A stretch of DNA of 64,000 bases from an uncultured delta proteobacterium (GTDB taxonomy: Bacteria > Desulfobacterota > Desulfobacteria > Desulfobacterales > SG8-13): the NCBI GenBank assembly GCA_963848135.1, contig CAWKCK010000003.1, positions 682,001-746,000 of the forward strand. Reading direction: 5' to 3'. Below the pieces are notes generated by a model that was not told the DNA's origin, searched no databases, and saw only the letters and a program-made list of their open reading frames with translations. How positions within the stretch are numbered: the stretch's first letter is position 1; every line of letters starts with the position of its first letter. Of this stretch, positions 1-64,000 are shown one piece after another. The translations under genes and the position numbers were made by a program.

Positions 1-950
1 CCAAACCGGATCAGGATGGCAATAAAAATAAGTGAGTGTAGGGACCAGCGTTGAATACTGTTTTTTAGAATCCGCCGTTGTAAAACAATGTCCAGGACAA
101 TTACCCTGATTGCCGTGAGGAATTTGCGTGAAAAGATCGTCTGCCAAACCGCATCGGAAGTCAGACTGATTTTCCGGTGCAGTGATTCGCCTTCGCCCTT
201 AACACTGCCGATAAACCAGAAGCGGACCATCAAAAACGTACCGCCGAGAAACGTGATCAATGCGATCCAGAATATGGGATGTCCGACGCCGAGAGATGAC
301 GGATGGCACATGATGCACAGCAGGCTTTTGGCCGGTAAGACGGCCGTTGGCGCACCGACCGTGTTTTGCGCTTGGTGACATCGCCGGCAGTTTTTTTCAT
401 CGCTGACATCATCGAGCGTATGATCGACCAGGCCGATCGGTTGTTGATCGGCATCCAAAAATGCCAACTTGACACGGTTGTCCCTGCTGTCGAGCATAAT
501 GGCTTTATGCTTGAAATGGCAGGCTTGGCAGTCAATTCTCAGGTGCGGGGCATGGGCGGTGCCTTCTCCGTGAAGCGAGTGACAGTCGCGGCATTGCCCT
601 CCTATCTCGGATCGGTGAGGCGATCGGGCCACGTCGGTATGACAATGGATGCAGGCCACGTATTGATGTGGATTGTCTTGAAACGTGCCGGCGATTACTT
701 GCAGCGGCACTTCCTTGCCGTCAACCACACGGCGGCAGTCGGGGTTGGCGTGGCATTCGTTGCAGAAGGCTCGGGAGGATTGCACGCCTTCATTGGTATT
801 TATATTGGGTTGCCGGTGGCAATCCAGGCAGATCGATTCCGCGTTTTTGGTGGCAAAATCCTGGCCGGCCATCAACGGATATACGCTAACAGCCAGAAGA
901 ATGGCGACACCGGCCGCGATCACCAGACCTATTCTACCCCTATTTCTCAT
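1..950 (-). CDS. Multiheme (7 CxxCH) cytochrome c fused to a membrane domain; partial, runs off the left edge and is absent from the ORF track
   Basis: Manual translation from ATG at 950 (RBS GGAGAGG): signal-like MRNRGRIGLVIAAGVAILLAV, then CLDCH, CNECH, CIHCH, CRDCH, CQACH, CRRCH, CIMCH, then hydrophobic segments (IFWIALITFLGGTFLMV; RWSLHSLIFIAILI). No stop before position 1. Confidence 0.9.
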   Translation of the reverse strand, partial: MRNRGRIGLVIAAGVAILLAVSVYPLMAGQDFATKNAESICLDCHRQPNINTNEGVQSSRAFCNECHANPDCRRVVDGKEVPLQVIAGTFQDNPHQYVACIHCHTDVARSPHRSEIGGQCRDCHSLHGEGTAHAPHLRIDCQACHFKHKAIMLDSRDNRVKLAFLDADQQPIGLVDHTLDDVSDEKNCRRCHQAQNTVGAPTAVLPAKSLLCIMCHPSSLGVGHPIFWIALITFLGGTFLMVRFWFIGSVKGEGESLHRKISLTSDAVWQTIFSRKFLTAIRVIVLDIVLQRRILKNSIQRWSLHSLIFIAILIRF

Positions 951-1039
951 CTGAGTTATGTTTCCTCTCCATCTAATGAGCCGCGTGTGATTTTTTCACC
1001 GGCAAACGATCGCGTGTCCGGACGAACCCATTCGAAAGC

Positions 1040-1756
1040 TCACTCCTCGGCAGAATCTCCGCCATCGTGAGCGGTCGCCCATTCGCCCGGATGTTCCGCG
1101 ATAATTTTTTCTTTTGTCGTTCTTCCGGTAAAAATGCTTGTGTCGGCCGGATATACGGCCGGTCTCAAATGGGCCAGTCCAATATGAAGAAAAAATTTAA
1201 CGGCAATCGCCAGAATAGCTTCGAAAAAATGCAGCACCTGGGCGATATTGATGAAATATCCCGGGATAAAACGGGTGAAGAACTCCGGAAACCACATCAC
1301 CAGGCCGGTAAGCCCCATGGTGTTCATACCGATAAAAAGGGCCCAGTAATCGATTTTTTCCATATAAGTGAATTTGTCGAATTTTGGAGGCGTTTCTCTG
1401 CGGCCCAAAAAATAACGTAAATTTTGAGAGAAGTCTTTGAAATCCTTAATAGAAGGGGCGATTGAAAGCGGGCCGGAGAGTTGACCTGAAAGGGCCGCTT
1501 TATAGTAGAGAAACCACAACGCATGCACGACCACACATAAATAAGTGGCAACAGCGAAAAAACGATGCAGCCATGCAGCACCGCCGGATCCGCCGACAAG
1601 CCAAATAAATGCTCGGGCGGGCGCCGTTGAGCTAAATCCCAACGACAGGCCCGTAACGGCCAGTCCGGTGAAGCCGATCATCACCACCAAATGCAGGAAC
1701 CGGTGAAGAACGGAGAATCGAATCGGGAGGTCTTGGGAGTACTTTTCTGCAGCCAT
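1040..1756 (-). CDS. Di-heme cytochrome b, FdnI/HydC-like (CbcL-type b domain)
   Basis: RFSVLHRFLHL, WLHR, KFTYMEKIDYWA, VLHFFEAILA and FLH motifs; four hydrophobic helices. Confidence 0.88.
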   Translation of the reverse strand: MAAEKYSQDLPIRFSVLHRFLHLVVMIGFTGLAVTGLSLGFSSTAPARAFIWLVGGSGGAAWLHRFFAVATYLCVVVHALWFLYYKAALSGQLSGPLSIAPSIKDFKDFSQNLRYFLGRRETPPKFDKFTYMEKIDYWALFIGMNTMGLTGLVMWFPEFFTRFIPGYFINIAQVLHFFEAILAIAVKFFLHIGLAHLRPAVYPADTSIFTGRTTKEKIIAEHPGEWATAHDGGDSAEE

Positions 1757-1757
1757 C

Positions 1758-2657
1758 CTAATGTTTCCTCAGTTTTTCATGCAGTTCTCTCAAAAGCCAA
1801 AGAAGACTGTGTCCGAAAAAGAAAATCAGCGACAATGCCACCACCGCTATCACCGCAATCTTGATGCGATGGATCCAGAGGATCGATCGATGCTTGGGGG
1901 ATTCGGTGGCAGATAATTCGTCCATAGAGGCGTGGATAACGATATTGGTGAATTCGGTTTCAGCGGTCGGGTGGCATCGGCGGCAGACCGGCAACGCAGC
2001 TGTCGGCTCTTTGAGCGAGGTCATGGTGTGTGCCTGGTGGCAGTCTGTACAAAAGGCAGCGGCCGGATTTTCCAAGTTCACACCGACTCTTCCGTGAATA
2101 TTTTCGAGGTAACTGGCGGTTTGAACCCTGTGGCAACGGCCGCATGTAGGGATCATGCGTTTGCCGACAGTGACCCGGGACAGACCGGAGCGATCGTAGT
2201 GTGAAGAATGGCAGTCACCGCAGGTGGGTGCCGGTGTTTTGATTTTTTCCTTTTCACCGGCCGCATCCGATTCGGCAATTTCTTTGGACAAGGCCTTGGC
2301 ATGCTCGCCTTCCAGATACCGTTGGTATGACAGTTTGTGGCATTGCCGGCAGCGGCTGTAGTCGAAGACGCGTTTCGCCGCTTTCTTCAGGTTGTCCGGC
2401 TTTGTCTTATCCGGATGGGTCCGATTGTTTTCGATCATGGTCCCATGGCAGTCCTCACATTTAAAGCTGGCATGGGCCGAGAGTCCAAATCGGTTCAAGT
2501 CCACAAACCAATTTGCCTGGGACGTCGTGACGGTTTCGGCGCTTCCTTCAACGTTGCCTGCAAACCCAACCGCGACCAGCGTAATGGCCGCAACCGTCAA
2601 CCACGCGGCCATGTAGGTTTTAACCCAAGAACGGTTACGAAAAATTTCGCGTGCCAA
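1758..2657 (-). CDS. Hexaheme cytochrome c with N-terminal signal and C-terminal membrane anchor
   Basis: CEDCH, CRQCH, CGDCH, CGRCH, CTDCH, CRRCH; C-terminal helix IAVVALSLIFFFGHSLLW. Confidence 0.92.
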   Translation of the reverse strand: MAREIFRNRSWVKTYMAAWLTVAAITLVAVGFAGNVEGSAETVTTSQANWFVDLNRFGLSAHASFKCEDCHGTMIENNRTHPDKTKPDNLKKAAKRVFDYSRCRQCHKLSYQRYLEGEHAKALSKEIAESDAAGEKEKIKTPAPTCGDCHSSHYDRSGLSRVTVGKRMIPTCGRCHRVQTASYLENIHGRVGVNLENPAAAFCTDCHQAHTMTSLKEPTAALPVCRRCHPTAETEFTNIVIHASMDELSATESPKHRSILWIHRIKIAVIAVVALSLIFFFGHSLLWLLRELHEKLRKH

Positions 2658-2674
2658 TGTCGACTCCTCGAAAA

Positions 2675-3988
2675 TCAGTTGGGTTCCGATGCCGTCAAAA
2701 AGTACAGATGGAGAAACGCTGCCGTAAATTTTTGCAACAGGGCGAATAGCTGGCCAGCAACCGGTAGGGTATCGTGATCTTGGTCCAGGTTATTTTTCAT
2801 CAGCCGAAGCATGCTGGTGATTTCTGTGGCCCAAGCCCGAAGGTCAGTCGGCGTCCACTCGGTGGTACAGAGCCGACCCCGGGCCTCGAGGAACTTGAGG
2901 CGGTGCCACATTGAATCAAGAAATACTCTTATTTTTTCAGGTTCATAGTATTTTGTCCCGATCAGCCACCGAAGGGGTAACAATTCGAGACCGGCCGCCA
3001 CAATCCTTGAGTTGCTCAACTCCCGCTTCAAAGCCCTGATCAGATCTCGGCTGTCGGTTTCGGAAAGTTTTTCCGATTTCACCCGCTGCGCCGGGTCGCT
3101 GTGAGATGACCGGCCCGCATCCCAGAAGATGGCGTCCGCAATCAGCCCGTTGGCTTCAGGGTAATGGGGATGTTCGAGGTGTGGACCGAAGAGATAAATA
3201 TTCCCGCGACCAAGATTTGCACGAACGGCTGCCGCCTTTCCGATCAACGTCTCGTAAGCCAGGGCTTCATCCACCAGATATACGGTTTTATTGGTGAAGG
3301 CCTCGTAATGCGCCAGAACTTGTGCGCCATCGGAAGCGATCATGGCCGGTCCGCCGTACAAAGGTGCCGTCAACGCGCCGGGGCCAGAAAAAGGGGCCGT
3401 GCCGTTGACGCGTAACCCGATGGATTCTCGCACCGGGTGGAAAACAAAGCAACAACCATAGGCCGTTGAGAACTTATGGGGCATCTCATGGCAGTGTGGA
3501 AGATACTTGCTGAGGTTGGTGATCTTTACTGCCGCATAATTGAAGAGATTCAATGGCGATTTGGATGAGTTCATCGCCAGGTAGGCACCGGCACAACTCC
3601 CGATGTATAGACCACCGTTTTCAATAAAGCGCCTGATTTCACTGGCACCGTTTTTTCCCAGAGCGGTTGCAATAGTGAAGGTGTCCCCACCTGAGATGGC
3701 CAATACATCAAGGCCCTCTAACCCGCCTTCCTGAACGTTGTATTCATTCAGAAAGGAAAGATTGTTAAACCCCATGCGCTCGAACAGGTCGACGAACCAC
3801 AACCATGAGTGGGAGGTGCCTTCACCAGTGAAAATACCGACCTTGGAATATCGCAACTGGCGGCTGCCGGTTGTTTCCCGTTCGGATATACGACCTTGGC
3901 CGCTTTTACCGGTAAAAAATAATCGTTCCCCTCTGGCCAATCTTTCATTGGCAGCGGCGTATTGATCAAATACTGTTGCGAAGGCCAT
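2675..3988 (-). CDS. BPL_N-domain protein (class I glutamine amidotransferase-like) with a C-terminal helical extension
   Basis: ISGGD, YIGSCAGAY (Cys nucleophile), YGGP and GPHLEH (His-x-Glu). Confidence 0.8.
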   Translation of the reverse strand: MAFATVFDQYAAANERLARGERLFFTGKSGQGRISERETTGSRQLRYSKVGIFTGEGTSHSWLWFVDLFERMGFNNLSFLNEYNVQEGGLEGLDVLAISGGDTFTIATALGKNGASEIRRFIENGGLYIGSCAGAYLAMNSSKSPLNLFNYAAVKITNLSKYLPHCHEMPHKFSTAYGCCFVFHPVRESIGLRVNGTAPFSGPGALTAPLYGGPAMIASDGAQVLAHYEAFTNKTVYLVDEALAYETLIGKAAAVRANLGRGNIYLFGPHLEHPHYPEANGLIADAIFWDAGRSSHSDPAQRVKSEKLSETDSRDLIRALKRELSNSRIVAAGLELLPLRWLIGTKYYEPEKIRVFLDSMWHRLKFLEARGRLCTTEWTPTDLRAWATEITSMLRLMKNNLDQDHDTLPVAGQLFALLQKFTAAFLHLYFLTASEPN

Positions 3989-4141
3989 GTTCAATCTGGT
4001 TGTGCTATTTCATGGTACTATGAGGGTGAATCATCGGCGCGGTCAGCGATTAGGGGCGAACCGGCACCCAATTACGGGGAGCCTGCCGGTTATTCGGTGG
4101 CGCAGCGGTCACCGGTTGATATGTTCATCCCTGGCGGCCCG

Positions 4142-5458
4142 CTAGTTCAGCAGGAAATCAACGGCATTGTTCAGCGCATCTTCGCTGAATTCTATCTCGG
4201 TCCCAATGGTTGCAATTTCCAGCAGGTCTTCTTCCGTGATTTCCGGTGACATGACGGCAAAAATCGGGTGAATACCGAAAATATAGGCGACCGCCATGCG
4301 ACGATTCCACCACGACATCGGGTCGTCACCGATATCATCGAATTTACCAAATACCGGCTGGAGGGGGCACCAGGGACTGAATATACCGCTACCGGGCCGT
4401 GTGACGGTGCCGGATAGTCCTGCCATGGATTCCAGAATTTCTGACACGGATGCTTTGCCTGCGGTCTGGCTGAGTTCAGCGACAGCGGCAGCGTCAATGC
4501 CATACTGTGCGCAGGCTTTGAGAATCTTGCAGGCATCCTCGGCCGATAGACCGACGTTTTTAAACCCGATCAGACCGAAAAGGTCGGTGACCAAAAAGCC
4601 AGGTTCCGTGTTTTCCGGTTCGGCGAGATTGACCGGGTCTTCATCGAAGAAAACAAACGTATTGGTGGCATAAGGGGTATTGTAACAGGCGCTGTGACGG
4701 TGAACGATCGGTGCTAACCAGGCATTAACGTCAGTCTCTCCAATGGCGGTGCAAATGTCTCCAATGCCCTTTTTACCGACAAATTCGCCGTCTTTGACCT
4801 CTTCCAAAACATCCAGGGCCAGCTCGACAAACTCTTCCGCTTCGGCCATTTCCAACAAACCCATTCCCCGAAAAGCGAGACCCTTGAGTTTTTTGGCGCC
4901 GAAAATTTTCCCAAAACCCCATCGATCACCGCTGGCCCAATAGTTGTAGCAGACCTGGGCCAGGTCGGATTGGTCTTCCCCGGCCTTTCCGATGACGATT
5001 GTCTGAATCAGGTCGTCACCCATGGCTTTGCGCCAGGCGTCCGTTGTCTCCCAAACATCTCTGCCCCAAACGTCAGCCGCGCTCGATATATCGGCGACAC
5101 CGTCGTGGATCCAAAGAAATGACGGCTCGGGGGATGAACCCTTTATGACGATATAATCGAATCCGGAGTATTGGATCTCCAAACCGACTTTCAGGGTTAT
5201 CGGGCAATGGGAGACTTTTCCAGTCGCCGGGCTTTTGGCCGTAATGACACCGGTGGCTGCGGCCGGAAACAGTGTTCCGGTCAGCAGTCCCGTGCCGATC
5301 ACGATCGGATCGCCGTCGGCGTGCTGTTCGTAAAGGTGTTTGGTAACAGCGGCGCCACCGATTTTTTCTCCAACCAGTTCGTCGTTGAGTTCATCTTCCA
5401 TGACATCGGCCGATGTCAGATCTACAACCAGAATCTTGTTGGCGGATAAATATTCCAT
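4142..5458 (-). CDS. Aldehyde:ferredoxin oxidoreductase (AOR)-like protein, short and degenerate
   Basis: KILVVDL, TAKSPATG, SGFDYIVIKG and GFGKIFGAKKLKG match the AOR N-terminal domain. Start moved to MEYL at 5458 (RBS GGAGG). Confidence 0.8.
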   Translation of the reverse strand: MEYLSANKILVVDLTSADVMEDELNDELVGEKIGGAAVTKHLYEQHADGDPIVIGTGLLTGTLFPAAATGVITAKSPATGKVSHCPITLKVGLEIQYSGFDYIVIKGSSPEPSFLWIHDGVADISSAADVWGRDVWETTDAWRKAMGDDLIQTIVIGKAGEDQSDLAQVCYNYWASGDRWGFGKIFGAKKLKGLAFRGMGLLEMAEAEEFVELALDVLEEVKDGEFVGKKGIGDICTAIGETDVNAWLAPIVHRHSACYNTPYATNTFVFFDEDPVNLAEPENTEPGFLVTDLFGLIGFKNVGLSAEDACKILKACAQYGIDAAAVAELSQTAGKASVSEILESMAGLSGTVTRPGSGIFSPWCPLQPVFGKFDDIGDDPMSWWNRRMAVAYIFGIHPIFAVMSPEITEEDLLEIATIGTEIEFSEDALNNAVDFLLN

Positions 5459-5489
5459 ACCGAATTCCTCCCAGATCAATTCGATGCGA

Positions 5490-5852
5490 TTAGTCCTCGC
5501 TGATGGCGTCGACAGGACAGAATTTGATGCACATAGGACCGAGGTCCATTTCTTCACACAGGTCACAGGCTTCACGAAGCAGCATCGGTTTGGCAGAGGC
5601 ATCCTGTTGTTTGTCGTTGGCCGGTGATTCTTCTGTTTCTCCAATCCGTTTGATTTCAGTCCCTTCGGGTCTGGCGATCAGCAGGTCCTCATCCCGCTTG
5701 AGAATGACACCGAAATAATCTTTTTTTTCCTTTGTTCGGTACGCCACGATACATGACGAAAGGAGGGCAAACCCGTCGTCCCTGTGGTACCCACAGGCCA
5801 TTTCACAGGCCATGCATCCCGTGCACTTAAGAGCGTCGATTTTGATTGCCAT
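5490..5852 (-). CDS. 4Fe-4S ferredoxin-like protein (AOR partner type)
   Basis: CTGCMACEMAC and CDLC...CIKFCP motifs; directly upstream of the AOR-like gene. Confidence 0.88.
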   Translation of the reverse strand: MAIKIDALKCTGCMACEMACGYHRDDGFALLSSCIVAYRTKEKKDYFGVILKRDEDLLIARPEGTEIKRIGETEESPANDKQQDASAKPMLLREACDLCEEMDLGPMCIKFCPVDAISED

Positions 5853-6033
5853 TTTCTGTCCCTTCAATTTTTCCGGTTAGAGCATTATTGGCCTATTAGG
5901 TTGAACACATTGTAATCAATTGGTTTTCCTCTTAGAAGCGTGCCATGTCAGCCCGATTTGATGATGATCACAACAAGCGATTTCCCCGTTCGGCTTTAGA
6001 CTACGGGCTACCAAAAGTCAATATAAATATATT

Positions 6034-6072
6034 AAACATCTGAAGTTATAAAGTTTATAATTCTTCTTGACA
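6034..6072. promoter_or_regulatory. Putative FadR/GntR operator (AAACATCTGAAGTTA) with TTTATAAT and -35 TTGACA, in the divergent promoter region
   Basis: Near-palindrome; 29/39 ungapped identity to 15943-15981; a leftward TTGACT also lies at 6016-6021. Confidence 0.7.
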
Positions 6073-6155
6073 CGGTATGGGGATTGTGGCATCTGAGAGA
6101 AAAACACAAAATGTTACCAATCCTTATAGCCTAAATTATATTCAGAATATGAGAA

Positions 6156-6869
6156 ATGTTTAAAACAGCCCGCGTCAACAGAATATCCCAGAATATCGTT
6201 GATCAAATTCGAGATACCATCATTGCCGGCCGTTTGAAACCCGGCGACCGCCTGCCTTCGGAAAAAGAACTCTCTGCTGAATTCGGCGTCAGCAAGGCGT
6301 CATTGAGAGAAGCGCTGCGTGCTCTGGAGGCGCTCGGCATGCTTGAGGTCAAACAAGGCATGGGTGGCGGGGCCTTTGTCACAAAAGTCGACCTGGAAAC
6401 AGCCCGCAACAATATGTTCAACTATATTTTCTTTCAGAACCCATCTATCGGCGAATTCACCCAACTGCGCACACTTATCGAACCACAGGTTGCCGAAATA
6501 GCCGCCCGTAAATGCACCCAGGCTGATCTCGATTACCTGGAAGACAATTTGAATCAAACGCGAGATTTAATGGATTCCGGTCCGTTCTATTATAAACTGG
6601 ACACCAAATTTCATCACCGGATTGCCGAGATATCCGGCAACCGGTTGATCTGCTTCGTCATCGACTCGCTCAAAAATGCGATTGTCCAGATTAAACTGCA
6701 GCTCGAACTGGACCGGGATTTTTCCATCCAGGTATATAAGGCGCACATGCGCCTTTTTGATGCCCTGCGGAAACGTGATCCGGAACTGGCCCGGGCTGAA
6801 ATGCACCGGCACATCGTAGAGGTGGACGAGCAGATGAAACACTATTGCGACGGTGACACTTTGTTTTAA
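6156..6869 (+). CDS. GntR/FadR-family transcriptional regulator (wHTH + FCD)
   Basis: LKPGDRLPSEKELSAEFGVSKASLREAL; FCD motif DTKFHHRIAEISGN. Confidence 0.95.
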   Translation: MFKTARVNRISQNIVDQIRDTIIAGRLKPGDRLPSEKELSAEFGVSKASLREALRALEALGMLEVKQGMGGGAFVTKVDLETARNNMFNYIFFQNPSIGEFTQLRTLIEPQVAEIAARKCTQADLDYLEDNLNQTRDLMDSGPFYYKLDTKFHHRIAEISGNRLICFVIDSLKNAIVQIKLQLELDRDFSIQVYKAHMRLFDALRKRDPELARAEMHRHIVEVDEQMKHYCDGDTLF

Positions 6870-6905
6870 GCGTCCCTCTAAATCCGATCCATGAGGAGGT
6901 AAACT

Positions 6906-8351
6906 GTGACAGAAATGCCCGAGATACCACAAGAAACATTGAGGGTTGTCAAGGAATTGCAGGCCATCGTGGGGGAAAAAAACGCCACGGCAGCCAAGCA
7001 CATACGCTATGCATATTCCTATGACATGTCGTTCGTAAAGCCCAAATTGCCCGATTATGTGGTCATGGCCGAGACCGTGGAGCAGATCCAACAGCTCATG
7101 CGCTTTGCGAACCAGGAAAAGATACCGGTGATACCGTATACGGCCGGCACCAACATCGGCGGATTATGCATCCCCGAACGGGGCGGGATTCTGCTGGATT
7201 TAAAGCAGATGAACAAAATTATTAAGCTCGACGCAGAGTCCCACTATGCCGTTATCGAACCGGGTGTATCGCACGGACAACTGGCGGAGGCCCTCTATGA
7301 ACACAAGCTGCGTTTCGGTTGGCCGGTGGGACCGCCGTCGGCGTCGGTGTCATCATGTGCCATTTCCCATGGTATCGGCGGCCTGAATGCTCGCTACGGA
7401 CTCAACAGCCAGGAAATCACCAGCATGGAAGTGGTTCTTCCGACCGGCGAACTGGTGCGGGTCGGCTCCTGTGCCATCGTAGAGGATGCCTGGCACAGCA
7501 CACTGCCGATGCCCAAGCTCGACGGTCTGTTCAAGGGCTGGTTGGGCTCCACCGGCGTTGTGACCAAACTGGGCATTACCGTGCACCCGATTCCGCCGGT
7601 TTTGAAAGTATTTACAGTCTCTTGTGAGAATGTCGAGGACATGTACTCCTACATGCTCAATCTAAGCAATTACGAGATCTGTGACGATCTGACGGCAGTA
7701 TCCTGGTGGTTGGCCCAGGTGCCGATTCCCTATCCCTACCGGACGAAACCAGACGATCAGCCCGAGTGGTTCAGTTTCGCAAATACCAATTCGTTCACTG
7801 AAAAGGAAAAAGAAGCCCGGGAAGAAATCTGGCAGATGGTGGTCGATGAGGAAACGAAAAAGGGAACATCCTTGAAGGTGACCCAATATCCGGAAGAAGC
7901 CTTGCGTGCGCGGACGCAGCTTCCGAGCCAGATTGTTGGATCCACCAAGAATTACTGCAAAATGGCCGGTGCCGGGATCTCCTGGCCGGGGACTTTTACA
8001 CCCGCCAATAAATGGGCCCCGGTCTACAACGCGTGGAAAGAGATCCTGATCGGTCACAACCTGTCGCCCTCGATCCGGATGAGCATGTACCGGGGGGTGC
8101 ACTATGGCATGCTGCGGGCGATGATTCCGTTCAACAAACAGAATCCAGAAGAAACCGAAAATGCCCGTCAGGCGATCGTAGAGTGCTTGAAGGTGGATTT
8201 GGAACATGGAGGGATTCCCTACAAACCGCCGGTGGATTTCGGTCGGGAGATAAATAAAATTGCCCATCCCGGGTATCTGGCCCTATTGAAGCGGGTTAAA
8301 AAGATGCTCGATCCCAACGATATTATGAATCCGGGCAAACTGGCCATTTGA
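6906..8351 (+). CDS. FAD-binding oxidoreductase (VAO/PCMH/GlcD fold), non-canonical active site
   Basis: AGTNIGG, GILLDLKQMN, VIEPGV, MEVVLPTGE, GSTGVVTK and DPNDIMNPGK; lacks HAGDGNLH and EHG. Confidence 0.88.
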   Translation: MTEMPEIPQETLRVVKELQAIVGEKNATAAKHIRYAYSYDMSFVKPKLPDYVVMAETVEQIQQLMRFANQEKIPVIPYTAGTNIGGLCIPERGGILLDLKQMNKIIKLDAESHYAVIEPGVSHGQLAEALYEHKLRFGWPVGPPSASVSSCAISHGIGGLNARYGLNSQEITSMEVVLPTGELVRVGSCAIVEDAWHSTLPMPKLDGLFKGWLGSTGVVTKLGITVHPIPPVLKVFTVSCENVEDMYSYMLNLSNYEICDDLTAVSWWLAQVPIPYPYRTKPDDQPEWFSFANTNSFTEKEKEAREEIWQMVVDEETKKGTSLKVTQYPEEALRARTQLPSQIVGSTKNYCKMAGAGISWPGTFTPANKWAPVYNAWKEILIGHNLSPSIRMSMYRGVHYGMLRAMIPFNKQNPEETENARQAIVECLKVDLEHGGIPYKPPVDFGREINKIAHPGYLALLKRVKKMLDPNDIMNPGKLAI

Positions 8352-8454
8352 GTTGGGATAACAAATGCCGGAAATGCTGTATACGCTGATCTTGTATGGC
8401 TCCGGTTTTAACGAAAAGTCCGGAAAAAATCCGTGGAAACGATTGGAGGAATAT

Positions 8455-9768
8455 ATGGATTGGAGAATCCCTTCGCTGAAAGATCTTGAACATTATTTCT
8501 GGCGGTGCACCGCCTGCGGAACATGCCGGTCCGCCTATGATTACGGGCCACCGCCTTTTGCGCGGCCAATTTGCCCGTCCGGTACGGAATTCGGATTTGA
8601 AGGCTACTACTCATCCAAAGGTAAGGCCGCTTTCGCGCGCGGAATTTCAGATGGCACGCTGACCTTCGACGATCCTGAGTTTCTCGAAGCGATTTACAAG
8701 TGTACCGTCTGTGCCGGTTGCCAGAATCAGTGCCAAGTGGACTACAAGCCCCATATACCGGAAGTCATCGAAGCCATGCGCCGTGAGGCGGTAGAGAGCG
8801 GTGCCGGGCCCATGCCGCTTCAGAAGAATCTGGTCCAATCGATGAAAAACTACAACAATCCCTACCAGGGTCCGCGCCGGGTGCGCCTGGATTGGACCCG
8901 GCCTTTCAAAAAAGCCAAAACCCCGATAAAAAATATCAACAAGGAGGCCGCCGAGGTTTTGTTTTACGTCGGGTGCACCGGTGCTTTTAATAAAACGGCC
9001 ATGTCGGTGCCCCAGGCCACAGCACGAATATTCCAGAAACTGGGAATCGATTTTGGAATATTGGGTGAAAGCGAAGTGTGCTGCGGGTCGACAGCCATGC
9101 GGGTCGGTGACGCGGAGGAATTCAAGCGTGTGGCCACCGAAAACCTTATGACCTTTCGAAAACTGCACGAGGAGAAGGGCGTCAAGACCATTGTGACCTC
9201 TTGTGCTGGTTGTTTTCGGGCCATAAAGAAAGACTACATCCTTTCATCGCAATACGAGCAGATGATGGAAGGTATCGAGGTTGTCCACACGGTGCAGTTT
9301 TTGTATCGCCTGATGCAGGACGGCAAATTGACGTTTCAAAACGAACTGCCCTGGCATGTGACCTACCATGATCCGTGTCACACGGGACGCCACTTAAACA
9401 AGTTCCAGGTGGATAAAGACGGCAGCGAATTGTGGGAGGGCGCCTATGTGGATGTTGACGAGAGTGATTGCCTCTACGACATTCCGCGCGAGATCCTCAA
9501 GGCGATTCCCGGCGTGCAGTTTTCGGAAATGGACCGAATCAGGGGTAATTCATTCTGTTGCGGTGGTGGCGGTGGCGTGATGACCGGCTTCACGGACTGG
9601 GCCGGCAAAAACGCCAGCTTAAGGGTTCAGGAAGGGATGGAGACCGGCGCCGACAAAATCGTTTCAACCTGCCCGTTTTGTTATTTCAACCTCACTGAAG
9701 GGTCAAGGCGTCTCGGTGGTCATGTGACGCTTCATGACCTGACCGAACTGATCGACAAGGCGATATAA
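8455..9768 (+). CDS. Fe-S oxidoreductase with two CCG domains (HdrD/GlcF-like)
   Basis: CTACGTC, CTVCAGCQNQC, YVGC, VCCG, TSCAGC, YHDPCH, FCCGGGGG and CPFC; RBS GGAGG before ATG 8455. Confidence 0.92.
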   Translation: MDWRIPSLKDLEHYFWRCTACGTCRSAYDYGPPPFARPICPSGTEFGFEGYYSSKGKAAFARGISDGTLTFDDPEFLEAIYKCTVCAGCQNQCQVDYKPHIPEVIEAMRREAVESGAGPMPLQKNLVQSMKNYNNPYQGPRRVRLDWTRPFKKAKTPIKNINKEAAEVLFYVGCTGAFNKTAMSVPQATARIFQKLGIDFGILGESEVCCGSTAMRVGDAEEFKRVATENLMTFRKLHEEKGVKTIVTSCAGCFRAIKKDYILSSQYEQMMEGIEVVHTVQFLYRLMQDGKLTFQNELPWHVTYHDPCHTGRHLNKFQVDKDGSELWEGAYVDVDESDCLYDIPREILKAIPGVQFSEMDRIRGNSFCCGGGGGVMTGFTDWAGKNASLRVQEGMETGADKIVSTCPFCYFNLTEGSRRLGGHVTLHDLTELIDKAI

Positions 9769-9916
9769 AAGGAATAACCGTTGCCCGTTCGCGGCACGTT
9801 TTTTTAGTGGGGATACACATACAGATTAAGTCTTAAGGATGGGTTCGGGGTTTCGCCGCCGGCCGGCGGTGTAAACTCGTTTAAATAGACGTCAAACAGA
9901 GGAGAGGAGACTAAAG

Positions 9917-11104
9917 ATGAAGAAGGTTATGCTGGTTTCACTGAGCGTGGTGCTTGCTGTCATGTTGTTCGTACCTTTTCAAGCCGGTGCCAAAGACCCG
10001 GTTAAAATCGGTGTGCTCGTTCCCTTGACCGGTATCGTGGCCCAGGGCGGGCTCGAGATGAAATACGGGATCGAAATGGCGGCAGCCGAAAAAGGAACGG
10101 TTCTGGGGAGACCGATCGAGCTGCTGGTGGAAGATACCCAGGTCAAACCACCGATTGCCGTGACGAAAGCCGAAAAACTGGTTTACAAGGACGGCTGCAA
10201 AGCGCTGATCGGGGTTTTCTCCAGCGGTGTGGGGTTGGCCCTGGCAAAAAACATCGACAAGCTCAACGTGCCATTTGTCAGCACGCACGTCATGACAACC
10301 GCATTTTACGGACTGAATCCGCTTGTTTTTAGGAGCGGTCAGCTGGCCAACGACCAGACGGCCGTGGGCAATGTAAAGGGAATCATGGCTCGGCCCGATC
10401 TGAAGGAGAGGACGTATTACGTGATCGTGCACGACTACGCCTGGGGACACGACGCCGGTCAACGCTTCATCGAACTGGCCAAGCAGAACGGTATTAAAAT
10501 CTACAACGAAGATTTCGATAAAGCCCCCATCAAAACCAAAGATTGGTCCTCCTACATCAGCAAGATCAAGGCCTCCGGTGCCGATGGCATCTATATCGCT
10601 TTCATTACCAACGTCATCCCTGTATTTGCCAAACAGGCTTACGATTTTGGTCTCCAGAAGCAGGCCAAAATCGTATCGGCCGCCGCGCCAGGGCCGGTAG
10701 AGCTGGAAGCCGGTGGGGAAGCCTGTTACGGGATATTCGGAGCGTCGGACTGGTCCTGGGACGTCAAAAACCCGATCTCCGAGAAATGGGCAATGGACTT
10801 CTGGAAGAAATACAACACCATTCCTTCCGATGCGGCCGTTCACAGCTATGTCGGGGCCATGAACCTTTTCAATGCCATCGACAAAGCCGGCAGCACTGAC
10901 CCTCAAAAAATCGCCGATGCCCTCAGAGGCATTAGTTTTGACGGCCCTTACGGCACGGTTCGAATCTCCGCCAAAGACAATTGCATGCGCAACGATGCCG
11001 TCCTGACGGAAACGATGGCCGCGCCGGCGAATCCATACAACGCCAAGGTGTACATGAAAGTGCTGGAGACCTTTAAGGCAGATGAACTTGGCCCACCGGA
11101 GTGA
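9917..11104 (+). CDS. ABC transporter substrate-binding protein, LivK/LivJ-like
   Basis: Signal peptide, VKIGVLVPLTG, LGRPIELLVED and DYAWG. Confidence 0.92.
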   Translation: MKKVMLVSLSVVLAVMLFVPFQAGAKDPVKIGVLVPLTGIVAQGGLEMKYGIEMAAAEKGTVLGRPIELLVEDTQVKPPIAVTKAEKLVYKDGCKALIGVFSSGVGLALAKNIDKLNVPFVSTHVMTTAFYGLNPLVFRSGQLANDQTAVGNVKGIMARPDLKERTYYVIVHDYAWGHDAGQRFIELAKQNGIKIYNEDFDKAPIKTKDWSSYISKIKASGADGIYIAFITNVIPVFAKQAYDFGLQKQAKIVSAAAPGPVELEAGGEACYGIFGASDWSWDVKNPISEKWAMDFWKKYNTIPSDAAVHSYVGAMNLFNAIDKAGSTDPQKIADALRGISFDGPYGTVRISAKDNCMRNDAVLTETMAAPANPYNAKVYMKVLETFKADELGPPE

Positions 11105-11242
11105 TCTCTCATTTTAGCGATTTTTTACTATCGCGGTGTCAGCGTTTTGCGATGGGAACGGACCAATTCATCCGCTTCAAGTTGAATTTTCGGTTGCCAC
11201 CGCGCGCTTGACCCGTTTGCGGTGTAGGAATATCGGCCAACA

Positions 11243-11289
11243 ATCACCGGGGTGCGGGTTCGCCTGATGATGACCCGTAACCCGGTGAT
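11243..11289 (+). other. Intergenic stem-loop between the SBP and permease genes (mRNA-stabilising or attenuating)
   Basis: ATCACCGGG...CCCGGTGAT with an inner CGGGT/ACCCG pair. Confidence 0.55.
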
Positions 11290-11330
11290 ATCTATCCTTT
11301 CAAATTTTTTTAAGGACGCGGCAATCCGAA

Positions 11331-12209
11331 ATGGGCGGATCAATCAGTACGGCAGTAGATATTATCCTTAACAGCCTCGTGTTGGGCGGTGTCTTTTTGA
11401 TCGTGGCGATCGGTTTAAACATCATTTATGGCTTGAGCCGCGTGATGAATCTGGCCCACGGCTCACTTTATGCCGTGGGCGCCTATGCCGGTTATTCCAT
11501 TGTTGGTATAGGGTTTAACTATTTCGCAGCTATCCTTCTTGCACCCGTTCTGGTGGCGGCCGTGGGTTTAGCGCTCGAAAGAACGATTATCGCGCCGATG
11601 CGAAAAAGATCCATGATCTATACGCTTATTCTGACGTATGGCTTGATGTTTTTTCTGGACGGCATGATCAAATATATTTGGGGAAATGAACCGCGTTTTA
11701 TTGAACTTCCGGCAATGATTCAATCGACAATACCCATTTTGGGTACCCAATATCCGGTCTTCCGGCTGGTTATGCTGCTCATAACAGCGGTGGTGATGAC
11801 CGGTCTCATGCTATTGTTAAACAAAACCAAAATTGGAATTATTTTAAGGGCATCCAGTACGATTCCGGAAATGGTCTCCTGCCTGGGTGTGAACATGAAA
11901 CATGTTCACATCGGCGCTTTTGTTTTGGGGTGTGTTTTGGCTGGAATCGCCGGCACCATTGCCGGGCCTCTGACCACCATTGACCCCCTTATGGGCCATG
12001 AAATGTTGATCAGCTCATTTGTTGTCATCGTGATCGGAGGGCTGGGGAGTTTGAGGGGCGCCGTTATCGCCGCGCTTCTCGTCGGTGCTGTGCAGACTTT
12101 GGCAGAATTTTTCATCACCGATCTGGCGATGGTGATCGTTTATATGCTGATGGCATTGATCCTGGCTTTTATGCCTCGCGGGCTTTTGGGAGAAGGAAAA
12201 TTTGAGTAA
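11331..12209 (+). CDS. livH: Branched-chain amino acid-type ABC permease
   Basis: AIGLNIIYG..VMNLAHG and VIVIGGLGS motifs. Confidence 0.9.
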   Translation: MGGSISTAVDIILNSLVLGGVFLIVAIGLNIIYGLSRVMNLAHGSLYAVGAYAGYSIVGIGFNYFAAILLAPVLVAAVGLALERTIIAPMRKRSMIYTLILTYGLMFFLDGMIKYIWGNEPRFIELPAMIQSTIPILGTQYPVFRLVMLLITAVVMTGLMLLLNKTKIGIILRASSTIPEMVSCLGVNMKHVHIGAFVLGCVLAGIAGTIAGPLTTIDPLMGHEMLISSFVVIVIGGLGSLRGAVIAALLVGAVQTLAEFFITDLAMVIVYMLMALILAFMPRGLLGEGKFE

Positions 12210-13204
12210 TGGATAAATATCTGACGTTACCGGATAAGCAGCCGGGGTTTTCTTGGCCGAAAATCGTTGTCATCCTCATTGTCATCGCCGGCTTGACGGT
12301 GTTCCCTTTTGTCATTACCAACCGGTTTTATATCAGCCTGGTCAATGAAATGCTGATTTACGGTTTGCTGGCCATGAGTTTGGATGTGCTGCTGGGCTAT
12401 ACCGGATTGTTGTCGTTCATGCACAACGCCTACCTTGGTATCAGTGCCTATGCCGTCGGATTGTTTTTGATCCATATTTCCCCCTCCTCCCTTTGGCTGG
12501 CATGTTTGGCCGGCGTTCTTTTCACTGCCTTGGTGGCCCTGCCCGTGGGTTGGGTTCAGGTGCGTACCGGCGGGTTGGCCTTTGCCTTGCTTACATTGGC
12601 TTTCGGAATGATGTTTCATACCATTGTATGGAAATGGTACAGCCTGACCGGGGGGGACGACGGCCTGATGGGTATGCCCAATCCGGCTATCAGCCTTTTC
12701 GGATGGGAGATCGCCAATTCAGGCGACCCCACCGCGATGTATCTGCTGACGCTCGTTGTTGTTACCACCTGCTATATTCTCACGCGTCGCATCATTCGAT
12801 CACCGTTTGGGGCGGTCCTTGAGGCCATTCGGGAAAATGAAGAACGTGCCGCCTTCGTCGGAATCAATGTGCGTATGTACAAGCTGCTCGGATGGATGCT
12901 GGCCTGTACACTGGCCGGTGTTGCCGGCGCACTGTTCATTCTCTACAAAGGCTACATCGGCCCCACGACCATGAGTGCTTTTGCCGGTGCCGGCGTTTTG
13001 ATGATGCTGCTACTCGGCGGAATGGGGACGCTATGGGGGCCATTGGTGGGCGCGGCCATTTTTATTTACATTCAAGATTATATCAGCACAATGTCGGAAC
13101 ACTGGGAGATCTATTTGGGAATCGTGGTGGTGCTTCTGGTATTGTTCATGCCGACCGGATTTGTTGGTCTTGGCGGTTACTTAAAACGGCTGAGAAGGAG
13201 TTAA
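12209..13204 (+). CDS. livM: Branched-chain amino acid-type ABC permease
   Basis: LGYTGLLSF, TGGDDG, SPFG..L.AIRENE and LLGGMGT motifs. Confidence 0.9.
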   Translation: MDKYLTLPDKQPGFSWPKIVVILIVIAGLTVFPFVITNRFYISLVNEMLIYGLLAMSLDVLLGYTGLLSFMHNAYLGISAYAVGLFLIHISPSSLWLACLAGVLFTALVALPVGWVQVRTGGLAFALLTLAFGMMFHTIVWKWYSLTGGDDGLMGMPNPAISLFGWEIANSGDPTAMYLLTLVVVTTCYILTRRIIRSPFGAVLEAIRENEERAAFVGINVRMYKLLGWMLACTLAGVAGALFILYKGYIGPTTMSAFAGAGVLMMLLLGGMGTLWGPLVGAAIFIYIQDYISTMSEHWEIYLGIVVVLLVLFMPTGFVGLGGYLKRLRRS

Positions 13205-13213
13205 CACAGCGCT

Positions 13214-13960
13214 ATGGAAGCCTTTTTATGCACGGAAGACCTGTGTCGCCAATTCGGTGGCGTGACGGCCACGGACTGTGTGTGCATCAATTTCGAGGAG
13301 AACGGGCTGCGCTCCATCATCGGTCCGAATGGCGCCGGGAAAACAACCTTTATCAACATCGTTACCGGCCGTATACCTGCCAGTTCAGGCAAGGTCATTT
13401 TTCAGGGTAAAGACATTACCAACAAACCCACCCACGAATTGGTAAAAATGGGCATCTGCCGGACATTTCAGATTACCAGTGTATTTCATAACCTGAGCGT
13501 GTTCGAAAATGTCAGGATTGCGACCCAAGCCCGCCGGGGCGGATCATTAAAAGTGTTCTCACTCAAGAAAAATCTGCGCCAGGTAACCGAGCAGACCTGG
13601 ACCATCCTGGAACGGCTCGGACTGCAGGACCTGGCCAGTGAGCCGGCCAAGAATCTGGCTTATGGCGATCAGAGAGTTTTGGAGGTGGCCATTGCCATGG
13701 CTGGTACGCCGAATATTTTGTTTTTGGACGAACCGACCGCCGGTATGTCTCCAGCCGAGACACATCGTATATCTGGATTGATCAAGGGATTGTCAGGGGA
13801 AATTTCCATCGTTCTGGTTGAGCACGATATGGACCTCGTGATGAGCATATCCGATGCCATCACAGTTCTGCATTACGGCAGCATCATTGCCGAAGGCCGG
13901 CCCGAAGAGATACGAAACAACGCGATGGTGAGGGAGGCCTATCTTGGAAAAGAAGGATAG
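13214..13960 (+). CDS. livG: Branched-chain amino acid-type ABC ATPase
   Basis: GPNGAGKTT, RTFQ, LDEPTAG, VEHD and VREAYLG. Confidence 0.93.
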   Translation: MEAFLCTEDLCRQFGGVTATDCVCINFEENGLRSIIGPNGAGKTTFINIVTGRIPASSGKVIFQGKDITNKPTHELVKMGICRTFQITSVFHNLSVFENVRIATQARRGGSLKVFSLKKNLRQVTEQTWTILERLGLQDLASEPAKNLAYGDQRVLEVAIAMAGTPNILFLDEPTAGMSPAETHRISGLIKGLSGEISIVLVEHDMDLVMSISDAITVLHYGSIIAEGRPEEIRNNAMVREAYLGKEG

Positions 13961-14666
13961 AATTCTGAATATCGAGGAAATACAGACTTATTATGATGAA
14001 AGCCACGTTATTCAGGGCCTTTCGCTGCATGTGGAAAATAGTGAAGCCGTTTCCATTTTGGGGCGCAACGGCGTCGGAAAGACAACGACCTTGAGATCGG
14101 TGATGGGACTGACGCCTCCTCGATCCGGAAAAATTACTATCGCTGATAAGGATACCACCAAATTACCACCCCACGCGATATCCAAACTGGGGGTGGCCTA
14201 TGTCCCGGCCGAAAGACATATTTTCCCAGGAATAAATGTAGAAGAGAATCTCAAGTTGGCCGCTCGCCCTGGCAATGGCAGCAATTCTTGGACCATAGAA
14301 AGAATATACGACCAGTTTCCTGTTCTCGCCGACCGAACCAAACAAGATGGCTCGACCCTCAGCGGCGGCGAACAACAAATGTTGGCCATCGGCCGGGCAC
14401 TGATCAGCAACCCCAAAATCATCATCATGGATGAACCTTCCCAGGGGTTGTCCCCCCTTCTGGTGGATATTGTCACCGAGTGTATTCAAAACTTTTGCGT
14501 CAATTCAGGCATTACGCTGCTGGTGGTGGAACAAAACTACCGCATGGCTCTGAAGGTGGCCAGCCGCCATTATTTGATGGGAACGAAAGGAAAGATCGCC
14601 GGCATTTCATCCACGCAAGAATTAATTGATGAGCCTGAAATTATTCAGAAACATCTGTCTGTTTAG
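13944..14666 (+). CDS. livF: Branched-chain amino acid-type ABC ATPase
   Basis: GRNGVGKTT, LSGGEQQMLAIGRAL, MDEPSQGL and VEQN. Confidence 0.93.
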   Translation: MEKKDRILNIEEIQTYYDESHVIQGLSLHVENSEAVSILGRNGVGKTTTLRSVMGLTPPRSGKITIADKDTTKLPPHAISKLGVAYVPAERHIFPGINVEENLKLAARPGNGSNSWTIERIYDQFPVLADRTKQDGSTLSGGEQQMLAIGRALISNPKIIIMDEPSQGLSPLLVDIVTECIQNFCVNSGITLLVVEQNYRMALKVASRHYLMGTKGKIAGISSTQELIDEPEIIQKHLSV

Positions 14667-14753
14667 TTACCGTTGAGCAATAAGATATAATTCGTCTTGC
14701 CGTTTCCAGTAGAGAGGAGATGGTGAACAGTCTGTTATGAGTTGGAGGAAAAA

Positions 14754-15770
14754 ATGACACTTAAAGAAAGATTTATGAAACGGCTAGAGGGCAAAGAGGT
14801 GGATGTGACCCCCGTCGGTTGTACAACCACATACGGTGTCGTGGATATCATGAAAAAAGTAGGGGCCGAAAGGCCTTTCGCCGACACCGATCCCAAAGCC
14901 ATGGCAACTTTGGCCCTGGGATATGTCGAGGCCGGTTTCGAGTGGTGCAAGGCGATGGGTTGGGATATCACGCCGGTGAGCGAAGTGATGGGGTGTACGA
15001 TCGGTGAACCCAAAATCGACCTGCAGAAATTTATCAAGGCGCATCCTTTTTCCGAAAGCCTGGACGGTCTTGGGTACCCCGACAATTTGTTTGAGAAAGG
15101 GCGGTTTCCAGCTTACAAAGAGCAGTTCAAGATTCTGAAAGACAGACTCGGTGACGCGGTGGCTGTTTTCGGAGAATCGGAGGGCGCCTGGACATGTGCC
15201 TGCAACCTCGTGGGTACGGAACAGTTCCTGAAATGGACGTTCAAAGAGCCGGGCAAGGTTCAACAGGTGTTGGATGTCGCAACAGCGGTTGTGGTCGATG
15301 TCATCAACTGGGCTTTCGATCAAGGCGCGGACTACTATGTTCTGGCCGAACCTTCCTCCGGCCCGGCGCTTATGAGTCCCAAGACCTGGGAAAAATATGT
15401 CCTGCCGATGATGAAATCGGTCTGCCAGAAGACCAAAGGGCCGATCGTATTGCATATCTGTGCGAATACCGACAAGATCATTTCTCTTATGTGCGATACC
15501 GGAGTGGCCGGAATCAGCATTGAGGAAAAGGCCGACTTGAAAAAGGCGGTCAACGTTGCCCACGAAAAGGGTGTACGGGTTTTCGGGAATGTCGCCACGG
15601 CAACAACCCTCTTCATGGGTACACCAGAAGCCTCATATGCTGAGGCGATCGCCTGCATAGAAAGCGGCACCGACTTTCTCACTCCCGGATGCGGGATCGC
15701 GCCGCTGTCGCCACTTGTCAACGTGCTGCAACTGCGGAAGGCACGTGACGATTTTTTCAAGATCGGATAG
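14754..15770 (+). CDS. MtaA/CmuA-family methylcobamide methyltransferase (UroD fold)
   Basis: MTLKERF N-terminus, Zn motif LHICAN, GISIEE, GNV and PGCGI. Confidence 0.82.
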   Translation: MTLKERFMKRLEGKEVDVTPVGCTTTYGVVDIMKKVGAERPFADTDPKAMATLALGYVEAGFEWCKAMGWDITPVSEVMGCTIGEPKIDLQKFIKAHPFSESLDGLGYPDNLFEKGRFPAYKEQFKILKDRLGDAVAVFGESEGAWTCACNLVGTEQFLKWTFKEPGKVQQVLDVATAVVVDVINWAFDQGADYYVLAEPSSGPALMSPKTWEKYVLPMMKSVCQKTKGPIVLHICANTDKIISLMCDTGVAGISIEEKADLKKAVNVAHEKGVRVFGNVATATTLFMGTPEASYAEAIACIESGTDFLTPGCGIAPLSPLVNVLQLRKARDDFFKIG

Positions 15771-15935
15771 CTAACGCCAAACGTGTTCCTGTGAACGAAA
15801 AGGCCTTCTAAATACCTTGTGTGCTCGCACAAACAATTCGATTAAATACAAGAAGATAGGTACGCATTCAAAAACCTTTGTTCAATTAATCTTTATTTTA
15901 GCAACATAGAATTTATGGAAGGCGAAGCAACCCTT

Positions 15936-15981
15936 ATATTATAAATATCAGATGTTTTGATATTTATAATATTTGTTGACA
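15936..15981. promoter_or_regulatory. Perfect 15-bp inverted repeat with putative GntR operator and -35 TTGACA, upstream of the ureohydrolase-mmsA-rSAM operon
   Basis: ATATTATAAATATCA-7nt-TGATATTTATAATAT; contains AAATATCAGATGTTT; TTGACA at 15976-15981. Confidence 0.72.
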
Positions 15982-16104
15982 TTTTGAGGCACTTATGTCA
16001 GCTGATGCAATATCATCGTGGCAATTAACCTTGTTCATTGGCGAACGGTTGGGTGTCGTCAACTGGATTCGCAATCGAACAACCAATAACTGACGAACTT
16101 AAAC

Positions 16105-17175
16105 GTGATACGGTCCCCAGAACAAAGCGTCTTCCTGTTCGGTTGTCCCCTGGACTGCGACGAGAAACATGACGCCATCCAGGAAAAGCTCTCCGAACCG
16201 GTCGCCCATGCCCGTTCCGATGACCCGCTGGTTGCGGTTGCAGAGGCCCTTTCAATGCGGGTGCCGCAAAGCGAATGGGAATATGGTGGATCTCTTGAAG
16301 TGCCCGGCTGGCTTCGGCCCATTCCGGACAAAGATGAGCGATCCGGCGTCCTTGTCGAGGCGTACGTTCATTTCATTGATCAAAACGGATGCCGTGATTT
16401 TGCAGATGGTGTTGCCGAGACTGTTCGTTCGCAAATTCTGCCGCGTTTTCCATGTATGGTCACTGTCGATCATTCTTTAACCGGGGGCGTCTACCGGGCC
16501 TTGGCAGAACATTACGGCAAAGACAGACTGTCTTTGCTCGTCATCGACAGTCATACCGATGCGGTTCCCATGTCGAAGCTGGCCGGGGCGATTTCATATG
16601 ACATGGATACCAATCCAAACTCACCGTTCGATCCGACCGACCCGTATCTGAATAACCGACCTGAAAGCTACAATGCCAGTTCCTTTCTCCACTTCATTCT
16701 GGCAGAGGGTTATATAGACCCCTGTGACCTCTATATCTTAGGTGTTAGCGATTTCCCCGACAAAAAGGCTTTTCGGCTAAAGGATTCGAGGATTGCTGAA
16801 TACCTTGCGGTATACACTGAGCTGAGGAAAGGCGGTGCAACGCTCATCACCAAGGATGAGTGCCGATTGAAGCCGACTAAAATTAAAAATCTTCTAAACA
16901 AAATCCGCACGCCCTATGCATATGTGTCTGTTGATATGGATATTGGTGCCCGAAATGCACTCGACGGTGTTCGCTTTCGCAACTGGCAGGGCCTTTCTGA
17001 AAATCAAATTTACCGTTTAGCGGATACAATAGCCCAGACTGGCGGACAAGATCTGAAAATCGTTGGTATGGATATTACCGAAATCAACCCCAGAGCGGCC
17101 GGGAAGCCGCGGGGAGAATCGGTTGATCGCACGTATCAAATAGCGGCGAATTTGATCGAACGCTTCGTTTTTTGA
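16105..17175 (+). CDS. Arginase/agmatinase (ureohydrolase) family protein, divergent
   Basis: VDHS, IDSHTD, SVDMD and DITEINP binuclear-metal motifs; GTG start uncertain. Confidence 0.82.
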   Translation: MIRSPEQSVFLFGCPLDCDEKHDAIQEKLSEPVAHARSDDPLVAVAEALSMRVPQSEWEYGGSLEVPGWLRPIPDKDERSGVLVEAYVHFIDQNGCRDFADGVAETVRSQILPRFPCMVTVDHSLTGGVYRALAEHYGKDRLSLLVIDSHTDAVPMSKLAGAISYDMDTNPNSPFDPTDPYLNNRPESYNASSFLHFILAEGYIDPCDLYILGVSDFPDKKAFRLKDSRIAEYLAVYTELRKGGATLITKDECRLKPTKIKNLLNKIRTPYAYVSVDMDIGARNALDGVRFRNWQGLSENQIYRLADTIAQTGGQDLKIVGMDITEINPRAAGKPRGESVDRTYQIAANLIERFVF

Positions 17176-17283
17176 ATAATTTTTGAAACAAACGGTCAGG
17201 TTGGAGCTGCAAGATCGTGACCCATAAAAGTTAAATGATCACAATATTGGCTGGTCGCAAAAAATGAGAAAGGAGTCAGAAGA

Positions 17284-18879
17284 ATGCTTGAAAAGAAAAA
17301 GGAACGATACTTTGTCGACAGCGGGGCGACAGAGGCCGGTGATGCACCGAAAAAACTCAAATATTGCATCGGGGGGCAATGGCTGGAGTCCAAGACAGAC
17401 AATTACATGAACTGCTATAATCCGTCCACGGGTGAAGTCATTGCTCTGGCGCCCCAGTGCACAGCGGATGAGGTGGAGATGGCCGTCACGGCGGCCAAAG
17501 AGGCCTATCCTTTGTGGGCTGATACGCCGGTGGCCAAACGCGTGCAGGTGCTGTACAGAATGAAACACCTGCTGGACACGCACCTGGAAGAACTCACCTA
17601 CCTTCTGGCGATGGAAAATGGTAAAAAGTGGGCCGAAGCCATGGGGGATGTGCTCAAGGTGACAGAGGTCGTGGAGTTTGCCTGCGGTGCACCGCATCTG
17701 ATGAAAGGCGAGTCGTTGATGAATGTCAGCACCGGCTACGACACGGTACAGTACCATCATCCTGTAGGGGTTTTTGCCGGTATTGCCCCCTGGAATTTTC
17801 CGGCGATGATCCCGCATGGTTGGATGACCCCCATCTGTATCGCCACGGGAAACTGCATGATCCTCAAAGCCGCCAGTTTCGTTCCCCAGTCTTCCATGCG
17901 AATGATGGAACTGTGGCAGGAGGCCGGGATTCCCGACGGGGTGATCAACGTCATCACCACCGGTCGTAACGAAGCGGAACTCCTGCTCAGCCACCCGGAT
18001 ATTGCGGGAATTTCCTTTGTCGGCTCCACGAAAGTGGGATTGCACATATACAAGACCGCTGCCGCCAGCGGCAAGCGTGTTCAAGCCCTGTGTGAGGCAA
18101 AAAACCATGCTTTGGTCCTTAGAGATTGCAAGCTTGAACGGACCGCCCAAGGCATTATCAATGCTTTCTGTGGTTGCGCGGGCGAGCGTTGCATGGCCCT
18201 TCCGGCCATCGCCGTGGAAGAATGCATTGCCGATGAACTGGTGGGTCTGTTGAAAAAATACGCGTCGGAAATGAAGCTGGGTCCGGCTTACGAAAAAACG
18301 ACCGATATGGGGCCGGTAGTCAACGAAGGGCACATGAAATTCGTATCGAATTGGATCCAGACCGGGATCGAGGAAGGGGCCGTACCTGTGGTAGACGGCC
18401 GCAACCCCCAGGTGCCGGCTGGTTGCGAAAAGGGATTTTTCATTGGACCGACGATTCTCGATCATATTACCGAAGACATGTCCGTCGGGCGGGAAGAGAT
18501 ATTCGGGCCAGTATTGTGTGTTAAACGGGTGAAAAATTTCGAAGAGGGAATCACCCTGATGAATAACAGCCGTTTTGCCAATGGATCGGTGATATATACG
18601 CAAAACGGTTATTATGCGCGTGAATTCGCCAAACGGACGGATGCCGGCATGGTCGGTATCAATGTGGGTATACCGGTCCCGCTGGGAATATTCGGCTTCA
18701 CCGGGCATAAACAATCCTTCTTCGGTGATCTGCATGTGATGGGCAAAGACGGATTTGCCTTCTTTACCGAAACCAAAAATGTCACCAACACATGGTTTTC
18801 GGAAGACGAAGATTATAAGGCTTGCAAGGTCGATACCTGGGATGGAACCATTACCTCTCTGCCGGTTGACGACAAATAA
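17284..18879 (+). CDS. mmsA: CoA-acylating (methyl)malonate-semialdehyde dehydrogenase
   Basis: PWNFPAMIP, SFVGST, KRVQAL.EAKNH, GERCMA and GMVGINVGIPVP. Confidence 0.9.
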   Translation: MLEKKKERYFVDSGATEAGDAPKKLKYCIGGQWLESKTDNYMNCYNPSTGEVIALAPQCTADEVEMAVTAAKEAYPLWADTPVAKRVQVLYRMKHLLDTHLEELTYLLAMENGKKWAEAMGDVLKVTEVVEFACGAPHLMKGESLMNVSTGYDTVQYHHPVGVFAGIAPWNFPAMIPHGWMTPICIATGNCMILKAASFVPQSSMRMMELWQEAGIPDGVINVITTGRNEAELLLSHPDIAGISFVGSTKVGLHIYKTAAASGKRVQALCEAKNHALVLRDCKLERTAQGIINAFCGCAGERCMALPAIAVEECIADELVGLLKKYASEMKLGPAYEKTTDMGPVVNEGHMKFVSNWIQTGIEEGAVPVVDGRNPQVPAGCEKGFFIGPTILDHITEDMSVGREEIFGPVLCVKRVKNFEEGITLMNNSRFANGSVIYTQNGYYAREFAKRTDAGMVGINVGIPVPLGIFGFTGHKQSFFGDLHVMGKDGFAFFTETKNVTNTWFSEDEDYKACKVDTWDGTITSLPVDDK

Positions 18880-18931
18880 AGCCGGAATTATTTAGCGCCA
18901 ATTGCGTGACAAACCAATGAAAGAATGCTAA

Positions 18932-18965
18932 CAGGCTCCAATTCCATAAAGAGGATTGGGGCCTG
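18932..18965 (+). terminator. Stem-loop between mmsA and the radical SAM gene (leaky terminator or stabiliser)
   Basis: CAGGCTCCAAT...ATTGGGGCCTG followed by CTTTG. Confidence 0.45.
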
Positions 18966-18990
18966 CTTTGCTGTGGCCGAAACATTTCGC

Positions 18991-20598
18991 ATGAAGGAAA
19001 TAATTACAGAAATTCAAAGCTGGGGCATTCGCGTGCCGCCGGATATTACGGGGCGCAATGGCGGGGCCGGCCCGGCGGAGGGCCGGGCGATGTTAATTGA
19101 CGGAATCGCCGTAAACGCCCCCATAAGCACGGTGTATACCAAACGGTCGCCATTCCGTCTGACGAAAGATCCTGATGGCCGTTATACGTTGTACCGGTAT
19201 GACCAGCGTGTGACCGCCGTTTCAGTGGTACCGCCACCGCACTTCTATGACTACACCGGATCCGACGGCGTTTCCTTGCAGAAGATCGCCCTGCTGCATG
19301 GCGCCGACTGTCTGGCGACCACGGTACGCCAGCGGTGTGTCAACTGGAAAAAGTCTCTGCGCTGTGCTTTCTGTGCCATAGAGCAATCGCTTGAAAATAA
19401 CCTCACGATAGCTGAAAAATCTCCCCACCAGTTGGTCGAAGTGGCCCGCAAAGCAAAATCCGAAGACAATGTCACGCACATGGTGCTCACCTCGGGAACC
19501 GCAGATCCGCCAGGGGCTGAGATAGACTATCTGGCTCGATGTGCAACCGCAATCAAAGCATCAGTAGACATGCCCCTGCACGTTCAATTTTTACCCCCGG
19601 CTGATCTTGGATTGATGGAGCAATTGAAAACCGCCGGGGTCGATACCGTGGGCATTCATATCGAAAGTTTCGATCAGGGGATCCTGCGGAAACTGGCACC
19701 GGCGAAGGCGCGAATCGGGCTTGACAGATATGAGGCCGCCTGGAAAAAAGCTGTGGCTGTGTTTGGACCCAACCAGGTGAGCAGTTTTTTGATCGTCGGC
19801 CTTGGCGAACAGCCTGAGTCGATTGTTTGGGGCAGTGAATATTTGGCGGACCTGGGTGTGTACCCCTTTGTCGTCCCCTTACGGCCCATCCCCGGATCTT
19901 TTCTGCAGGAGACCCTAACGCCGGATCCGGTCTTGATGGCCCGCATTTACACAGATGTGGCCGATATCCTGCGCAAAAAAGGTCTGACAGCGAAGAAGAG
20001 CCTCGCCGGCTGCGTCCGATGCGGTGCTTGCACAGCATTGCCCCTTTATGAAAAGCCGTGTCATCAGATTACCTATCACAGCGCCCGCACGGATAATGAA
20101 CTTTCCCAGGCTTTTGGTATTCGTCAGAAAGTATTCATCCAAGAGCAGGCCCTATTCGTTGATTCGGATATTGATGAAAACGATGCGGCCAGCATCCACA
20201 TTGTGGCCAACAAAGGGGGACGAATCGTCGGTACTGTCCGGGTTTTTCCGGATCCTCATCAGCGGGGAGGCCACTGGATCGGTGGTCGACTGGCGGTGCT
20301 CAAAGACTTCCGAGATTATCGCGTCGGCGCCGCCCTGGTGAAGGAGGCCATGAAGCGGGTCAAGAAAAAAGGCTGTGCCGTATTTACAGCCCACATTCAG
20401 GAAAAAAATATCAGATTTTTTAAAAAGCTTGGCTGGGTCGCCGCAGGACCAGTCGAAACTTACTGCGGTCGTCCTCACCAGCGTATGCAAGCCGATTTGA
20501 GCCGTATCGTAGGCAGGGAGATGCATAGCCTGCCTGAAACAAGGCTGCCGAAATTGGATCCTGCTGTGACCTCTGAGCTTGAGAGAAATTACACATGA
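18991..20598 (+). CDS. MSMEG_0568/NitD-family radical SAM protein fused to a C-terminal GNAT (MSMEG_0567/NitE-like) domain
   Basis: GGAGP, KIALLHG..CLATTV.Q.C-x8-CAFC, HMVLTSGT, GIHIESFD, VYPFVVP.RP and AGCVRCGAC; then F.IRQKVF..EQ, VGTVR, GGRLAV and F.KLGW. Start could be 18925 or 18991. Confidence 0.88.
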   Translation: MKEIITEIQSWGIRVPPDITGRNGGAGPAEGRAMLIDGIAVNAPISTVYTKRSPFRLTKDPDGRYTLYRYDQRVTAVSVVPPPHFYDYTGSDGVSLQKIALLHGADCLATTVRQRCVNWKKSLRCAFCAIEQSLENNLTIAEKSPHQLVEVARKAKSEDNVTHMVLTSGTADPPGAEIDYLARCATAIKASVDMPLHVQFLPPADLGLMEQLKTAGVDTVGIHIESFDQGILRKLAPAKARIGLDRYEAAWKKAVAVFGPNQVSSFLIVGLGEQPESIVWGSEYLADLGVYPFVVPLRPIPGSFLQETLTPDPVLMARIYTDVADILRKKGLTAKKSLAGCVRCGACTALPLYEKPCHQITYHSARTDNELSQAFGIRQKVFIQEQALFVDSDIDENDAASIHIVANKGGRIVGTVRVFPDPHQRGGHWIGGRLAVLKDFRDYRVGAALVKEAMKRVKKKGCAVFTAHIQEKNIRFFKKLGWVAAGPVETYCGRPHQRMQADLSRIVGREMHSLPETRLPKLDPAVTSELERNYT

Positions 20599-20613
20599 AC
20601 AGAGGAGGCCGAT

Positions 20614-21597
20614 TTGAGTGACCGGCTGGAGTCTTTAGTGGATTTGATTCGGAACTCTGAAGGTGTGCGGCGCAAACGGCCGATCAAGGAAGTCGTTGAA
20701 CGGTTGAACCGAACGCATGCATTCGGTTCGATGGTTCCAAATTATGGCGATGATGCCGCTGCCATTCCCTGGCAGGATGGGTACCTGCTGGTCGCGGCTG
20801 ACGGCATGATGACCGACCTTCTGGTCAACGAACCTTACGCTGCCGGCAAAGCCTCGGTCATGGTTACCGTCAACGACATCTACTCCATGGGCGGCAGGCC
20901 CATCGGACTGGTCAATGTCCTGGCTAGTGGCGACGGTACCCAGCGCCGCAAAATAGTCGAGGGGATCGAAAAAGGATGCCGCAAGTTGCAAGTCCCCATG
21001 TTGGGCGGCCACTTGCATCCTGATGCACCGCTAAATTATCCGGCATTGAGTGTGACCATCATCGGATTCGCCAAAGCTCTCCTCCGCAGCCACCTGGCGG
21101 CTCCCGGAGACCAGCTGGTCCTTGCGGTCGATTTGGACGGCAAGGCCGGCTGCCAGTCGGTTGTCAGCTGGGATGCCAATTCCGGTAAGAGTTCCGAAGC
21201 CATCCGCCGGCGGTTAGAGGCACTTCCCCTTATTGCCGAAAGCGGTTTGGCATCGGCAGCCAAGGATGTCAGCAACGCCGGGATCATCGGCACCACCGCC
21301 ATCATGCTCGAAAACTCAGGGAAGGGAGCTGATATTGACATCGATGCGATTCCTGTGCCCAATTCTTTAGGGCTCGAGCCGTGGTTGTTGTGTTTTCAAA
21401 GTTTCGGGTTCATCCTATCGGTCCCTCCTGAGGCCACCGACCGGGTACTGTCCCTATTCTCTGAGCGCCAAATTACCGCTGCAGTCATTGGTATCGTGCA
21501 GGCAGATCCTGTCGTAAAGATATGCAGCGGAAACGATTCCAACGTTCTCTTCGATTTCAGCCGGGATATCATTACAGGAATTCGGCCCCCACTTTAA
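20614..21597 (+). CDS. PurM/AIR-synthase-like ATP-dependent protein (sll0787/NitF, methanogenesis-marker-2-like)
   Basis: GDDAAAI, LVAADG, VNDIYSMGGRP, GGH and AKDVSNAGIIGT. Confidence 0.88.
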   Translation: MSDRLESLVDLIRNSEGVRRKRPIKEVVERLNRTHAFGSMVPNYGDDAAAIPWQDGYLLVAADGMMTDLLVNEPYAAGKASVMVTVNDIYSMGGRPIGLVNVLASGDGTQRRKIVEGIEKGCRKLQVPMLGGHLHPDAPLNYPALSVTIIGFAKALLRSHLAAPGDQLVLAVDLDGKAGCQSVVSWDANSGKSSEAIRRRLEALPLIAESGLASAAKDVSNAGIIGTTAIMLENSGKGADIDIDAIPVPNSLGLEPWLLCFQSFGFILSVPPEATDRVLSLFSERQITAAVIGIVQADPVVKICSGNDSNVLFDFSRDIITGIRPPL

Positions 21598-21696
21598 AAC
21601 GGCCTTGAGGAGAAGTTGTGGGCGCCACTTTTCCATTTTAGATATGCTTTTCTGGGTCCCGGCATCGAGAGTCATCGGTGTAAATCTGCGGGGCGC

Positions 21697-23124
21697 TCAG
21701 ATAGAGAATCCACCCAGCTTGGTTTCCAAATACTCATCAAGACCTTCTATAGCACCTTCACGGCCTAACCCGCTTTCCTTCATTCCGCCGAAAGGGGCAG
21801 CTGCTGATGTCGGATTGATGTCATTGATGCCGACGATACCGAAATGAAGGCCCTCGAACAGATTAAAGGCCTTTTTCAGGTCCCGTGTATAAACATAAGA
21901 CGCTAACCCATAATCGGTATCATTGGCCATGGCAAGCAGGTCGTCCTCGTCAGTGTATGGGATTATGGGGGCAACGGGGCCAAAAGTCTCTTCCCGATAG
22001 ATTGTCATTTCGGCAGATATTTGGCTCAGGATGGTTGGCGCGTAAAAGAATCCCTTTTCAAGACCATCCTCAACCAGTCTGCGGCCACCGGCAACGAGTT
22101 CGGCACCTTTACTAATGGCATCTTGGACCTGGCGATCGACCTTCTCTATGGCGGCCTCGTTAACCAGTGGACCGATTCGGACACCCGGGTCGAATCCTGA
22201 ACCGGCTTTAAGCATCGATACTCTGTTGGACAATTCATTTAAGAACGGGGCAATAATATCTGCATGCACAAAAATGCGGTTGGGACTGATACACGCTTGA
22301 CCGGTGTTAAGGAACTTAACGAGTGCAAGCCCCTTGGCGGCGTGGACGGGATCCGCATCACGACACACAATGAAGGGGGCATGCCCCCCCAGTTCCAAGG
22401 ATACCCGTTTTAGCTGGGATGCTGCGCCCCTTGCGAGCATCTTTCCGACCCGGGTCGACCCGGTAAAGGTCAATTTGCGGACTCTATTATCATCAAGGAA
22501 TGCCGCTCCAATCGGTTCCGGGTCCAGCGCCGTCATCAAGTTGACGACACCGTCGGGAACACCAGCCTTCTCAAACACCTCGAAAACGGCTCTCGCGCAC
22601 AATGGTGTTGCCTCTGCGGGTTTAAGAACGAGAGTACAACCGGCCGCCAGCGCTGGGGCGACCTTTCGCGTGATCATGGAGATGGGATAATTCCAGGGTG
22701 TAATGGCGCCGACAACACCTACGGGCTGGCGCAAAACGATGAAGCGCTGGTCTGCTCTTGCCGAAGGAATCGTCTGGCCGTAAATGCGTTTGGCTTCTTC
22801 CGCAAACCACAGCAAAAAGTCGGCAGCATATTTGACTTCATTGCGGGCGGCCTGGATGGGTTTACCCTGTTCTTCGGTCATAACGGCGGCCAGATGTTCC
22901 AGGCCTTCCATCATTAATGCATGGGCTTTATAAAGGAACCGAGACCGATGATAGGGGGTTTGAGTCGACCAATAGGGAAAGGCCGCGGCGGCTGCATCGA
23001 TGGCCTTTAGGGCATCGATACCATCGCCGGCCGGAACGTGTCCGATAGATTCACCGGAAGCAGGATTGTACGATTGGAAACGGCTCCCCTTTTCGGCATC
23101 CATCCATTTACCGTTGATAAACAT
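21697..23124 (-). CDS. gabD: NAD(P)-dependent succinate-semialdehyde dehydrogenase
   Basis: EQGKP, AEEAKRIYG, ITPWNYP..MITRK, FTGST, LELGGHAP, GQAC and ETFGP. Confidence 0.85.
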   Translation of the reverse strand: MFINGKWMDAEKGSRFQSYNPASGESIGHVPAGDGIDALKAIDAAAAAFPYWSTQTPYHRSRFLYKAHALMMEGLEHLAAVMTEEQGKPIQAARNEVKYAADFLLWFAEEAKRIYGQTIPSARADQRFIVLRQPVGVVGAITPWNYPISMITRKVAPALAAGCTLVLKPAEATPLCARAVFEVFEKAGVPDGVVNLMTALDPEPIGAAFLDDNRVRKLTFTGSTRVGKMLARGAASQLKRVSLELGGHAPFIVCRDADPVHAAKGLALVKFLNTGQACISPNRIFVHADIIAPFLNELSNRVSMLKAGSGFDPGVRIGPLVNEAAIEKVDRQVQDAISKGAELVAGGRRLVEDGLEKGFFYAPTILSQISAEMTIYREETFGPVAPIIPYTDEDDLLAMANDTDYGLASYVYTRDLKKAFNLFEGLHFGIVGINDINPTSAAAPFGGMKESGLGREGAIEGLDEYLETKLGGFSI

Positions 23125-23553
23125 GATAACTTCCTTTCTCCAAATGTAAGCCGCCTGAAACGGCAGCTTTTATTCAGCACCACCGGTGGCGATCTTATTA
23201 TGGCGTCAATACGTCAACTGCCGAACCTGTGCCGATTGCTTTTCGATCAACTCCTTTGATTTATGACAACGGAATCAAGGTTCACTTCCTGGAAAATCAA
23301 GCCCACGTATACCACCCTTCCATATCGTTGGATATACTTTTAAAACGTGGTATTAATGCGGATGTTTGAATTTTTTTCTCTTTTTATATCTATTCGTTGA
23401 CCAGAATTTCAACCGCTTTTCTGTCTGGAAGTAACCGATGTAGCGGCGACGATTCCAGAACCCGCTTCGATTTCAGCCGGAAGTCCACCATAGGAACACG
23501 GTTCCCACATTAAAACGGTCCAGGAAGAAATTCGATCGTCACTTTTCAGCGGA

Positions 23554-23569
23554 GGGCACCAAAATTGCA
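23554..23569 (+). promoter_or_regulatory. Sigma-54 (-24/-12) promoter of the CoA-transferase
   Basis: GGGCACCAAAATTGCA against consensus TGGCACG-N4-TTGCW. Confidence 0.75.
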
Positions 23570-23640
23570 TAATTCAAAAGGCATCAGGTAATTTCAATGC
23601 CGGATTGTAGGAAAGCTCAAGCAGACGATCGGAGGAAGCA

Positions 23641-25647
23641 ATGATTGATGAGAAAGACCCAAATGATGTGGAACGCACCCATCCTGTTCTCTCTTCCCTT
23701 CCGCCACCAAAAACAAAAAAGGGTAAATTAGTTACCGCAGAGGATGCTATTCGCCTGATTAGAAACGGCGATACAGTGGCTACCGGCGGATTTGTCGGCA
23801 TCGGTTTTCCTGAAGAAATTGCCGTTGAACTTGAAGAACACTATCTCAACTATAAAACACCCAAAAATCTGACACTGATTTATGCGGCCGGACAGGGTGA
23901 CGGAGACAAGCGCGGACTCAACCATTTCGGGCATGAAGGCCTGGTTGCAAGAGTCGTGGGCGGGCATTGGGGACTGGTCCCCAAGCTGCAGCGTTTGGCC
24001 ATCGAGAATAAAATCGAGGCTTACAATCTTCCCCAAGGCGTAATTAGCCATATGTATCGGGATATTGCCGCCCACAAACCCCGAACCATCACATCCGTTG
24101 GTTTGGGGACGTTTGTGGATCCGAGAAACGGCGGCGGGAAAATCAATGCCCGCACAACCAAAGAAATGGTTGAATTGATCGAATTCGATGGGCAGGAATA
24201 TCTGGCATACAAGACGATTCCGATCAATGTCGCCATCCTGCGGGGTACCACGGCCGACATGGATGGCAACATCACTATGGAAAAGGAGGCGCTGACCCTG
24301 GAGTCGCTGGCCATCGCGACGGCAGCGAAGAATTCCGGCGGATTCGTCATCGTTCAAGTCGAACGCATCGCTGAGAGCGGCACGCTGCATGCCCGCCAGG
24401 TTAAAATCCCCGGCATTATGGTCGACTGCGTGGTGGTGTCCCGTCCGGAAAACCACTGGCAGACCTTTTCTGAAATATACAACCCGTCTTATAGTTGTGA
24501 AGTCAAAATTCCGATGCATTCGGTAGCGCCCATGGATATGAGCGGCCGGAAGATCATCGCTCGGCGCGCGGCCATAGAGTTGAAAGCCAACAGCATCGTT
24601 AATCTGGGGATCGGCATGCCCGAGGGTGTGGCCAATGTCGCCAACGAAGAAAAAATCCTCGATTTTATTACTTTAACCGCTGAACCAGGTGTCATTGGAG
24701 GCATTCCGGCCGGGGGGCTTAGTTTTGGGGCGGCCACCAACACGGATGCGGTCATCGACCAACCCAGTCAATTCGATTTTTACGATGGCGGTGGCTTGGA
24801 CATCGCCTTCCTGGGATTGGCCCAGGCGGACCGGCAAGGAAACCTGAATGTCAGCAAGTTCGGACCGAAGCTTGCCGGCGCCGGAGGGTTTATCAATATC
24901 AGCCAGAATGCCAAAAAGGTCGTCTTCGTCGGCACATTTACTGCTGGTGGGCTCAAAATTTACGTCAATCAAGGAAAGTTGCGAATTATCCGGGAAGGCA
25001 AGGTTAAAAAGTTTGTCGAGCAGGTCGAACACGTGACTTTCAGCGGCGAATATGCGTTGAAGAAGAAGCAACCGGTGCTGTATGTGACTGAGCGCTGTAT
25101 ATTTGAATTGACCGATGCCGGAATGGTGCTCGTCGAAGTAGCACCTGGTGTGGACGTGGAAGAGCACATCCTCGCCCAGATGGGATTTGAGCCGATCGTC
25201 AACGGTACGCCATCACTGATGGACCCGCGGATTTTCAGCCCGGAGCCGATGGGGTTAGGCAAAGATTTGCTGGCGCTCAAACTGGAAGATCGATTTGTTT
25301 ACGACCGGTCCGACAATCTATTTTTTGTCAACCTGGAGGGGTTTTCCGTGAAGGACAATCGCACAGTCGGAAATATCCGGGATAGCGTCGAGAAAATCCT
25401 CAAACCAGTGGGACATAAAGTGTATACTATTGTCAACTATGACAATTTCAGCATCCTGCCCGAACTCGTGGACGAATACACAGATATGGTCAAGTATCTG
25501 GTGGAAAATTACTATTCCGGGGTTACTCGTTATACCACTAGCGCTTTTCTGAGGGTCAAACTTGGTGACGCGATGCAGAAACGGAATGTCGCGCCGCAGA
25601 TTTACGAAAGCAGCCAGGAGGCAAAGAAGGCGCTGAAAAAAAGCTGA
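23641..25647 (+). CDS. Family I acyl-CoA:acetate CoA-transferase (Pct/YdiF-like) with an extra C-terminal domain
   Basis: AAGQGD, AYNLPQG, VGLGTFVDPR, VNLGIGMP, catalytic AEPG and GAGGFINISQ. Confidence 0.9.
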   Translation: MIDEKDPNDVERTHPVLSSLPPPKTKKGKLVTAEDAIRLIRNGDTVATGGFVGIGFPEEIAVELEEHYLNYKTPKNLTLIYAAGQGDGDKRGLNHFGHEGLVARVVGGHWGLVPKLQRLAIENKIEAYNLPQGVISHMYRDIAAHKPRTITSVGLGTFVDPRNGGGKINARTTKEMVELIEFDGQEYLAYKTIPINVAILRGTTADMDGNITMEKEALTLESLAIATAAKNSGGFVIVQVERIAESGTLHARQVKIPGIMVDCVVVSRPENHWQTFSEIYNPSYSCEVKIPMHSVAPMDMSGRKIIARRAAIELKANSIVNLGIGMPEGVANVANEEKILDFITLTAEPGVIGGIPAGGLSFGAATNTDAVIDQPSQFDFYDGGGLDIAFLGLAQADRQGNLNVSKFGPKLAGAGGFINISQNAKKVVFVGTFTAGGLKIYVNQGKLRIIREGKVKKFVEQVEHVTFSGEYALKKKQPVLYVTERCIFELTDAGMVLVEVAPGVDVEEHILAQMGFEPIVNGTPSLMDPRIFSPEPMGLGKDLLALKLEDRFVYDRSDNLFFVNLEGFSVKDNRTVGNIRDSVEKILKPVGHKVYTIVNYDNFSILPELVDEYTDMVKYLVENYYSGVTRYTTSAFLRVKLGDAMQKRNVAPQIYESSQEAKKALKKS

Positions 25648-25749
25648 TCCTTTGTGTCGAACATCTTCGGAGGAGACGAATCTTCGCAGAGGGCTTAAAT
25701 TGTGCCCCCAAAGAGGTGTGTAGCATAATTGGTACGCCTTCGCGAGGTC

Positions 25750-27171
25750 CTAATCCCTCCGCACGGCGATAGCGTGTTTTTTCATTTTCTTATAGAGCAA
25801 GGTTCGGTGGATACCGAGCAATTCAGCGGCGCGGGTTTTATTGTTGGCGGTCTCTTCCAGGGCACGCAGAATAGCCGATTTTTCGGCCTTCGCTTGCGTG
25901 ACTCGAATCGAGGAGTATTCAGGTGCCTGTGCCGATAACGACTCCCGCCTAACGTAAAATGGCAGGTGTTCGGGTTCGATGGTATCGCCTTCTATCGAGG
26001 ACAAGGCCCGCTCGAGGACATTCGAGAGTTCCCGTACGTTACCTGGCCATTCGTAGTCAGCCAGTGCTCTTTCGGCATCGGGCGCCAACTTAACATTCGG
26101 CATAGCGGCATCCTGCGCCAATTTATTCAACAGGTGGCGTGCGATGTGAACAATGTCGCTTCGGCGTTTGCGTAAAGATGGAATGTGGAGCGGAATGACA
26201 TTGAGGCGGTAGAAGAGGTCCTTGCGAAAATTTCCCCGTGAAAGCATTTCTTCGAGGTTCTGGTTGGTTGCGGCAATCAGCCGGAAATCGGGGCGGATAA
26301 TCGTGTTACCCCCCACCCGTTCGAATTCCTTGTCTTCGAGGACACGCAGGAGCTTCGGTTGCATCTCCAGGGGGAGGTCTCCGATCTCGTCCAGAAAAAC
26401 CGTCCCGTTGTGGGCGAGTTCAAATTTGCCGGGCTTCCCCCCGACTCCGGCGCCGGTAAAGGCCCCTTTTTCATACCCAAACAGTTCGGACTCGAGTAAA
26501 TCTTTTGGAATCGCGGCACAGTTGATGCGGACAAACGGGAATAGTTTGCGGGAACCGGCATGATGAATGGCCTGGGCAAAAAGTTCCTTTCCGGTACCGC
26601 TTTCACCCGAGAGGAGAACCGGAAACTGATTGGATGATGCCTTAAAGGCCTCGTTTTTCAAATATTTAATTTTTCTGTTTTTACCGATGATGCTGTCCAA
26701 TGTGTAGCGTGTCGAGCGCAGGTTGAGCAGCTCCTGTTCGTATAATTTGACCTTGGATTCCAAAAGGGAAAGCTTTCGGGCCAGCTTGCCGACGTCTTTA
26801 ACATCCTTGAACATCACTTGACCAAAGACTGCGATAACTTTGCCATCTCTTTTAATGGGAATGCGCTGAACCACCATTTTTTGGCCCATGATGTCTTGAG
26901 AGTGATTGATTTCAGGCTTGCCGGTTTTGGCCACGATGTGCATGCGACTATTTTCGATGGCTTTCGTACAGTGCCGGCCGATTTGTTCCGCTGGATTCAA
27001 TCCCAGAAAATGTCCGTAAGGTCTGTTGAAGTGGGTAATGATGCCATTCGCATCCGTAACCATGGAGCCGTTGTAAATACTCTCAAAAATCTGCTTGTAC
27101 ATTTCTAGTTGCTCGCAGACCTCTTTGTACTTTTCGGAAATCTTTGTACCTGTCATTGTCCGGTTTTCCAT
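25750..27171 (-). CDS. PAS-domain sigma-54-dependent activator (bEBP) with Fis-type HTH
   Basis: [34 protein letters not shown] and C-terminal HTH; start uncertain (27156-27180). Confidence 0.95.
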
Positions 27172-27232
27172 TGGCGGCATTTGTGGTTTTTTGCGGCGAC
27201 TTTTTGCCAACGTACGTGGTAAAACACTCAAT

Positions 27233-27268
27233 TGTATCAAAATGTCAACATGTATAAAATTTGCTACA
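27233..27268. promoter_or_regulatory. Two tandem TGT-N12-ACA boxes (candidate bEBP enhancer sites)
   Basis: TGTatcaaaatgtcaACA (27233-27250) and TGTataaaatttgctACA (27251-27268), about 140-170 bp upstream of a sigma54 promoter. Confidence 0.65.
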
Positions 27269-27406
27269 TTTTTTATATCGTCAACTTTTTATTATGTCGA
27301 GATAAAAAGTGAATTCAGCTCAACAATTGCTTCCTGTTCCTTTGAATTCGTGAATCTGTCGATGACCATGAACGGGCCGCTTGATTATGCGATTCAATAT
27401 GATTGA

Positions 27407-27422
27407 TGGTCCAGAATTTGCA
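27407..27422 (+). promoter_or_regulatory. Sigma-54 promoter of the SDR/TRAP operon
   Basis: TGGTCCAGAATTTGCA, GG-N10-GC. Confidence 0.65.
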
Positions 27423-27461
27423 GCATTAAGATGAAAACACCCCATCGGAACCTGGAAAATC

Positions 27462-28267
27462 ATGACCGACAACGAGCCGGAGATCAGGCAGGAAGACATC
27501 CTTGTTCTTCAGGACGATCAGTTTCAAAACGACAATGTGTGCATCGTTACCGGTGTTGGCACAGAGATCGGCCGGGCGACGGCCATCGCCGCCGCCGCCA
27601 ACAACTTGATGACCGTCGGTTTTGATGTCAACGAAGATGAGGGGAAGAACACCCAAAGGCTGGCCCGGGAGATGGGAGGTCAGATGATTTTCATCCGTGT
27701 GGATATGGCAAAAGACGAAGAGGTTGAATATGGTGTCATGGAAGCGACCAAACTGGGGGCAATCAAATATCTGGCGAACATCGTCTGCATTCAGCATTTT
27801 GATTCGGCCGAGATGCTATCCAATGCAAGAATACGATCAAATGCAGCGTATTCATAGTGCAAGCCCCTTTGTACCTCTCAAAATTGACAATTTCCCACAT
27901 GAAAAAAAGCGCCGACCGTGCAGGGGTGATTGGCAACATGGCCCCTACGCATAATCACAACTGTATCGGCAACCAACCGGCCGACAACATCCCGCTGTTC
28001 GACTTGCGAGCACTGAGTCAGTCCATTTCGACCGAAGGAGGCGGCAAGATTCGATCCTTTACTGTTAATGCCGGTCTCTTGAAAACGCCGCTGAGTTTCG
28101 ATGAAAAGCCCGTTCGGAACAAGCAGCAAGGCACAGAATCACAAGAGGCACTTCAAGGCAACCAATCCCGCACAAAGGATAAAATATTACCTATCGAGGT
28201 GGCCAATTTTTTTATTTTCGGGTTTTCCCGGTTTGCACGGTATCTGGTTGATATTGGTCTGACTTGA
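27462..28267 (+). pseudogene. SDR (3-hydroxybutyrate dehydrogenase-like), frameshifted and catalytically degenerate
   Basis: Pieces lie in three frames (shifts near 27815 and 27853); TGVGTEIG replaces TGxxxGIG; no YxxxK. Confidence 0.75.
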
Positions 28268-28343
28268 TACGCCGGTTTGATCAAATAGAACTGCGGGGAA
28301 ACAAACCCCAAGCGCAAAGGAGGTGATCGGAGAACGCAAATTA

Positions 28344-28361
28344 TGTCGATTGCATTCGACA
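28344..28361. promoter_or_regulatory. Palindrome TGTCGA-N6-TCGACA (TGT-N12-ACA) upstream of dctP
   Basis: TGTCGATTGCATTCGACA. Confidence 0.45.
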
Positions 28362-28446
28362 GCATTCAATGAAAAGAGTCACATGCGACTGCGTCGAGCA
28401 TTACAATAGGAGGCTTGACGTTCACTACCGAAAAAGGAGGATTCTG

Positions 28447-29557
28447 ATGAAACGCTTTACCTGGATTACTCTGACCCTATTTCTGTTCACCGTTATATTT
28501 ACAGCGGTGGCTGGAACCGCTTTGGCTGCCGATAAAGAAAAGAAAATCCTATTGAAGGTTCCGATGGCCTATCCATCCAAGCTGCCTGGCCTCGGTACAA
28601 CCATTCTCTGGATGGAGGAGCGCGTCGAAATGCTAAGCGGCGGCACCATCAAGATCAAAGTCTACGAACCCGGTGAACTGATTCCGGCTTTTGAGATGCT
28701 GGATGCGGTTAACGCCGGGAAAGTAAACGCCAGCTATGGCATCTCCGGTTACTGGTCGGGCAAGATTTCGGCGGCCGCCATTTTTCACCGCCGTTCCCTT
28801 CGGCCCGGAAGCCAGCGAGTATATTGCCTGGATTTATTACGGAAACGGAATGAAGCTGTAGCAGGAAATGTACGACAGCAACGGCATGAACGTTAAAGCG
28901 TTCCTATGCGGTGTCTTACCACCGGAAACCTCGGGTTGGTACGTAAAGGAGATCAAGAGCTCGATGATTACAAAGGCTTACCCATTCGTTTCTTCGGGCT
29001 CGGCGGCAAAACGCCTCCAGAATTTAGGAGCTTCGGTCACCCTTTTGCCCGGCGGCGAAATTTTTCCTGCCTTGGAAAAGCAGGCCATCGAGGGCGCCGA
29101 ATTTTCCATGCCGGCCATCGACACGAAGCTGGGATTCTACAAGATTGCCAAGTACAATTATTTTCCCGGTTGGCACCAGCAGGCCACTTTGTTTGAACTG
29201 CTTATAAATAAGGATGTCTGGAACGGTATGAGCGACCGCCAGAGGATGGTGATCGAGACACTGATGCATGGCAGCACATTGGACACCATGGCCTGGGCCG
29301 AGTCGATTCAAGCCCCGGTGATGCACGAAAATGTCAAGAAACATGGAGTGAAGTTGGAGTACTGGTAGGATGACATGTTGGCCGCAATTAAAAAATCCTG
29401 GGAACAAGTGGAGGCCGAGAAATTCCGGCAAAGACCCATTTTTCAAAAAGGTATGGGAAGACTTGCAGTCTTTCAGGGGGGAATACAAGATTTGGCAGAC
29501 ATATGCATTCCTGCCGCGTCCCAAGCCCCAGGCGTCAGATCTTTACGTCAAATTTAA
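28447..29557 (+). pseudogene. dctP: TRAP transporter solute-binding subunit (DctP/TakP-like), disrupted; end approximate
   Basis: VYEPGEL, GYWSGK, AVPFGP, KGL.IRFFGLGG and YFPGWHQ split across frames; in-frame TAGs at 28859 and 29366. Confidence 0.8.
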
Positions 29558-29647
29558 ACGCACACTGAGGATACTTCATGCCATTCTGCGCCGCCAACAC
29601 GCGGGTGATTCCGCAGAATGTCTATCGTTTATGGAGATTCAATCATC

Positions 29648-30166
29648 ATGGCGGATGAAACCAAGAGCGTCCCAACAAGTTTTCCGACACCATCGAGCGG
29701 GATTCCGGCGTATCGGTCACGTGCTGATGTGGGCCAACTGCGTCGTGATCGCCCTGATTATCTTACAGGTGGTTCTGCGCTATGGATTCGGCCATGGGCT
29801 CGTCATTTTGGAAGAGCTCCAGTGGCACTTTTATGCAGTGGGGATCATGTTCGGTATCTCCTATGCCATCATGACCGACTCCCATGTCGGCATGGATTTG
29901 TTCACGAACGACTGTCGAAGAAGTGGCAGACGCGATGGGATATTTTCGGAACGCTCGTTCTGCTGCTCCCGTTTGCTGTTTTGATTTGTTACCAGAGTCT
30001 CGATTTTGTCCATGAAGCCTGGCGCTTGGGAGAGAATTCCGTTGCGCCCCTGGGGCTCTGCTGTCGCTGGGCGATCAAAGCCGTGATACCCTTGTCTTTC
30101 GCGTTGGTGATCCTGGCCGCACTGTCCCGGGCCTTCCGGAAGATAGCGATTCTAAGGAGGGCATAA
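29648..30166 (+). pseudogene. dctQ: TRAP transporter small permease, frameshifted
   Basis: QVVLRYGF, EELQWHFY and SHVGMDL, then a frame change to ERLS...RWAIKAVIP. Confidence 0.8.
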
Positions 30167-30169
30167 CCA

Positions 30170-31550
30170 ATGGAATTAAATGACTATCTCGTCATCGCCA
30201 TGTTTGTGACCTTCATCGTGTTGCTTTTTACCGGATTTCCTATTGCCTGGGTCCTGGGTGGAATGGCCGTCATTTTTACGGGTGTGGGCATCATCGCCGA
30301 TACGTATTTCGACGCGTGGACCGGGCTGGATTACTGATCTTCAGCATGACCATCAACCGCATTTATCAGTTCATGGACAACTGGGTCCTGGTGGCGTTGC
30401 CGATGTTCATCTTCATGGGGTTGATGCTGGATCGATCCGGCATTGCCGAGCATATGATGACGTCCATGCAGAATCTGTTCGGCAAGGTGCGCGGCGGTCT
30501 GGCGGTCACGGTATTGCTATCGGTATCATCCTGGCGGCCTCTACCGGCATTATCGGTGCCTCAGTGGTCCTGCTCGGCCTGCTGTCCCTGCCGGCCATGA
30601 TGAAACAGGGCTATTCCAAGACACTTGGCCGTGGGCACCATCGCCGGCTCGGGCACCCTGGGGATCCTGATTCCGCCCAGCATCATGCTGGTCATCATGG
30701 CCGACCAGCTGGGCTTTCCGTGGGCGATCTGTTCATGGGTGCGGTTTTTCCTGGTTTGATTTTGGGGCTTTGTATATCGTTTATATCTTGTTGTTCAGTC
30801 TGATCCGGCCACAATCCGCGCCGTTGGATCCGGATCGGAAACCATTCATTGGCGGATGATCTGGGATGTCTTCAAGAATATCCTGCCGCCGGCCTGCTTG
30901 ATTCTGGCGGTTCTCGGGTCGATTTTTGCCGGCATCACCACGCCCACCGAGGCCAGCGGCGTCGGGGCCCTGGGGGCTACCATCCTGGCGGCCATCAACA
31001 AGAAGCTGAATTGGAGAGTCATTGAAGGAGGTGACCAAGGCCTGTTTCAACACCACGGCTTACATTTTCGCTATTTTCTCGGGGCCACATGCTTTGCCCT
31101 GGTTTTGCGCAGCCTTGGCGGCGACGAATTCATCGAAAGGGTTCTGACCGCCATGCCGTTCGGTCCTTACGGCATCATGGCCTTTATTCTTGCTGCCGTG
31201 TTTCTGTTGGGTTTCTTCCTCGACTGGATTGAAATTACTCTGATCGTTCTGCCTCTGATGGCGCCCGTGGTTGCGAACCTCGGTTTTCACGTCGATGGTT
31301 ACGGTGTGGTCGACAACCCCGGCTGGTCTGGTTCGTCATTTTGATTGCCGTCACCCTGCAGACGTCTTTTTTGACCCCGCCGGTCGGGATTTGCCCTGTT
31401 TTATCTGAAGGGGATCTGCCCGCCTGAAGATTCAACTTGGATATATACAAGGGCGTTATTCCGTTTATTATCTTGCAGTTGATTGGGATGACGATCATTG
31501 CCAACTGGCCGCAGTTGGTCATCTGGTTGCCGGCGATGGCTTACGGTTAA
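30170..31550 (+). pseudogene. dctM: TRAP transporter large permease, multiple frameshifts
   Basis: GFPIAWVLG, LVALPMFIFMG, ASTGIIGASV, TPTEASGVG, FLDWIEI and QTSFLTPP occur in different frames. Confidence 0.82.
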
Positions 31551-31735
31551 TACTGCTTTAATGAGTAATGAACAAGATGTGTTTAGGGACAATTAGGTTT
31601 TCTTTTGAAATCAATCGTTGAGTGTCCGTCAAGAATGGATTCTACATTGATGCAAGAGAGGACGCCACCGCTGCCTTTGGGGATATCTGCTCGCCGTCGT
31701 AGTCAATTGTCCTCACTGACTAAGGAGGATATGCG

Positions 31736-32984
31736 ATGAAAGCAATACAAACTCTAAAGACCTTATCCGCACTGATCGTTATTTTGTGCTTCTTCGTCGG
31801 TTTGCGACCGGCTTTCGCATTTTCAGCGGAAACATACCGCCTCGGCGTGGCCCTCGGGTTGTCCGGAACCGGCGGCCCGTATTGCAAGGAGGCTGTCGAG
31901 GGGCTCGAGGTGGCGGTCAACGAGATCAACGCCGCGGGCGGATTCCTTGGGAAACATTATTTAGAGCTGTATATCCGGGATACGGAAACCGCACCGGATG
32001 TTGCCGTTATCGTTACCCGCAAGCTCATATCGGAAAACCGTGTTCGCACCGTCATCGGCACCTATTCGAGTGCCTGCGCCCTGGCCATCAAGCCGATTTG
32101 CCGCGAAGGTAAAGTTCTCCATATTGCTCCCATCAGTAATTCCGAGGGTATCACCAAAATCAATCCAAGCCCCTACACCTATTCAGTCGTGCCGAACACC
32201 TACATGGTGTCGAAGGCCGTTGCGATGGGGATTGGGACCCTGGTGCAAAAAAACGGCTGGACCCAGTATGTCACCATTGCATCCGACTACGCCTGGGGGC
32301 GCTCCAGTCAGGAAATCCAGGTGGATCTGCTCAGACGCTTCGCACCGGGATTGACCCTTCTGGGAGCGTATTGGCCCCGCCTGGGTCAAACCCGCTTTAA
32401 TTCTTTTATCGTCGACATCCAGGCTCAGAAACCCGATTTCGTCCTGTCTTCCATCGCCGGTGCTGACAATACCTATTGGCTGCGAGATGCCTAGAGATTA
32501 CCGCCTTTTCAAGACGGTAGACAATCCCGGTGGCTTGGTCAGTGTGACCGAGCTGATTCAACAGTCAACGAGCATTCGCCGGGGGCTTTATGGTCGATGC
32601 CGGGCACCCTTTTTCGCCCATATGGACAATCCCCGTATGGAAAAGTTTGTCAGTAGCTACCGGGCGAAATTCGATCGCTATCCAAGCGACTGGGCGGTAT
32701 TACTTTACGATGCCGTCTACGTCCTCAAGCAGGGCATTGAAGAGGCCGGGGATATCGACACAGAACGCGTCAAGGCGGCCTTGAAGGGGATGACAGTGGA
32801 AACGACCCGGGGTCGCTTGTATTTCCGTGACATCGACAACCAATTGAGCTGTTCGGCCTATTTTGGAATGGTGGCCGATGATCCCCAGTACCCGTTTCCG
32901 ATCTATCACGACCTCATGGAGTTCAAGGGGCCAGACGTCTGGCGCCCGGAAACCGAAATACAGGCCGCACGCGCTCATCAGTGA
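31736..32984 (+). pseudogene. Liv-type ABC substrate-binding protein with one frameshift (near 32491)
   Basis: Signal peptide, AVNEINAAGG and DYAWG; continues in ORF 32460..32984. Confidence 0.8.
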
Positions 32985-33514
32985 AGGAGTTGAACGTGGG
33001 AACAAACATAACAAAAATACTTTTCACCACCGATCTTTCGGAAAGTACGCGGGTTGCATTTGACTTTGCTGCCGGACTTGCCTGCCGGCAAGGTGCCGAA
33101 ATCGTGACTCTATACGTCATGGAGGAGTCATCTTCATATGCCGGTTCACATCTCGCGGGATTTATTGGGGAAGACCGTTGGAAGGAACTTAAAGAGAGTC
33201 AGGAGAACGAAGCCCGGCAAATTCTAATGGGAAAGAAACGGGAAGGCGCTGCAATAAAAGATGCATTGAATGAATTTTGCCGGGTCGCCAAGAAAGAATT
33301 GGGTGAGGAGAATGTCCCGGCCGATGATATCCTGGTAGGCAAGAAACGTGGTCGATGGATCATGGATACGGTGGATGCCAAACAGTGAGACATAATTGTC
33401 ATGGGTCACCATATCCGGACCCATTTGGGAGAGGCGGTTCTCGGCAGCACGACGCGGCGGGTCTTGCGGCGTAGCCGGATACCGGTCCTTCTGGTACCGC
33501 TGCCGGCAGAATAA
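32981..33514 (+). pseudogene. Universal stress protein (UspA family) with an in-frame TGA
   Basis: KILFTTDLSE; after TGA 33386-33388 the same frame reads DIIVMGH...LGSTTRRVLRRSRIPVLLVP. Confidence 0.82.
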
Positions 33515-33532
33515 TAGGAATCAGACAGGGAG

Positions 33533-35070
33533 GTGAATGTGAATATCGGGAGCCTATTTTCCAGACACGCAAAATACCGCCCCAATCATCTGGCGGTGGT
33601 GTTCAAGAAACAGCGTCTCACGCACGCGCAGTTTAACCGGAGCATCAATCAACTGGCTAATGCATTGAAAGCCTTGGGTATTAAAAAAGGCGACAACGTC
33701 GCCACCGTATTGCCCAATAGCCTCGAACTGTTGGAAACCTTCTGGGCCTGTGCAAAAATCGGTGCCGTGGTCGGTACCTTTCAGCACCCTGCTGCTGGAA
33801 AAGGCCATGAAATCTTTGCTGCAGGATTCCGATACGGTCTTGGTCGTCACCATCCAGCGGCTTTACCGACATGCTCGACAAGATCAAAACAGATCTGCCG
33901 GCCATTGTACCGGAACGCTATCTGCTGACCGACGCGTCCGATCGCAAGGGATATCAGGATTACCATGCGGTTAAAAGCGGCGGCCGACGATCGGGAACCT
34001 GAGGGCATTCTGATTACTGAGATGATCCGTTTAATATCATGTACAGCAGCGGTACCACGGGTCTGCCCAAAGGGATCGTTCACACCCATTACATCCGCGC
34101 CATGTATGCAACCATATTTGCCGCGTTCCTATCGCATGACCCCCGAAAGCGTCACCATGCATGCCGGCGCCATCGTATTCAACGGCGCTTTCGTGGACCT
34201 GATGCCCACCATTTTTCATTGGTGCCACATATGTTCTGCTCGATCAGTTTGATCCGGTCGACTACATCGAAACCATTGAACGGGAAAAGGTCACCCATGT
34301 GATGCTGGTGCCGGCCCAGATCATCGCGTTGCTGAACGCGCCCAATTTTGCCTTCGAAAAGCTGAAGTCCCTGGAAATGATTCTGACCCTTGGGGCGCCC
34401 CTGCTACAAAGAGCACAAGGAAGATTTGAACCGGCGGCTGCCCGGACGGTTTTACGAGCTTTACGGCCTGACCGAGGGGTTCGTGACGGTTCTCGACAAA
34501 TACGATTATGCGGACAAACCGGATTCGGTGGGGGTGCCGCCGCCATTTTTCGAAATGCGGATTCTGGACGAAAACGGACCGTGACCTGCCACCCGGGGAA
34601 GTGGGCGAGATCTGCGGACGGGGACCGATTCTCATGCCTGGCTATTACAAACGCCCCGATCTGACCGAAGAGGCCATCAAAGACGGCTGGCTGCATTCCG
34701 GGGATATGGGATATGTCGATGAGGACGGCTTTCTCTATCTGGTGGACCGCAAAAAGGACATGATCATTCCGGCGGCGTCAACGTCTATCCCCGGGATATC
34801 GAAGAGGTCGTGGTTCAGCATCCGGCCGTCCGGGAGGCCGCGGTCTTTGGGGTGCCGCACGACAAATGGGGTGAAACGCCCGTGGCCGCCGTCGTTCTCC
34901 ATCCACAGGAGAGCGTTGACGCTGAAGAAATTGAAGAAATGGGTCAACGAGCGGGTCGGGGCGAAGTTTCAGCGGGTTCACGAAGTGGTGATCATGGCAG
35001 ATTTCCCCCGCAACGTGGCCGGAAAGACACTTAAAAGGGAAATGCGGGACAAATACGGTAAAGCAAATGA
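33533..35070 (+). pseudogene. Acyl-CoA synthetase (AMP-binding), many frameshifts; end approximate
   Basis: [32 protein letters not shown] and GKTLK spread over many short ORFs. Confidence 0.85.
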
Positions 35071-35155
35071 CCCGAAATTTAAAGAAATTTGGCTGTATAA
35101 AAAAAAGGTTTGCCGATTATCGATTGACTGTGAATGTGACTTAGCGATGCGCCTC

Positions 35156-36678
35156 TCACATGACCGCACCGATCGGCCAGGGCACGAACTCGGCTTCACC
35201 GTAGCCGTATCGCTCGCTTTTCGTTTGCTGCCCTGAAGCGGCGTCCAAAATACTTCTGAAAATGGCGTGGCCCATTTCTTCGACATCGGCCTCACCATCA
35301 ATTATCCGGCCACAATTGACGTCCATATCCTCGGCCATATGCCGATACATCGGTGTGTTTGACGTCAGCTTGAGTGTCGGCACCGGATTGAAACCACATA
35401 CCGTCCCCCTGCCGGTTGTAAAGCAGACCACATTGGCGCCACCGGCGATCATTCCGGTAATGGATACCACATCATAACCCGGCGTATCCATAAAAACCAA
35501 ACCCTTGCGGGATACCTTCTCGGCATATTCATACACGTTTTGCAGGGGGGTGGAGCCACCTTTGGCCACGGCCCCGAGGGATTTTTCGAAGATGGTGGTG
35601 ATGCCGCCGGCCTTGTTACCCGGGGTCGGGTTGTTGTTGATTTCACCACCGTGACGGGCCGTATACTCTTCCCACCATTTGATGCGTCGAATCAGCTTTT
35701 GGGCTGTTTCGGAATTCACCGCTCGGCGGGTGAGCAAGTGCTCGGCACCATAGATTTCCGGTGTTTCGCTCAGTATCGCCGTTCCGCCGTTGGTCACCAA
35801 TAAGTCAACGGTTTTGCCGAGGGCAGGGTTGGCACTGATGCCCGAGTAGGCATCCGATCCGCCGCATTCGAGACCCAAAACAATGTGGCTGGCCGCCACC
35901 GGTTGTTTCGCAACCGCATTGACGGTTGGAAGCATGTCCCTGATTGCGGCCACACCGGCTTTCACTGCGACGTTTGTTCCGCCGGTTTCTGGATGTCGAC
36001 AGGCTTAACGGTGGCGGGGATTAATCCCGCGGGTCGACAGGAACCCAGATTGTTGACCTCACAGCCGAGACCAACCATTACGACGCCGCCGAAGTTGGGG
36101 TGCTGGGCATAGCCGGCCAGAACCCGCTGTAGAAATGCGAGACCCTCGCTATCGGGGGTGTGGCAGCACCCGGCGCCGTGTCCCAGGGCGACAATACCGT
36201 CGATATTGGGATAATCATTTGCGATCTCAGCCCTCATTTCACCGGCAATGAAGCGCGCCACGCTCGATGAACAACTGACAGTCGACAGGACACCAATAAA
36301 ATTTCGCGTGGCCACCCGGCCATCCGGCCGAACGATCCCGCCAAATGAGGCTTGTTCTTTTTCGGTTACCTTTTCGGGAGGCCGAGCGTCTTTCGCAATT
36401 GCATAATCTCGCGTAAAATGTCCCATGGTGACATTGTGGTCGTGCACGTGCTGTCCGGTGGATATGTCCTGGGATGCAAATCCGATAATTTGACCATACT
36501 TGTATACGGCGGTTTCTATTTTAATATTGCAGACGGCAATTTTGTGTCCAGCGGGAATAACCTCCTTGGCGGTGAAGGAGCCGTCCTCAACGTGATCACC
36601 GGCAACAAGAGCATCCATTGCGACCGCCACGTTGTCGTTTGGGTTGAATCGAAGAATTTTCAGATAATTTGATACCAT
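35156..36678 (-). pseudogene. UxaA/GarD-family sugar-acid dehydratase (SAF + GD_AH), frameshifted near 35965-36030
   Basis: DNVAVA, GHKIA, KYGQIIG, TRNFI, GLGCE, ECGGSD and NPTPGNKAGG..T..EKSLG. Confidence 0.85.
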
Positions 36679-36695
36679 ATATCCTTGGTCATGTA

Positions 36696-37634
36696 TTAAC
36701 TCGCTTCGGATTGGCGTGGTCTTGGCCAGTAAATCTCCACCGCAACCGAGGCGCAGATGATGATAATGGCAGTTAATTGCCAGCCGGTTGGATGTTGGCT
36801 CAGGAAGACCACGGCCAAAAAGGCGGCAATCACCGGTTTGAGAAAGAAAAGATAACTACCGCGCGTGATATCCGGTACGGCGGCCAAACCGCCGATCCAG
36901 AGAAACTGGGTAATCGTGGTGTTCCACAGGGCAATGGTAAGCAAAGCCGCGGATTGATCCGAAGCACGGTCGAAAAGGGTCGCCGGGTTGACCCAAATAT
37001 TCCAGAAAATACCGACCAGAAACCAAAGGCCCACTGCACCCATAAACATGGTGACAGCCGTGATGCGCAGGGCGCCATATTTTACGATAATCGGTCGCAC
37101 CATAACCGTGTACGCTGCGATGACTGCCGCGCAGGCAAGAATCATCAATATGCCGATAAGATTTTCACCGGCGCCAGCCAGTTTGGCCAGATAACCATCG
37201 GTGATAAGGAGGGCCACACCCACCGTGGCGCTGATACCACTGACAATTTTGGGCCCGGTGAACGGCTGTTTGTTAATCCACAGGTTCACCAGGCCGACAA
37301 AAATGGGAATCGTGGTGACCACAGTGGCCACTTGTGGAACGGAGGCAAAGTCGAGGGACCAGTGAAACAGTAGATAACCGAGGGTCACCCCCAGCAGTGA
37401 AAGTAGAACCAGGCGCATGCCGTTTTCACGAAACGGTTCGATCAGGTTGCGTGAAGCTGGAAAGATAAGGGCCAGAACAACCAGTCCGATGCCTCCCAAG
37501 AGAAAGCGCCAGACTGATAGCTCTGGTCCTTTGATTCCAGAGAGGACAGATACGAACTCGCTCGAGGCATGACCGCAAACGCCTAAAAATACAGCCAGAT
37601 AGGCTACCCATGCATGCTTGTGCCAGATCCCCAT
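36696..37634 (-). CDS. DMT/EamA-family transporter
   Basis: About ten hydrophobic helices in two EamA-like halves. Confidence 0.85.
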   Translation of the reverse strand: MGIWHKHAWVAYLAVFLGVCGHASSEFVSVLSGIKGPELSVWRFLLGGIGLVVLALIFPASRNLIEPFRENGMRLVLLSLLGVTLGYLLFHWSLDFASVPQVATVVTTIPIFVGLVNLWINKQPFTGPKIVSGISATVGVALLITDGYLAKLAGAGENLIGILMILACAAVIAAYTVMVRPIIVKYGALRITAVTMFMGAVGLWFLVGIFWNIWVNPATLFDRASDQSAALLTIALWNTTITQFLWIGGLAAVPDITRGSYLFFLKPVIAAFLAVVFLSQHPTGWQLTAIIIICASVAVEIYWPRPRQSEAS

Positions 37635-38453
37635 TACTTCACCTCCTCGGCAAATGACAGCAGGACGTCAGCCAGAGCTTCGGGCTGCTCGGCCGGTATC
37701 AAGTGACCGGCATCCGGCATGTCCCACCGGATACTCTTTGGCAGCCGACTGGCCAGTTCATCCACCACCGCTCTTTCTAAAAAGACGTGATCCTGCAGCC
37801 CGGTGACGACCAGCACGGGCAGATCGAGCTTTTCATAGGGAAGATTCCAGTCCGATGTTCGCCCGGCCTCGGCCAGGAGCTTGTAATGGCCGCTATCCGG
37901 TTTCAATGGTCCGTAAGTCATCCCGGTTTTCAAAAAGGCGTCACGATTGTCAGCCAACCATTCTTCGTTGACCAGAAGTGGAAGAAAAAGATCGCGAAAC
38001 AATTCCAAACCGCCGACTTCAACGGCACGGACAAGGGCGTCGCCGATCCATTTCAACCGGGCGCCGTCCTTGCGCAAGGTGTTGATCAATACGAGACCGT
38101 TTGCCGGGATACCATTCAGCCAGGCCCGGGCGGCAAAAAGGCCCCCGATGTGAAAGACCGACCAGGATTGGGCGGGCCGGTGTAATTTCGGAAAGAAGCC
38201 GCATGGCATCGTCGACAATGAGGTTCATGTCAAGCGCGGTATCCGAAGAAAAGGGGCTGCTGGCCTGGCCCCGCATGTTGTAAGCCAGGGTTCCGTGTCC
38301 GGAGTGGCGCAGTTTCGGGCCAATGACCGCCTCCCAATTGGAGGTGTCGCCGGTCAGGGCATTGAAAAAAACATACGTGCAGGCGGAATCCTTTGTCGGC
38401 GGGTGGTACTCGAAATACAGGCCGTTTTCGGGGCCGATTTTGTAATCGCTCAT
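37634..38453 (-). pseudogene. Alpha/beta hydrolase with one frameshift (near 38151)
   Basis: YNMRGQ; nucleophile motif GLS/IGG split by one extra base; PVLVVTGLQD and DAGHL. Confidence 0.8.
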
Positions 38454-38492
38454 TTCACTCTCCCCTGAATCTATGTTAAGCAGTTCAAAATT

Positions 38493-39371
38493 CTACCCTT
38501 CGATTCCGGATGCTTTGCGGACAGCGCGGGCGATTACGGAGATGTCTTCATCGCCGTGGCCGCAGGCAATCAGGCCGGTTTCGGCCTGCTCAACATAAGC
38601 GGCCACCGGAAGGGTGACGCCCAGTTCTCGTGCCACTTCCAGAGCGATGGTTAGATCTTTTCGGTGCAGTTGAACTTTGAAGCCGAGTGGATAATCGTTT
38701 TTAATCATATTGCCGGACCGATTGACCATGGCCCATGACCCGGCGGCACCGCCGCCGACGGCCATAACGACCTTTTCCATGTCCAGACCGGCTTTCAAAC
38801 CCAAAGCAACCCCTTCGGCCACGCTCCAGTAAGTGCCGGCAACGACAATCTGGTTGATGGCCTTTGTCAGTTGGCCGGCACCGATAGGGCCGATATGTGT
38901 GATCGTTTGCCCCATTGCTTCGAGTACCGGCAGAGCAACATCCAGATCGGAAGCATCACCGCCGACCATGATGGAGAGGGTCCCTTTTTGCGCCCCCTCG
39001 GAACCGCCGGATACCGGTGCATCCAGCATCCGGATCCCCCGGGCGGAAAGGGCTTCTGCAATGCGACGGGTTGCCGTGGGGCTGACGGTGGACATGTCCA
39101 CGACAAGGGTCCCCTTGGCAGCGCCATGGACAATGCCATGCTCTCCGAGGATAATCGCCTCGACATCCGGGGTGTCGCTGACGCAGGTGATCACGATTTC
39201 CGCATCAGCGGCAGCCGCTGCCGGTGTATCGGCACGCCGAGCGCCCGCGTCTGCCAGCGGGATTTCCTTTTCTCTGGTGCGGTTGTTTACGGTTACCGCG
39301 TGCCCCGCTTTCAGCACATTGAGGGCCATCGGTGATCCCATGGTTCCCAGCCCAATGAATGCGACATTCAT
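38493..39371 (-). CDS. NAD(P)-dependent beta-hydroxyacid dehydrogenase (GarR/GlxR/MmsB family)
   Basis: FIGLGTMGSPMA, DMST, LDAPVSGG, K..NQ and F...L.RKDL. Confidence 0.92.
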   Translation of the reverse strand: MNVAFIGLGTMGSPMALNVLKAGHAVTVNNRTREKEIPLADAGARRADTPAAAAADAEIVITCVSDTPDVEAIILGEHGIVHGAAKGTLVVDMSTVSPTATRRIAEALSARGIRMLDAPVSGGSEGAQKGTLSIMVGGDASDLDVALPVLEAMGQTITHIGPIGAGQLTKAINQIVVAGTYWSVAEGVALGLKAGLDMEKVVMAVGGGAAGSWAMVNRSGNMIKNDYPLGFKVQLHRKDLTIALEVARELGVTLPVAAYVEQAETGLIACGHGDEDISVIARAVRKASGIEG

Positions 39372-41008
39372 TTTTCTTTCCTCCTTCTCAAATCCTTCCG
39401 TATGATCTTGCCGGTGGCGGTCATCGGAAGGGATGCGATGAATTCGATGAGGCGCGGATATTCGTGCGCTGCAAGACGATGCCGGACGAAGTTTTTAATC
39501 TCGTTTTCAAGTGTTTCATCGGCCGTTATCTCCGGTTTCAGGACGATGAAAGCCTTGACAACCTCGGTGCGGATGTCATCCGGGATTCCGACCACTGCCG
39601 CCATCGCTACCGCCGGGTGCTTGAGCAGGCAATCCTCGATTTCACCGGGACCGATGCGATATCCAGAGCTGGTGATCAGGTCATCCTGCCGGCCGACGAA
39701 CCAGAGGTAATCCTCTTTGTCCATGCGGGCGGTATCGCCGGTTAGGCACCAATCACCGACAAATTTGCCTTCGGTCGCGGACCGGTTTTTCCAATATTCC
39801 AGGAACATGACCGGGTCCGGTTTTTTTACGGCCACATGACCCACGATCCTCCGGGGCAGAATATTCCCGTCATCATCGACAATTTCCACAATATGACCGG
39901 GGATGGCGCGTCCCATGGACCCCGGTTTAACCGGCATGATTTGCGCACAATTACCGACCACCAGATTGACTTCCGTTTGTCCGTAAAATTCGTTGATCGT
40001 GACCCCAAAGGTTGATTTGCCCCACTCGAGAAGTTCTTCGCCCAGGGTTTCTCCACCGCTGCCGATGCTCCGAAGCTGCGGGGCAAGGCGTCCCCGCGGT
40101 GTTTTTACCTGGCGCAACATCTTGAGTGCCGTGGGTGGTAAGAAGGCATTGCGGACTTTGTGTTTGGCCATCAAGTGGAAGGCGAACTCCGGATCGAATT
40201 TTCGGGCGCGGTAGGCCAAGACCGGCACACCGTGGTGCCAACTGGGAAAGAGAACGTCGATCAACCCACCGATCCAGGCCCAATCGGCCGGGGTCCAAAA
40301 AAGGTCGCCCTCTTGCGGGAACAGATTTTGAGGCAATTCCACCCCGGGCAGGTGTCCCAGTAACGTTCGGTGGGCATGCAGTGCTCCTTTCGGCGGTCCG
40401 GTGGTCCCGGAGGTATAGATAATCAGGGCCGGGTCGTCGGCCCGGGTGGCAACCGGTGTAAACGCGACGGCACCCTTGTCGAGGCACTCCCAGAAATCGA
40501 TCGTCCCTTCTCTTTTTTTGCTTTGGATATTGAGAACATGGACCAAATCAGGCAGCTCGTGGCGGATCGTCTCAAGCGTATCCACGCCGGTGGTATCCGT
40601 GATGATCACTTTGGCCTGACTGTCGGTGAGTCGATAAGTGAGCGCATCCGGACCGAAGAGGGTAAAGAGCGGGACGGCGATTCCGCCGATCTTGTACGTG
40701 GCAATGTGGGCTATCGCTGTTTCAGGGCACTGGGGCAAAAGAATGGCCACCCGATCACCGTTTTTCACTCCGAGAGCAGTCAAGGCATTGGCGAGTTGGT
40801 TCGAAATCCTTTTCAACGCCCCGAAGGTGTATTGTTCGACCTCGCCGGAGGCCTTTTCGTAGATCAGGGCCAGGCGTTGGGGGCGATGGGCGTGCTTGTC
40901 GCAGATATCGATCCCGATATTGTATCTGTCAGGAACCTGCCAGTGGAAGCTCTGGTAGATCCGGCGGTATGTTTTGCCCGGCCCAATCATATCGGTTTCC
41001 TCAAGCAA
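39368..41008 (-). CDS. Short/medium-chain acyl-CoA synthetase
   Basis: YTSGTTGPPKG, FYGQTE, TGD, SSGYRIGPGEIE and TATGKI. Confidence 0.92.
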   Translation of the reverse strand: MLEETDMIGPGKTYRRIYQSFHWQVPDRYNIGIDICDKHAHRPQRLALIYEKASGEVEQYTFGALKRISNQLANALTALGVKNGDRVAILLPQCPETAIAHIATYKIGGIAVPLFTLFGPDALTYRLTDSQAKVIITDTTGVDTLETIRHELPDLVHVLNIQSKKREGTIDFWECLDKGAVAFTPVATRADDPALIIYTSGTTGPPKGALHAHRTLLGHLPGVELPQNLFPQEGDLFWTPADWAWIGGLIDVLFPSWHHGVPVLAYRARKFDPEFAFHLMAKHKVRNAFLPPTALKMLRQVKTPRGRLAPQLRSIGSGGETLGEELLEWGKSTFGVTINEFYGQTEVNLVVGNCAQIMPVKPGSMGRAIPGHIVEIVDDDGNILPRRIVGHVAVKKPDPVMFLEYWKNRSATEGKFVGDWCLTGDTARMDKEDYLWFVGRQDDLITSSGYRIGPGEIEDCLLKHPAVAMAAVVGIPDDIRTEVVKAFIVLKPEITADETLENEIKNFVRHRLAAHEYPRLIEFIASLPMTATGKIIRKDLRRRKEK

Positions 41009-42380
41009 ATATTTTACCCGGATTCATCAGTCCCTTTGGGTCCAGAAGTATTTTAATCTGGCGCATCAAGGCGAAGCTTTCACCGTGTTCCAATTGCATA
41101 TATTTTCGTTTGCCGATTCCAACGCCGTGCTCACCGGTGCAGGTTCCGCCCCACTCAACGGCGCGGGTGACAATGCGGTCATTTATTTCTTCAATTTGCG
41201 ACCATCCGGAAGTGTCGTTGGGATCTCCCACCAAAACCACATGCAAATTGCCGTCGCCAGCATGGCCGAAGACATAGCCGACGGCGTCGTATTGATCAAC
41301 AAGAGTTTGAGCAAAGATGATCATCTCAGGATAGCGGGAGATCGGAACCGCAGCGTCGACAATGAGGGTATCTTTTCCGGGATGCGCTCGATGGATTGTT
41401 TCCCAGGCTTCGTGACGTGCCCGCCAAAGGTCTTGGCGGTGCCGTTCGTCGACACCGGATTTGAAATCGATGGCGCCACAGTCTTGGCAGAGTTCCTCGG
41501 CCAGCCCGGCGATTTCCGTCAGCATGGCCCGGCTGATCCCGTGAAACTCGCAGAATAGGGTCGGTTTTTCGACCAACCCGAGCTGTTTCTCACGGTTCAT
41601 CAATTTGATCAGTTTTGGCGGCAGAAGTTCGAGAGCCGCCGGTTCGAGACCGGATCCGATTAGAGCGGTCACCGTCTGGCACGCTTCTTCGAGTCGAGCG
41701 AAGGTGGCCGTGGCGGCCAGGTGGTGGGAAGGGATTCCCGTCAGGCGAAGGGTGGCTTCGGTCACGATACCCAGGGTCCCTTCAGAGCCGACGAACAATC
41801 GGGTCAGATCGTAACCGGAAGATGATTTGGGCGCTTTACAGCCGGTATGAATGATGTCGCCGCCGGGGACCACCACCGTCAGCCGCAGGGTATAATCCTT
41901 GGTGGCCCCATACTTGATGGTCTGAACGCCGGAGGCGTTGTTGGCGATCATGCCGCCGATGGTGGCATCGGCGCCAGGGTCCGGTGGAAAGAACAATCCG
42001 TGTTTTCCGGATTGGCGATTGAGCTCTTTGCGTAAAACGCCGGGCTGAACGTCAGCCTGAAGATCTTGGGGGCGAATTTCAAGGATACGGTCCATGCGCG
42101 TCAAATCCACCACGAGGCCGCCTCGCGTGGGGACCGGGTTTCCCTCTGTACTGGTACCGGCCCCCCAGGGTGTCACCGGGATGTTCTGGGCATAGCTCCA
42201 CTTGAGAATTGCCGAAACTTCTTCGGTGTCTTCGGGCCAGACAACCGCTGCTGGCAGTTCACCCCGGTGAGGGGAGATGTCGCGACGGTGCAGTTCCCGG
42301 TTGGACTGACCGGTGGAGACACGATCAGGTGAGACCAGATCGTTCAGTTCTTCGATCTGTTTCTGATTGAATTTTTTCAT
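41001..42380 (-). CDS. FAD-linked D-2-hydroxyacid dehydrogenase (GlcD/D-lactate dehydrogenase family)
   Basis: GAGTSTEG, FPPDPGA, GSEGTLG, GHAGDGNLH and GEHGVG. Confidence 0.92.
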   Translation of the reverse strand: MKKFNQKQIEELNDLVSPDRVSTGQSNRELHRRDISPHRGELPAAVVWPEDTEEVSAILKWSYAQNIPVTPWGAGTSTEGNPVPTRGGLVVDLTRMDRILEIRPQDLQADVQPGVLRKELNRQSGKHGLFFPPDPGADATIGGMIANNASGVQTIKYGATKDYTLRLTVVVPGGDIIHTGCKAPKSSSGYDLTRLFVGSEGTLGIVTEATLRLTGIPSHHLAATATFARLEEACQTVTALIGSGLEPAALELLPPKLIKLMNREKQLGLVEKPTLFCEFHGISRAMLTEIAGLAEELCQDCGAIDFKSGVDERHRQDLWRARHEAWETIHRAHPGKDTLIVDAAVPISRYPEMIIFAQTLVDQYDAVGYVFGHAGDGNLHVVLVGDPNDTSGWSQIEEINDRIVTRAVEWGGTCTGEHGVGIGKRKYMQLEHGESFALMRQIKILLDPKGLMNPGKIFA

Positions 42381-42404
42381 CTCTTATTTCTATCCCCCGT
42401 TCGT

Positions 42405-42436
42405 CAACAAAAGACCCCGGGTGCTTTCCGGGGTCT
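42405..42436 (-). terminator. Intrinsic terminator inside the 5' leader of the minus-strand operon
   Basis: Minus strand AGACCCCGG-AAAGCAC-CCGGGGTCT-TTTGTTG, about 30 nt before ATG 42380. Confidence 0.65.
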
Positions 42437-42513
42437 CCTGCGGTGACCGGTTCGCATCGGTCGCTGAAATCACAGATGATCTCTTCCGTTGTTGGTGGGT
42501 AAAGTCGACCATA

Positions 42514-42543
42514 TTATTAGCTGTGGTTTTCAGGAGCTGTCAA
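42514..42543 (-). promoter_or_regulatory. Sigma-70 promoter (TTGACA-18nt-TAATAA)
   Basis: Reverse complement of TGTCAA (42538-42543) and TTATTA (42514-42519). Confidence 0.6.
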
Positions 42544-42648
42544 GGCAAAAGGGGGAGCAAACATTTTGATGCAGTACACTTTTTAATCCTTCGACCCAAT
42601 TCCATTTTGGTCTTCATTTTAATTTGACATTTGTCGGGAGAACCGCTA

Positions 42649-42680
42649 CCAATAAATACCAACCGGTCGGTATTTATTGG
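42649..42680. promoter_or_regulatory. 32-bp near-perfect palindrome, likely the TetR operator
   Basis: CCAATAAATACC-AACCGGTC-GGTATTTATTGG, downstream of TTGACA (42624-42629) and 22 nt before the TetR ATG. Confidence 0.75.
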
Positions 42681-42702
42681 CTTGTTATTCAGGAAGTTTT
42701 TC

Positions 42703-43314
42703 ATGCAAAAAAAACTTCAGGGTCTCAGAACCCGACAAAATATTATCGATAAATCATTGCAGCTCTTTTCCGTGAAAGGATTTTTCAACACGTCCGTAAA
42801 CGATATCCTCAAAGAGACGAAACTCACCAAGGGAGGTCTCTACGCTCATTTCAAAAGTAAGGAAGACATCTGGTACGCTGCTTATGAAAGAGCGGTTGGC
42901 ATATGGCAGGGGATCATTTTCCAGGATATGCGAAAGATTACCAATCCCTTTGATAGACTCAAGACGCTCATTGACAGACACCTTAGAGTTTACATTGGTA
43001 ACAATACGTTCAAAGGGGGGGGCTTCTTTCTCAACATGCTGATTGAATTTTCCGGTCAATCTCAAACAAAGACGGTTCATATCCTGGATGGATTCGAGCG
43101 CTATTCCAACCTGATTGAATCTTGGATAGAAGAGGCCAAAATCGCGGGTATCGTAAAAAAGGACATCAACAGTGAAGAGGCCGGCAGCTTTATCGTGTCG
43201 TCATTTTATGGAACAACGGCCTTATATACGGCCTTGAAGAACCCCTCGATATTGCAAAAAACAATCAACCAGCTTCATTTTTTTATCGATTCACTCAGAA
43301 CGGATTCTCATTAA
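42703..43314 (+). CDS. TetR/AcrR-family regulator
   Basis: TRQNII..SLQLFSVKGF.NTSVNDI....LTKGGLYAHFKSKEDI. Confidence 0.93.
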   Translation: MQKKLQGLRTRQNIIDKSLQLFSVKGFFNTSVNDILKETKLTKGGLYAHFKSKEDIWYAAYERAVGIWQGIIFQDMRKITNPFDRLKTLIDRHLRVYIGNNTFKGGGFFLNMLIEFSGQSQTKTVHILDGFERYSNLIESWIEEAKIAGIVKKDINSEEAGSFIVSSFYGTTALYTALKNPSILQKTINQLHFFIDSLRTDSH

Positions 43315-43456
43315 TACTGTTCATGATGCGCGGAATGATCAAAGCGTTATTGCGGCCACCCCATGACCGGTCATTAAATTTGACTTTGTCATTGTTTCTC
43401 TATAAAAATTAATTTTTGAAAAACACTTGGGACCAGCGATTCAAAAGGAGTGAACT

Positions 43457-45586
43457 ATGGCCGAAAATCCAAATTTAAAAAACTGGAAAGAACTTGCCAC
43501 CAAGCAGATGAAAGGAAAGCCGGTTGACAGCCTGAACTGGAAAACCCCGGAAGGTATAACGGTCAAACCGCTTTACACGGCTGAAGACATTGCCGATTTG
43601 CCCCATGTTAATACCGTGCCCGGGTATGCGCCGTTCGTACGGGGACCCATGGCGACCATGTATGCCGGTCGGCCATGGACCATCCGGCAATATGCCGGCT
43701 TTTCAACAGCCAAAGACTCCAATGCCTTTTACCGCAGAAACTTGGCTGCCGGCCAGAAGGGGCTATCCGTGGCTTTTGATTTGCCGACGCATCGGGGCTA
43801 TGATTCGGATCATCCCCGCGTGGTCGGCGATGTCGGCAAGGCCGGTGTGGCCATCGACTCGGTCGAAGATATTAAGATATTGTTCGACCAGATACCATTG
43901 GATCAGATGAGTGTGTCGATGACCATGAACGGTGCTGTTTTGCCGATAATGGCCAGCTATATCGTTGCTGCCGAAGAGCAGGGCGTAAAACAGGAACAAT
44001 TGACCGGCACCATCCAAAACGACATTCTCAAAGAATACCTGACCCGCAATACCTACATTTATCCACCGGAACCCTCCATGCGGATTGTGTCGGACATCAT
44101 CGCATTCTGTTCCCAAAACATGCCCAAGTTCAACACCGTCAGCATCAGCGGCTACCACATGATGGAAGCTGGAGCGGATTCGGTCCTTCAGTGTGCTTTT
44201 ACCCTGGCTGACGGCGTGGAGTATGTGCGTGCGGCCCTTAATGCCGGATTGGACATCGATTCCTTTGCGCCGCGTCTCTCTTTTTTCTTCGGGGTCGGGA
44301 TGAACTTCTTCATGGAAATCGCCATGCTCAGAGCGGCGCGCTTCCTGTGGCATGAGCTCATCAGCAAGTTTAATCCCAAGAACCCCCGTTCCACTATGCT
44401 CCGGACGCATGTTCAGACATCGGGCTGGAGTTTGACACTACAGGATCCTTATAACAATATTATCCGCACCACCATGGAGGCGCTGGCAGCGGCATTGGGT
44501 GGGACCCAGTCTCTCCATACCAATTCATTCGACGAGGCTGTCGGCCTACCGACCGATTTTTCCGCTCGCATTGCCCGCAATACCCAGTTGATCATCCAGG
44601 AGGAATCCCAGGTCTGTCATGTCGTCGACCCCTTGGGAGGCTCATATTATATTGAGGCGTTGACCGCCGAAATCGTTACGGAGGCCCGCAAGATTATCGA
44701 CGAGGTAGAAGAAATGGGCGGTATGGCAAAAGCCATTGAAACCGGAATGCCGAAGATGCGCGTCGAAGAGGCGGCCGCACGCAGACAGGCCCGCATTGAC
44801 CAGGGGCTGGACGTGATTGTCGGGGTCAACAAATACAAGATTGAAGACGAGCCGCTGAAAGACATTTTGGAAGTATCCAGCACCGTCAGGGATGAACAGG
44901 TTGCCCGGCTGAAAGAAATCAAAACCACCCGCGACAGTGAAGACGTTACGAAAACGCTGGTGGCCGTGACCCAGGCTGCCGAAAGTGGCGATAACCTTCT
45001 GGCAGCTTGCATTACGGCCATGCGGGCCCGGGCAACAGTGGGTGAAGTCTCGGATGCTATGGAGAAAGCCTTCGGCCGCTTCGTGGCTACAACCCAATGT
45101 ATCTCCGGGGTGTTTGCCGCCGAGTATGGCGAAAGTGAAGTCTTTGCAGCCCTGAAGAAACGTACCGATGAGTTCAATGAGCGCGAAGGCCGCCGGCCCC
45201 GGATCCTGGTAACCAAAATGGGTCAGGACGGCCATGACCGAGGAATCAAAGTCATTGCCACCGCCTATGCTGATCTCGGTTTCGACGTGGATATCAGCCC
45301 TATGTTCCAGACACCGGAAGAAGCAGCCAAAATGGCCATTGAAAACGATGTCCACGTGGTTGGCGTATCGAGCCTGGCCGCGGGACACAAAACACTGGTT
45401 CCCGGTTTGGTAGCCGAGCTTAAAAAGGCAGGTGCCGACGACATCAAGGTTGTCGTTGGTGGTGTCATTCCACCGAATGACTACGAATATCTCAATGGCG
45501 CCGGTGCTGCCGCTGTTTTCGGGCCGGGCACGGCGGTTGTCGACTCAGCCAACAAGGTTCTCAATATCCTCGAGCAGAAAGAGTGA
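43457..45586 (+). CDS. scpA: Methylmalonyl-CoA mutase (B12-dependent)
   Basis: [23 protein letters not shown] and the B12 motif GQDGHDRG. Confidence 0.96.
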
Positions 45587-45842
45587 CAGATCGACAACCA
45601 TGATTCGATTCCTATTTCGATAATGTCATGAAATCTTTCCAGGAAGTATACAATAGAAACAATGCCAGGGTGTAATTGGATATTCGGATTATTTGAACAA
45701 TACCGCCTTTTTTTACTTGACAACAAGGTATCAGTATAGAATTGTCACAGTTTACACTTTCGAATTTTACATAAAAAATTTGACCACTCCTGTCACCCGA
45801 ACCGGGGACAGGAAAATCGGGTGATATGAAAGGACCGTAAGA

Positions 45843-47396
45843 ATGGGCGTAGTGGAAGACAAACTCAATGAACTCAGAAAGCTGGAAGAAAAAGTCCGGC
45901 AGATGGGTGGCGAAAAGGCGGTTGCCAAGCACAAGGAGAAAGGCAAACTGACCGCTCGTGAGCGGCTGAAGTTGCTTTTTGACAAAGGAACTTTCCGGGA
46001 AATCGATATGTTTGTCGAACACCGGTGCGTAAATTTTGGCATGAAAGAGGTCGATATTCCCTCGGACGGAGTGATCACCGGCCACGGTCTGGTTGACGGC
46101 CGGCCGGTTTTTGCATTTTCTCAGGATTTTACCGCCCGTGCGGGTAGCCTTGGTGAAATGCATTCCCGCAAGATCTGCAAGGTCATGGACCTGGCATTGA
46201 AAGCCGGGGTACCTTTCGTCGGAATGAATGATTCCGGCGGCGCCCGGATCCAAGAAGGTGTCGATGCACTATCTGGTTACGGCCAGATTTTTTACCGCAA
46301 TTCGGTGGCCTCCGGTGTCATACCGCAGATTTCAGCCATTATGGGGCCCACGGCCGGCGGTGCGGTTTACTCACCGGCGATGACAGACTATGTTTTCATG
46401 GTAAAGAACACCAGCTACATGTTCATTACCGGGCCGGAAGTCATCAAAGCTGTCACCGGCGAGGAGATTACATTCGAGGACCTTGGCGGCGCCATGACCC
46501 ACAACGAGAAAAGTGGCGTGGCCCATTTTGCCTGTGAAAATGATGAGGATGCCATTGAACAGATCAAACGGCTGCTTTCTTTTCTGCCGGCCAATAACAT
46601 GGAAGATCCTCCGATGGTGGCGACCGGAGACAACCCGAAACGCACCGATCGGGCATTGAACACCATTATCCCGGACAATCCCAATCAGTCTTATGACGTC
46701 AAGGAAGTCATCCGCAGTATCGTCGACAACGGCGACCTATTCGAACCCCACCAGTATTTTGCCAAAAACATGATTATCTGTTTCGCACGCATGAATGGCC
46801 GAACCATTGGAATCATTGCCAACCAGCCCAATGTTCTGGCCGGTTGCCTGGATATCGATGCATCAGACAAAGCCACACGGTTCATTCGTTTCTGTGATGC
46901 CTTCAATATACCCTTGCTGACCATTGCCGATGTTCCCGGATATCTTCCCGGTAGTCAGCAGGAATGGGGGGGAATCATCCGCCACGGCGCCAAACTATTG
47001 TGGTGTTATTCCGAAGCCACGGTGCCCAAGCTTCTGCTGATTACGCGCAAGGATTACGGTGGATCATATCTGGCCATGTGCTCAAGGGACCTTGGGGCCG
47101 ACATGGCGCTCGCTTGGCCGACAGCCGAGATTGCGGTCATGGGAGCCGCCGGGGCCGCCAACATCATTCATCGCAAGGAAATTAAGGAAGCCGCGGACGC
47201 GGGGGCCAAACGCAAGGAGAAAATCCAGGAGTACGAGGCACTTTTCTCCAATCCCTACCGGGCGGCGAACAGAGGATACATCGATGCGATCATCGAGCCA
47301 AGCCAGACGAGACCGCGCCTGATCGAGGCGCTTGAGATCATGTGCAACAAACGAGAAATGCGGCCGCCGAAGAAACACGGGAATATTCCCCTATAA
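45843..47396 (+). CDS. Acyl-CoA carboxyltransferase (PccB/MmdA/transcarboxylase 12S-like)
   Basis: GKLTARER, DSGGARIQEG, GGAVYSPA, DVPGYLPG and KKHGNIPL. Confidence 0.94.
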   Translation: MGVVEDKLNELRKLEEKVRQMGGEKAVAKHKEKGKLTARERLKLLFDKGTFREIDMFVEHRCVNFGMKEVDIPSDGVITGHGLVDGRPVFAFSQDFTARAGSLGEMHSRKICKVMDLALKAGVPFVGMNDSGGARIQEGVDALSGYGQIFYRNSVASGVIPQISAIMGPTAGGAVYSPAMTDYVFMVKNTSYMFITGPEVIKAVTGEEITFEDLGGAMTHNEKSGVAHFACENDEDAIEQIKRLLSFLPANNMEDPPMVATGDNPKRTDRALNTIIPDNPNQSYDVKEVIRSIVDNGDLFEPHQYFAKNMIICFARMNGRTIGIIANQPNVLAGCLDIDASDKATRFIRFCDAFNIPLLTIADVPGYLPGSQQEWGGIIRHGAKLLWCYSEATVPKLLLITRKDYGGSYLAMCSRDLGADMALAWPTAEIAVMGAAGAANIIHRKEIKEAADAGAKRKEKIQEYEALFSNPYRAANRGYIDAIIEPSQTRPRLIEALEIMCNKREMRPPKKHGNIPL

Positions 47397-47497
47397 ACAG
47401 GGAAGAGGCAATCGCAGGGTAATCAGGAGCCAAATTCACTGTGATGCTTTTAACCGATTGCCCTTTTTTCCGGTTTTAAACCTGATATGGAGTGATT

Positions 47498-47722
47498 ATG
47501 GCATCAGATAAGAAGAGAGCAGCGGCAATAGCCGCTGTGATGAATTATATAAAAAGCGAAGAAGACCTGGTTGCCGCCCAAGCCGCGGGCGGGCGTGGTG
47601 CCGGGCAACAGGCCGCAGGGCCGGTTTCGATCAATCTGTGGGGCGTGAGCGGTCGGCAGGCAATGATGCAGATGCGCAATTTAATGCAAATGCGAAACTT
47701 TCATGGCACAAAGTTCCGTTAG
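47498..47722 (+). CDS. Small soluble protein resembling the carboxylase epsilon / MmdD-OadG C-terminal linker
   Basis: AAAIAAV...LWGVSGR pattern, RBS GGAG, and position between the carboxyltransferase and the biotin protein. Confidence 0.65.
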   Translation: MASDKKRAAAIAAVMNYIKSEEDLVAAQAAGGRGAGQQAAGPVSINLWGVSGRQAMMQMRNLMQMRNFHGTKFR

Positions 47723-47764
47723 GCCATCCACCAATTTAGGAAATACATAGAGGAGATTCATAAG

Positions 47765-49780
47765 ATGCACGACCACGATCAAGTCAATGGCAGTGAGATG
47801 AATTACAGCAAAGACCGGCCCAAAGCGGGGAATCCGGTGAAAATAGAGGATCTGACCTTGCGTGATGGGCATCAGTCTCTTTTTGCCACCCGCGGGCGCA
47901 CCGAAGACATGATCCCGGTTGCCGAGATGATGGATGAGGTGGGCTTTTGGGCGGTCGAGACCTGGGGCGGGGCGACATTTGACACGATGCACCGATTTTT
48001 AAACGAAGATCCATGGGAACGGATCCGCACGCTTAAGCGCTACATCAAAAAAACGCCATTCTCCATGTTGCTCAGGGCCCAAAATTTGGTCGGATACCGC
48101 AACTATGCCGACGATCTCGCCAGGGCTTTTGTGGACCGTGCCTGCGCCAACGGAATGGATGTTTTCCGCACTTTCGACGCCTTGAACGATTACCGCAATT
48201 TTGAAACCGTGGTTCCGGTGATCAAAGAGAACGGCATGCATTTCCAGGGTTGTATTTGTTACACCCTGACCGAACCGCGTTTGGGCGGGCAAGTGTACAA
48301 TCTTGACTATTATGTCAATAAAGCCAAAGACCTCGAGGCCATGGGAGCTGACAGTATTTGCGTCAAGGATATGGCCGGGCTGATCGCTCCCTACGACGCG
48401 TATGAAGTCATCAAGGCTCTCAAACAAGCGGTGAAGGCTCCGATTCACTTGCACAGCCATTTTACTTCCGGCATGTCACCGATGAGCATGCTCAAAGCCA
48501 TCGAAGCCGGGGTCGACATCATCGATACGGTCATGTCGCCCTATGCTTACCGAACCTCGCATGCGGCCATCGAGCCCCTGGTGATGACACTGTTGGGCAC
48601 AAACCGCGATACCGGTTTCGACATCAAACTTTTGGCCCGGATCAATGAAATCCTGGAGAAGGAAATCCTGCCCAAATACAAGCATCTGTTGGACGACTCC
48701 AAAATGTCGATCATCGACATCAACGTGCTGTTGCACCAGACACCGGGCGGCATGCTGTCCAACCTGGCCAACCAGCTGCGGGAAATGGACGCCCTGGACA
48801 GGATCGATGATGTTTACAGGGAGCTGCCGCGAGTTCGCAAAGAACTGGGCCAGATCCCGCTGGTCACCCCCACCAGCCAGATCGTGGGGATCCAGACGGT
48901 CAACAACGTGCTCTTTGACGATGAAAATGAACGTTACAAAATGATCACGGGCCAGGTTAAGGATCTATGTTACGGCCTGTATGGTAAAACAGCCATACCG
49001 ATCGATCCGGAAGTGCAGAAAAAAGCGCTCAAAGGATACGATAGAGGCGAAAAACCGATTACCGTCAGACCGGCGGAGGTGCTCGAACCGGAATTGGAAA
49101 AAGCCAAGGCTGAAACCGAAGGGCTGGCTGTGGATTTGGACGATGTTATCCTTTATGCGATTTATCCGGTCACCGGTAAACGGTTCCTTAAATGGAAGTA
49201 CGGTAAAGAGGAACCACCGCCAGAGGTCAGACCACGGAGTCTCGAGCAGGCTCGCAAAGAAGAAGAACTAATCAAAAAAGCCAAGGCCGGCCTGGTGGTG
49301 GAAAAGGGTGCCAAGAAGGAAGGACCGCCCAAAGGGGAGGCCTTGCGTACCTTTAATGTTTACGTGGATGATGACTACTTCGAGGTGGGTGTTGACGAGG
49401 TCGGCGGCTCACCCGTTCTCAGCTACATCCAACAGATGCCAGCCATGCCGGCAGCAGCACCGACGATGATGCCGACGGCGGCCGCGCCGGCTGCAGCGCC
49501 CGCAGCGGCACCCGCCGCGGCCAAAGAGGCGGCACCCGCACCGGCGCCTGCGGCTGCAGATGTCGAAGGGACACCACTGAAGGCCCCGATGCCGGGTATG
49601 ATCGTTAATTATTCGAAAAAGATGGGCGATACCGTCAGTGAAGGTGAAACGGTAGTGATCCTCGAGGCGATGAAGATGGAAAACGCCCTGCCGGCCCCTG
49701 TCAGCGGCACCATAAAGGCCGTTAACTTTGACAGCGGCGATTCTGTGCAAAAGAACGATGTGCTGGCGGTGATCGGCTGA
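47765..49780 (+). CDS. Pyruvate/oxaloacetate carboxyltransferase (PycB/OadA/5S-like) fused to a biotin carrier
   Basis: TLRDGHQSL, WGGATFD, KDMAG, HSH, PLVTPTSQIVG, an Ala/Pro linker and EAMKMEN. Confidence 0.94.
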   Translation: MHDHDQVNGSEMNYSKDRPKAGNPVKIEDLTLRDGHQSLFATRGRTEDMIPVAEMMDEVGFWAVETWGGATFDTMHRFLNEDPWERIRTLKRYIKKTPFSMLLRAQNLVGYRNYADDLARAFVDRACANGMDVFRTFDALNDYRNFETVVPVIKENGMHFQGCICYTLTEPRLGGQVYNLDYYVNKAKDLEAMGADSICVKDMAGLIAPYDAYEVIKALKQAVKAPIHLHSHFTSGMSPMSMLKAIEAGVDIIDTVMSPYAYRTSHAAIEPLVMTLLGTNRDTGFDIKLLARINEILEKEILPKYKHLLDDSKMSIIDINVLLHQTPGGMLSNLANQLREMDALDRIDDVYRELPRVRKELGQIPLVTPTSQIVGIQTVNNVLFDDENERYKMITGQVKDLCYGLYGKTAIPIDPEVQKKALKGYDRGEKPITVRPAEVLEPELEKAKAETEGLAVDLDDVILYAIYPVTGKRFLKWKYGKEEPPPEVRPRSLEQARKEEELIKKAKAGLVVEKGAKKEGPPKGEALRTFNVYVDDDYFEVGVDEVGGSPVLSYIQQMPAMPAAAPTMMPTAAAPAAAPAAAPAAAKEAAPAPAPAAADVEGTPLKAPMPGMIVNYSKKMGDTVSEGETVVILEAMKMENALPAPVSGTIKAVNFDSGDSVQKNDVLAVIG

Positions 49781-50082
49781 TTTTTTACGGAAGTGTACTA
49801 TTCCGTTTTTTTCTGAATTGTTTGTGTGGTGCCCGAGAACCGCACCGCATGAGTCGTTCAGGCGTCGCCTTGATCACGGGAAATTGACTCGCCTCTGATG
49901 CGGTTTGTACCGGGCCGTTTGTCTTGACAGGAAGCGGAGAATAGATGAAATGGAAACCGGAGCGAGCATTACCTTCGGACGTAAAGTTCATCGGTTCTCC
50001 GTTTCAGTTTCCAACGATCTGTTTGCAGAAATGTCGACGCCGATATCGATAGAACCCAGCCTTTAGGGAAGGAGCGCAGGAG

Positions 50083-51246
50083 ATGAAGATTCACGAGTAT
50101 CAAGCCAAAGAGCTATTCAGGAAATTCGATGTGCCGGTACCTGAAGGTGGGGTTGTCTTTTCAGTGAATGAAGCCAAGGCTGTTGCCGAGACCCTCGGCG
50201 GCTATCCGGTGGTCGTAAAGGCCCAAATCCATGCCGGAGGTCGTGGGAAGGGGGGCGGCGTTAAGCTGGCCAAAAACCTTGCGGAAGTAGAAGGCTTTGC
50301 CGCTCAAATTCTTGGCATGACGCTGGTGACCCACCAGACAGGGCCGGAGGGTCGACTGGTGAAGAAGGCCCTCGTGGAACAGGGGCTCAATATTGCCAAA
50401 GAACTTTACCTGAGTATCATTCCAGACCGGTCGACGGCTCAGGTCGTTATCATGGTCAGCGAGGCCGGAGGGATGGACATCGAGGCCGTGGCCGAGAAGA
50501 GCCCGGAGAAAATAATTAAAGTTTACATCAACCCGCTTCAGGGTATTCAGTCTTACCATTGCCGGGAGGCGGCATTTGGATTGAACCTGCCACTGGCAGC
50601 CATCAAGCCATTTTCCGCTATGTTGGTCAACCTATACAAAATGTTCATAGCCTATGACTGCTCTCTGGTGGAAATTAATCCCTTGGTATTGACCGCCGAA
50701 GATTCCGTGATAGCGCTGGATGCCAAGGTCAATTTTGATGACAATGCCCTTTTTCGCCATAAGGACATCCTTGAATACCGTGATCTGGACGAAGAGGATC
50801 CGCTGGAGGTTGAGGCGTCGAAGTTCAATCTTAATTATATCAATTTAGACGGCAACGTCGGCAATATGGTCAATGGCGCCGGTCTGGCCATGGCAACCAT
50901 GGATATCATCAAGTTGGCGGGGGCCGAACCGGCCAATTTTCTGGATGTCGGTGGTGGTGCCAGTGCCGAGATGGTGGAGAACGGGTTCCGGATCATTCTC
51001 AGCGATAAGAACGTCAAGGGAATCCTTATCAATATCTTCGGTGGTATTCTCCGGTGTGACGTTCTTGCGCAAGGCGTCGTTGAGGCTGCGAAGAAGACCG
51101 GTATCAATGTACCGGTTGTTGTGAGGATGGAAGGGACAAATGTGGAGGATGGCCGGAGAATCCTGGCCGATTCCGGCTTGAACCTGACAACTGCAGTTGA
51201 TTTGAAAGATGCTGCGCAGAAGGTGGCTGAAATCGTCCAACTCTGA
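50083..51246 (+). CDS. sucC: Succinyl-CoA synthetase beta subunit
   Basis: [24 protein letters not shown] and [11 protein letters not shown]. Confidence 0.97.
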
Positions 51247-51363
51247 TTTTGTATGATGTATTGAAGGGTAAACGCATAAAGCCAGAGTAACTGTACCCAA
51301 TACACTGAATGACCGGAGCCTCAAAGATCTCTACCTTACGGTCAAGCGAAAGAGGTAAATACG

Positions 51364-52236
51364 ATGAGCATTTTCGTAGACAAAAACACGCGGGTTGTGG
51401 TTCAAGGCATCACCGGCCGTGAGGGCATGTTTCACACCAGGCAGTGCATTGAATACGGCACCAATGTGGTGGCCGGGGTTACACCGGGAAAAGGCGGACA
51501 AAAGATGGATGCCGTATCGGTTTTCAATACTGTGAAAGACGCCGTCAAGGGATCCGGAGCCGATTGTGCGATGATATTCGTACCGCCCCCTTTTGCTGCC
51601 GATGCCATTATGGAAGCTGTGGATGCGGGTGTGGCGCTGATCGTCGCCATTACCGAAGGAATTCCGGTGCTCGACATGATGCGGGTCAAGAATTACATGC
51701 AAGGTAAATCCGCGCGACTTATTGGTCCCAACTGCCCAGGTATTATCACTCCCGGTGAGTGCAAGGTCGGTATCATGCCAGGGCCGATCCATCAACCTGG
51801 CGGGCCCATCGGTGTGGTTTCCCGCTCAGGCACCCTCACCTACGAAGTGGTCCATCAGCTGACCCAGGAAGGCATTGGTCAAACGACCTGCCTTGGCATC
51901 GGGGGTGACCCCGTCAATGGAACAAATTTTATCGATTGTCTAGAGGCCTTCGAGTCTGACCCTGCGACCAAAGGGATCGTCATGGTAGGGGAGATCGGTG
52001 GTAGCGCTGAGGAGGAGGCGGCCGCGTTTATTGTCAAAAATGTGACCAAACCGGTTGTGGGTTTTATTGCAGGTTTGACGGCGCCTCCCGGTCGGCGCAT
52101 GGGTCACGCCGGGGCGATCATCAGCGGCAACAGCGGAACCGCCCAAAGTAAAATTGCCATCATGAAGGAAAGCGGAATTCATGTTTGCGAAGACCTTGGT
52201 ACCTTTGGCAAGTTGTGCGCTAAAGTTTTTAAATAG
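51364..52236 (+). CDS. sucD: Succinyl-CoA synthetase alpha subunit
   Basis: [20 protein letters not shown] and RMGHAGA. Confidence 0.97.
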
Positions 52237-52576
52237 AGAGGGGCCTGAATTTTGCTGCACAAGCAGCCTCGAAGGTGGTCGTTCCGCGAAAATTTACGAG
52301 TACTTATCTCATATTCTAAGAGCCCATGGCGGTGTTACGAATCGGCTCTGAATGCTCACATACTATATGTATGCTCCGCTTTGTCGTCCCTTCCTGCCTT
52401 GCCACGAACCCTATAGTTAGGTTCTATAAATTCTGCAAGTATTTGATGCTTGGCTTTGGGTGTTCGATCGCTATCCGTGCGGAATCGAATAGATGGCATT
52501 GAACATTTTTTATATGAAAAAGAGCGGTAGAGAGGCAAATCCACCGCCGTACTCAGGTCCGAAGAAGGTAAGCGAG

Positions 52577-52933
52577 ATGCACGAAATGGGGGTCGCCATG
52601 CAGATCATTGAGATTGTGGCGGCATCGATTCCTGAAAACTCGGCGCGATCCCGTGTGGAACGGGTTAATTTGAAAATCGGTAAATTATCAGCTGTCGTTG
52701 CCGACAGCCTCCGTTTCTGCTTTGAAGTGGCTGCCAAAGATACTGCCCTGGAGGGAGCAGAGCTTGTAATCGACGAAATTCCAGTGGTCGCTCAGTGCAA
52801 CGCTTGCGGGGTCAAGTGGACGATTGAGTCCCCCGTATTTATCTGCAATCAATGCCAGAGTGGACAAATTGAGATTCTATCGGGCCGCGAACTGGATATC
52901 GAATCGATTGAAATTAGCGATGAAAATGACTGA
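52577..52933 (+). CDS. hypA: Nickel metallochaperone HypA
   Basis: MHE start and two CxxC motifs (CNAC, CNQC). Confidence 0.93.
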   Translation: MHEMGVAMQIIEIVAASIPENSARSRVERVNLKIGKLSAVVADSLRFCFEVAAKDTALEGAELVIDEIPVVAQCNACGVKWTIESPVFICNQCQSGQIEILSGRELDIESIEISDEND

Positions 52934-52995
52934 CGAGCCTGGCAACATGGCGCGTGGTTAGCCAAGGCTGGAATATAAGGGTATCGAAAACAAAC

Positions 52996-53817
52996 ATGAA
53001 ACAATCCAAACTCGAAAATTATCAGACTTTGCCCGGTGATAAACTCGTTTTTCACTCTCACCACGATCCCTCCGGGCCCCACAAACACGGCCAGAGTCGC
53101 GGCGCCCGTACCGGCGGGGGAACGTTTAACCGCAAAAGCGGCACCCACGAGATCAAGGTCGTTCGCAGGGTGCTGGATGCCAATGACATCATGGCCGCTC
53201 AAAATCGCAAGCTGTATCAGGAAAAGAACGTGTTTGTTCTCAATATGATGAGTAGCCCCGGTTCTGGAAAGACAACGACTCTTGAAAAAACGCTGGCGCG
53301 TATTATGCCGGAGATCCGCAGTGCAGTGATCGTAGGGGATATCTGTACCACCAACGATGCTGACCGCCTCGCTCATAGCGGGGCACCGGTTGTGCAAATC
53401 AACACCGACGAGTTTGGCGGTGACTGCCATCTGGCGGCGCACGTCATTGAGAAAGCTCTCGACGGTATGGACCTTGATAACCTGGACCTGCTGATCGTTG
53501 AGAATATCGGTAACCTGGTCTGTCCGGCAGAGTTCGACATCGGTGAAGACTGTCGGGTGGTGGTATTGAGCGTGACCGAAGGGGAAGACAAGCCGGCAAA
53601 GTATCCTTTGATGTTTCGAGAGTGCGATGCCGCCCTGCTTAATAAAATCGATTTACTGCCGTACCTTGACTACGACAGGGAGGCGGCGGTCAAAACGATT
53701 CTCCAGGTCCACCCCGGAATGCCAATTTTCGAACTGTCGGCCAAGACTGAAGAGGGATTTGAGCCCTGGATAAATTGGCTGAAACACAAAGTCAATGACA
53801 AGGTCGGGACGAATTGA
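52996..53817 (+). CDS. hypB: Nickel incorporation GTPase HypB
   Basis: His-containing N-terminus, SSPGSGKT, CHL, ENIGNLVCP, EGEDKP.KYP and NKID. Confidence 0.94.
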   Translation: MKQSKLENYQTLPGDKLVFHSHHDPSGPHKHGQSRGARTGGGTFNRKSGTHEIKVVRRVLDANDIMAAQNRKLYQEKNVFVLNMMSSPGSGKTTTLEKTLARIMPEIRSAVIVGDICTTNDADRLAHSGAPVVQINTDEFGGDCHLAAHVIEKALDGMDLDNLDLLIVENIGNLVCPAEFDIGEDCRVVVLSVTEGEDKPAKYPLMFRECDAALLNKIDLLPYLDYDREAAVKTILQVHPGMPIFELSAKTEEGFEPWINWLKHKVNDKVGTN

Positions 53818-53893
53818 GATGCGAGATCCCCACAGCACCGGGAAAAATCCAGGCCAGAGCATCTATGGGGTGAACAGGGCACAAGGCGTTAAA

Positions 53894-55633
53894 TCAATTC
53901 TCCAGTAGAAACAGGGAAATGTATCTCGGATTGAGTTCGGTTGCATCCACCCGGCCGTATTCATCCTCGATCTCTTCAAAGAGAGCTTCAAGAACATGTC
54001 CGATCCTGTCGGTGATTTCAAAGTCGCTGAGCCCGGAACGTTTGCAAAGACAATTCAGAAAAGATGTTTTCATTTCCGTCTTTATGCGAGGAGATTTTTT
54101 ATCTGACTGCCAGAGGTCCTCGAAAAAATTCCGGAATTCCGCAAGTTTCAAAAGCCGGATATCTTTACTGCTGCCGATCCGATCAAGAGCCCAAAACGTC
54201 AAGAGAAGATTCTTAAATGTCAGAAATTTTCTGGTGGCCAGAGGGCCCAGTTCAATATCCAGGTTTGAAAACAGATTGTCGATGGCGATGATATCGCTCA
54301 GCACGGCCTCAGACAGCTGCAGGTCTTCTAAAGTGCCGAACTCCCGATACATGCGCCCCGAATGGTAGTTATCGAAAAACATCGGCTTTTTTATCAGTAA
54401 ACCGCCTAGCACGCCAAGTCGTTCTTCGCCCCAAAATGTCAGGGAAAGTCCCTGGTGGGAGAACCAGGCGTGATCCATCCATCTCTGCGCACGCCATTTC
54501 AACTTGAGCGCCTGGCTATAACCAACCCTGAAAATATCGGACAGCAAATGCCGCTGAACGAGAGCGGTATAGCGGTTGCCGACCGCCTGGTCGTCGGCGG
54601 GGGTGCCCAAAATCAGTGTGCGCAGGCCGATCGACAGATAGCCGCTGGCTTTTTCTACGATGGACCTGAGTACTTCTTTACTCTTTACCTCGGTGAAATC
54701 TGTGGCGGCAATACGGTTGCATAAACCGGCGAATTCGGCTTGCAATTGCTGCAATAAAGGCTCGCTGTCGATTCTGGCAAGACTGGTGGCAAACGGCGTG
54801 TCATCCGCGAGAAGATCCGCCGGGTAGTGCGGCACGGGGACACGGGTTTCAGATGATGTGGGCGAAATTCTGCCGGAGGACCGATTGGGGACCTGTTCTA
54901 TTTCGAGCGGTTGGTAGACCCCCACGGCTTCTTCGAATGGCAAGAAACCTTTCTCCGCCAGCCGCACGTTTCTGAGCCGATAGATCTCTTCTTCGCATTC
55001 TGCAGGTAGAAGGCTGATTGTCTCAAACAATATTTTCTGGTAGGCAATGTGGTCAAGGTCGGCAACGCTCTCCATCAGTTTCGATAGAAATTCCCTAAAG
55101 CTTTCCTTTTCAACGTCCCCAAACTCTGATTCCGGCGCAGCGAGGGCGCCGGTTATCCGTACATAAAAAACATTATCCAGAGTGGTGTAATTGCTGCCGA
55201 AATCCGACGGATCTTGGTCATGCTCCAGGATTTTCACATCGATGTTGTTAGAGAGAAAAAGTTCGAAAAGATCATTCTGTTCTTCCACCAACCACCTGAC
55301 GGCTTGGCGGGCATTTGCCCGGAAAAGCAAACTGAGCCAGCGGAAGGTCGATGCCAGGTCGATCCTGTCCCGCTGCCAGATGCCGAGATCCAGAAAGGAC
55401 TCCCATTGCCGCCTGGAGGCGAGTGCCAGCAGCGGTAGGGCGTCTTCGGGGCCGATGTCGTTTATCAGGAAATAGAGGTCTTGTTCCGGAATCGAGTGGA
55501 CCAGGGCGGCAGGTTCCTCGGCTTCCAGAATGTATGCCAGGGCTTTTTCCGGCGGAAGGGAGAGAAGCTCTTTTTTTTTCTGAAACAATTTATCGATTCG
55601 GGTCTGGATCTGTTTGTTGTCGATGTCCTTCAT
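53894..55633 (-). CDS. Conserved deltaproteobacterial protein (DUF6178-like)
   Basis: Long ORF with ALVHSIPEQDLY...IGPED and EEE.YRLR..RLAEKGF patterns, recalled from this family. Confidence 0.65.
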   Translation of the reverse strand: MKDIDNKQIQTRIDKLFQKKKELLSLPPEKALAYILEAEEPAALVHSIPEQDLYFLINDIGPEDALPLLALASRRQWESFLDLGIWQRDRIDLASTFRWLSLLFRANARQAVRWLVEEQNDLFELFLSNNIDVKILEHDQDPSDFGSNYTTLDNVFYVRITGALAAPESEFGDVEKESFREFLSKLMESVADLDHIAYQKILFETISLLPAECEEEIYRLRNVRLAEKGFLPFEEAVGVYQPLEIEQVPNRSSGRISPTSSETRVPVPHYPADLLADDTPFATSLARIDSEPLLQQLQAEFAGLCNRIAATDFTEVKSKEVLRSIVEKASGYLSIGLRTLILGTPADDQAVGNRYTALVQRHLLSDIFRVGYSQALKLKWRAQRWMDHAWFSHQGLSLTFWGEERLGVLGGLLIKKPMFFDNYHSGRMYREFGTLEDLQLSEAVLSDIIAIDNLFSNLDIELGPLATRKFLTFKNLLLTFWALDRIGSSKDIRLLKLAEFRNFFEDLWQSDKKSPRIKTEMKTSFLNCLCKRSGLSDFEITDRIGHVLEALFEEIEDEYGRVDATELNPRYISLFLLEN

Positions 55634-55649
55634 CGCTTTCAATTCTATA

Positions 55650-56948
55650 TTATTCGCGTGTGGTCATAATGGGAGTTATTTTCAGCAGCAAGATCAAACC
55701 AGGAATTGCGATCAGTGCACAAAAAATGAAAAAAGACGGCCAGCCAAATATTTGGGCGAGGTAGCCGGTGGGCGCCGAGGCGACCACCCGGGGAACCCCC
55801 ATCAAACTCGATAACAAGGCATACTGGGTTGCGGTAAATCTTTTATTGGTAATGCTGGCCATGAATGCGACGAATGCCGCGGTACCCATACCGCTGCTGA
55901 AATTTTCGAATGACACCACCCCTGACAGCAACGGCACGCTATGGCCAACCCGGGCCAGGATCGCAAAGCCGGCCGTGGAAGCCGCCTGGAGGAAGCCGAA
56001 AATCCAGAGACTGCGATTGATGCCGAGACGGATCATCAGCACACCTCCGGCCAGGCCGCCTGTGACAGTGGCCCAGAAACCGAAGAGTTTTACGACCGCA
56101 CCTATCTCTGATTTGGTAAACCCGATATCCAGGTAAAAAGGCGTGGTCATGGTGGTGGCCATCGAGTCACCGATTTTATAAAAAAGTATAAAAGCGAGTA
56201 TCCACAGTGCCCCATGCCGGCTGAAGTATTCGGCCAGAGGCATTAAGGCCGCTTCCTTGAGGCTTCCGGGTGTACCGCCGACCGCCTTTGGCTCCGGGGC
56301 AAGTATCGTGGTCAGCACGCCGGGTAACAGGCAGAGAGCCATGATCAGGTAGACTATGGAGTAAGGCAGGTGGTCGGCCAGAATCAAACCACCGCCTGAA
56401 GCCAGAAGCATTCCGACCCGATAGCCGTTGATGTAAAGGGACGATCCGAGGCCGAGCTCAGCATTGGACAGATCTTCCCTGCGGTAGGCATCCACAACGA
56501 TATCCTGGGATGCGCTGAAAAAAGTGACGACAAATGCCGCAAAGGCCAACAGCCATGGATTTTCAGCCGGATCGGTAAGCCCGAGTCCGATAATGGCGGC
56601 CATCAATGCCAGTTGAACCAATATCAGCCAGCCTCTTCTGCGTCCGAGAAATGGCAGGGTGAAGCGGTCGAAAATGGGAGCCCAGAGGAACTTGAGAGTA
56701 TACGGTAACCCGACGAGAGCCATTAATCCGATAACGGCCAGGTCGACGCCTTCATCTTTCATCCAGGCCTGTAAAAGGCTCACCGTGAGCAGTAAGGGGA
56801 GTCCACACGAAAAACCCATCACCAGCGCAACAAGCATTCGCCGGCTAAATATGACCCTCATCAGCACAGCGGGTTCATCATTAAATTGTCGGGCGGTCGT
56901 TTCCGATCGGCGTCCTTCCCGCGAAGACGGCAATTTCATGACTCTCAT
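55650..56948 (-). CDS. ampG: AmpG-family muropeptide MFS permease
   Basis: GFSCGLP, KFLWAP..D, GRRRGW, SASQDIVVDAYR and TATQYALLSS. Confidence 0.93.
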   Translation of the reverse strand: MRVMKLPSSREGRRSETTARQFNDEPAVLMRVIFSRRMLVALVMGFSCGLPLLLTVSLLQAWMKDEGVDLAVIGLMALVGLPYTLKFLWAPIFDRFTLPFLGRRRGWLILVQLALMAAIIGLGLTDPAENPWLLAFAAFVVTFFSASQDIVVDAYRREDLSNAELGLGSSLYINGYRVGMLLASGGGLILADHLPYSIVYLIMALCLLPGVLTTILAPEPKAVGGTPGSLKEAALMPLAEYFSRHGALWILAFILFYKIGDSMATTMTTPFYLDIGFTKSEIGAVVKLFGFWATVTGGLAGGVLMIRLGINRSLWIFGFLQAASTAGFAILARVGHSVPLLSGVVSFENFSSGMGTAAFVAFMASITNKRFTATQYALLSSLMGVPRVVASAPTGYLAQIFGWPSFFIFCALIAIPGLILLLKITPIMTTRE

Positions 56949-57109
56949 ATCCGATCAATGGCGACCACCCTAGCAGGCTTTTGAATAGTTATTACAGCTG
57001 GCCGACGTTAAAATTGAACTCAAAGCACGCACATTTTAAATATAAACCGCTTTAATTCTTAGAATTTTGCAATGATTGGCCGGTGTTTGTAACGTTTTAC
57101 AACACTCAA

Positions 57110-59080
57110 TTAAGCGCCGGTGTTTTCTTTAATCAGATCAATAGGCATTACGATAGCGCCATACTCTTTTTGCAAAATCGTGAGGCCTTGATGCTGTTCC
57201 TTGAGAATCTCGAACAATCGTTCGGGGATATTCTCTTCTTTGCTATAGGCGGTGATCTGCAATTCGATGCGGGCCAGAATGTTGTCGACATACAGGGAAA
57301 ACTGCTTGATATAGAGATCTTCAGAATAATCTTTGTCGATGATTTCTTTGAAAAGTATCTTCAAGTCGTCATACTTTGGTAGGTACCCAATGGGTGTATC
57401 TATCGCTTCCACTTCCCGGTGGGATCTCCTTTCCAGCCAGGACAGCCAGACCCTGACATCGCGTTTTTCACCAAGAAGTTTTTTTGAGTTTCCACCTCTG
57501 GCCTCGTGGGTCAGGAAGTAATTCAGGCCCGCCATGATGGGATGACTATGCTGCGCTATTTCCTGATTATCGAAAAACTTGAACTGAGCATCCATATAGT
57601 CCCCAAGGGAACCCGGAATAAATGGTGCGTTTGCCCATGGGGCACGGCGGACACCGGTGGCGCCGACTTCTGTGGCCGTTGCGGCAGAAACGATGCATGC
57701 GCCAATGACCACGCCGTGGTCTGAACTTTTGGCCACCCAGACCGGTGGCATAGTGTCACTGTCCCGGCCACTATATGTGATCACACCGGTTTCGACACCT
57801 GCAGGGTCTTCCGCCGATGGCGAGTAGTTTTCAAGGGCCGAAGATGAGAGCGTGCAGCGGGCATTGGGGTGCGATACCGGCACCGGTTTACCATTGCTGT
57901 CAAGCATACCTTTTTCCCAGGGGCCTTGGTAATTTACACCTGATGTCGGGTTTTCACCATTGCCTTTCCATTGAGGGATACCGTGCGGGTCTATCAGAAC
58001 ATTAGACCAGATAACCTCGGTACCGGGATCGCGCAGGCATTTCATCAGTTTGGGATCACCATCCCAGTTGACGTCTTCGACGATCCCGAAGATGCCACAT
58101 TCCGGATTGATGGAGCGGACGCTGCCGTTCTCATCGATCCACATCTGGGCCAGGTCGTCTCCGACAAAGTGGTTGCCGGCCATAGCCGTCGTCGTTTTAC
58201 CGCATCCGCTGGGAGCGGCTCCGGTGACCCAGGTAATCCTGTCCCCGGGTCCGTCAATGCCCGTGATAAACATGTGCTCGGAGAGTTCTCTGCCGCAATT
58301 TTCGTAAATCGCTCGATCGACGGAAAAGCGGTGGTTGCCTTTCTTCAGCAGTAAGGTGTTCCCGGCATAAGTGCAATTAATGCTGTAAGTGGTTTGGTGG
58401 CTGCGGTCCATATAGACACGGGCGTTGGGCAGGTCTTCCGGACGGTTCAAACCTTCACTGTGAATATTGGTATAGTAATGCCCGACGCGGTCAACCAGAT
58501 CGTCGAATTGCGCAAAGATATTGCGGTAGAGTATTTCAGCACTGTGGGCCACGTATGCGGAACTGGTGATTTCCAGCGCGGGGTTGGACACCGGTGATCC
58601 CACCGGGCCGCGAAGGTAGTAGCCGACAATCATCGTCAATCCGGTCATGATACCGGACATCTTTTCGCGGATGTCGGCCAAGGCTTCTATCCGGTCTATT
58701 TTGTTGGCCAGCGAACTGACAAGATCATCCGGATTGGTGAGGTAAAATGTACGATCGATGATCCGTCCCTGCTCTTCTTTCAAATCGTAGTGGATGGTAT
58801 GACCATCCATAGGCAATTTGGCCTCTTCCCCCTTGTCGAGGGATATTTTACGAATAAACTGTCGATCAGATTCCGAACCGGTATTGATGAATACGCTATC
58901 CGGCTGGCACATGGAGATGGCATTGGCTATTTTCAACTTGGCTTCCGCGTGCTTGATCTGTTGCAATCTGTCCAGTTGCTCGGCATCCATCTTTTGTTTG
59001 AAGAGTTGCAGGGCGGCATCTGGGTCTGCTATACCGCCGATTTCAGCGACAACGTCAATCCCTTCCCTCTTTTTCAGCAT
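57110..59080 (-). CDS. pckG: Phosphoenolpyruvate carboxykinase (GTP)
   Basis: YAGN..L.K, EHM, GAAPSGCGKT, VGDD, NPE.GIFG and HPNAR. Confidence 0.9.
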   Translation of the reverse strand: MLKKREGIDVVAEIGGIADPDAALQLFKQKMDAEQLDRLQQIKHAEAKLKIANAISMCQPDSVFINTGSESDRQFIRKISLDKGEEAKLPMDGHTIHYDLKEEQGRIIDRTFYLTNPDDLVSSLANKIDRIEALADIREKMSGIMTGLTMIVGYYLRGPVGSPVSNPALEITSSAYVAHSAEILYRNIFAQFDDLVDRVGHYYTNIHSEGLNRPEDLPNARVYMDRSHQTTYSINCTYAGNTLLLKKGNHRFSVDRAIYENCGRELSEHMFITGIDGPGDRITWVTGAAPSGCGKTTTAMAGNHFVGDDLAQMWIDENGSVRSINPECGIFGIVEDVNWDGDPKLMKCLRDPGTEVIWSNVLIDPHGIPQWKGNGENPTSGVNYQGPWEKGMLDSNGKPVPVSHPNARCTLSSSALENYSPSAEDPAGVETGVITYSGRDSDTMPPVWVAKSSDHGVVIGACIVSAATATEVGATGVRRAPWANAPFIPGSLGDYMDAQFKFFDNQEIAQHSHPIMAGLNYFLTHEARGGNSKKLLGEKRDVRVWLSWLERRSHREVEAIDTPIGYLPKYDDLKILFKEIIDKDYSEDLYIKQFSLYVDNILARIELQITAYSKEENIPERLFEILKEQHQGLTILQKEYGAIVMPIDLIKENTGA

Positions 59081-59237
59081 TTGACGACTCCCCCCTCGAG
59101 AATCCAGTCGTGACAATAATGTCTTGCGTTTGGTTAATATCATTCGACCGAACCGTGCCAATTGTCAATAGGGCTGTCGGCAGGTTTCAGTAAACGTATC
59201 GCTTCTGATTTTTCTGTTCAATCGGACCGGATAAATA

Positions 59238-59897
59238 TCAAGTGCTCGGATGGTCGCGGAGGCAAAATTTTTCCGGAACCGGCGTATGCCTTTGTATCCA
59301 GATCAGGACTTTTTCCATCTCAAGCTTCAATTCTGCCAAGGCTTTACCCCTGTGGCTCACCCGGCTTTTTTCGTTCCGGCTCAATTCGGCGAATGTTTTT
59401 CTTAGCGGTGGAAAGAAAAACACGGGATCATAGCCGAAGCCATTGTGACCGACCGGCAGTTCGGTAATCAACCCTTCACAGCGCGCTTCGTAGGTCAGGG
59501 CCGGGCCGGTCGGCATTGCAATGGAGATAACACACTCAAAGGCTGCCCGCCGATCTTTTTGTCCAGCCAGTTCGGTCAGGAGTTTTGTGCAGCGGTCGGT
59601 ATCGGTGGCGTCTTTTCCGCCATAGCGAGCCGAGAGGACGCCGGGCGCACCGTCGAGAGCGTTGACGACCAGGCCAGAATCGTCGGCCAGCGCGGGCAAT
59701 CCCAGGATCCGTGCTGTAAAACTCGCTTTTTTGTAGGCGTTTTCTTCGAAAGTATCGCCGTCTTCTTCCACTTCAGGGATGGTGCCGAAATCTTCGAGAT
59801 TTCTGATCTGGACCGGAAAACCCTGCATCAAGTCGCGGATTTCTGCCGTCTTCCCCGGATTGCGGGTGGCAATAACCATGGAAACTCTGTTTTCCAA
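59238..59897 (-). CDS. rdgB: XTP/dITP diphosphatase (HAM1 family)
   Basis: ATRNPGK, ENA..KA, ADDSGL, GFGYDP and SHRG. Confidence 0.95.
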   Translation of the reverse strand: MENRVSMVIATRNPGKTAEIRDLMQGFPVQIRNLEDFGTIPEVEEDGDTFEENAYKKASFTARILGLPALADDSGLVVNALDGAPGVLSARYGGKDATDTDRCTKLLTELAGQKDRRAAFECVISIAMPTGPALTYEARCEGLITELPVGHNGFGYDPVFFFPPLRKTFAELSRNEKSRVSHRGKALAELKLEMEKVLIWIQRHTPVPEKFCLRDHPST

Positions 59898-60491
59898 AAC
59901 GTCCCTTCCCGTTCAACGCACAGAATATGTTTGATAAAAACGGTGTCGGATACCGGCGCTCTGCGTTGCGGACCACCGCTGGTAAGGTTTACAGGGACCC
60001 ACTTCTATCAAAATATTTTTCTGTGCGCTAATGACTTGCCTATTTGACGCATAGATCTTCGTCGCGATATAAGAATTTAGAATGACGTCTAAGAGGCTGA
60101 TTGCAGATTTCGGCAGCTTTCATGTCGTTAAGCGGCAAGTGCCGATTGCACGTTAAAAGGACACACAAAATGTCCGGAACCGGTCGGTATCGTGCACTGT
60201 TTTTCAGTCTGGTCTGCCATGCCACAGAGAACCTAAGCTTTGTAAATAATAACGAAAAATATAGTCCATAGCGCTGTTTTTGTAAAGCATTTTAACCCTT
60301 ATGACCCTGCGTGAATATGACTTTACACGCGTGCAGGCGATGGGTTATGCAATTGTCACCTCCTCCGACGGTCGCGGCGTGCGGCTTGAACGCGTTCAAA
60401 TTAAGCATCAATTTTCATCCGATTACCAAATGAGACGTCCTGTGGGGTGCCCGTTTCGACACACGAGATTGCCAACCAGGACAACAAGGCA

Positions 60492-62054
60492 ATGACACAG
60501 ACCAAAGACCTCATCCTGGCCATAGATATCGGAACCCAAAGCGTTAAGGCGCTGGTATTCGATCGACAGGGCCGGATAGTGGCCCGGAATGTTGTTGCCA
60601 TTCGACCCTATTACGCTCGACACCCTGGTTGGGCAGAGCAGGACCCTGAGGTCTTCTGGAAGGTCCTATGCCAGGCGTGCCAGACGTTGATGCAGCCGGG
60701 CGGAATGGAACGTGATCGTCTTGCCGGCGTGACGCTGACAACCCAAAGGGGGACCGTAATTAATTTGGACCGCAAGGGTAAGCCGTTGCGCCCGGCCATC
60801 GTGTGGCTTGATCAGCGCAAAACCCATGGCGTGCCACCTGTCGGCGGAGGGTGGGGCGCTCTGTTTCGTCTTGCCGGTCTCCGGCGGACCATCGCCTATC
60901 TGCAAACCGAAGCCGAGGCCAACTGGATTGCCAGTCACCAACCAGATATATGGCAAAGCACCGATAAATATCTTCTACTTTCCGGATATATTACCTACAG
61001 GCTTACCGGCCAATTTGTTGATTCCGTCGGTTGTCAGGTCGGTTATATTCCGTTCGATTATCGTAAGCTGCGATGGGCATCTGCCCGTGACTGGAAATGG
61101 CGGGTGCTTCCGATTCGACGCGATCAACTTCCCGAACTTGTGCCGCCGGGGCATCTAATCGGTGACGTTTGCCGGCAGGCGGCCGAGGACTCCGGTTTAC
61201 CGGTGGGTCTACCTCTGGTGGCTGCGGCAGCCGACAAGGCTTGTGAAGTGGCCGGATCGGGCGGGATAAGCCCCCAAATTGGTTGCCTCAGCTACGGCAC
61301 CGCCGCCACGATCAACGCCACCAACGCCAAATATATGGAATCCGTGCGCCTGCTACCGGCATACCCGTCGGTTATTCCCGGCCATTACACCATGGAGATT
61401 CAGATTTACCGTGGCTTCTGGATGGTCAGCTGGTTCAAAGAAGAATTCGGTTTTCCCGAACAGCAATTGGCTGCCGAAAAAGGCATCGAAATCGAAACAC
61501 TGTTCGAAGATCTGGTCGCAAAAGTACCTCCGGGAACCCAGGGGCTCATGCTGCAACCCTTCTGGTCCCCGGGGCTGCGACAACCCGGGCCGGAGGCCAA
61601 AGGCGCAATTATCGGGTTCGGCGATCTGCATACGCGTGCCCACCTTTACCGGTCAATCCTCGAGGGACTGGCGTATGCCCTGCGACAGGGAAAGGAGCGG
61701 ATCGAGAAGCGTACCAAAATTCCAATGACCAGCTTGCGAGTGTCCGGTGGCGGAAGTCGGAGCAATAGTGCCATGCAGCTGACGGCCGACGTGTTCGGCA
61801 TGCCGGCCGCAAGGCCTCATTTATATGAAACTTCCGGTCTCGGGGCTGCTTTGACGGCCTTTGTGGGTCTTGGAATTCACCCTGATTTCGATTCGGCTGT
61901 CGCAGCCATGGTTCGGATTGGACAGGTCTTCGAACCGGACATGCCCGCCCATCGCGTGTATGATTCCTTGTATCGCGATGTTTACACAAAACTGTACCGG
62001 CGCCTTAAGCCTCTCTACCGCCGCATTCGAGAAATAACCGGGTATCCGGAGTAA
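60492..62054 (+). CDS. FGGY-family carbohydrate kinase
   Basis: [27 protein letters not shown] and VSGGGS. Confidence 0.92.
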
Positions 62055-62061
62055 TAACCGA

Positions 62062-62093
62062 CTGGGGGGTCATACATCTGGGGGGTCACACAT
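62062..62093. repeat. Tandem 16-bp direct repeat, two copies
   Basis: CTGGGGGGTCATACAT and CTGGGGGGTCACACAT. Confidence 0.8.
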
Positions 62094-62241
62094 CGGCAGT
62101 CGCCCTATATTGTGCATTTCCGGCCTCTATCCGCAATCTTTACAAAAATTCACGCTTGTGCGATAAAATTGGTTTGCCATCACCGTCGGTGCGGCCGCGA
62201 ATTTCAAGAATACTGCTCCATGCATTCAAAATGGCGCTCTC

Positions 62242-63939
62242 ATGCTCCTGGAACTTTCCATCCGCAATTTTGCCATAATCGATGATCTGAGAATTCACTT
62301 TTCAGATGGACTCACCATTCTAAGCGGTGAAACCGGTGCTGGAAAATCGATCCTCATCAACGCCGTCAACCTGCTTCTTGGCAGTCGGGCGTCAGCGACT
62401 TTGATCCGGACCGGTTGCAAGGCCGCCGAGCTGGAGGCCCTGTTTAAATTACCACCGGACAGCAAGGCCGCCATAACCTTGGCTGAAAATGGTTACCCTT
62501 CCGAAGAGGCTCTATTGATCCGGCGGATCATTTCACGCAGAGAAAGCAATAGAATCTATATCGGCGACCGCTTGGCGACAATGCAGTTGCTCGGCGCCGT
62601 CACCGAAAACCTGGCCAGTATTTCCGGGCAGCACGCCCATCAGAACCTTCTCAAAGATGAACAGCACCTGTTAATCCTCGATAAATTCGGGGGCCTGTTG
62701 CCCCTGCGCCTGGCGCATGTCGACTGTTATCGTCAAGTGCTGCCGCAGATGGAACGAGTGAACAAGCTCAAATCGCTCAAAAACCGCCAGGCGCAGCAAA
62801 GCGAATTGGCGCAATTTCAGAAAAAGGAAATTGAAGAAGCCTGCCTAAAGAAAGAAGAGGACATCGCGCTTGAACAGGAGCGCAGCCGGCTTAAAAACAG
62901 CGAGTTTTTGTCCCAGGCGGTGTATCAGTCCATCGAAGAACTTTACAGCCGCCACGGATCAGTTGTCGAGCAATTGGCTGCTGTGCGTCACAATTTAGAC
63001 AAGGCCGCTCGAATAGATACCGTCTTGACGCCCAGGCTTGAGTCCTTGTCAGAAATATCTTTTCACCTTGAGGATCTGGTCGCAGATCTCAGATCTTATC
63101 TTAAAAACGTCCAGACGGATGACAGCCGGTTGGAGGCGGTGGAAGAGCGGCTGGATTTGATCAACAAGCTCAAACGTAAATACGGCGAATCGCTGGGCGA
63201 CGTTTTTATGCATCTTGATACCATTTCCCGGCAATTATCTGAACTTGGAAACCTCGATGGAGAAATTGCCGAGGCAGAAGAAACGCTATCGATACTGCAT
63301 AAACGACTGGCTGACCTGTCAACCCGTCTCTCGCAGGCGCGGGGGGCAGCGGCCGCGGGGTTGGCTGGAAAAGTAGAAGCTGAATTGGCAAGCCTGAGCA
63401 TGCCCCAGACGCGATTCGAGGTGGCGATACGTCGCCTCCCGGTTGAAGAACCGACCGCTTCTTGCCTGCAGATTGACGGTATGCAGATTAATGAAACCGG
63501 TGTCGATCGTGTAACTTTCAAAATCGCCCCGAATATCGGCGAGGACCTCAAACCGTTGGCCGCCATTGCATCCGGTGGTGAACTGTCCCGAATTGTACTG
63601 GCCTTAAAAGCCATATTGGCGGCAACTGAAACGGTAGAGACTGTCATTTTCGATGAAGTTGATGCCGGAATCGGCGGTGGGACGGCAGAAGTCGTGGGTG
63701 TCAAGCTTTTAGAGCTGGCCCGCCACCACCAGGTCCTCTGCATCACCCACCTACCGCAAATAGCCAAGTTCGGTGAACACCATTTTGGCATCTCAAAACA
63801 GGTCGTTAACGGTCGGACCCTGACGGTTATCCATCCGTTGGATAATAAGGGACGCGTCGAAGAGATCGCCCGTATGCTTGGTGGTGTCGACATTACGGCC
63901 ACAACATTAAATCATGCCCGGGAACTATTGAAGCGCTGA
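62242..63939 (+). CDS. recN: DNA repair protein RecN
   Basis: GETGAGKS, coiled coil, ASGGELSR, FDEVDAGIGG and ITHLPQ. Confidence 0.97.
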   Translation: MLLELSIRNFAIIDDLRIHFSDGLTILSGETGAGKSILINAVNLLLGSRASATLIRTGCKAAELEALFKLPPDSKAAITLAENGYPSEEALLIRRIISRRESNRIYIGDRLATMQLLGAVTENLASISGQHAHQNLLKDEQHLLILDKFGGLLPLRLAHVDCYRQVLPQMERVNKLKSLKNRQAQQSELAQFQKKEIEEACLKKEEDIALEQERSRLKNSEFLSQAVYQSIEELYSRHGSVVEQLAAVRHNLDKAARIDTVLTPRLESLSEISFHLEDLVADLRSYLKNVQTDDSRLEAVEERLDLINKLKRKYGESLGDVFMHLDTISRQLSELGNLDGEIAEAEETLSILHKRLADLSTRLSQARGAAAAGLAGKVEAELASLSMPQTRFEVAIRRLPVEEPTASCLQIDGMQINETGVDRVTFKIAPNIGEDLKPLAAIASGGELSRIVLALKAILAATETVETVIFDEVDAGIGGGTAEVVGVKLLELARHHQVLCITHLPQIAKFGEHHFGISKQVVNGRTLTVIHPLDNKGRVEEIARMLGGVDITATTLNHARELLKR

Positions 63940-64000
63940 GCGTGATGTCTGTCAGGTGCACATGGCGATGTGCCCTGTCACGCCTTCAGCCGCTTGACAA

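Follow-up and report, generated by a model that had tools for sequence, protein, structure and literature searches.

A proposed two-block gene system of Desulfobacterales-type anaerobes that may link catabolism to membrane redox and carries part of the Nit1C gene set

The Nit1C (gpr) cluster is represented by nitBCDEFGH of Pseudomonas, sll0783-0787 of Synechocystis and MSMEG_0565-0572 of Mycobacterium smegmatis, and two papers (PMC11049912, PMC6039565) describe a trio of radical SAM (rSAM), GNAT and AIRS-like proteins as its conserved, functionally unsolved core in aerobes. The methylthiol methyltransferase systems MtsA/MtsB and MtpCAP of Methanosarcina are treated in PMC7374477, MtsA being the case with an S-methyl donor. 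Other described systems that resemble parts of the present locus are the flavoprotein/CCG dehydrogenases GlcDF, LdhAB and YdiJ, the membrane complexes DsrMK, TmcBC and HmcEF of sulfate reducers, which combine a NarI-type cytochrome b and an HdrD-like CCG protein, and the tungsten AORs and BamBC, the latter from class II benzoyl-CoA reductase. Literature searches turned up no published pathway with the whole gene set described here, in agreement with an earlier note on this DNA, made from the sequence alone, which knew of none.

The locus occupies part of a window of 64 kb (the whole stretch of DNA that was analysed), and all genes listed in the earlier note were recovered with Pfam and NCBIfam (Table 1). 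They fall into two blocks. Block M consists of the ferredoxin, the shrunken AOR-family protein (mini-AOR), the class-I amidotransferase-like protein, a variable quinone/cytochrome module, NarI, a CCG protein, an SsuA-type importer, rSAM-GNAT and the PurM-like protein. Block C consists of GntR, MmsA, a VAO/PCMH-like flavoprotein, a CCG protein, an importer, the MtaA orthologue and the arginase-like hydrolase. The minus-strand operon runs on beyond the left edge of the window, where the earlier note had proposed to look, and further genes are found there: the heptaheme-NarI gene, which at full length encodes 485 aa (L002:17493-18950; Pfam Nitrate_red_gam at residues 351-474), is followed by the gene of a second HdrD-like protein (CCG type, 627 aa) and by those of an ABC importer of the SsuA family. 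The reading that we tentatively prefer is that the two blocks make up a single conserved system in Desulfobacterales-type anaerobes, probably with one local regulator, in which catabolism is linked to membrane redox.

Table 1. Features of the locus, with positions in the 64-kb window
Feature	Position (nt)	Strand	Evidence or remarks
Heptaheme cytochrome c-NarI fusion	1..950	minus	7 CxxCH; 3' part outside window, to left
FdnI/Ni_hydr_CYTB-type cytochrome b	1040..1756	minus	PF01292, 58.3 bits
Hexaheme cytochrome c, C-terminal hydrophobic stretch	1758..2657	minus	6 CxxCH; Cytochrome_C7, C554 matches
Class-I glutamine-amidotransferase-like protein (Pfam BPL_N)	2675..3994	minus	PF09825, 45.7 bits
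Shrunken AOR-family protein (mini-AOR, 438 aa)	4142..5458	minus	AFOR_N only; ORF extends to 5644
Small ferredoxin-like protein, 120 aa	5490..5852	minus	Fer4 family matches
Operator/promoter block 1	6032..6072	plus	imperfect palindrome 6032-6052, TTTATAAT 6054-6061, TTGACA 6067-6072
GntR-FCD regulator	6156..6869	plus	PF00392 + PF07729
FAD_binding_4 flavoprotein, VAO/PCMH-GlcD superfamily	6906..8351	plus	Pfam
Fe-S protein, two CCG domains (TfrB/HdrD/GlcF-like)	8365..9768	plus	PF02754, two stretches; two CCG motifs
Liv/Urt-type ABC importer	9917..14666	plus	Pfam, NCBIfam
Importer binding protein (Peripla_BP_6)	9917-11104	plus	
LivHMGF-type genes	11331-14666	plus	permeases 11331-13204, ATPases 13214-14666
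MtaA/CmuA-family (URO-D fold) methyltransferase	14742..15770	plus	TIGR01463, PDB 4ay7
Operator/promoter block 2	15941..15981	plus	palindrome 15941-15961, TTTATAAT 15963-15970, TTGACA 15976-15981
Divergent arginase-family metallohydrolase	16105..17175	plus	PF00491, 71.5 bits (cut-off 22)
MmsA, CoA-acylating (methyl)malonate-semialdehyde dehydrogenase	17284..18879	plus	TIGR01722, 530.9 vs 448.5 cut-off
rSAM-GNAT fusion (MSMEG_0568-family radical SAM + MSMEG_0567/Sll0786-type GNAT)	18925..20598	plus	TIGR04043, TIGR04045
PurM-superfamily (AIRS) protein, sll0787-like/methanogenesis-marker-2-like	20614..21597	plus	TIGR04049, TIGR03267

The neighbourhood comparison proposed by the earlier note showed that the genes of the system are found together across genomes. 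Among 34 loci surveyed around the arginase-like gene, the MtaA orthologue was nearby in 26, rSAM-GNAT in 21, the PurM-like gene in 18, and the flavoprotein with its CCG protein in 17; the ferredoxin and mini-AOR genes were seen in nine, many of the loci ending short of their position. An order-level sample of 151 genomes contained nine with the mini-AOR, nine with rSAM-GNAT and eight with the arginase-like protein, and rSAM was present in eight of the nine mini-AOR genomes, the contig of the ninth ending at the cluster. Within block M the ferredoxin gene precedes the mini-AOR in 10/10 phylum-level loci, and the genes for the 627-aa CCG protein, the NarI-heme fusion and the cytochrome are adjacent in all five genomes checked, with the SsuA-type ABC genes next in four of these. 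Blocks M and C adjoin back to back in genomes of several families of the phylum; elsewhere M occurs by itself. In three genomes of other families (G213, G292, G320) M is divergent from C, and rSAM-GNAT lies behind the SsuA-type ABC genes.

The plus-strand units are preceded by a promoter block that consists of a 17-bp palindrome, then TTTATAAT, then TTGACA, and that is kept in other genomes. Three operons had been thought to share this block; this holds for the two plus-strand units, and the block occurs twice rather than three times, with no copy of its own found for the minus-strand operon in the 64-kb window. The string TTTATAATnnTTnTTGACA has exactly two occurrences in the 64 kb (nt 6054-6072 and 15963-15981), a number reached in 0 of 100 shuffles. 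Block 1 is located in the divergent region and is oriented toward gntR; a third operator-like site (nt 20404-20424) falls inside the coding sequence of rSAM-GNAT and lacks the promoter element. When the genome (6.03 Mb) was scanned with a PWM trained on 19 sites, the two window sites among them, the three best operator matches all fell within the locus, the two copies of the block taking the first two ranks and block 2 being the best of all. Among 12 orthologous gntR regions, 11 carry the block in front of the gene, and the operator/promoter precedes the arginase-like gene in 9-10 of 18. A search for RNA runs that contain this DNA found none. It is common to both plus-strand transcription units and essentially unique to the locus within the genome. 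The GntR-FCD protein, for which the top NCBIfam matches are NanR, PdhR, LldR and GlcC (all under cut-offs), is the predicted ligand of the palindrome and probably the local regulator of the system.

A possible, though rather unlikely, alternative is that the blocks are two independent neighbours, C being a self-contained catabolic operon and M a module of general use to other pathways, for membrane redox or for handling sulfonates, and that the shared promoter in the lineage of the window is a by-product of rSAM-GNAT and the purM-like gene having moved behind mmsA. Block M occurs without C in five genomes (G394, G199, G139, G331, G076), in three of them with neighbours of quite another kind: in G139 genes for acyl-CoA dehydrogenase, OYE-type reductase and amine oxidases, in G076 those for SDRs and HcyBio, and in G331 thiolase-like and SDR genes. 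Conversely, at L024, L025, L029 and L030 the MtaA and arginase-like genes lie next to cobalamin genes or enolase with no block M, so the blocks may represent separable functions. However, the divergent M/C pairing has been kept in the group of the window, in G001-G005 and in G213, G292 and G320, where the arginase-like protein is only 38-66% identical. In addition, two M genes stand under the second copy of the same operator in the lineage of the window, and pairs of FAD_binding_4 and CCG genes also accompany more distant mini-AOR cassettes (L057, L058, L061, L063). These observations speak against two independent units.

Like DsrMK, TmcBC and HmcEF, block M has a NarI-like membrane domain followed by a cytoplasmic 4Fe-4S/CCG protein, with multiheme cytochromes c attached. 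Unlike them, it has its heme-c domain fused to NarI, and its cytochrome part is interchangeable with an NrfD/4Fe-4S/molybdopterin-type module, which replaces the cytochrome genes at the same position in two genomes (G394, G199). This replacement makes plausible the earlier suggestion that electrons pass to the quinone pool. The cytochrome b reached 53.9 bits with TIGR01583, under its cut-off. The 627-aa CCG protein was considered as an equivalog of TmcB (102 vs 735), DsrK (75.8 vs 400) or HmcF (61.6 vs 750) and rejected, the scores being far under the cut-offs and only the domain architecture being in common; its best match is TfrB (209 vs 385 cut-off). The SsuA-type binding protein exceeds the cut-off of TIGR01728 (186.3 vs 163.5) and misses that of the taurine equivalog (101 vs 304). 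It has a CC pair in 11/11 tblastn matches, two of which are the same region; the pair lies within an H-P/A-C-C-V motif in ten rows and within GPCCA in L033.

AOR and WOR proteins hold a [4Fe-4S] cluster by four Cys ligands. The mini-AOR shares with the tungsten AORs and BamBC the AFOR_N domain (PF02730, 151.3 bits) and the overall fold, and has a ferredoxin gene directly upstream and CCG proteins nearby. Its model (pLDDT 74.6) matched 1aor, 9g7j and 4z3w in Foldseek (TMq 0.73-0.79), and the superposition on AORs with TMq 0.79 means that the fold remains in reduced form. It differs in its length (438 aa vs about 600-650), in having no AFOR_C match (Pfam, E <= 0.01) and in its lack of the conserved cluster Cys: none of the columns that are invariant or nearly so in 11 aligned sequences is a Cys, and a largely invariant HRHS motif is found instead (H253, R254 and S256 invariant, H255 nearly so). 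The window protein itself has no CxxC motif. Neither Pfam nor the alignment pointed to the cofactors on which catalysis by AORs depends, and the mini-AOR probably binds neither tungsten nor pterin. The amidotransferase-like protein has the class I fold and the Cys-His-Glu triad (C134, H272, E274, invariant in 30 sequences), and its predicted active site is intact; in its model (pLDDT 87.7) the N-terminal ~250 residues match GuaA-A, Pdx2, HisH and TrpG (Foldseek, TMt 0.63-0.74), and there is an extra helical C-terminal domain.

The likeness to Nit1C lies in the rSAM and GNAT parts, which are above the curated cut-offs (TIGR04043, 383.4 vs 303.7, with 385.1 in the genome search; TIGR04045 for the C-terminal domain, 118.7 vs 68.45), and, less clearly, in an sll0787-like AIRS protein directly after them. 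This AIRS (PurM-like) protein, whose closest solved relatives are small PurL proteins, falls just under the sll0787 cut-off (TIGR04049, 306 vs 321.3) and scores equally against methanogenesis marker 2 (TIGR03267, 306.9 vs 365). Unlike in Nit1C, rSAM and GNAT are fused, and the trio belongs to strict anaerobes and is accompanied by the mini-AOR, ferredoxin, GATase-like protein, NarI/CCG and the SsuA-type importer. In the genome, which is 98.65% complete, the best match to the Nit6803-type nitrilase lies on another contig (TIGR04048, 212.3 vs 502.6 cut-off), that to the MSMEG_0569 flavoprotein reaches 23 bits (TIGR04046, cut-off 498), and the MSMEG_0570 family (TIGR04042) is without a match. The label "Nit1C-like" of the earlier note thus suits only two to three of the approximately seven families, and what block M carries is the nitrilase-free core of Nit1C.

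It is conceivable, if improbable, that rSAM, GNAT, the PurM-like and the GATase-like proteins do not act on the growth substrate and instead make or repair a cofactor or thiol carrier of the system's own, or serve in maturation of the mini-AOR complex. The earlier note had suggested a dedicated cofactor of this kind. The recurrence of the same trio as the core of Nit1C in aerobes is consistent with such a role, as are the weak matches of the rSAM, which has a variant CX8CX2C cluster motif, to LipS2 and BioB, families that insert sulfur (NCBIfam), the presence in G076 of the sulfur-incorporation protein HcyBio with no PurM-like gene detectable in the cassette, and the constant company of the cofactor-less mini-AOR and CCG proteins. 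The SsuA-family importer that belongs to the cassette, however, fits substrate uptake better than maturation.

URO-D-type methyltransferases offer precedents for S-methyl and aryl-O-methyl donors, and MtsA and MtpA are members of the MtaA family. The methyltransferase of block C exceeds the cut-offs of TIGR01463 (241.1 vs 235.4) and PRK06252 (287.7 vs 244), matches PDB 4ay7 with E 8e-67, misses the MtaA equivalog cut-off (306 vs 400, NCBIfam) and shares at most 31% identity with any paralogue of its genome. No corrinoid protein is present in the window's own cluster; a set of corrinoid protein, RACo activase and MtrH-like gene, as seen beside orthologues elsewhere, is found in trans, on contig C17. 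In three other genomes the MtaA orthologue stands beside a corrinoid protein, with the activase in two of them: a B12-binding protein and RACo at L024; MtrH-like, URO-D and corrinoid proteins and RACo in G292; and a corrinoid protein in G320. Because of this adjacency the orthologue is probably corrinoid-dependent. The fold and the neighbouring corrinoid protein and RACo recall MtaA and the MtsA/MtsB and MtpCAP systems of Methanosarcina, the differences being that the window protein is bacterial, has no coenzyme M context and has its corrinoid protein in trans. Of the "methylated, N-containing solute" proposed earlier, the methylated part is backed by the corrinoid protein, RACo and MtrH-like neighbours, and nothing is specific to an N-methyl group; the methyl is more probably carried on S or O.

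The FAD_binding_4/FAD-oxidase_C flavoprotein, with a two-CCG-domain protein next to it downstream (160.7 bits with TfrB, under the NCBIfam cut-off) and associated with a GntR-FCD regulator, resembles GlcDF, LdhAB and YdiJ, but it matches GlcD in the FAD domain only (110.8 vs 567.9). It is 74-97% identical across loci, and its best full-length solved relative is the p-cresol methylhydroxylase (PCMH) flavoprotein (E 1.2e-33, 119.7 bits). At eight loci the position of the Liv-type importer is taken by an ORF of 459-509 aa, and the one copy examined resembles NCS2/BenE-type permeases (language-model features; a lead only). This permease, the PCMH relative, the match of the mini-AOR model to BamB (4z3w, TMq 0.73) and some PDB relatives of the Liv-type binding protein, which we take to be aromatic-acid binders, would suit growth on methoxylated or alkyl-phenolic aromatic acids by an MtaA-like aryl-O-demethylase component, a PCMH/VAO-type side-chain hydroxylase and a BamBCD-like mini-AOR/ferredoxin/CCG ring module. 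We consider this very unlikely, as the PCMH match is weak, the mini-AOR has neither conserved Cys ligands nor an AFOR_C match, MmsA and the arginase-like enzyme are out of place in known aromatic routes, and ring-cleavage or CoA-ligase genes are not conserved in the cluster.

The binuclear metal site of the arginase family is laid out in the motifs DHS, DxHxD and DxD. Across 19 sequences of the arginase-like protein, no variation is seen at H123, D148, H150, D152, D277, D279 and E326, nor at C14, C96 and C117, and the predicted active site has its binuclear-metal ligands intact; none of the arginase, agmatinase and HutG equivalogs of NCBIfam came near its cut-off. No role for this enzyme follows from the route proposed below. 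Release of urea by it from a guanidino or ureido substrate, for example 3-guanidinopropionate or a guanidine bearing a sulfonate, the remainder passing through malonate semialdehyde to acetyl-CoA, would agree with the intact site, the adjoining MmsA gene, the SsuA sulfonate family of the second importer and the top scores of the Liv-type membrane and ATPase parts against urea-transporter families (under cut-offs), but is highly improbable given that the cluster has no conserved aminotransferase or urease, that the arginase-like family adjoins cobalamin genes and enolase elsewhere, and that the MtaA/corrinoid link is left unexplained.

What the analysis shows is which genes are present, that the blocks and their pairing are conserved, that the operator/promoter is shared and that the MtaA orthologue has corrinoid neighbours. 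For the single two-block system that we favour, a route can be proposed in which the kind of substrate, each catalytic step and the way the electrons flow are what we infer. Block C would import a small methylated carboxylate, our best guess being an S- or O-methylated one, and the methyl group would be moved onto the corrinoid protein encoded elsewhere in the genome. Oxidation of the carbon skeleton would give (methyl)malonate semialdehyde, and from this MmsA would form an acyl-CoA. The earlier note had proposed oxidation to this semialdehyde; counting against it, MmsA is absent from five loci that have the arginase-like gene and rSAM (L005, L006, L019, L022, L032) and replaced in three by an ALDH of only 39-42% identity. 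Block M would act as a membrane-anchored redox module, connecting Fe-S/CCG chemistry in the cytoplasm with the pool of quinone or of periplasmic cytochrome. In these anaerobes the system would bring together a pathway for uptake and oxidation, an electron-transfer complex in the membrane and a portion of the unsolved Nit1C set.

All the genes named in the earlier note were recovered by Pfam and NCBIfam searches (see the table). The window corresponds to G000:C3:682001-746000, that is, to contig C3 of its own genome, and when the sequence to its left was read, as that note had asked, the minus-strand genes were seen to go on past the window edge, which cuts the feature. With this flank included, the heptaheme protein turns out to be a 485-aa fusion with a NarI-like membrane domain. 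It is followed by a 627-aa protein with 4Fe-4S and CCG domains (top match TfrB, 209 bits; every equivalog under its cut-off), and then by an ABC importer whose binding protein scores above the SsuA-family cut-off (186.3 vs 163.5).

Genes of the system within the window and the evidence for their family assignment
Feature	Position	Strand	Evidence (bit score vs cut-off)
Ferredoxin, 120 aa	5490-5852	-	Pfam/NCBIfam
Protein with N-terminal AOR domain only (mini-AOR)	4142-5458	-	Pfam/NCBIfam
BPL_N/peptidase-S51-like protein (GATase-like)	2675-3994	-	Pfam/NCBIfam
Cytochrome, six CxxCH	1758-2657	-	motif count
FdnI-type cytochrome b	1040-1756	-	Pfam/NCBIfam
Cytochrome, seven CxxCH, extends past window edge	left end	-	motif count
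GntR-FCD regulator		+	Pfam/NCBIfam
FAD_binding_4 flavoprotein		+	Pfam/NCBIfam
Two-CCG-domain protein		+	Pfam/NCBIfam
Liv/Urt-type ABC importer		+	Pfam/NCBIfam
MtaA/CmuA-family methyltransferase		+	TIGR01463, 241.1 vs 235.4
Arginase-family protein		+	Pfam/NCBIfam
MmsA		+	TIGR01722, 530.9 vs 448.5
rSAM-GNAT fusion		+	MSMEG_0568-family radical SAM, 383.4 vs 303.7; MSMEG_0567/Sll0786 GNAT, 118.7 vs 68.45
PurM-superfamily protein		+	just under both cut-offs: sll0787, 306 vs 321.3; methanogenesis marker 2, 306.9 vs 365

Beyond these, the genes to the left (SDR, thiolase-like, PHA genes) and to the right (ALDH, CoA-transferase, sigma-54 regulator) are shared only with close relatives, so the system is taken to be bounded by the SsuA-type ATPase on the left and by purM-like on the right. 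The right-hand genes (window 21697-27240) encode an SSADH-like aldehyde dehydrogenase, a FadX-like fused CoA-transferase and a PAS/sigma-54 activator (top match PrdR, under cut-off); they recur in 2-4 of the 17 sources compared (16 loci and the window) and were excluded. Just past the other end, at 744-11841 of the left-flank locus L002, lie PHA-metabolism genes (PhaR-like, PhaC, PhaE, MaoC dehydratase, thiolase-like, SDR) that are kept only in the closest relative, L051; an excerpt of PMC3901256 links Nit1C with PHB accumulation in Synechocystis. Elsewhere in the window, a 709-aa ORF at 43457-45586 carries a B12-binding domain. Among the 21 runs listed for window 14742-21597 there were no RNA data, all being DNA or of unknown type; most are labelled as sediment or salt-marsh metagenomes, and none contained half of the sampled words.

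When the arginase-like protein was used as seed, 34 loci were obtained, 32 of them titled with Desulfobacterota-type taxa and one belonging to an isolate, Desulfatitalea alkaliphila M08but. The genes do occur together elsewhere, which the earlier note had asked to be checked: by tblastn, the MtaA orthologue is present in 26 of the 34 loci, rSAM-GNAT in 21, PurM-like in 18, the flavoprotein and CCG protein in 17, and the ferredoxin and mini-AOR in 9, many loci stopping short of that last position. MmsA is found at an identity of at least 70% in 13 loci; a 39-42% identical ALDH takes its place in three, and it is absent from five that have both flanking genes. The Liv-type importer, whose binding protein is encoded at 9917-11104 in the window, occurs in 11 loci, and in eight others a lone ORF of 459-509 aa occupies the same place. 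Of six copies of this ORF scanned with Pfam, five had no family match at E <= 0.001 and one had only a weak MFS_MOT1 match, under the cut-off; language-model features of one copy resemble NCS2/BenE-type permeases, which is a lead only. The unknown ORFs beside distant arginase-like genes in loci L029 and L030 are not related to this ORF.

On the minus-strand side, the second CCG protein, the heme-c/NarI fusion, cytochrome b and the hexaheme cytochrome adjoin the cluster in all five genomes checked, the SsuA-type ABC genes come next in four of these, and the Cys-Cys pair in the HPCCV motif of the SsuA-type binding protein, encoded at L002:14385-15356, recurs in 11 of 11 tblastn matches. An even, order-level sample of 151 genomes, including that of the window, contained mini-AOR in nine, rSAM-GNAT in nine, the arginase-like protein in eight and all three in five. 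The rSAM protein accompanies mini-AOR in eight of its nine genomes, and in the ninth the contig stops at the cluster. All three proteins were absent from the same-genus and same-family genomes of the sample, which indicates a patchy distribution. Across the phylum, about 35 of 301 genomes have a near-full-length mini-AOR with an ORF below 550 aa (counted from the match table); the other matches are to the N-terminal domain alone of canonical AORs, about 600-700 aa long. The feature is real and robustly conserved. It is not described in the literature searched (Nit1C; rSAM with GNAT, AIR synthase and nitrilase; methanogenesis marker protein 2; Desulfatitalea alkaliphila), and the searched passages of a 2026 WOR classification paper (PMC13328260) make no mention of truncated AORs beside rSAM genes.

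The genes form two blocks, one with GntR, MmsA, the flavoprotein, a CCG protein, the Liv-type importer, the MtaA orthologue and the arginase-like hydrolase (block C), the other with the ferredoxin, mini-AOR, GATase-like protein, cytochromes/NarI, second CCG protein, SsuA-type importer, rSAM-GNAT and PurM-like protein (block M). In distant loci the ferredoxin adjoins mini-AOR in 10 of 10 cases, with the GATase-like gene next in seven. Four genomes (G394, G199, G139, G331) carry the ferredoxin, mini-AOR, GATase-like, rSAM, GNAT and PurM-like genes all on one strand, and block C is absent from beside this cassette in each. The NarI and CCG module is also present in the first three and the SsuA-type ABC genes in G394, while the G331 cassette has an SDR gene instead. 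At the place of the window's cytochromes c and b, G394 and G199 have an NrfD/4Fe-4S/molybdopterin-oxidoreductase trio, so that the link of the cassette to the quinone or periplasmic pool seems to be kept while its parts are swapped. In a further genome, G076, a HcyBio (PF01837) protein is present and a PurM-like gene was not detected.

The two blocks stand side by side in G213, G292 and G320, where block M is divergent from the GntR, MmsA, flavoprotein, CCG and Liv genes; the MtaA orthologue lies downstream in all three and the arginase-like gene in G213 and G320. In these genomes rSAM-GNAT comes after the SsuA-type ABC genes and is followed in two of the three by PurM-like. From this gene order, rSAM-GNAT and purM-like appear to have been relocated in the lineage of the window, where they now follow the arginase-like gene and mmsA and come under the second operator copy; no other observation would speak as strongly for joint use of the two blocks. 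The GntR/mmsA/flavoprotein/Liv island, the mini-AOR cassette and rSAM-GNAT with its SsuABC-type importer thus make up one conserved arrangement with a common operator. The rSAM-GNAT match is broken by one in-frame TGA in G038, G042 and G150 and by TAA in G139 (the frame observations include L054:8085-9611); in G139, rSAM and GNAT are separate adjoining ORFs, so the fusion seen in the window is not universal.

The conserved promoter block that the earlier note had assigned to three operons exists, but in two copies only. The sequence TTTATAATnnTTnTTGACA occurs solely at 6054-6072 and 15963-15981, upstream of gntR and of the arginase-like gene (two matches in 0 of 100 shuffles), and a palindrome of type AAAACATCAGATGTTTT precedes each copy, at 6032-6052 and 15941-15961. 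A repeat search over 1-22000 gave no promoter block, which came from reading the intergenic regions; in a MAFFT alignment of five of these, the regions upstream of gntR and of the arginase-like gene alone resembled each other, and those before livH, the ferredoxin gene and the binding-protein gene showed no similarity. No separate block was found for the minus-strand operon, which may share the divergent region. In related loci the whole block is present upstream of gntR in 11 of 12 orthologous regions and upstream of the arginase-like gene in 9 of 18, with one more at altered spacing; the regions that lack it are mostly short, and the gene there is probably co-transcribed with the MtaA gene. 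When a position weight matrix built from 19 instances, both window sites among them, was scanned over the 6.03-Mb genome, the top scores were at window 15941 (31.3), 6032 (27.9) and 20404 (26.9), against 23.2 for the best site outside the locus. The third of these, 20404-20424, falls in the GNAT-coding stretch of the rSAM-GNAT frame, roughly 190 nt ahead of purM-like, and is without the TTTATAAT or TTGACA part. A sigma-70 scan called TAAACA-17-TATAAT in block copy 1 and nothing in copy 2, so that TTTATAAT as -10 and TTGACA as -35 both remain candidate assignments. The comparative evidence for a local regulon is good, and we infer that the GntR protein binds the palindrome.

The flavoprotein is the best-conserved protein of the cluster (74-97% identity); its top full-length solved relative is the p-cresol methylhydroxylase flavoprotein (119.7 bits), while matches to GlcD and D-lactate dehydrogenase are confined to the FAD domain. 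In 19 sequences the arginase-like protein keeps all six metal ligands together with three other invariant Cys; no NCBIfam equivalog matched it, and homologue searches with it and the BPL_N-like protein returned generic names only. Its paralogues or distant orthologues have cobalamin genes or a PPIase/YidB/HHH set as neighbours. The predicted GATase-like structure (pLDDT 87.7, confident) has a class-I amidotransferase fold, with Cys134, His272 and Glu274 invariant and about 140 C-terminal helical residues that found no structural match. The mini-AOR model (pLDDT 74.6) superposes on whole AORs and BamB. Compared with AORs, the protein lacks some 170 residues; an AFOR_C match and any conserved Cys are absent, and its HRHS motif is conserved, with three invariant residues. 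The nearest solved relatives of the PurM-like protein are small PurL proteins.

No corrinoid protein is encoded in the cluster of the window. At locus L024 genes for a B12-binding protein and a RACo activase come after a 61% identical MtaA orthologue; G292 has MtrH-like, URO-D, corrinoid protein, RACo and DUF6951 genes before a 59% identical orthologue, directly after the Liv genes; and in G320 a corrinoid protein precedes a 64% identical one. From these neighbours, methyl transfer by the MtaA orthologue is likely to proceed via a corrinoid. The window's genome also has an island on contig C17 (URO-D, MtrH-like, URO-D, corrinoid protein, RACo, DUF2284, URO-D), to whose paralogues the MtaA of the cluster is at most 31% identical, which marks it as a distinct orthologue. 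The RACo gene of that island (L075:7294-9223) appears to be split over two overlapping ORFs that divide the middle domain between them: Fer2 and the linker go with one half of it, the C-terminal domain with the remainder. A frameshift or an error of assembly may account for this. Components of aryl-O-demethylases are likewise of URO-D type, and N-methyl donors are handled by other families. For MtaA-type enzymes acting on methylated thiols (DMS, methylmercaptopropionate) an excerpt of PMC7374477 gives precedents. In L029 and L030 (both at about 2000-11065) and in L067:4721-6655, distant arginase-like genes and MtaA orthologues adjoin cobamide salvage or biosynthesis genes (CobQ, CbiB, CbiZ, CobD-type aminotransferase, CbiX), which might point to a role of the arginase-like family in connection with cobamides. 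In L025 a group II intron reverse transcriptase/maturase (11347-12669) lies directly downstream of the arginase-like gene.

Set against known systems, the locus combines the core of Nit1C without its nitrilase, a membrane module like that of DsrMK/Tmc, and a flavoprotein/CCG catabolic operon. The nitrilase, flavoprotein and MSMEG_0570 protein of canonical Nit1C were not found above cut-off in the genome. In the available portion of PMC11049912, NitD, NitE and NitF are described by family only, and that of PMC6039565 ties the mycobacterial cluster, which has a DsrE-like member, to nitrogen starvation, peroxide resistance and NADPH, and likens MSMEG_0567 to selenophosphate synthetase.

The best-supported reading, held tentatively, is that the locus is a single conserved two-block system. 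The comparisons establish the gene families, their conservation, the side-by-side placing of the blocks, the operator and the corrinoid neighbours. As to substrate and chemistry, all of which is inferred, a 3-methylthio-type propionate might be demethylated and the thiol- or hydroxyl-bearing carbon then oxidised to malonate semialdehyde. This route would bring MmsA and the MtaA/corrinoid link together with the thiol-oriented CCG partner and with the sediments in which the carriers live; it does not account for the arginase-like enzyme or block M, and we consider it unlikely. Less probable still, as a whole a long shot, is that sulfate-reducing Desulfobacterota run a bacterial counterpart of the thiol chemistry of methanogens. 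Block M would then import a sulfonate-type precursor, and the rSAM (BioB/LipS2-like), PurM/SelD-like, GATase-like and mini-AOR proteins would make or recycle a dedicated small thiol, with HcyBio standing in for the PurM/SelD-like protein in one variant. The MtaA orthologue would methylate or demethylate this thiol via a corrinoid protein, and oxidation or reduction of its disulfide would fall to the TfrB/HdrD-like CCG proteins, which connect to NarI and the cytochromes. If true, this would also give the long-unsolved Nit1C core a function.

If the two blocks of the proposed system do work together, they would represent an undescribed route for a small organic compound in abundant sediment sulfate reducers, and the compound may be of the methylated sulfur or osmolyte-derived type common in such habitats. 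The two dedicated importers and the local regulator could be screened for ligands. Mini-AOR adds a widespread and apparently cofactor-poor branch to the tungsten-enzyme family, and the locus offers a handle on Nit1C by placing the rSAM/GNAT/AIRS-like trio, known from cyanobacteria, mycobacteria and pseudomonads that use cyanide, within a defined setting of redox and transport genes.

Follow-up and report, generated by a model that had tools for sequence, protein, structure and literature searches.

The window that we analysed is a 64,000-nucleotide stretch of the genome of an uncultured delta proteobacterium. Within it, a gene that joins a radical SAM (rSAM) domain to a GNAT domain is followed closely by a gene for a PurM-like protein:

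18991..20598, forward strand: rSAM-GNAT fusion, 535 amino acids from the ATG at 18991
18925, forward strand: alternative upstream ATG of the same reading frame, which would give 557 amino acids
About 19006-20052, forward strand: rSAM domain (TIGR04043 match)
19336-19374, forward strand: C-x8-C-x2-C motif (CVNWKKSLRCAFC; C116, C125, C128), the radical SAM cluster site
20008-20031, forward strand: GCVRCGAC, a C-x2-C-x2-C motif (C341, C344, C347)
About 20074-20502, forward strand: GNAT domain (TIGR04045 match)
20614..21597, forward strand: PurM-superfamily protein (AIRS and AIRS_C domains), 327 amino acids, beginning with TTG 15 nt downstream of the fusion gene

The ATG at 18991 is the likely start of the fusion gene because the family model begins 5 residues after it. 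In HMM searches with the 557-residue frame, residues 28-376 match TIGR04043 (rSAM_MSMEG_0568) at 383.4 bits, above the cut-off of 303.7, and residues 384-526 match TIGR04045 (MSMEG_0567_GNAT, the MSMEG_0567/Sll0786 type) at 118.7 bits, above the cut-off of 68.45. The frame is a single polypeptide, free of stops between the two domains, so the initial annotation was right that a GNAT is fused to the C-terminus of the rSAM protein. Both of the cysteine motifs that it pointed out are there as well: C107, C116, C125, C128, C341, C344, and C347 (535-residue numbering) do not vary among the 28 homologues that we aligned. C341, C344, and C347 are likely to be the site of a second Fe-S cluster, perhaps together with C107. 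An AlphaFold2 model of the fusion is confident (pLDDT 90.3, pTM 0.89) except for a disordered C-terminus of about 26 residues (510-535, below 50). Structure comparison gives HydE and BioB as the solved folds closest to the rSAM domain, with a TM score to the target of about 0.5 and, for HydE, 18-19% identity; a sequence search of the PDB found no close solved relative of this domain. The GNAT domain is closest to YjcF/SACOL1063 (TM 0.88-0.90). The fusion also scores weakly on the LipS2 and BioB models, while a match to HmdB and a second match to LipS2 come from an unfused homologue (locus L032).

Fusion of the rSAM and GNAT domains is common among relatives, the nearest of which have names that point to the Thermodesulfobacteriota/Desulfobacterales. 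Both Pfam domains are present in all 119 of the homologues listed at 56% identity or more. We fetched 20 loci and counted a gene as fused if a single alignment covered at least 90% of the fused query; this was so in 13 of them, and another 6 have a separate GNAT or coverage of 71% or less. In L032, the rSAM, GNAT, and PurM-like genes are unfused and lie in the same order as in Nit1C. Three other proteins (P0172, P0187, and P0189) are fusions of GNAT to the PurM-like protein, with TIGR04045 above its cut-off, and they fall at three different points of the PurM-like tree. By full-text search, we found no paper that describes the rSAM-GNAT fusion or its gene context.

These three families are known as the core of Nit1C. 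In the portions of the Nit1C literature available to us, the cluster is given as nitBCDEFGH (sll0783-0787 in Synechocystis; MSMEG_0565-0572, the 'gpr' cluster, in M. smegmatis) and as conserved across phyla. There, some studies associate it with growth on cyanide, others with responses to nitrogen starvation and peroxide, and the roles of its rSAM, GNAT, and PurM-like enzymes are described as unknown. The genes that we studied share with Nit1C the three core families and the order rSAM, GNAT, PurM-like, with the first two fused here and exceeding the cut-offs of the same curated models. They differ from it in lacking an sll0784-type nitrilase, NitB, and a NitH-type flavoprotein. The initial annotation had reported these as missing from the window, and they are missing from the whole genome (98.65% complete): its best match to the Nit1C nitrilase model (TIGR04048, sll0784 family) has 212.3 bits against a cut-off of 502.6, the best match to the NitH-type flavin oxidoreductase (TIGR04046, MSMEG_0569 family) has 23 bits against 498.35, and the NitB-type model (TIGR04042, MSMEG_0570 family) has no matches at all. 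So the rest of Nit1C is not encoded elsewhere in this genome, as far as these three genes are concerned. Furthermore, in a sample of 401 genomes from the phylum, 40 encode the rSAM above its cut-off and none of these 40 encodes a Nit1C nitrilase above its cut-off; their best match has 434 bits (vs 502.6) and is on another contig. Independence from the nitrilase is therefore the rule in this phylum, in keeping with the proposal in the initial annotation that the trio is independent of nitrile metabolism. Here, the fusion gene and the PurM-like gene are an intact copy of a system that is related to the Nit1C core but does not depend on the nitrilase; this system is common in the phylum and widespread among bacteria of the sulfate-reducer type.

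The PurM-like protein also departs from Nit1C. Pfam finds the AIRS (83.9 bits) and AIRS_C (72.9 bits) domains, which are shared with the PurL/PurQ FGAM synthetase, PurM, ThiL, SelD, and HypE, and all of the protein's scores on equivalog models from this superfamily are far below the cut-offs. A sequence search of the PDB gave no close solved relative; PurL is best (56 bits), along with SelD, ThiL, and HypE. The initial annotation had likened the protein to archaeal methanogenesis marker 2, quoting motifs at positions 20626-20685 and 21262-21294. At the level of sequence this is correct, as the archaeal protein is a homologue of equal length with up to 43% identity (L086). The HMM scores are equal for marker 2 (TIGR03267 methan_mark_2; 306.9 bits, cut-off 365) and for the Nit1C protein (TIGR04049 sll0787; 306.0 bits, cut-off 321.3), and both are below the cut-offs. 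In a quick tree, the protein lies outside the sll0787 clade of 31 rows, which is well supported (SH-aLRT 99), and its own clade falls on the side of marker 2. We dropped the idea that it is nearer to marker 2 because a tree constrained to group its clade with the sll0787 clade has a higher likelihood, by 29.7 log-likelihood units, and is not rejected (p-AU 0.797). The protein belongs to an unnamed clade between sll0787 and marker 2, and the tree does not resolve which of the two is the nearer relative. The superfamily that unites marker 2 with these bacterial enzymes is small: of 1.84 billion representatives, only 155 clusters at 50% identity give a match with E < 1e-30.

The resemblance to marker 2 does not extend to gene context. 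None of 80 archaeal loci has rSAM-GNAT, CCG, or amidotransferase-like genes within 8 kb, and a close rSAM is absent from five methanogen genomes, in which NF045502 scores reach 86 bits at most (vs 125). In Methanobacteriales, the archaeal gene sits with the MCR-associated Mmp3, Mmp6, and Mmp15, while the host here is a bacterium. For example, in Methanobacterium (L098), marker 2 immediately precedes Mmp3, Mmp6, Mmp15, and a NifB-like gene, and Methanosphaera (L112) has the same gene-cluster pattern, although it is not annotated.

What accompanies the pair instead is a group of genes on the opposite strand, 15 kb upstream of the rSAM-GNAT gene. It lies partly inside the window and in full spans G000:C3:676880-685856 (minus strand):

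2675..3994, reverse strand: class-I-glutamine-amidotransferase-like protein, the first gene of this partner half, with a weak BPL_N/Peptidase_S51 match
1758..2657, reverse strand: multihaem cytochrome c
1040..1756 and 3..950, reverse strand: cytochrome b / NarI-like membrane protein in two reading frames, the second running off the left end of the window
G000:C3:676880-681323, just left of the window: HdrD-like CCG protein, SsuA-type binding protein, permease, and ABC ATPase

Among 20 related loci, the PurM-like gene adjoins the rSAM gene in 16 and the HdrD-like CCG protein is present in 17. The common order is amidotransferase-like protein, cytochrome c, cytochrome b, CCG protein, SsuA-type binding protein, permease, ATPase, rSAM, and PurM-like protein. 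An FMN reductase accompanies the pair in just 5 of the 20 loci, and there is none near the pair here. The pair thus belongs to a larger conserved gene set and is not the free-standing, portable trio that had been proposed. In this genome, the two halves of the system have been parted by a rearrangement, and catabolic genes now occupy the roughly 15 kb between them. These encode an aldehyde-ferredoxin-oxidoreductase-like protein, a GntR-family regulator, a GlcD-like oxidase with a second CCG protein, a Liv-type ABC importer, an MtaA-like methyltransferase, an arginase-family protein, and MmsA.

The amidotransferase-like protein follows the rSAM across the phylum. It is encoded in 45 of the 401 genomes, including all 40 of the rSAM-positive ones, and 4 of the other 5 have partial or split rSAM matches. 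In genome G289, the amidotransferase-like gene has three in-frame stops and the rSAM match is truncated, so both genes appear to be decaying together. By our reading, the two genes are on one contig and within about 21 kb of each other in 28 of the 40 genomes. Because related genomes are not independent, these counts overstate the evidence. The only firm case of unlinked halves is the closed genome G033, where they are about 600 kb apart; G026 may be a second. We rejected G199 (a contig break), G387 (probably a contig break), and G229 (where the ABC ATPase gene is followed closely by the end of the contig). In G033, the amidotransferase-like gene stays with the cytochrome/ABC half, so its link to the PurM-like enzyme is indirect.

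The amidotransferase-like family has a conserved Cys-His-Glu triad (Cys134 in GSCAGAY and His272-x-Glu274, invariant in 13 of 13 rows), and its only matches are weak ones to BPL_N/Peptidase_S51; no glutaminase model matches it. The SsuA-type binding protein is above the cut-off for TIGR01728 (167 vs 163.5 bits), and the best named relative of the CCG protein is TfrB, a subunit of the CoM/CoB thiol:fumarate reductase (229 bits). With its multihaem cytochrome c, its cytochrome b, and its HdrD-like CCG protein in the cytoplasm, the partner half resembles the membrane redox complexes of the Tmc, Hme, and DsrMK type in sulfate reducers, but its scores on those models are far below the cut-offs (TmcB, 81 vs 735 bits; DsrK, 77.5 vs 400; HmcF, 63 vs 750). 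Judging from these scores, it is not one of the named complexes.

We therefore favor, with a probability of roughly 55%, the reading that this is a nitrilase-independent core joined to an amidotransferase-like, redox, and SsuA-type importer system, in which the three core enzymes would act jointly on a small molecule. How they might do so is inferred in every step by analogy from the chemistry of the superfamilies. The rSAM, GNAT, and PurM-like enzymes would form one assembly, in which a physical position of the GNAT between its two partners is suggested by its fusion to the rSAM here and to the PurM-like protein elsewhere. The GNAT would bind an acyl-CoA and make or present an amide. The HydE/BioB-like rSAM, probably with its second Fe-S cluster, would use a radical to react at an unactivated carbon. 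Like PurL, PurM, ThiL, SelD, and HypE, the PurM-like enzyme would consume ATP in activating the oxygen of a carbonyl or amide. The amidotransferase-like protein may take the nitrogen step that is handled by the nitrilase in Nit1C, the HdrD-like module may supply or remove reducing equivalents, and the imported substrate is probably a sulfonate-type compound.

A more specific version holds that the amidotransferase-like protein is a non-orthologous replacement for the nitrilase, with both supplying or removing nitrogen for a PurL-like, ATP-driven activation, by the PurM-like enzyme, of an amide that the GNAT produces and the rSAM reworks. The co-occurrence of a Cys-His-Glu amidotransferase-like protein does recall PurQ. 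In contrast to PurL/PurQ, its gene and the PurM-like gene are not neighbors. We regard this version as distinctly improbable.

The pair could instead be a maturase, with a HydE-like rSAM and a HypE/PurM-like enzyme that make or install a special metallocofactor or ligand of the HdrD-like/cytochrome complex. Hydrogenases depend on HydE and HypE in this way, and archaeal marker 2, with its neighbors in Methanobacterium, may have such a role for methyl-coenzyme M reductase. HydE and BioB are the solved folds nearest to the rSAM domain, HypE is among the solved relatives of the PurM-like protein, and the pair co-occurs with a redox module. On the other hand, the similarity to HydE is slight, the GNAT and the SsuA-type importer would be left unexplained, and the trio is also found in Nit1C organisms that lack such a redox complex, according to the part of Podar 2005 available to us. 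We consider a maturase unlikely.

The initial annotation had named a ureohydrolase and MmsA as the partners of the pair, and one could imagine a self-contained, portable trio that makes or modifies a cofactor or intermediate for the adjacent catabolic genes (the Liv-type importer, the MtaA-like and arginase-family proteins, and MmsA). The features nearest to the pair are:

14742..15770, forward strand: MtaA/CmuA-family methyltransferase (URO-D)
16105..17175, forward strand: arginase-family protein (Pfam Arginase, 71.5 bits vs a cut-off of 22; only 38.9 bits on the arginase equivalog model)
17284..18879, forward strand: MmsA (TIGR01722, 530.9 bits, above 448.5)
18932..18965, forward strand: hairpin with a 13-bp stem, 7 G-C pairs, and a weak T-tail (CTTTGCTGTG), a pattern match only, in the gap between MmsA and the rSAM gene

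The rSAM gene starts on the same strand as MmsA, 111 nt after its stop. Also, in G206, which is from the same order, the pair has a URO-D gene (68% identity) and an arginase-family gene (53%) next to it. A 625-nt contig from the metatranscriptome of a relative (92% identical) spans 18557-19180 and so bridges the gap between MmsA and the rSAM gene, which makes read-through from the catabolic operon possible. This library holds 0.06 of the words, and as it consists of contigs only and is from a relative with 90-95% identity, it cannot show a transcript, its strand, or its level. A scan for sigma-54 promoters was not enriched (75 matches vs 70.9 expected), and the match at 18957-18971 is unconvincing as it is too near the ATG. 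Against these genes as partners, the ureohydrolase/MmsA context recurs in just 1 of the 20 related loci, that of the same-order relative (L013), whose aldehyde dehydrogenase is only 40% identical. The hairpin separates the pair from MmsA, and the phylum-wide partners of the pair are other genes, which are still within 15 kb here. So the neighbors at 14742..18879 are probably not part of the rSAM/PurM-like system, and service to the catabolic genes is quite unlikely.

Insertion of sulfur or selenium seems very doubtful to us. The BioB/LipS2-like rSAM would give sulfur from its auxiliary cluster, the SelD-like PurM protein would activate the chalcogen, and the HdrD-like protein would reduce a disulfide, with an imported sulfonate as the substrate. 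The LipS2, BioB, and HmdB matches mentioned above, the selD score of the PurM-like protein (64.9 bits), the SsuA family of the binding protein, and the likeness of the CCG protein to TfrB all point this way, but all of these family resemblances are below threshold. SelD has Cys or Sec in its N-terminal loop, while the corresponding loop of the PurM-like protein has R20-K21 and no Cys or Sec. There is no ComA-type coenzyme M synthesis gene (PF02679) in the genome, so classical coenzyme M synthesis is unsupported. Others have called the small proteins of Nit1C YchN/DsrE-like, in the portions of that literature available to us, which would fit with sulfur.

Similarly, we give little credence to an Elp3-like reaction, in which an acyl-CoA held by the GNAT would be the substrate of the rSAM radical rather than an N-acyl donor and a C-C bond would form by carboxymethyl or acyl transfer onto a target: Elp3 chains (8ptx_C, 6qk7_C, 8asv_C, and 6ia6) are the only solved ones with the rSAM-then-GNAT/KAT order that align along the whole fusion model (about 500 columns), but identity is 11-14%, the rmsd of 15-17 Å and TM of 0.29-0.40 imply that the domains are packed differently, the rSAM domain is nearer to HydE/BioB, many relatives have a separate GNAT or a GNAT-PurM-like fusion, and nothing that we saw suggests tRNA as a substrate.

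About a tenth of the sampled phylum carries a Nit1C core without any nitrilase. The partners of this core differ from those in Nit1C and are very consistent, and its GNAT is fused to either neighbor depending on the lineage, which separates the core chemistry from nitrile hydrolysis. Concrete partner proteins can now be named: the amidotransferase-like enzyme, the SsuA-type binding protein, and the HdrD-like module. Archaeal methanogenesis marker 2 is placed in one small superfamily with the bacterial PurM-like enzymes. If the amidotransferase-like protein does stand in for the nitrilase, this would be the first mechanistic handle on the 20-year-old puzzle of Nit1C and on marker 2, and in bacteria of the sulfate-reducer type it would connect the pathway with a sulfonate-type importer and with an HdrD-like membrane redox module dedicated to it.

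The rSAM-GNAT fusion and the PurM-like gene beside it belong to recognised families, and the initial annotation described both accurately, including the resemblance to methanogenesis marker 2. The relevant features are as follows.

18925..20598, plus strand: rSAM-GNAT open reading frame, with a second ATG at 18991
19336-19374, plus strand: C-x8-C-x2-C motif of the fusion
20008-20031, plus strand: GCVRCGAC motif of the fusion
20614..21597, plus strand: PurM-like open reading frame (AIRS plus AIRS_C), 15 nt downstream of rSAM-GNAT

Among the NCBIfam models, TIGR04043 (MSMEG_0568-family radical SAM) scores 383.4 bits on residues 28-376 of the fusion (cut-off 303.7), and TIGR04045 (MSMEG_0567/Sll0786 GNAT) scores 118.7 bits on residues 384-526 of the same chain (cut-off 68.45); Pfam agrees on both domains. 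Because the TIGR04043 model sets in five residues past the ATG at 18991, and because most homologues are 505-545 amino acids long, we place the start at 18991 (535 amino acids). An alignment of 28 fused homologues shows no variation at seven cysteines (C107, C116, C125, C128, C341, C344, and C347), and the fusion is expected to bind two Fe-S clusters. Fusions of this kind are common: among the matches listed, both Pfam domains are present in each of the 119 cluster representatives that are 56-87% identical. The source names of some homologues are Desulfobacterales, Desulfosarcinaceae, Desulfobacula, and Desulfospira, and database product names already recognise both families in the fusion.

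The genome yields no Nit1C-type nitrilase. The assembly (6.03 Mb in 18 contigs, 98.65% complete) contains one TIGR04043 gene; it has no TIGR04048 nitrilase above the cut-off (top score 212.3 bits versus 502.6), no match to TIGR04042 anywhere, and no TIGR04046 flavoprotein (top score 23 bits). The same holds more broadly. In a sample of 401 genomes from the phylum, 40 encode the rSAM above its cut-off, and none of these 40 has a Nit1C-type nitrilase above the cut-off (the top score, 434 bits, is on another contig).

For 20 of these 40 genomes, we compared the gene content of the 20 kb surrounding the rSAM gene. The recurrent order is amidotransferase-like protein, multihaem cytochrome c, cytochrome b, HdrD-like CCG protein, SsuA-family binding protein, permease, ABC ATPase, rSAM (with the GNAT fused or not), and PurM-like protein, with an FMN reductase between the ATPase and the rSAM in 5 of the 20 loci. 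The CCG protein is present in at least 17 loci and the PurM-like protein in at least 16; these are minimum counts, as several contigs stop partway through the cluster. The top named relative of the CCG protein is TfrB, a subunit of CoM/CoB thiol:fumarate reductase (229 bits, under its cut-off), and the binding protein scores 167 bits (cut-off 163.5).

In the window's genome, a tblastn search of all contigs finds the missing half of this cluster on the minus strand at G000:C3:676880-685856 (contig coordinates). Directly left of the window are the genes for the CCG protein, the binding protein, the permease, and the ATPase; the others are within it.

2675..3994, minus strand: amidotransferase-like gene (tblastn)
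1758..2657, minus strand: multihaem cytochrome c gene (tblastn)
1040..1756 and 3..950, minus strand: cytochrome b, in two open reading frames (tblastn)

The two halves lie on opposite strands and point away from each other, with about 15 kb between them. In that interval are genes for an aldehyde-ferredoxin-oxidoreductase-like protein, a GntR regulator, a GlcD-like oxidase and a second CCG protein beside it, LivKHMGF, a methyltransferase of the MtaA/CmuA family, an arginase-family protein, and MmsA. The protein of the first gene (4142-5644, minus strand; 500 amino acids) has no part of aldehyde:ferredoxin oxidoreductase other than its N-terminal domain, and a small 4Fe-4S protein adjoins it; such a pair is also near the rSAM cluster in two other phylum loci (L017 and L021). 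The GlcD-like FAD oxidase and the second HdrD-like CCG protein (6906-9768, plus strand) have a GntR/FCD regulator gene upstream, and this CCG protein is 38% identical to the cluster's own CCG protein in locus L019. The pair also adjoins a rearranged cluster in locus L013.

The amidotransferase-like protein follows the rSAM closely across the phylum: it occurs in 45 of the 401 genomes, including all 40 with the rSAM above its cut-off. In four of the five extra genomes (G246, G289, G360, and G363), the rSAM match is partial or split, and in the fifth (G229) the contig stops right past the ABC ATPase gene. In G289 (C1:140755-148829), three in-frame stops interrupt the amidotransferase-like frame and the rSAM match is truncated, which looks like joint decay of the two genes; in G360 (C12:96283-97327), the rSAM is split over two frames. 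The system is possibly decaying in both genomes. We consider the co-occurrence a strong pattern rather than a statistic because related genomes are not independent. By our reading of the two sets of matches, 28 of the 40 genomes carry the rSAM and amidotransferase-like genes on a single contig, no more than about 21 kb apart. In G033, a closed genome, the distance is about 600 kb; the amidotransferase-like gene is still grouped there with the cytochrome and ABC genes, and the rSAM-GNAT/PurM-like pair is on its own. The amidotransferase-like protein itself has only weak matches, to BPL_N and Peptidase_S51, and none to any NCBIfam model. Its Cys134 (in GSCAGAY) and His272-x-Glu274 are invariant in all 13 aligned rows, and its look-alikes in the Atlas are BPL_N clusters, most often from Thermodesulfobacteriota.

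The PurM-like protein scores about equally on two models and below the cut-off of each: 306.9 bits for marker 2 (cut-off 365) and 306.0 bits for sll0787 (cut-off 321.3). It matches just 155 clusters at E<1e-30 among 1.84 billion representatives. We scanned the 98 near-full-length clusters of the 150 listed, leaving out 52 fragments or short rows: 30 are above the sll0787 cut-off, 4 are above the marker-2 cut-off, and 64 are above neither. A tree of 107 rows (94 representatives, the query, and 12 locus proteins; P0220, P0221, P0224, and P0231 were excluded as partial matches) groups 31 rows into an sll0787 clade with good support (SH-aLRT 99). The window's protein joins all 12 phylum loci in a distinct clade of 24 rows (support 85). 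The nearest relative of this clade differs between the free and constrained trees: the free tree puts it on the marker-2 side, but the AU test reverses this, as the tree that keeps it with the sll0787 clade has a log-likelihood higher by 29.7 units (p-AU 0.797).

Although archaeal marker 2 is up to 43% identical to the window's PurM-like protein, and the kinship is real, the working context is different. In the marker-2 loci of 80 archaeal genomes, no homologue of the rSAM-GNAT, CCG, cytochrome, FMN-reductase, or amidotransferase-like proteins lies within 8 kb (0 of 80), and five methanogen genomes lack a close rSAM (top NF045502 score 86 bits versus 125). In Methanobacterium (L098:6897-14833), the genes directly downstream of marker 2 are Mmp3, Mmp6, Mmp15, and a NifB-like radical SAM gene, an arrangement that places marker 2 in an MCR-associated operon. 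Methanosphaera (locus L112) has the same cluster pattern. Also, in Methanomassiliicoccales, marker 2 follows a conserved 193-amino-acid protein that has no NCBIfam match (39 of 80 loci).

How might these proteins work together? The GNAT is fused to the rSAM in the window and in most of the phylum loci, and in others (e.g., L032) it is a separate gene between the rSAM and the PurM-like gene. Three PurM-like cluster representatives (P0172, P0187, and P0189), which branch at three separate points of the tree, carry the GNAT on the PurM-like protein instead, with TIGR04045 above its cut-off; the P0172 cluster includes a member named as from Clostridia. From this pattern, we infer that the three proteins are in contact when they act, the GNAT lying between the other two. 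The most likely reading of the mechanism, inferred in all its steps, is a small-molecule pathway. An SsuA-type system would import the substrate, the GNAT would form an amide or present an acyl group, the rSAM would carry out a radical modification, and the PurM-like enzyme would provide ATP-dependent activation. The amidotransferase-like protein would perform the nitrogen step, replacing the Nit1C nitrilase, and the HdrD-like module would couple the pathway to redox. Our confidence is high for the identity and context of the system and low for this chemistry.

The folds offer further clues. The AlphaFold2 model of the fusion is confident (pLDDT 90.3, pTM 0.89). In Foldseek comparisons with the PDB, its GNAT resembles YjcF/SACOL1063 (TM to target 0.88-0.90) and its rSAM domain resembles HydE and BioB (TM to target about 0.5, 16-19% identity); chains of Elp3, which has the same domain order, are the only ones that align over its whole length, yet the rmsd is 15-17 Å. 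The best solved relatives of the PurM-like protein are PurL, SelD, ThiL, and HypE, members of a superfamily that spends ATP to activate an oxygen or a chalcogen. Three rival readings concern the chemistry: the system could be a maturase, it could carry out radical acyl transfer as in Elp3, or it could insert sulfur.

A last rival is that the pair acts with its immediate upstream neighbours as a local operon. From LivK to the PurM-like gene the gaps are short, with two exceptions: the arginase-family gene is preceded by 334 nt and the rSAM gene by 111 nt. The latter gap contains a hairpin with a 13-bp stem (18932-18965) and a weak T-tail. A 625-nt metatranscriptome contig from a relative, about 92% identical, covers 18557-19180 across this gap; contigs cannot establish a single transcript, and read-through from MmsA into the rSAM gene is possible. 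Against this reading, the URO-D-family, arginase-family, and aldehyde-dehydrogenase neighbours recur in just 1 of the 20 loci (L013, from a genome of the same order), where the aldehyde dehydrogenase is just 40% identical to the window's. The observations of the initial annotation stand and its interpretation does so in part: it was right that the module lacks a nitrilase, and its choice of the ureohydrolase and MmsA as partners is not borne out.

Several other features of this region deserve mention. The URO-D-family gene (14742-15770, plus strand) is an MtaA/CmuA-type methylcobamide:thiol methyltransferase (PRK06252, 287.7 bits, above 244; TIGR01463, 241.1, above 235.4), and no corrinoid-protein gene was seen among the annotated open reading frames from 4142 to 32494. 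Downstream, a sigma-54 -24/-12 match with one mismatch (GGGCACCAAAATTGC; 23554-23568, plus strand) lies about 73 nt upstream of a gene for a 668-amino-acid FadX-like CoA-transferase (23641-25647, plus strand), and the window-wide count of this motif is not above chance. A PAS/sigma-54 activator gene (25750-27240, minus strand) adjoins the FadX-like gene on the opposite strand. The TRAP transporter genes at 28369-31344 (plus strand) appear broken and are probably pseudogenes: DctP is in two open reading frames (175 and 166 amino acids), and DctQ and DctM are only fragmentary (204 and 162 amino acids), with an unmatched frame of 186 amino acids.

Podar et al. (2005, PMC1199592) define the seven-gene Nit1C cluster, tentatively describe ORF1 as YchN-like, and place the AIRS gene closest to a group of archaeal genes; the archaeal relatives may already be in the trees of their Additional file 2. 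The NitA-H names are given in PMC11049912, and a first match of marker 2 outside the methanogens is tabulated at 3e-55 in PMC3226654. According to PMC6039565, the "gpr" cluster of M. smegmatis, MSMEG_0565-0572, is induced by GlnR and needed to withstand peroxide; its enzymes are given no function there. Our literature search returned no paper on MSMEG_0568 by name, and the accessible text of what it found on Nit1C, marker 2, and the MSMEG and sll0785-0787 genes does not describe a cluster of this type lacking the nitrilase, a fusion of the rSAM with the GNAT, or the partners named above. Comparative genomics defines the system well: it is a variant of the known Nit1C-type kind, without the nitrilase and with other partners.
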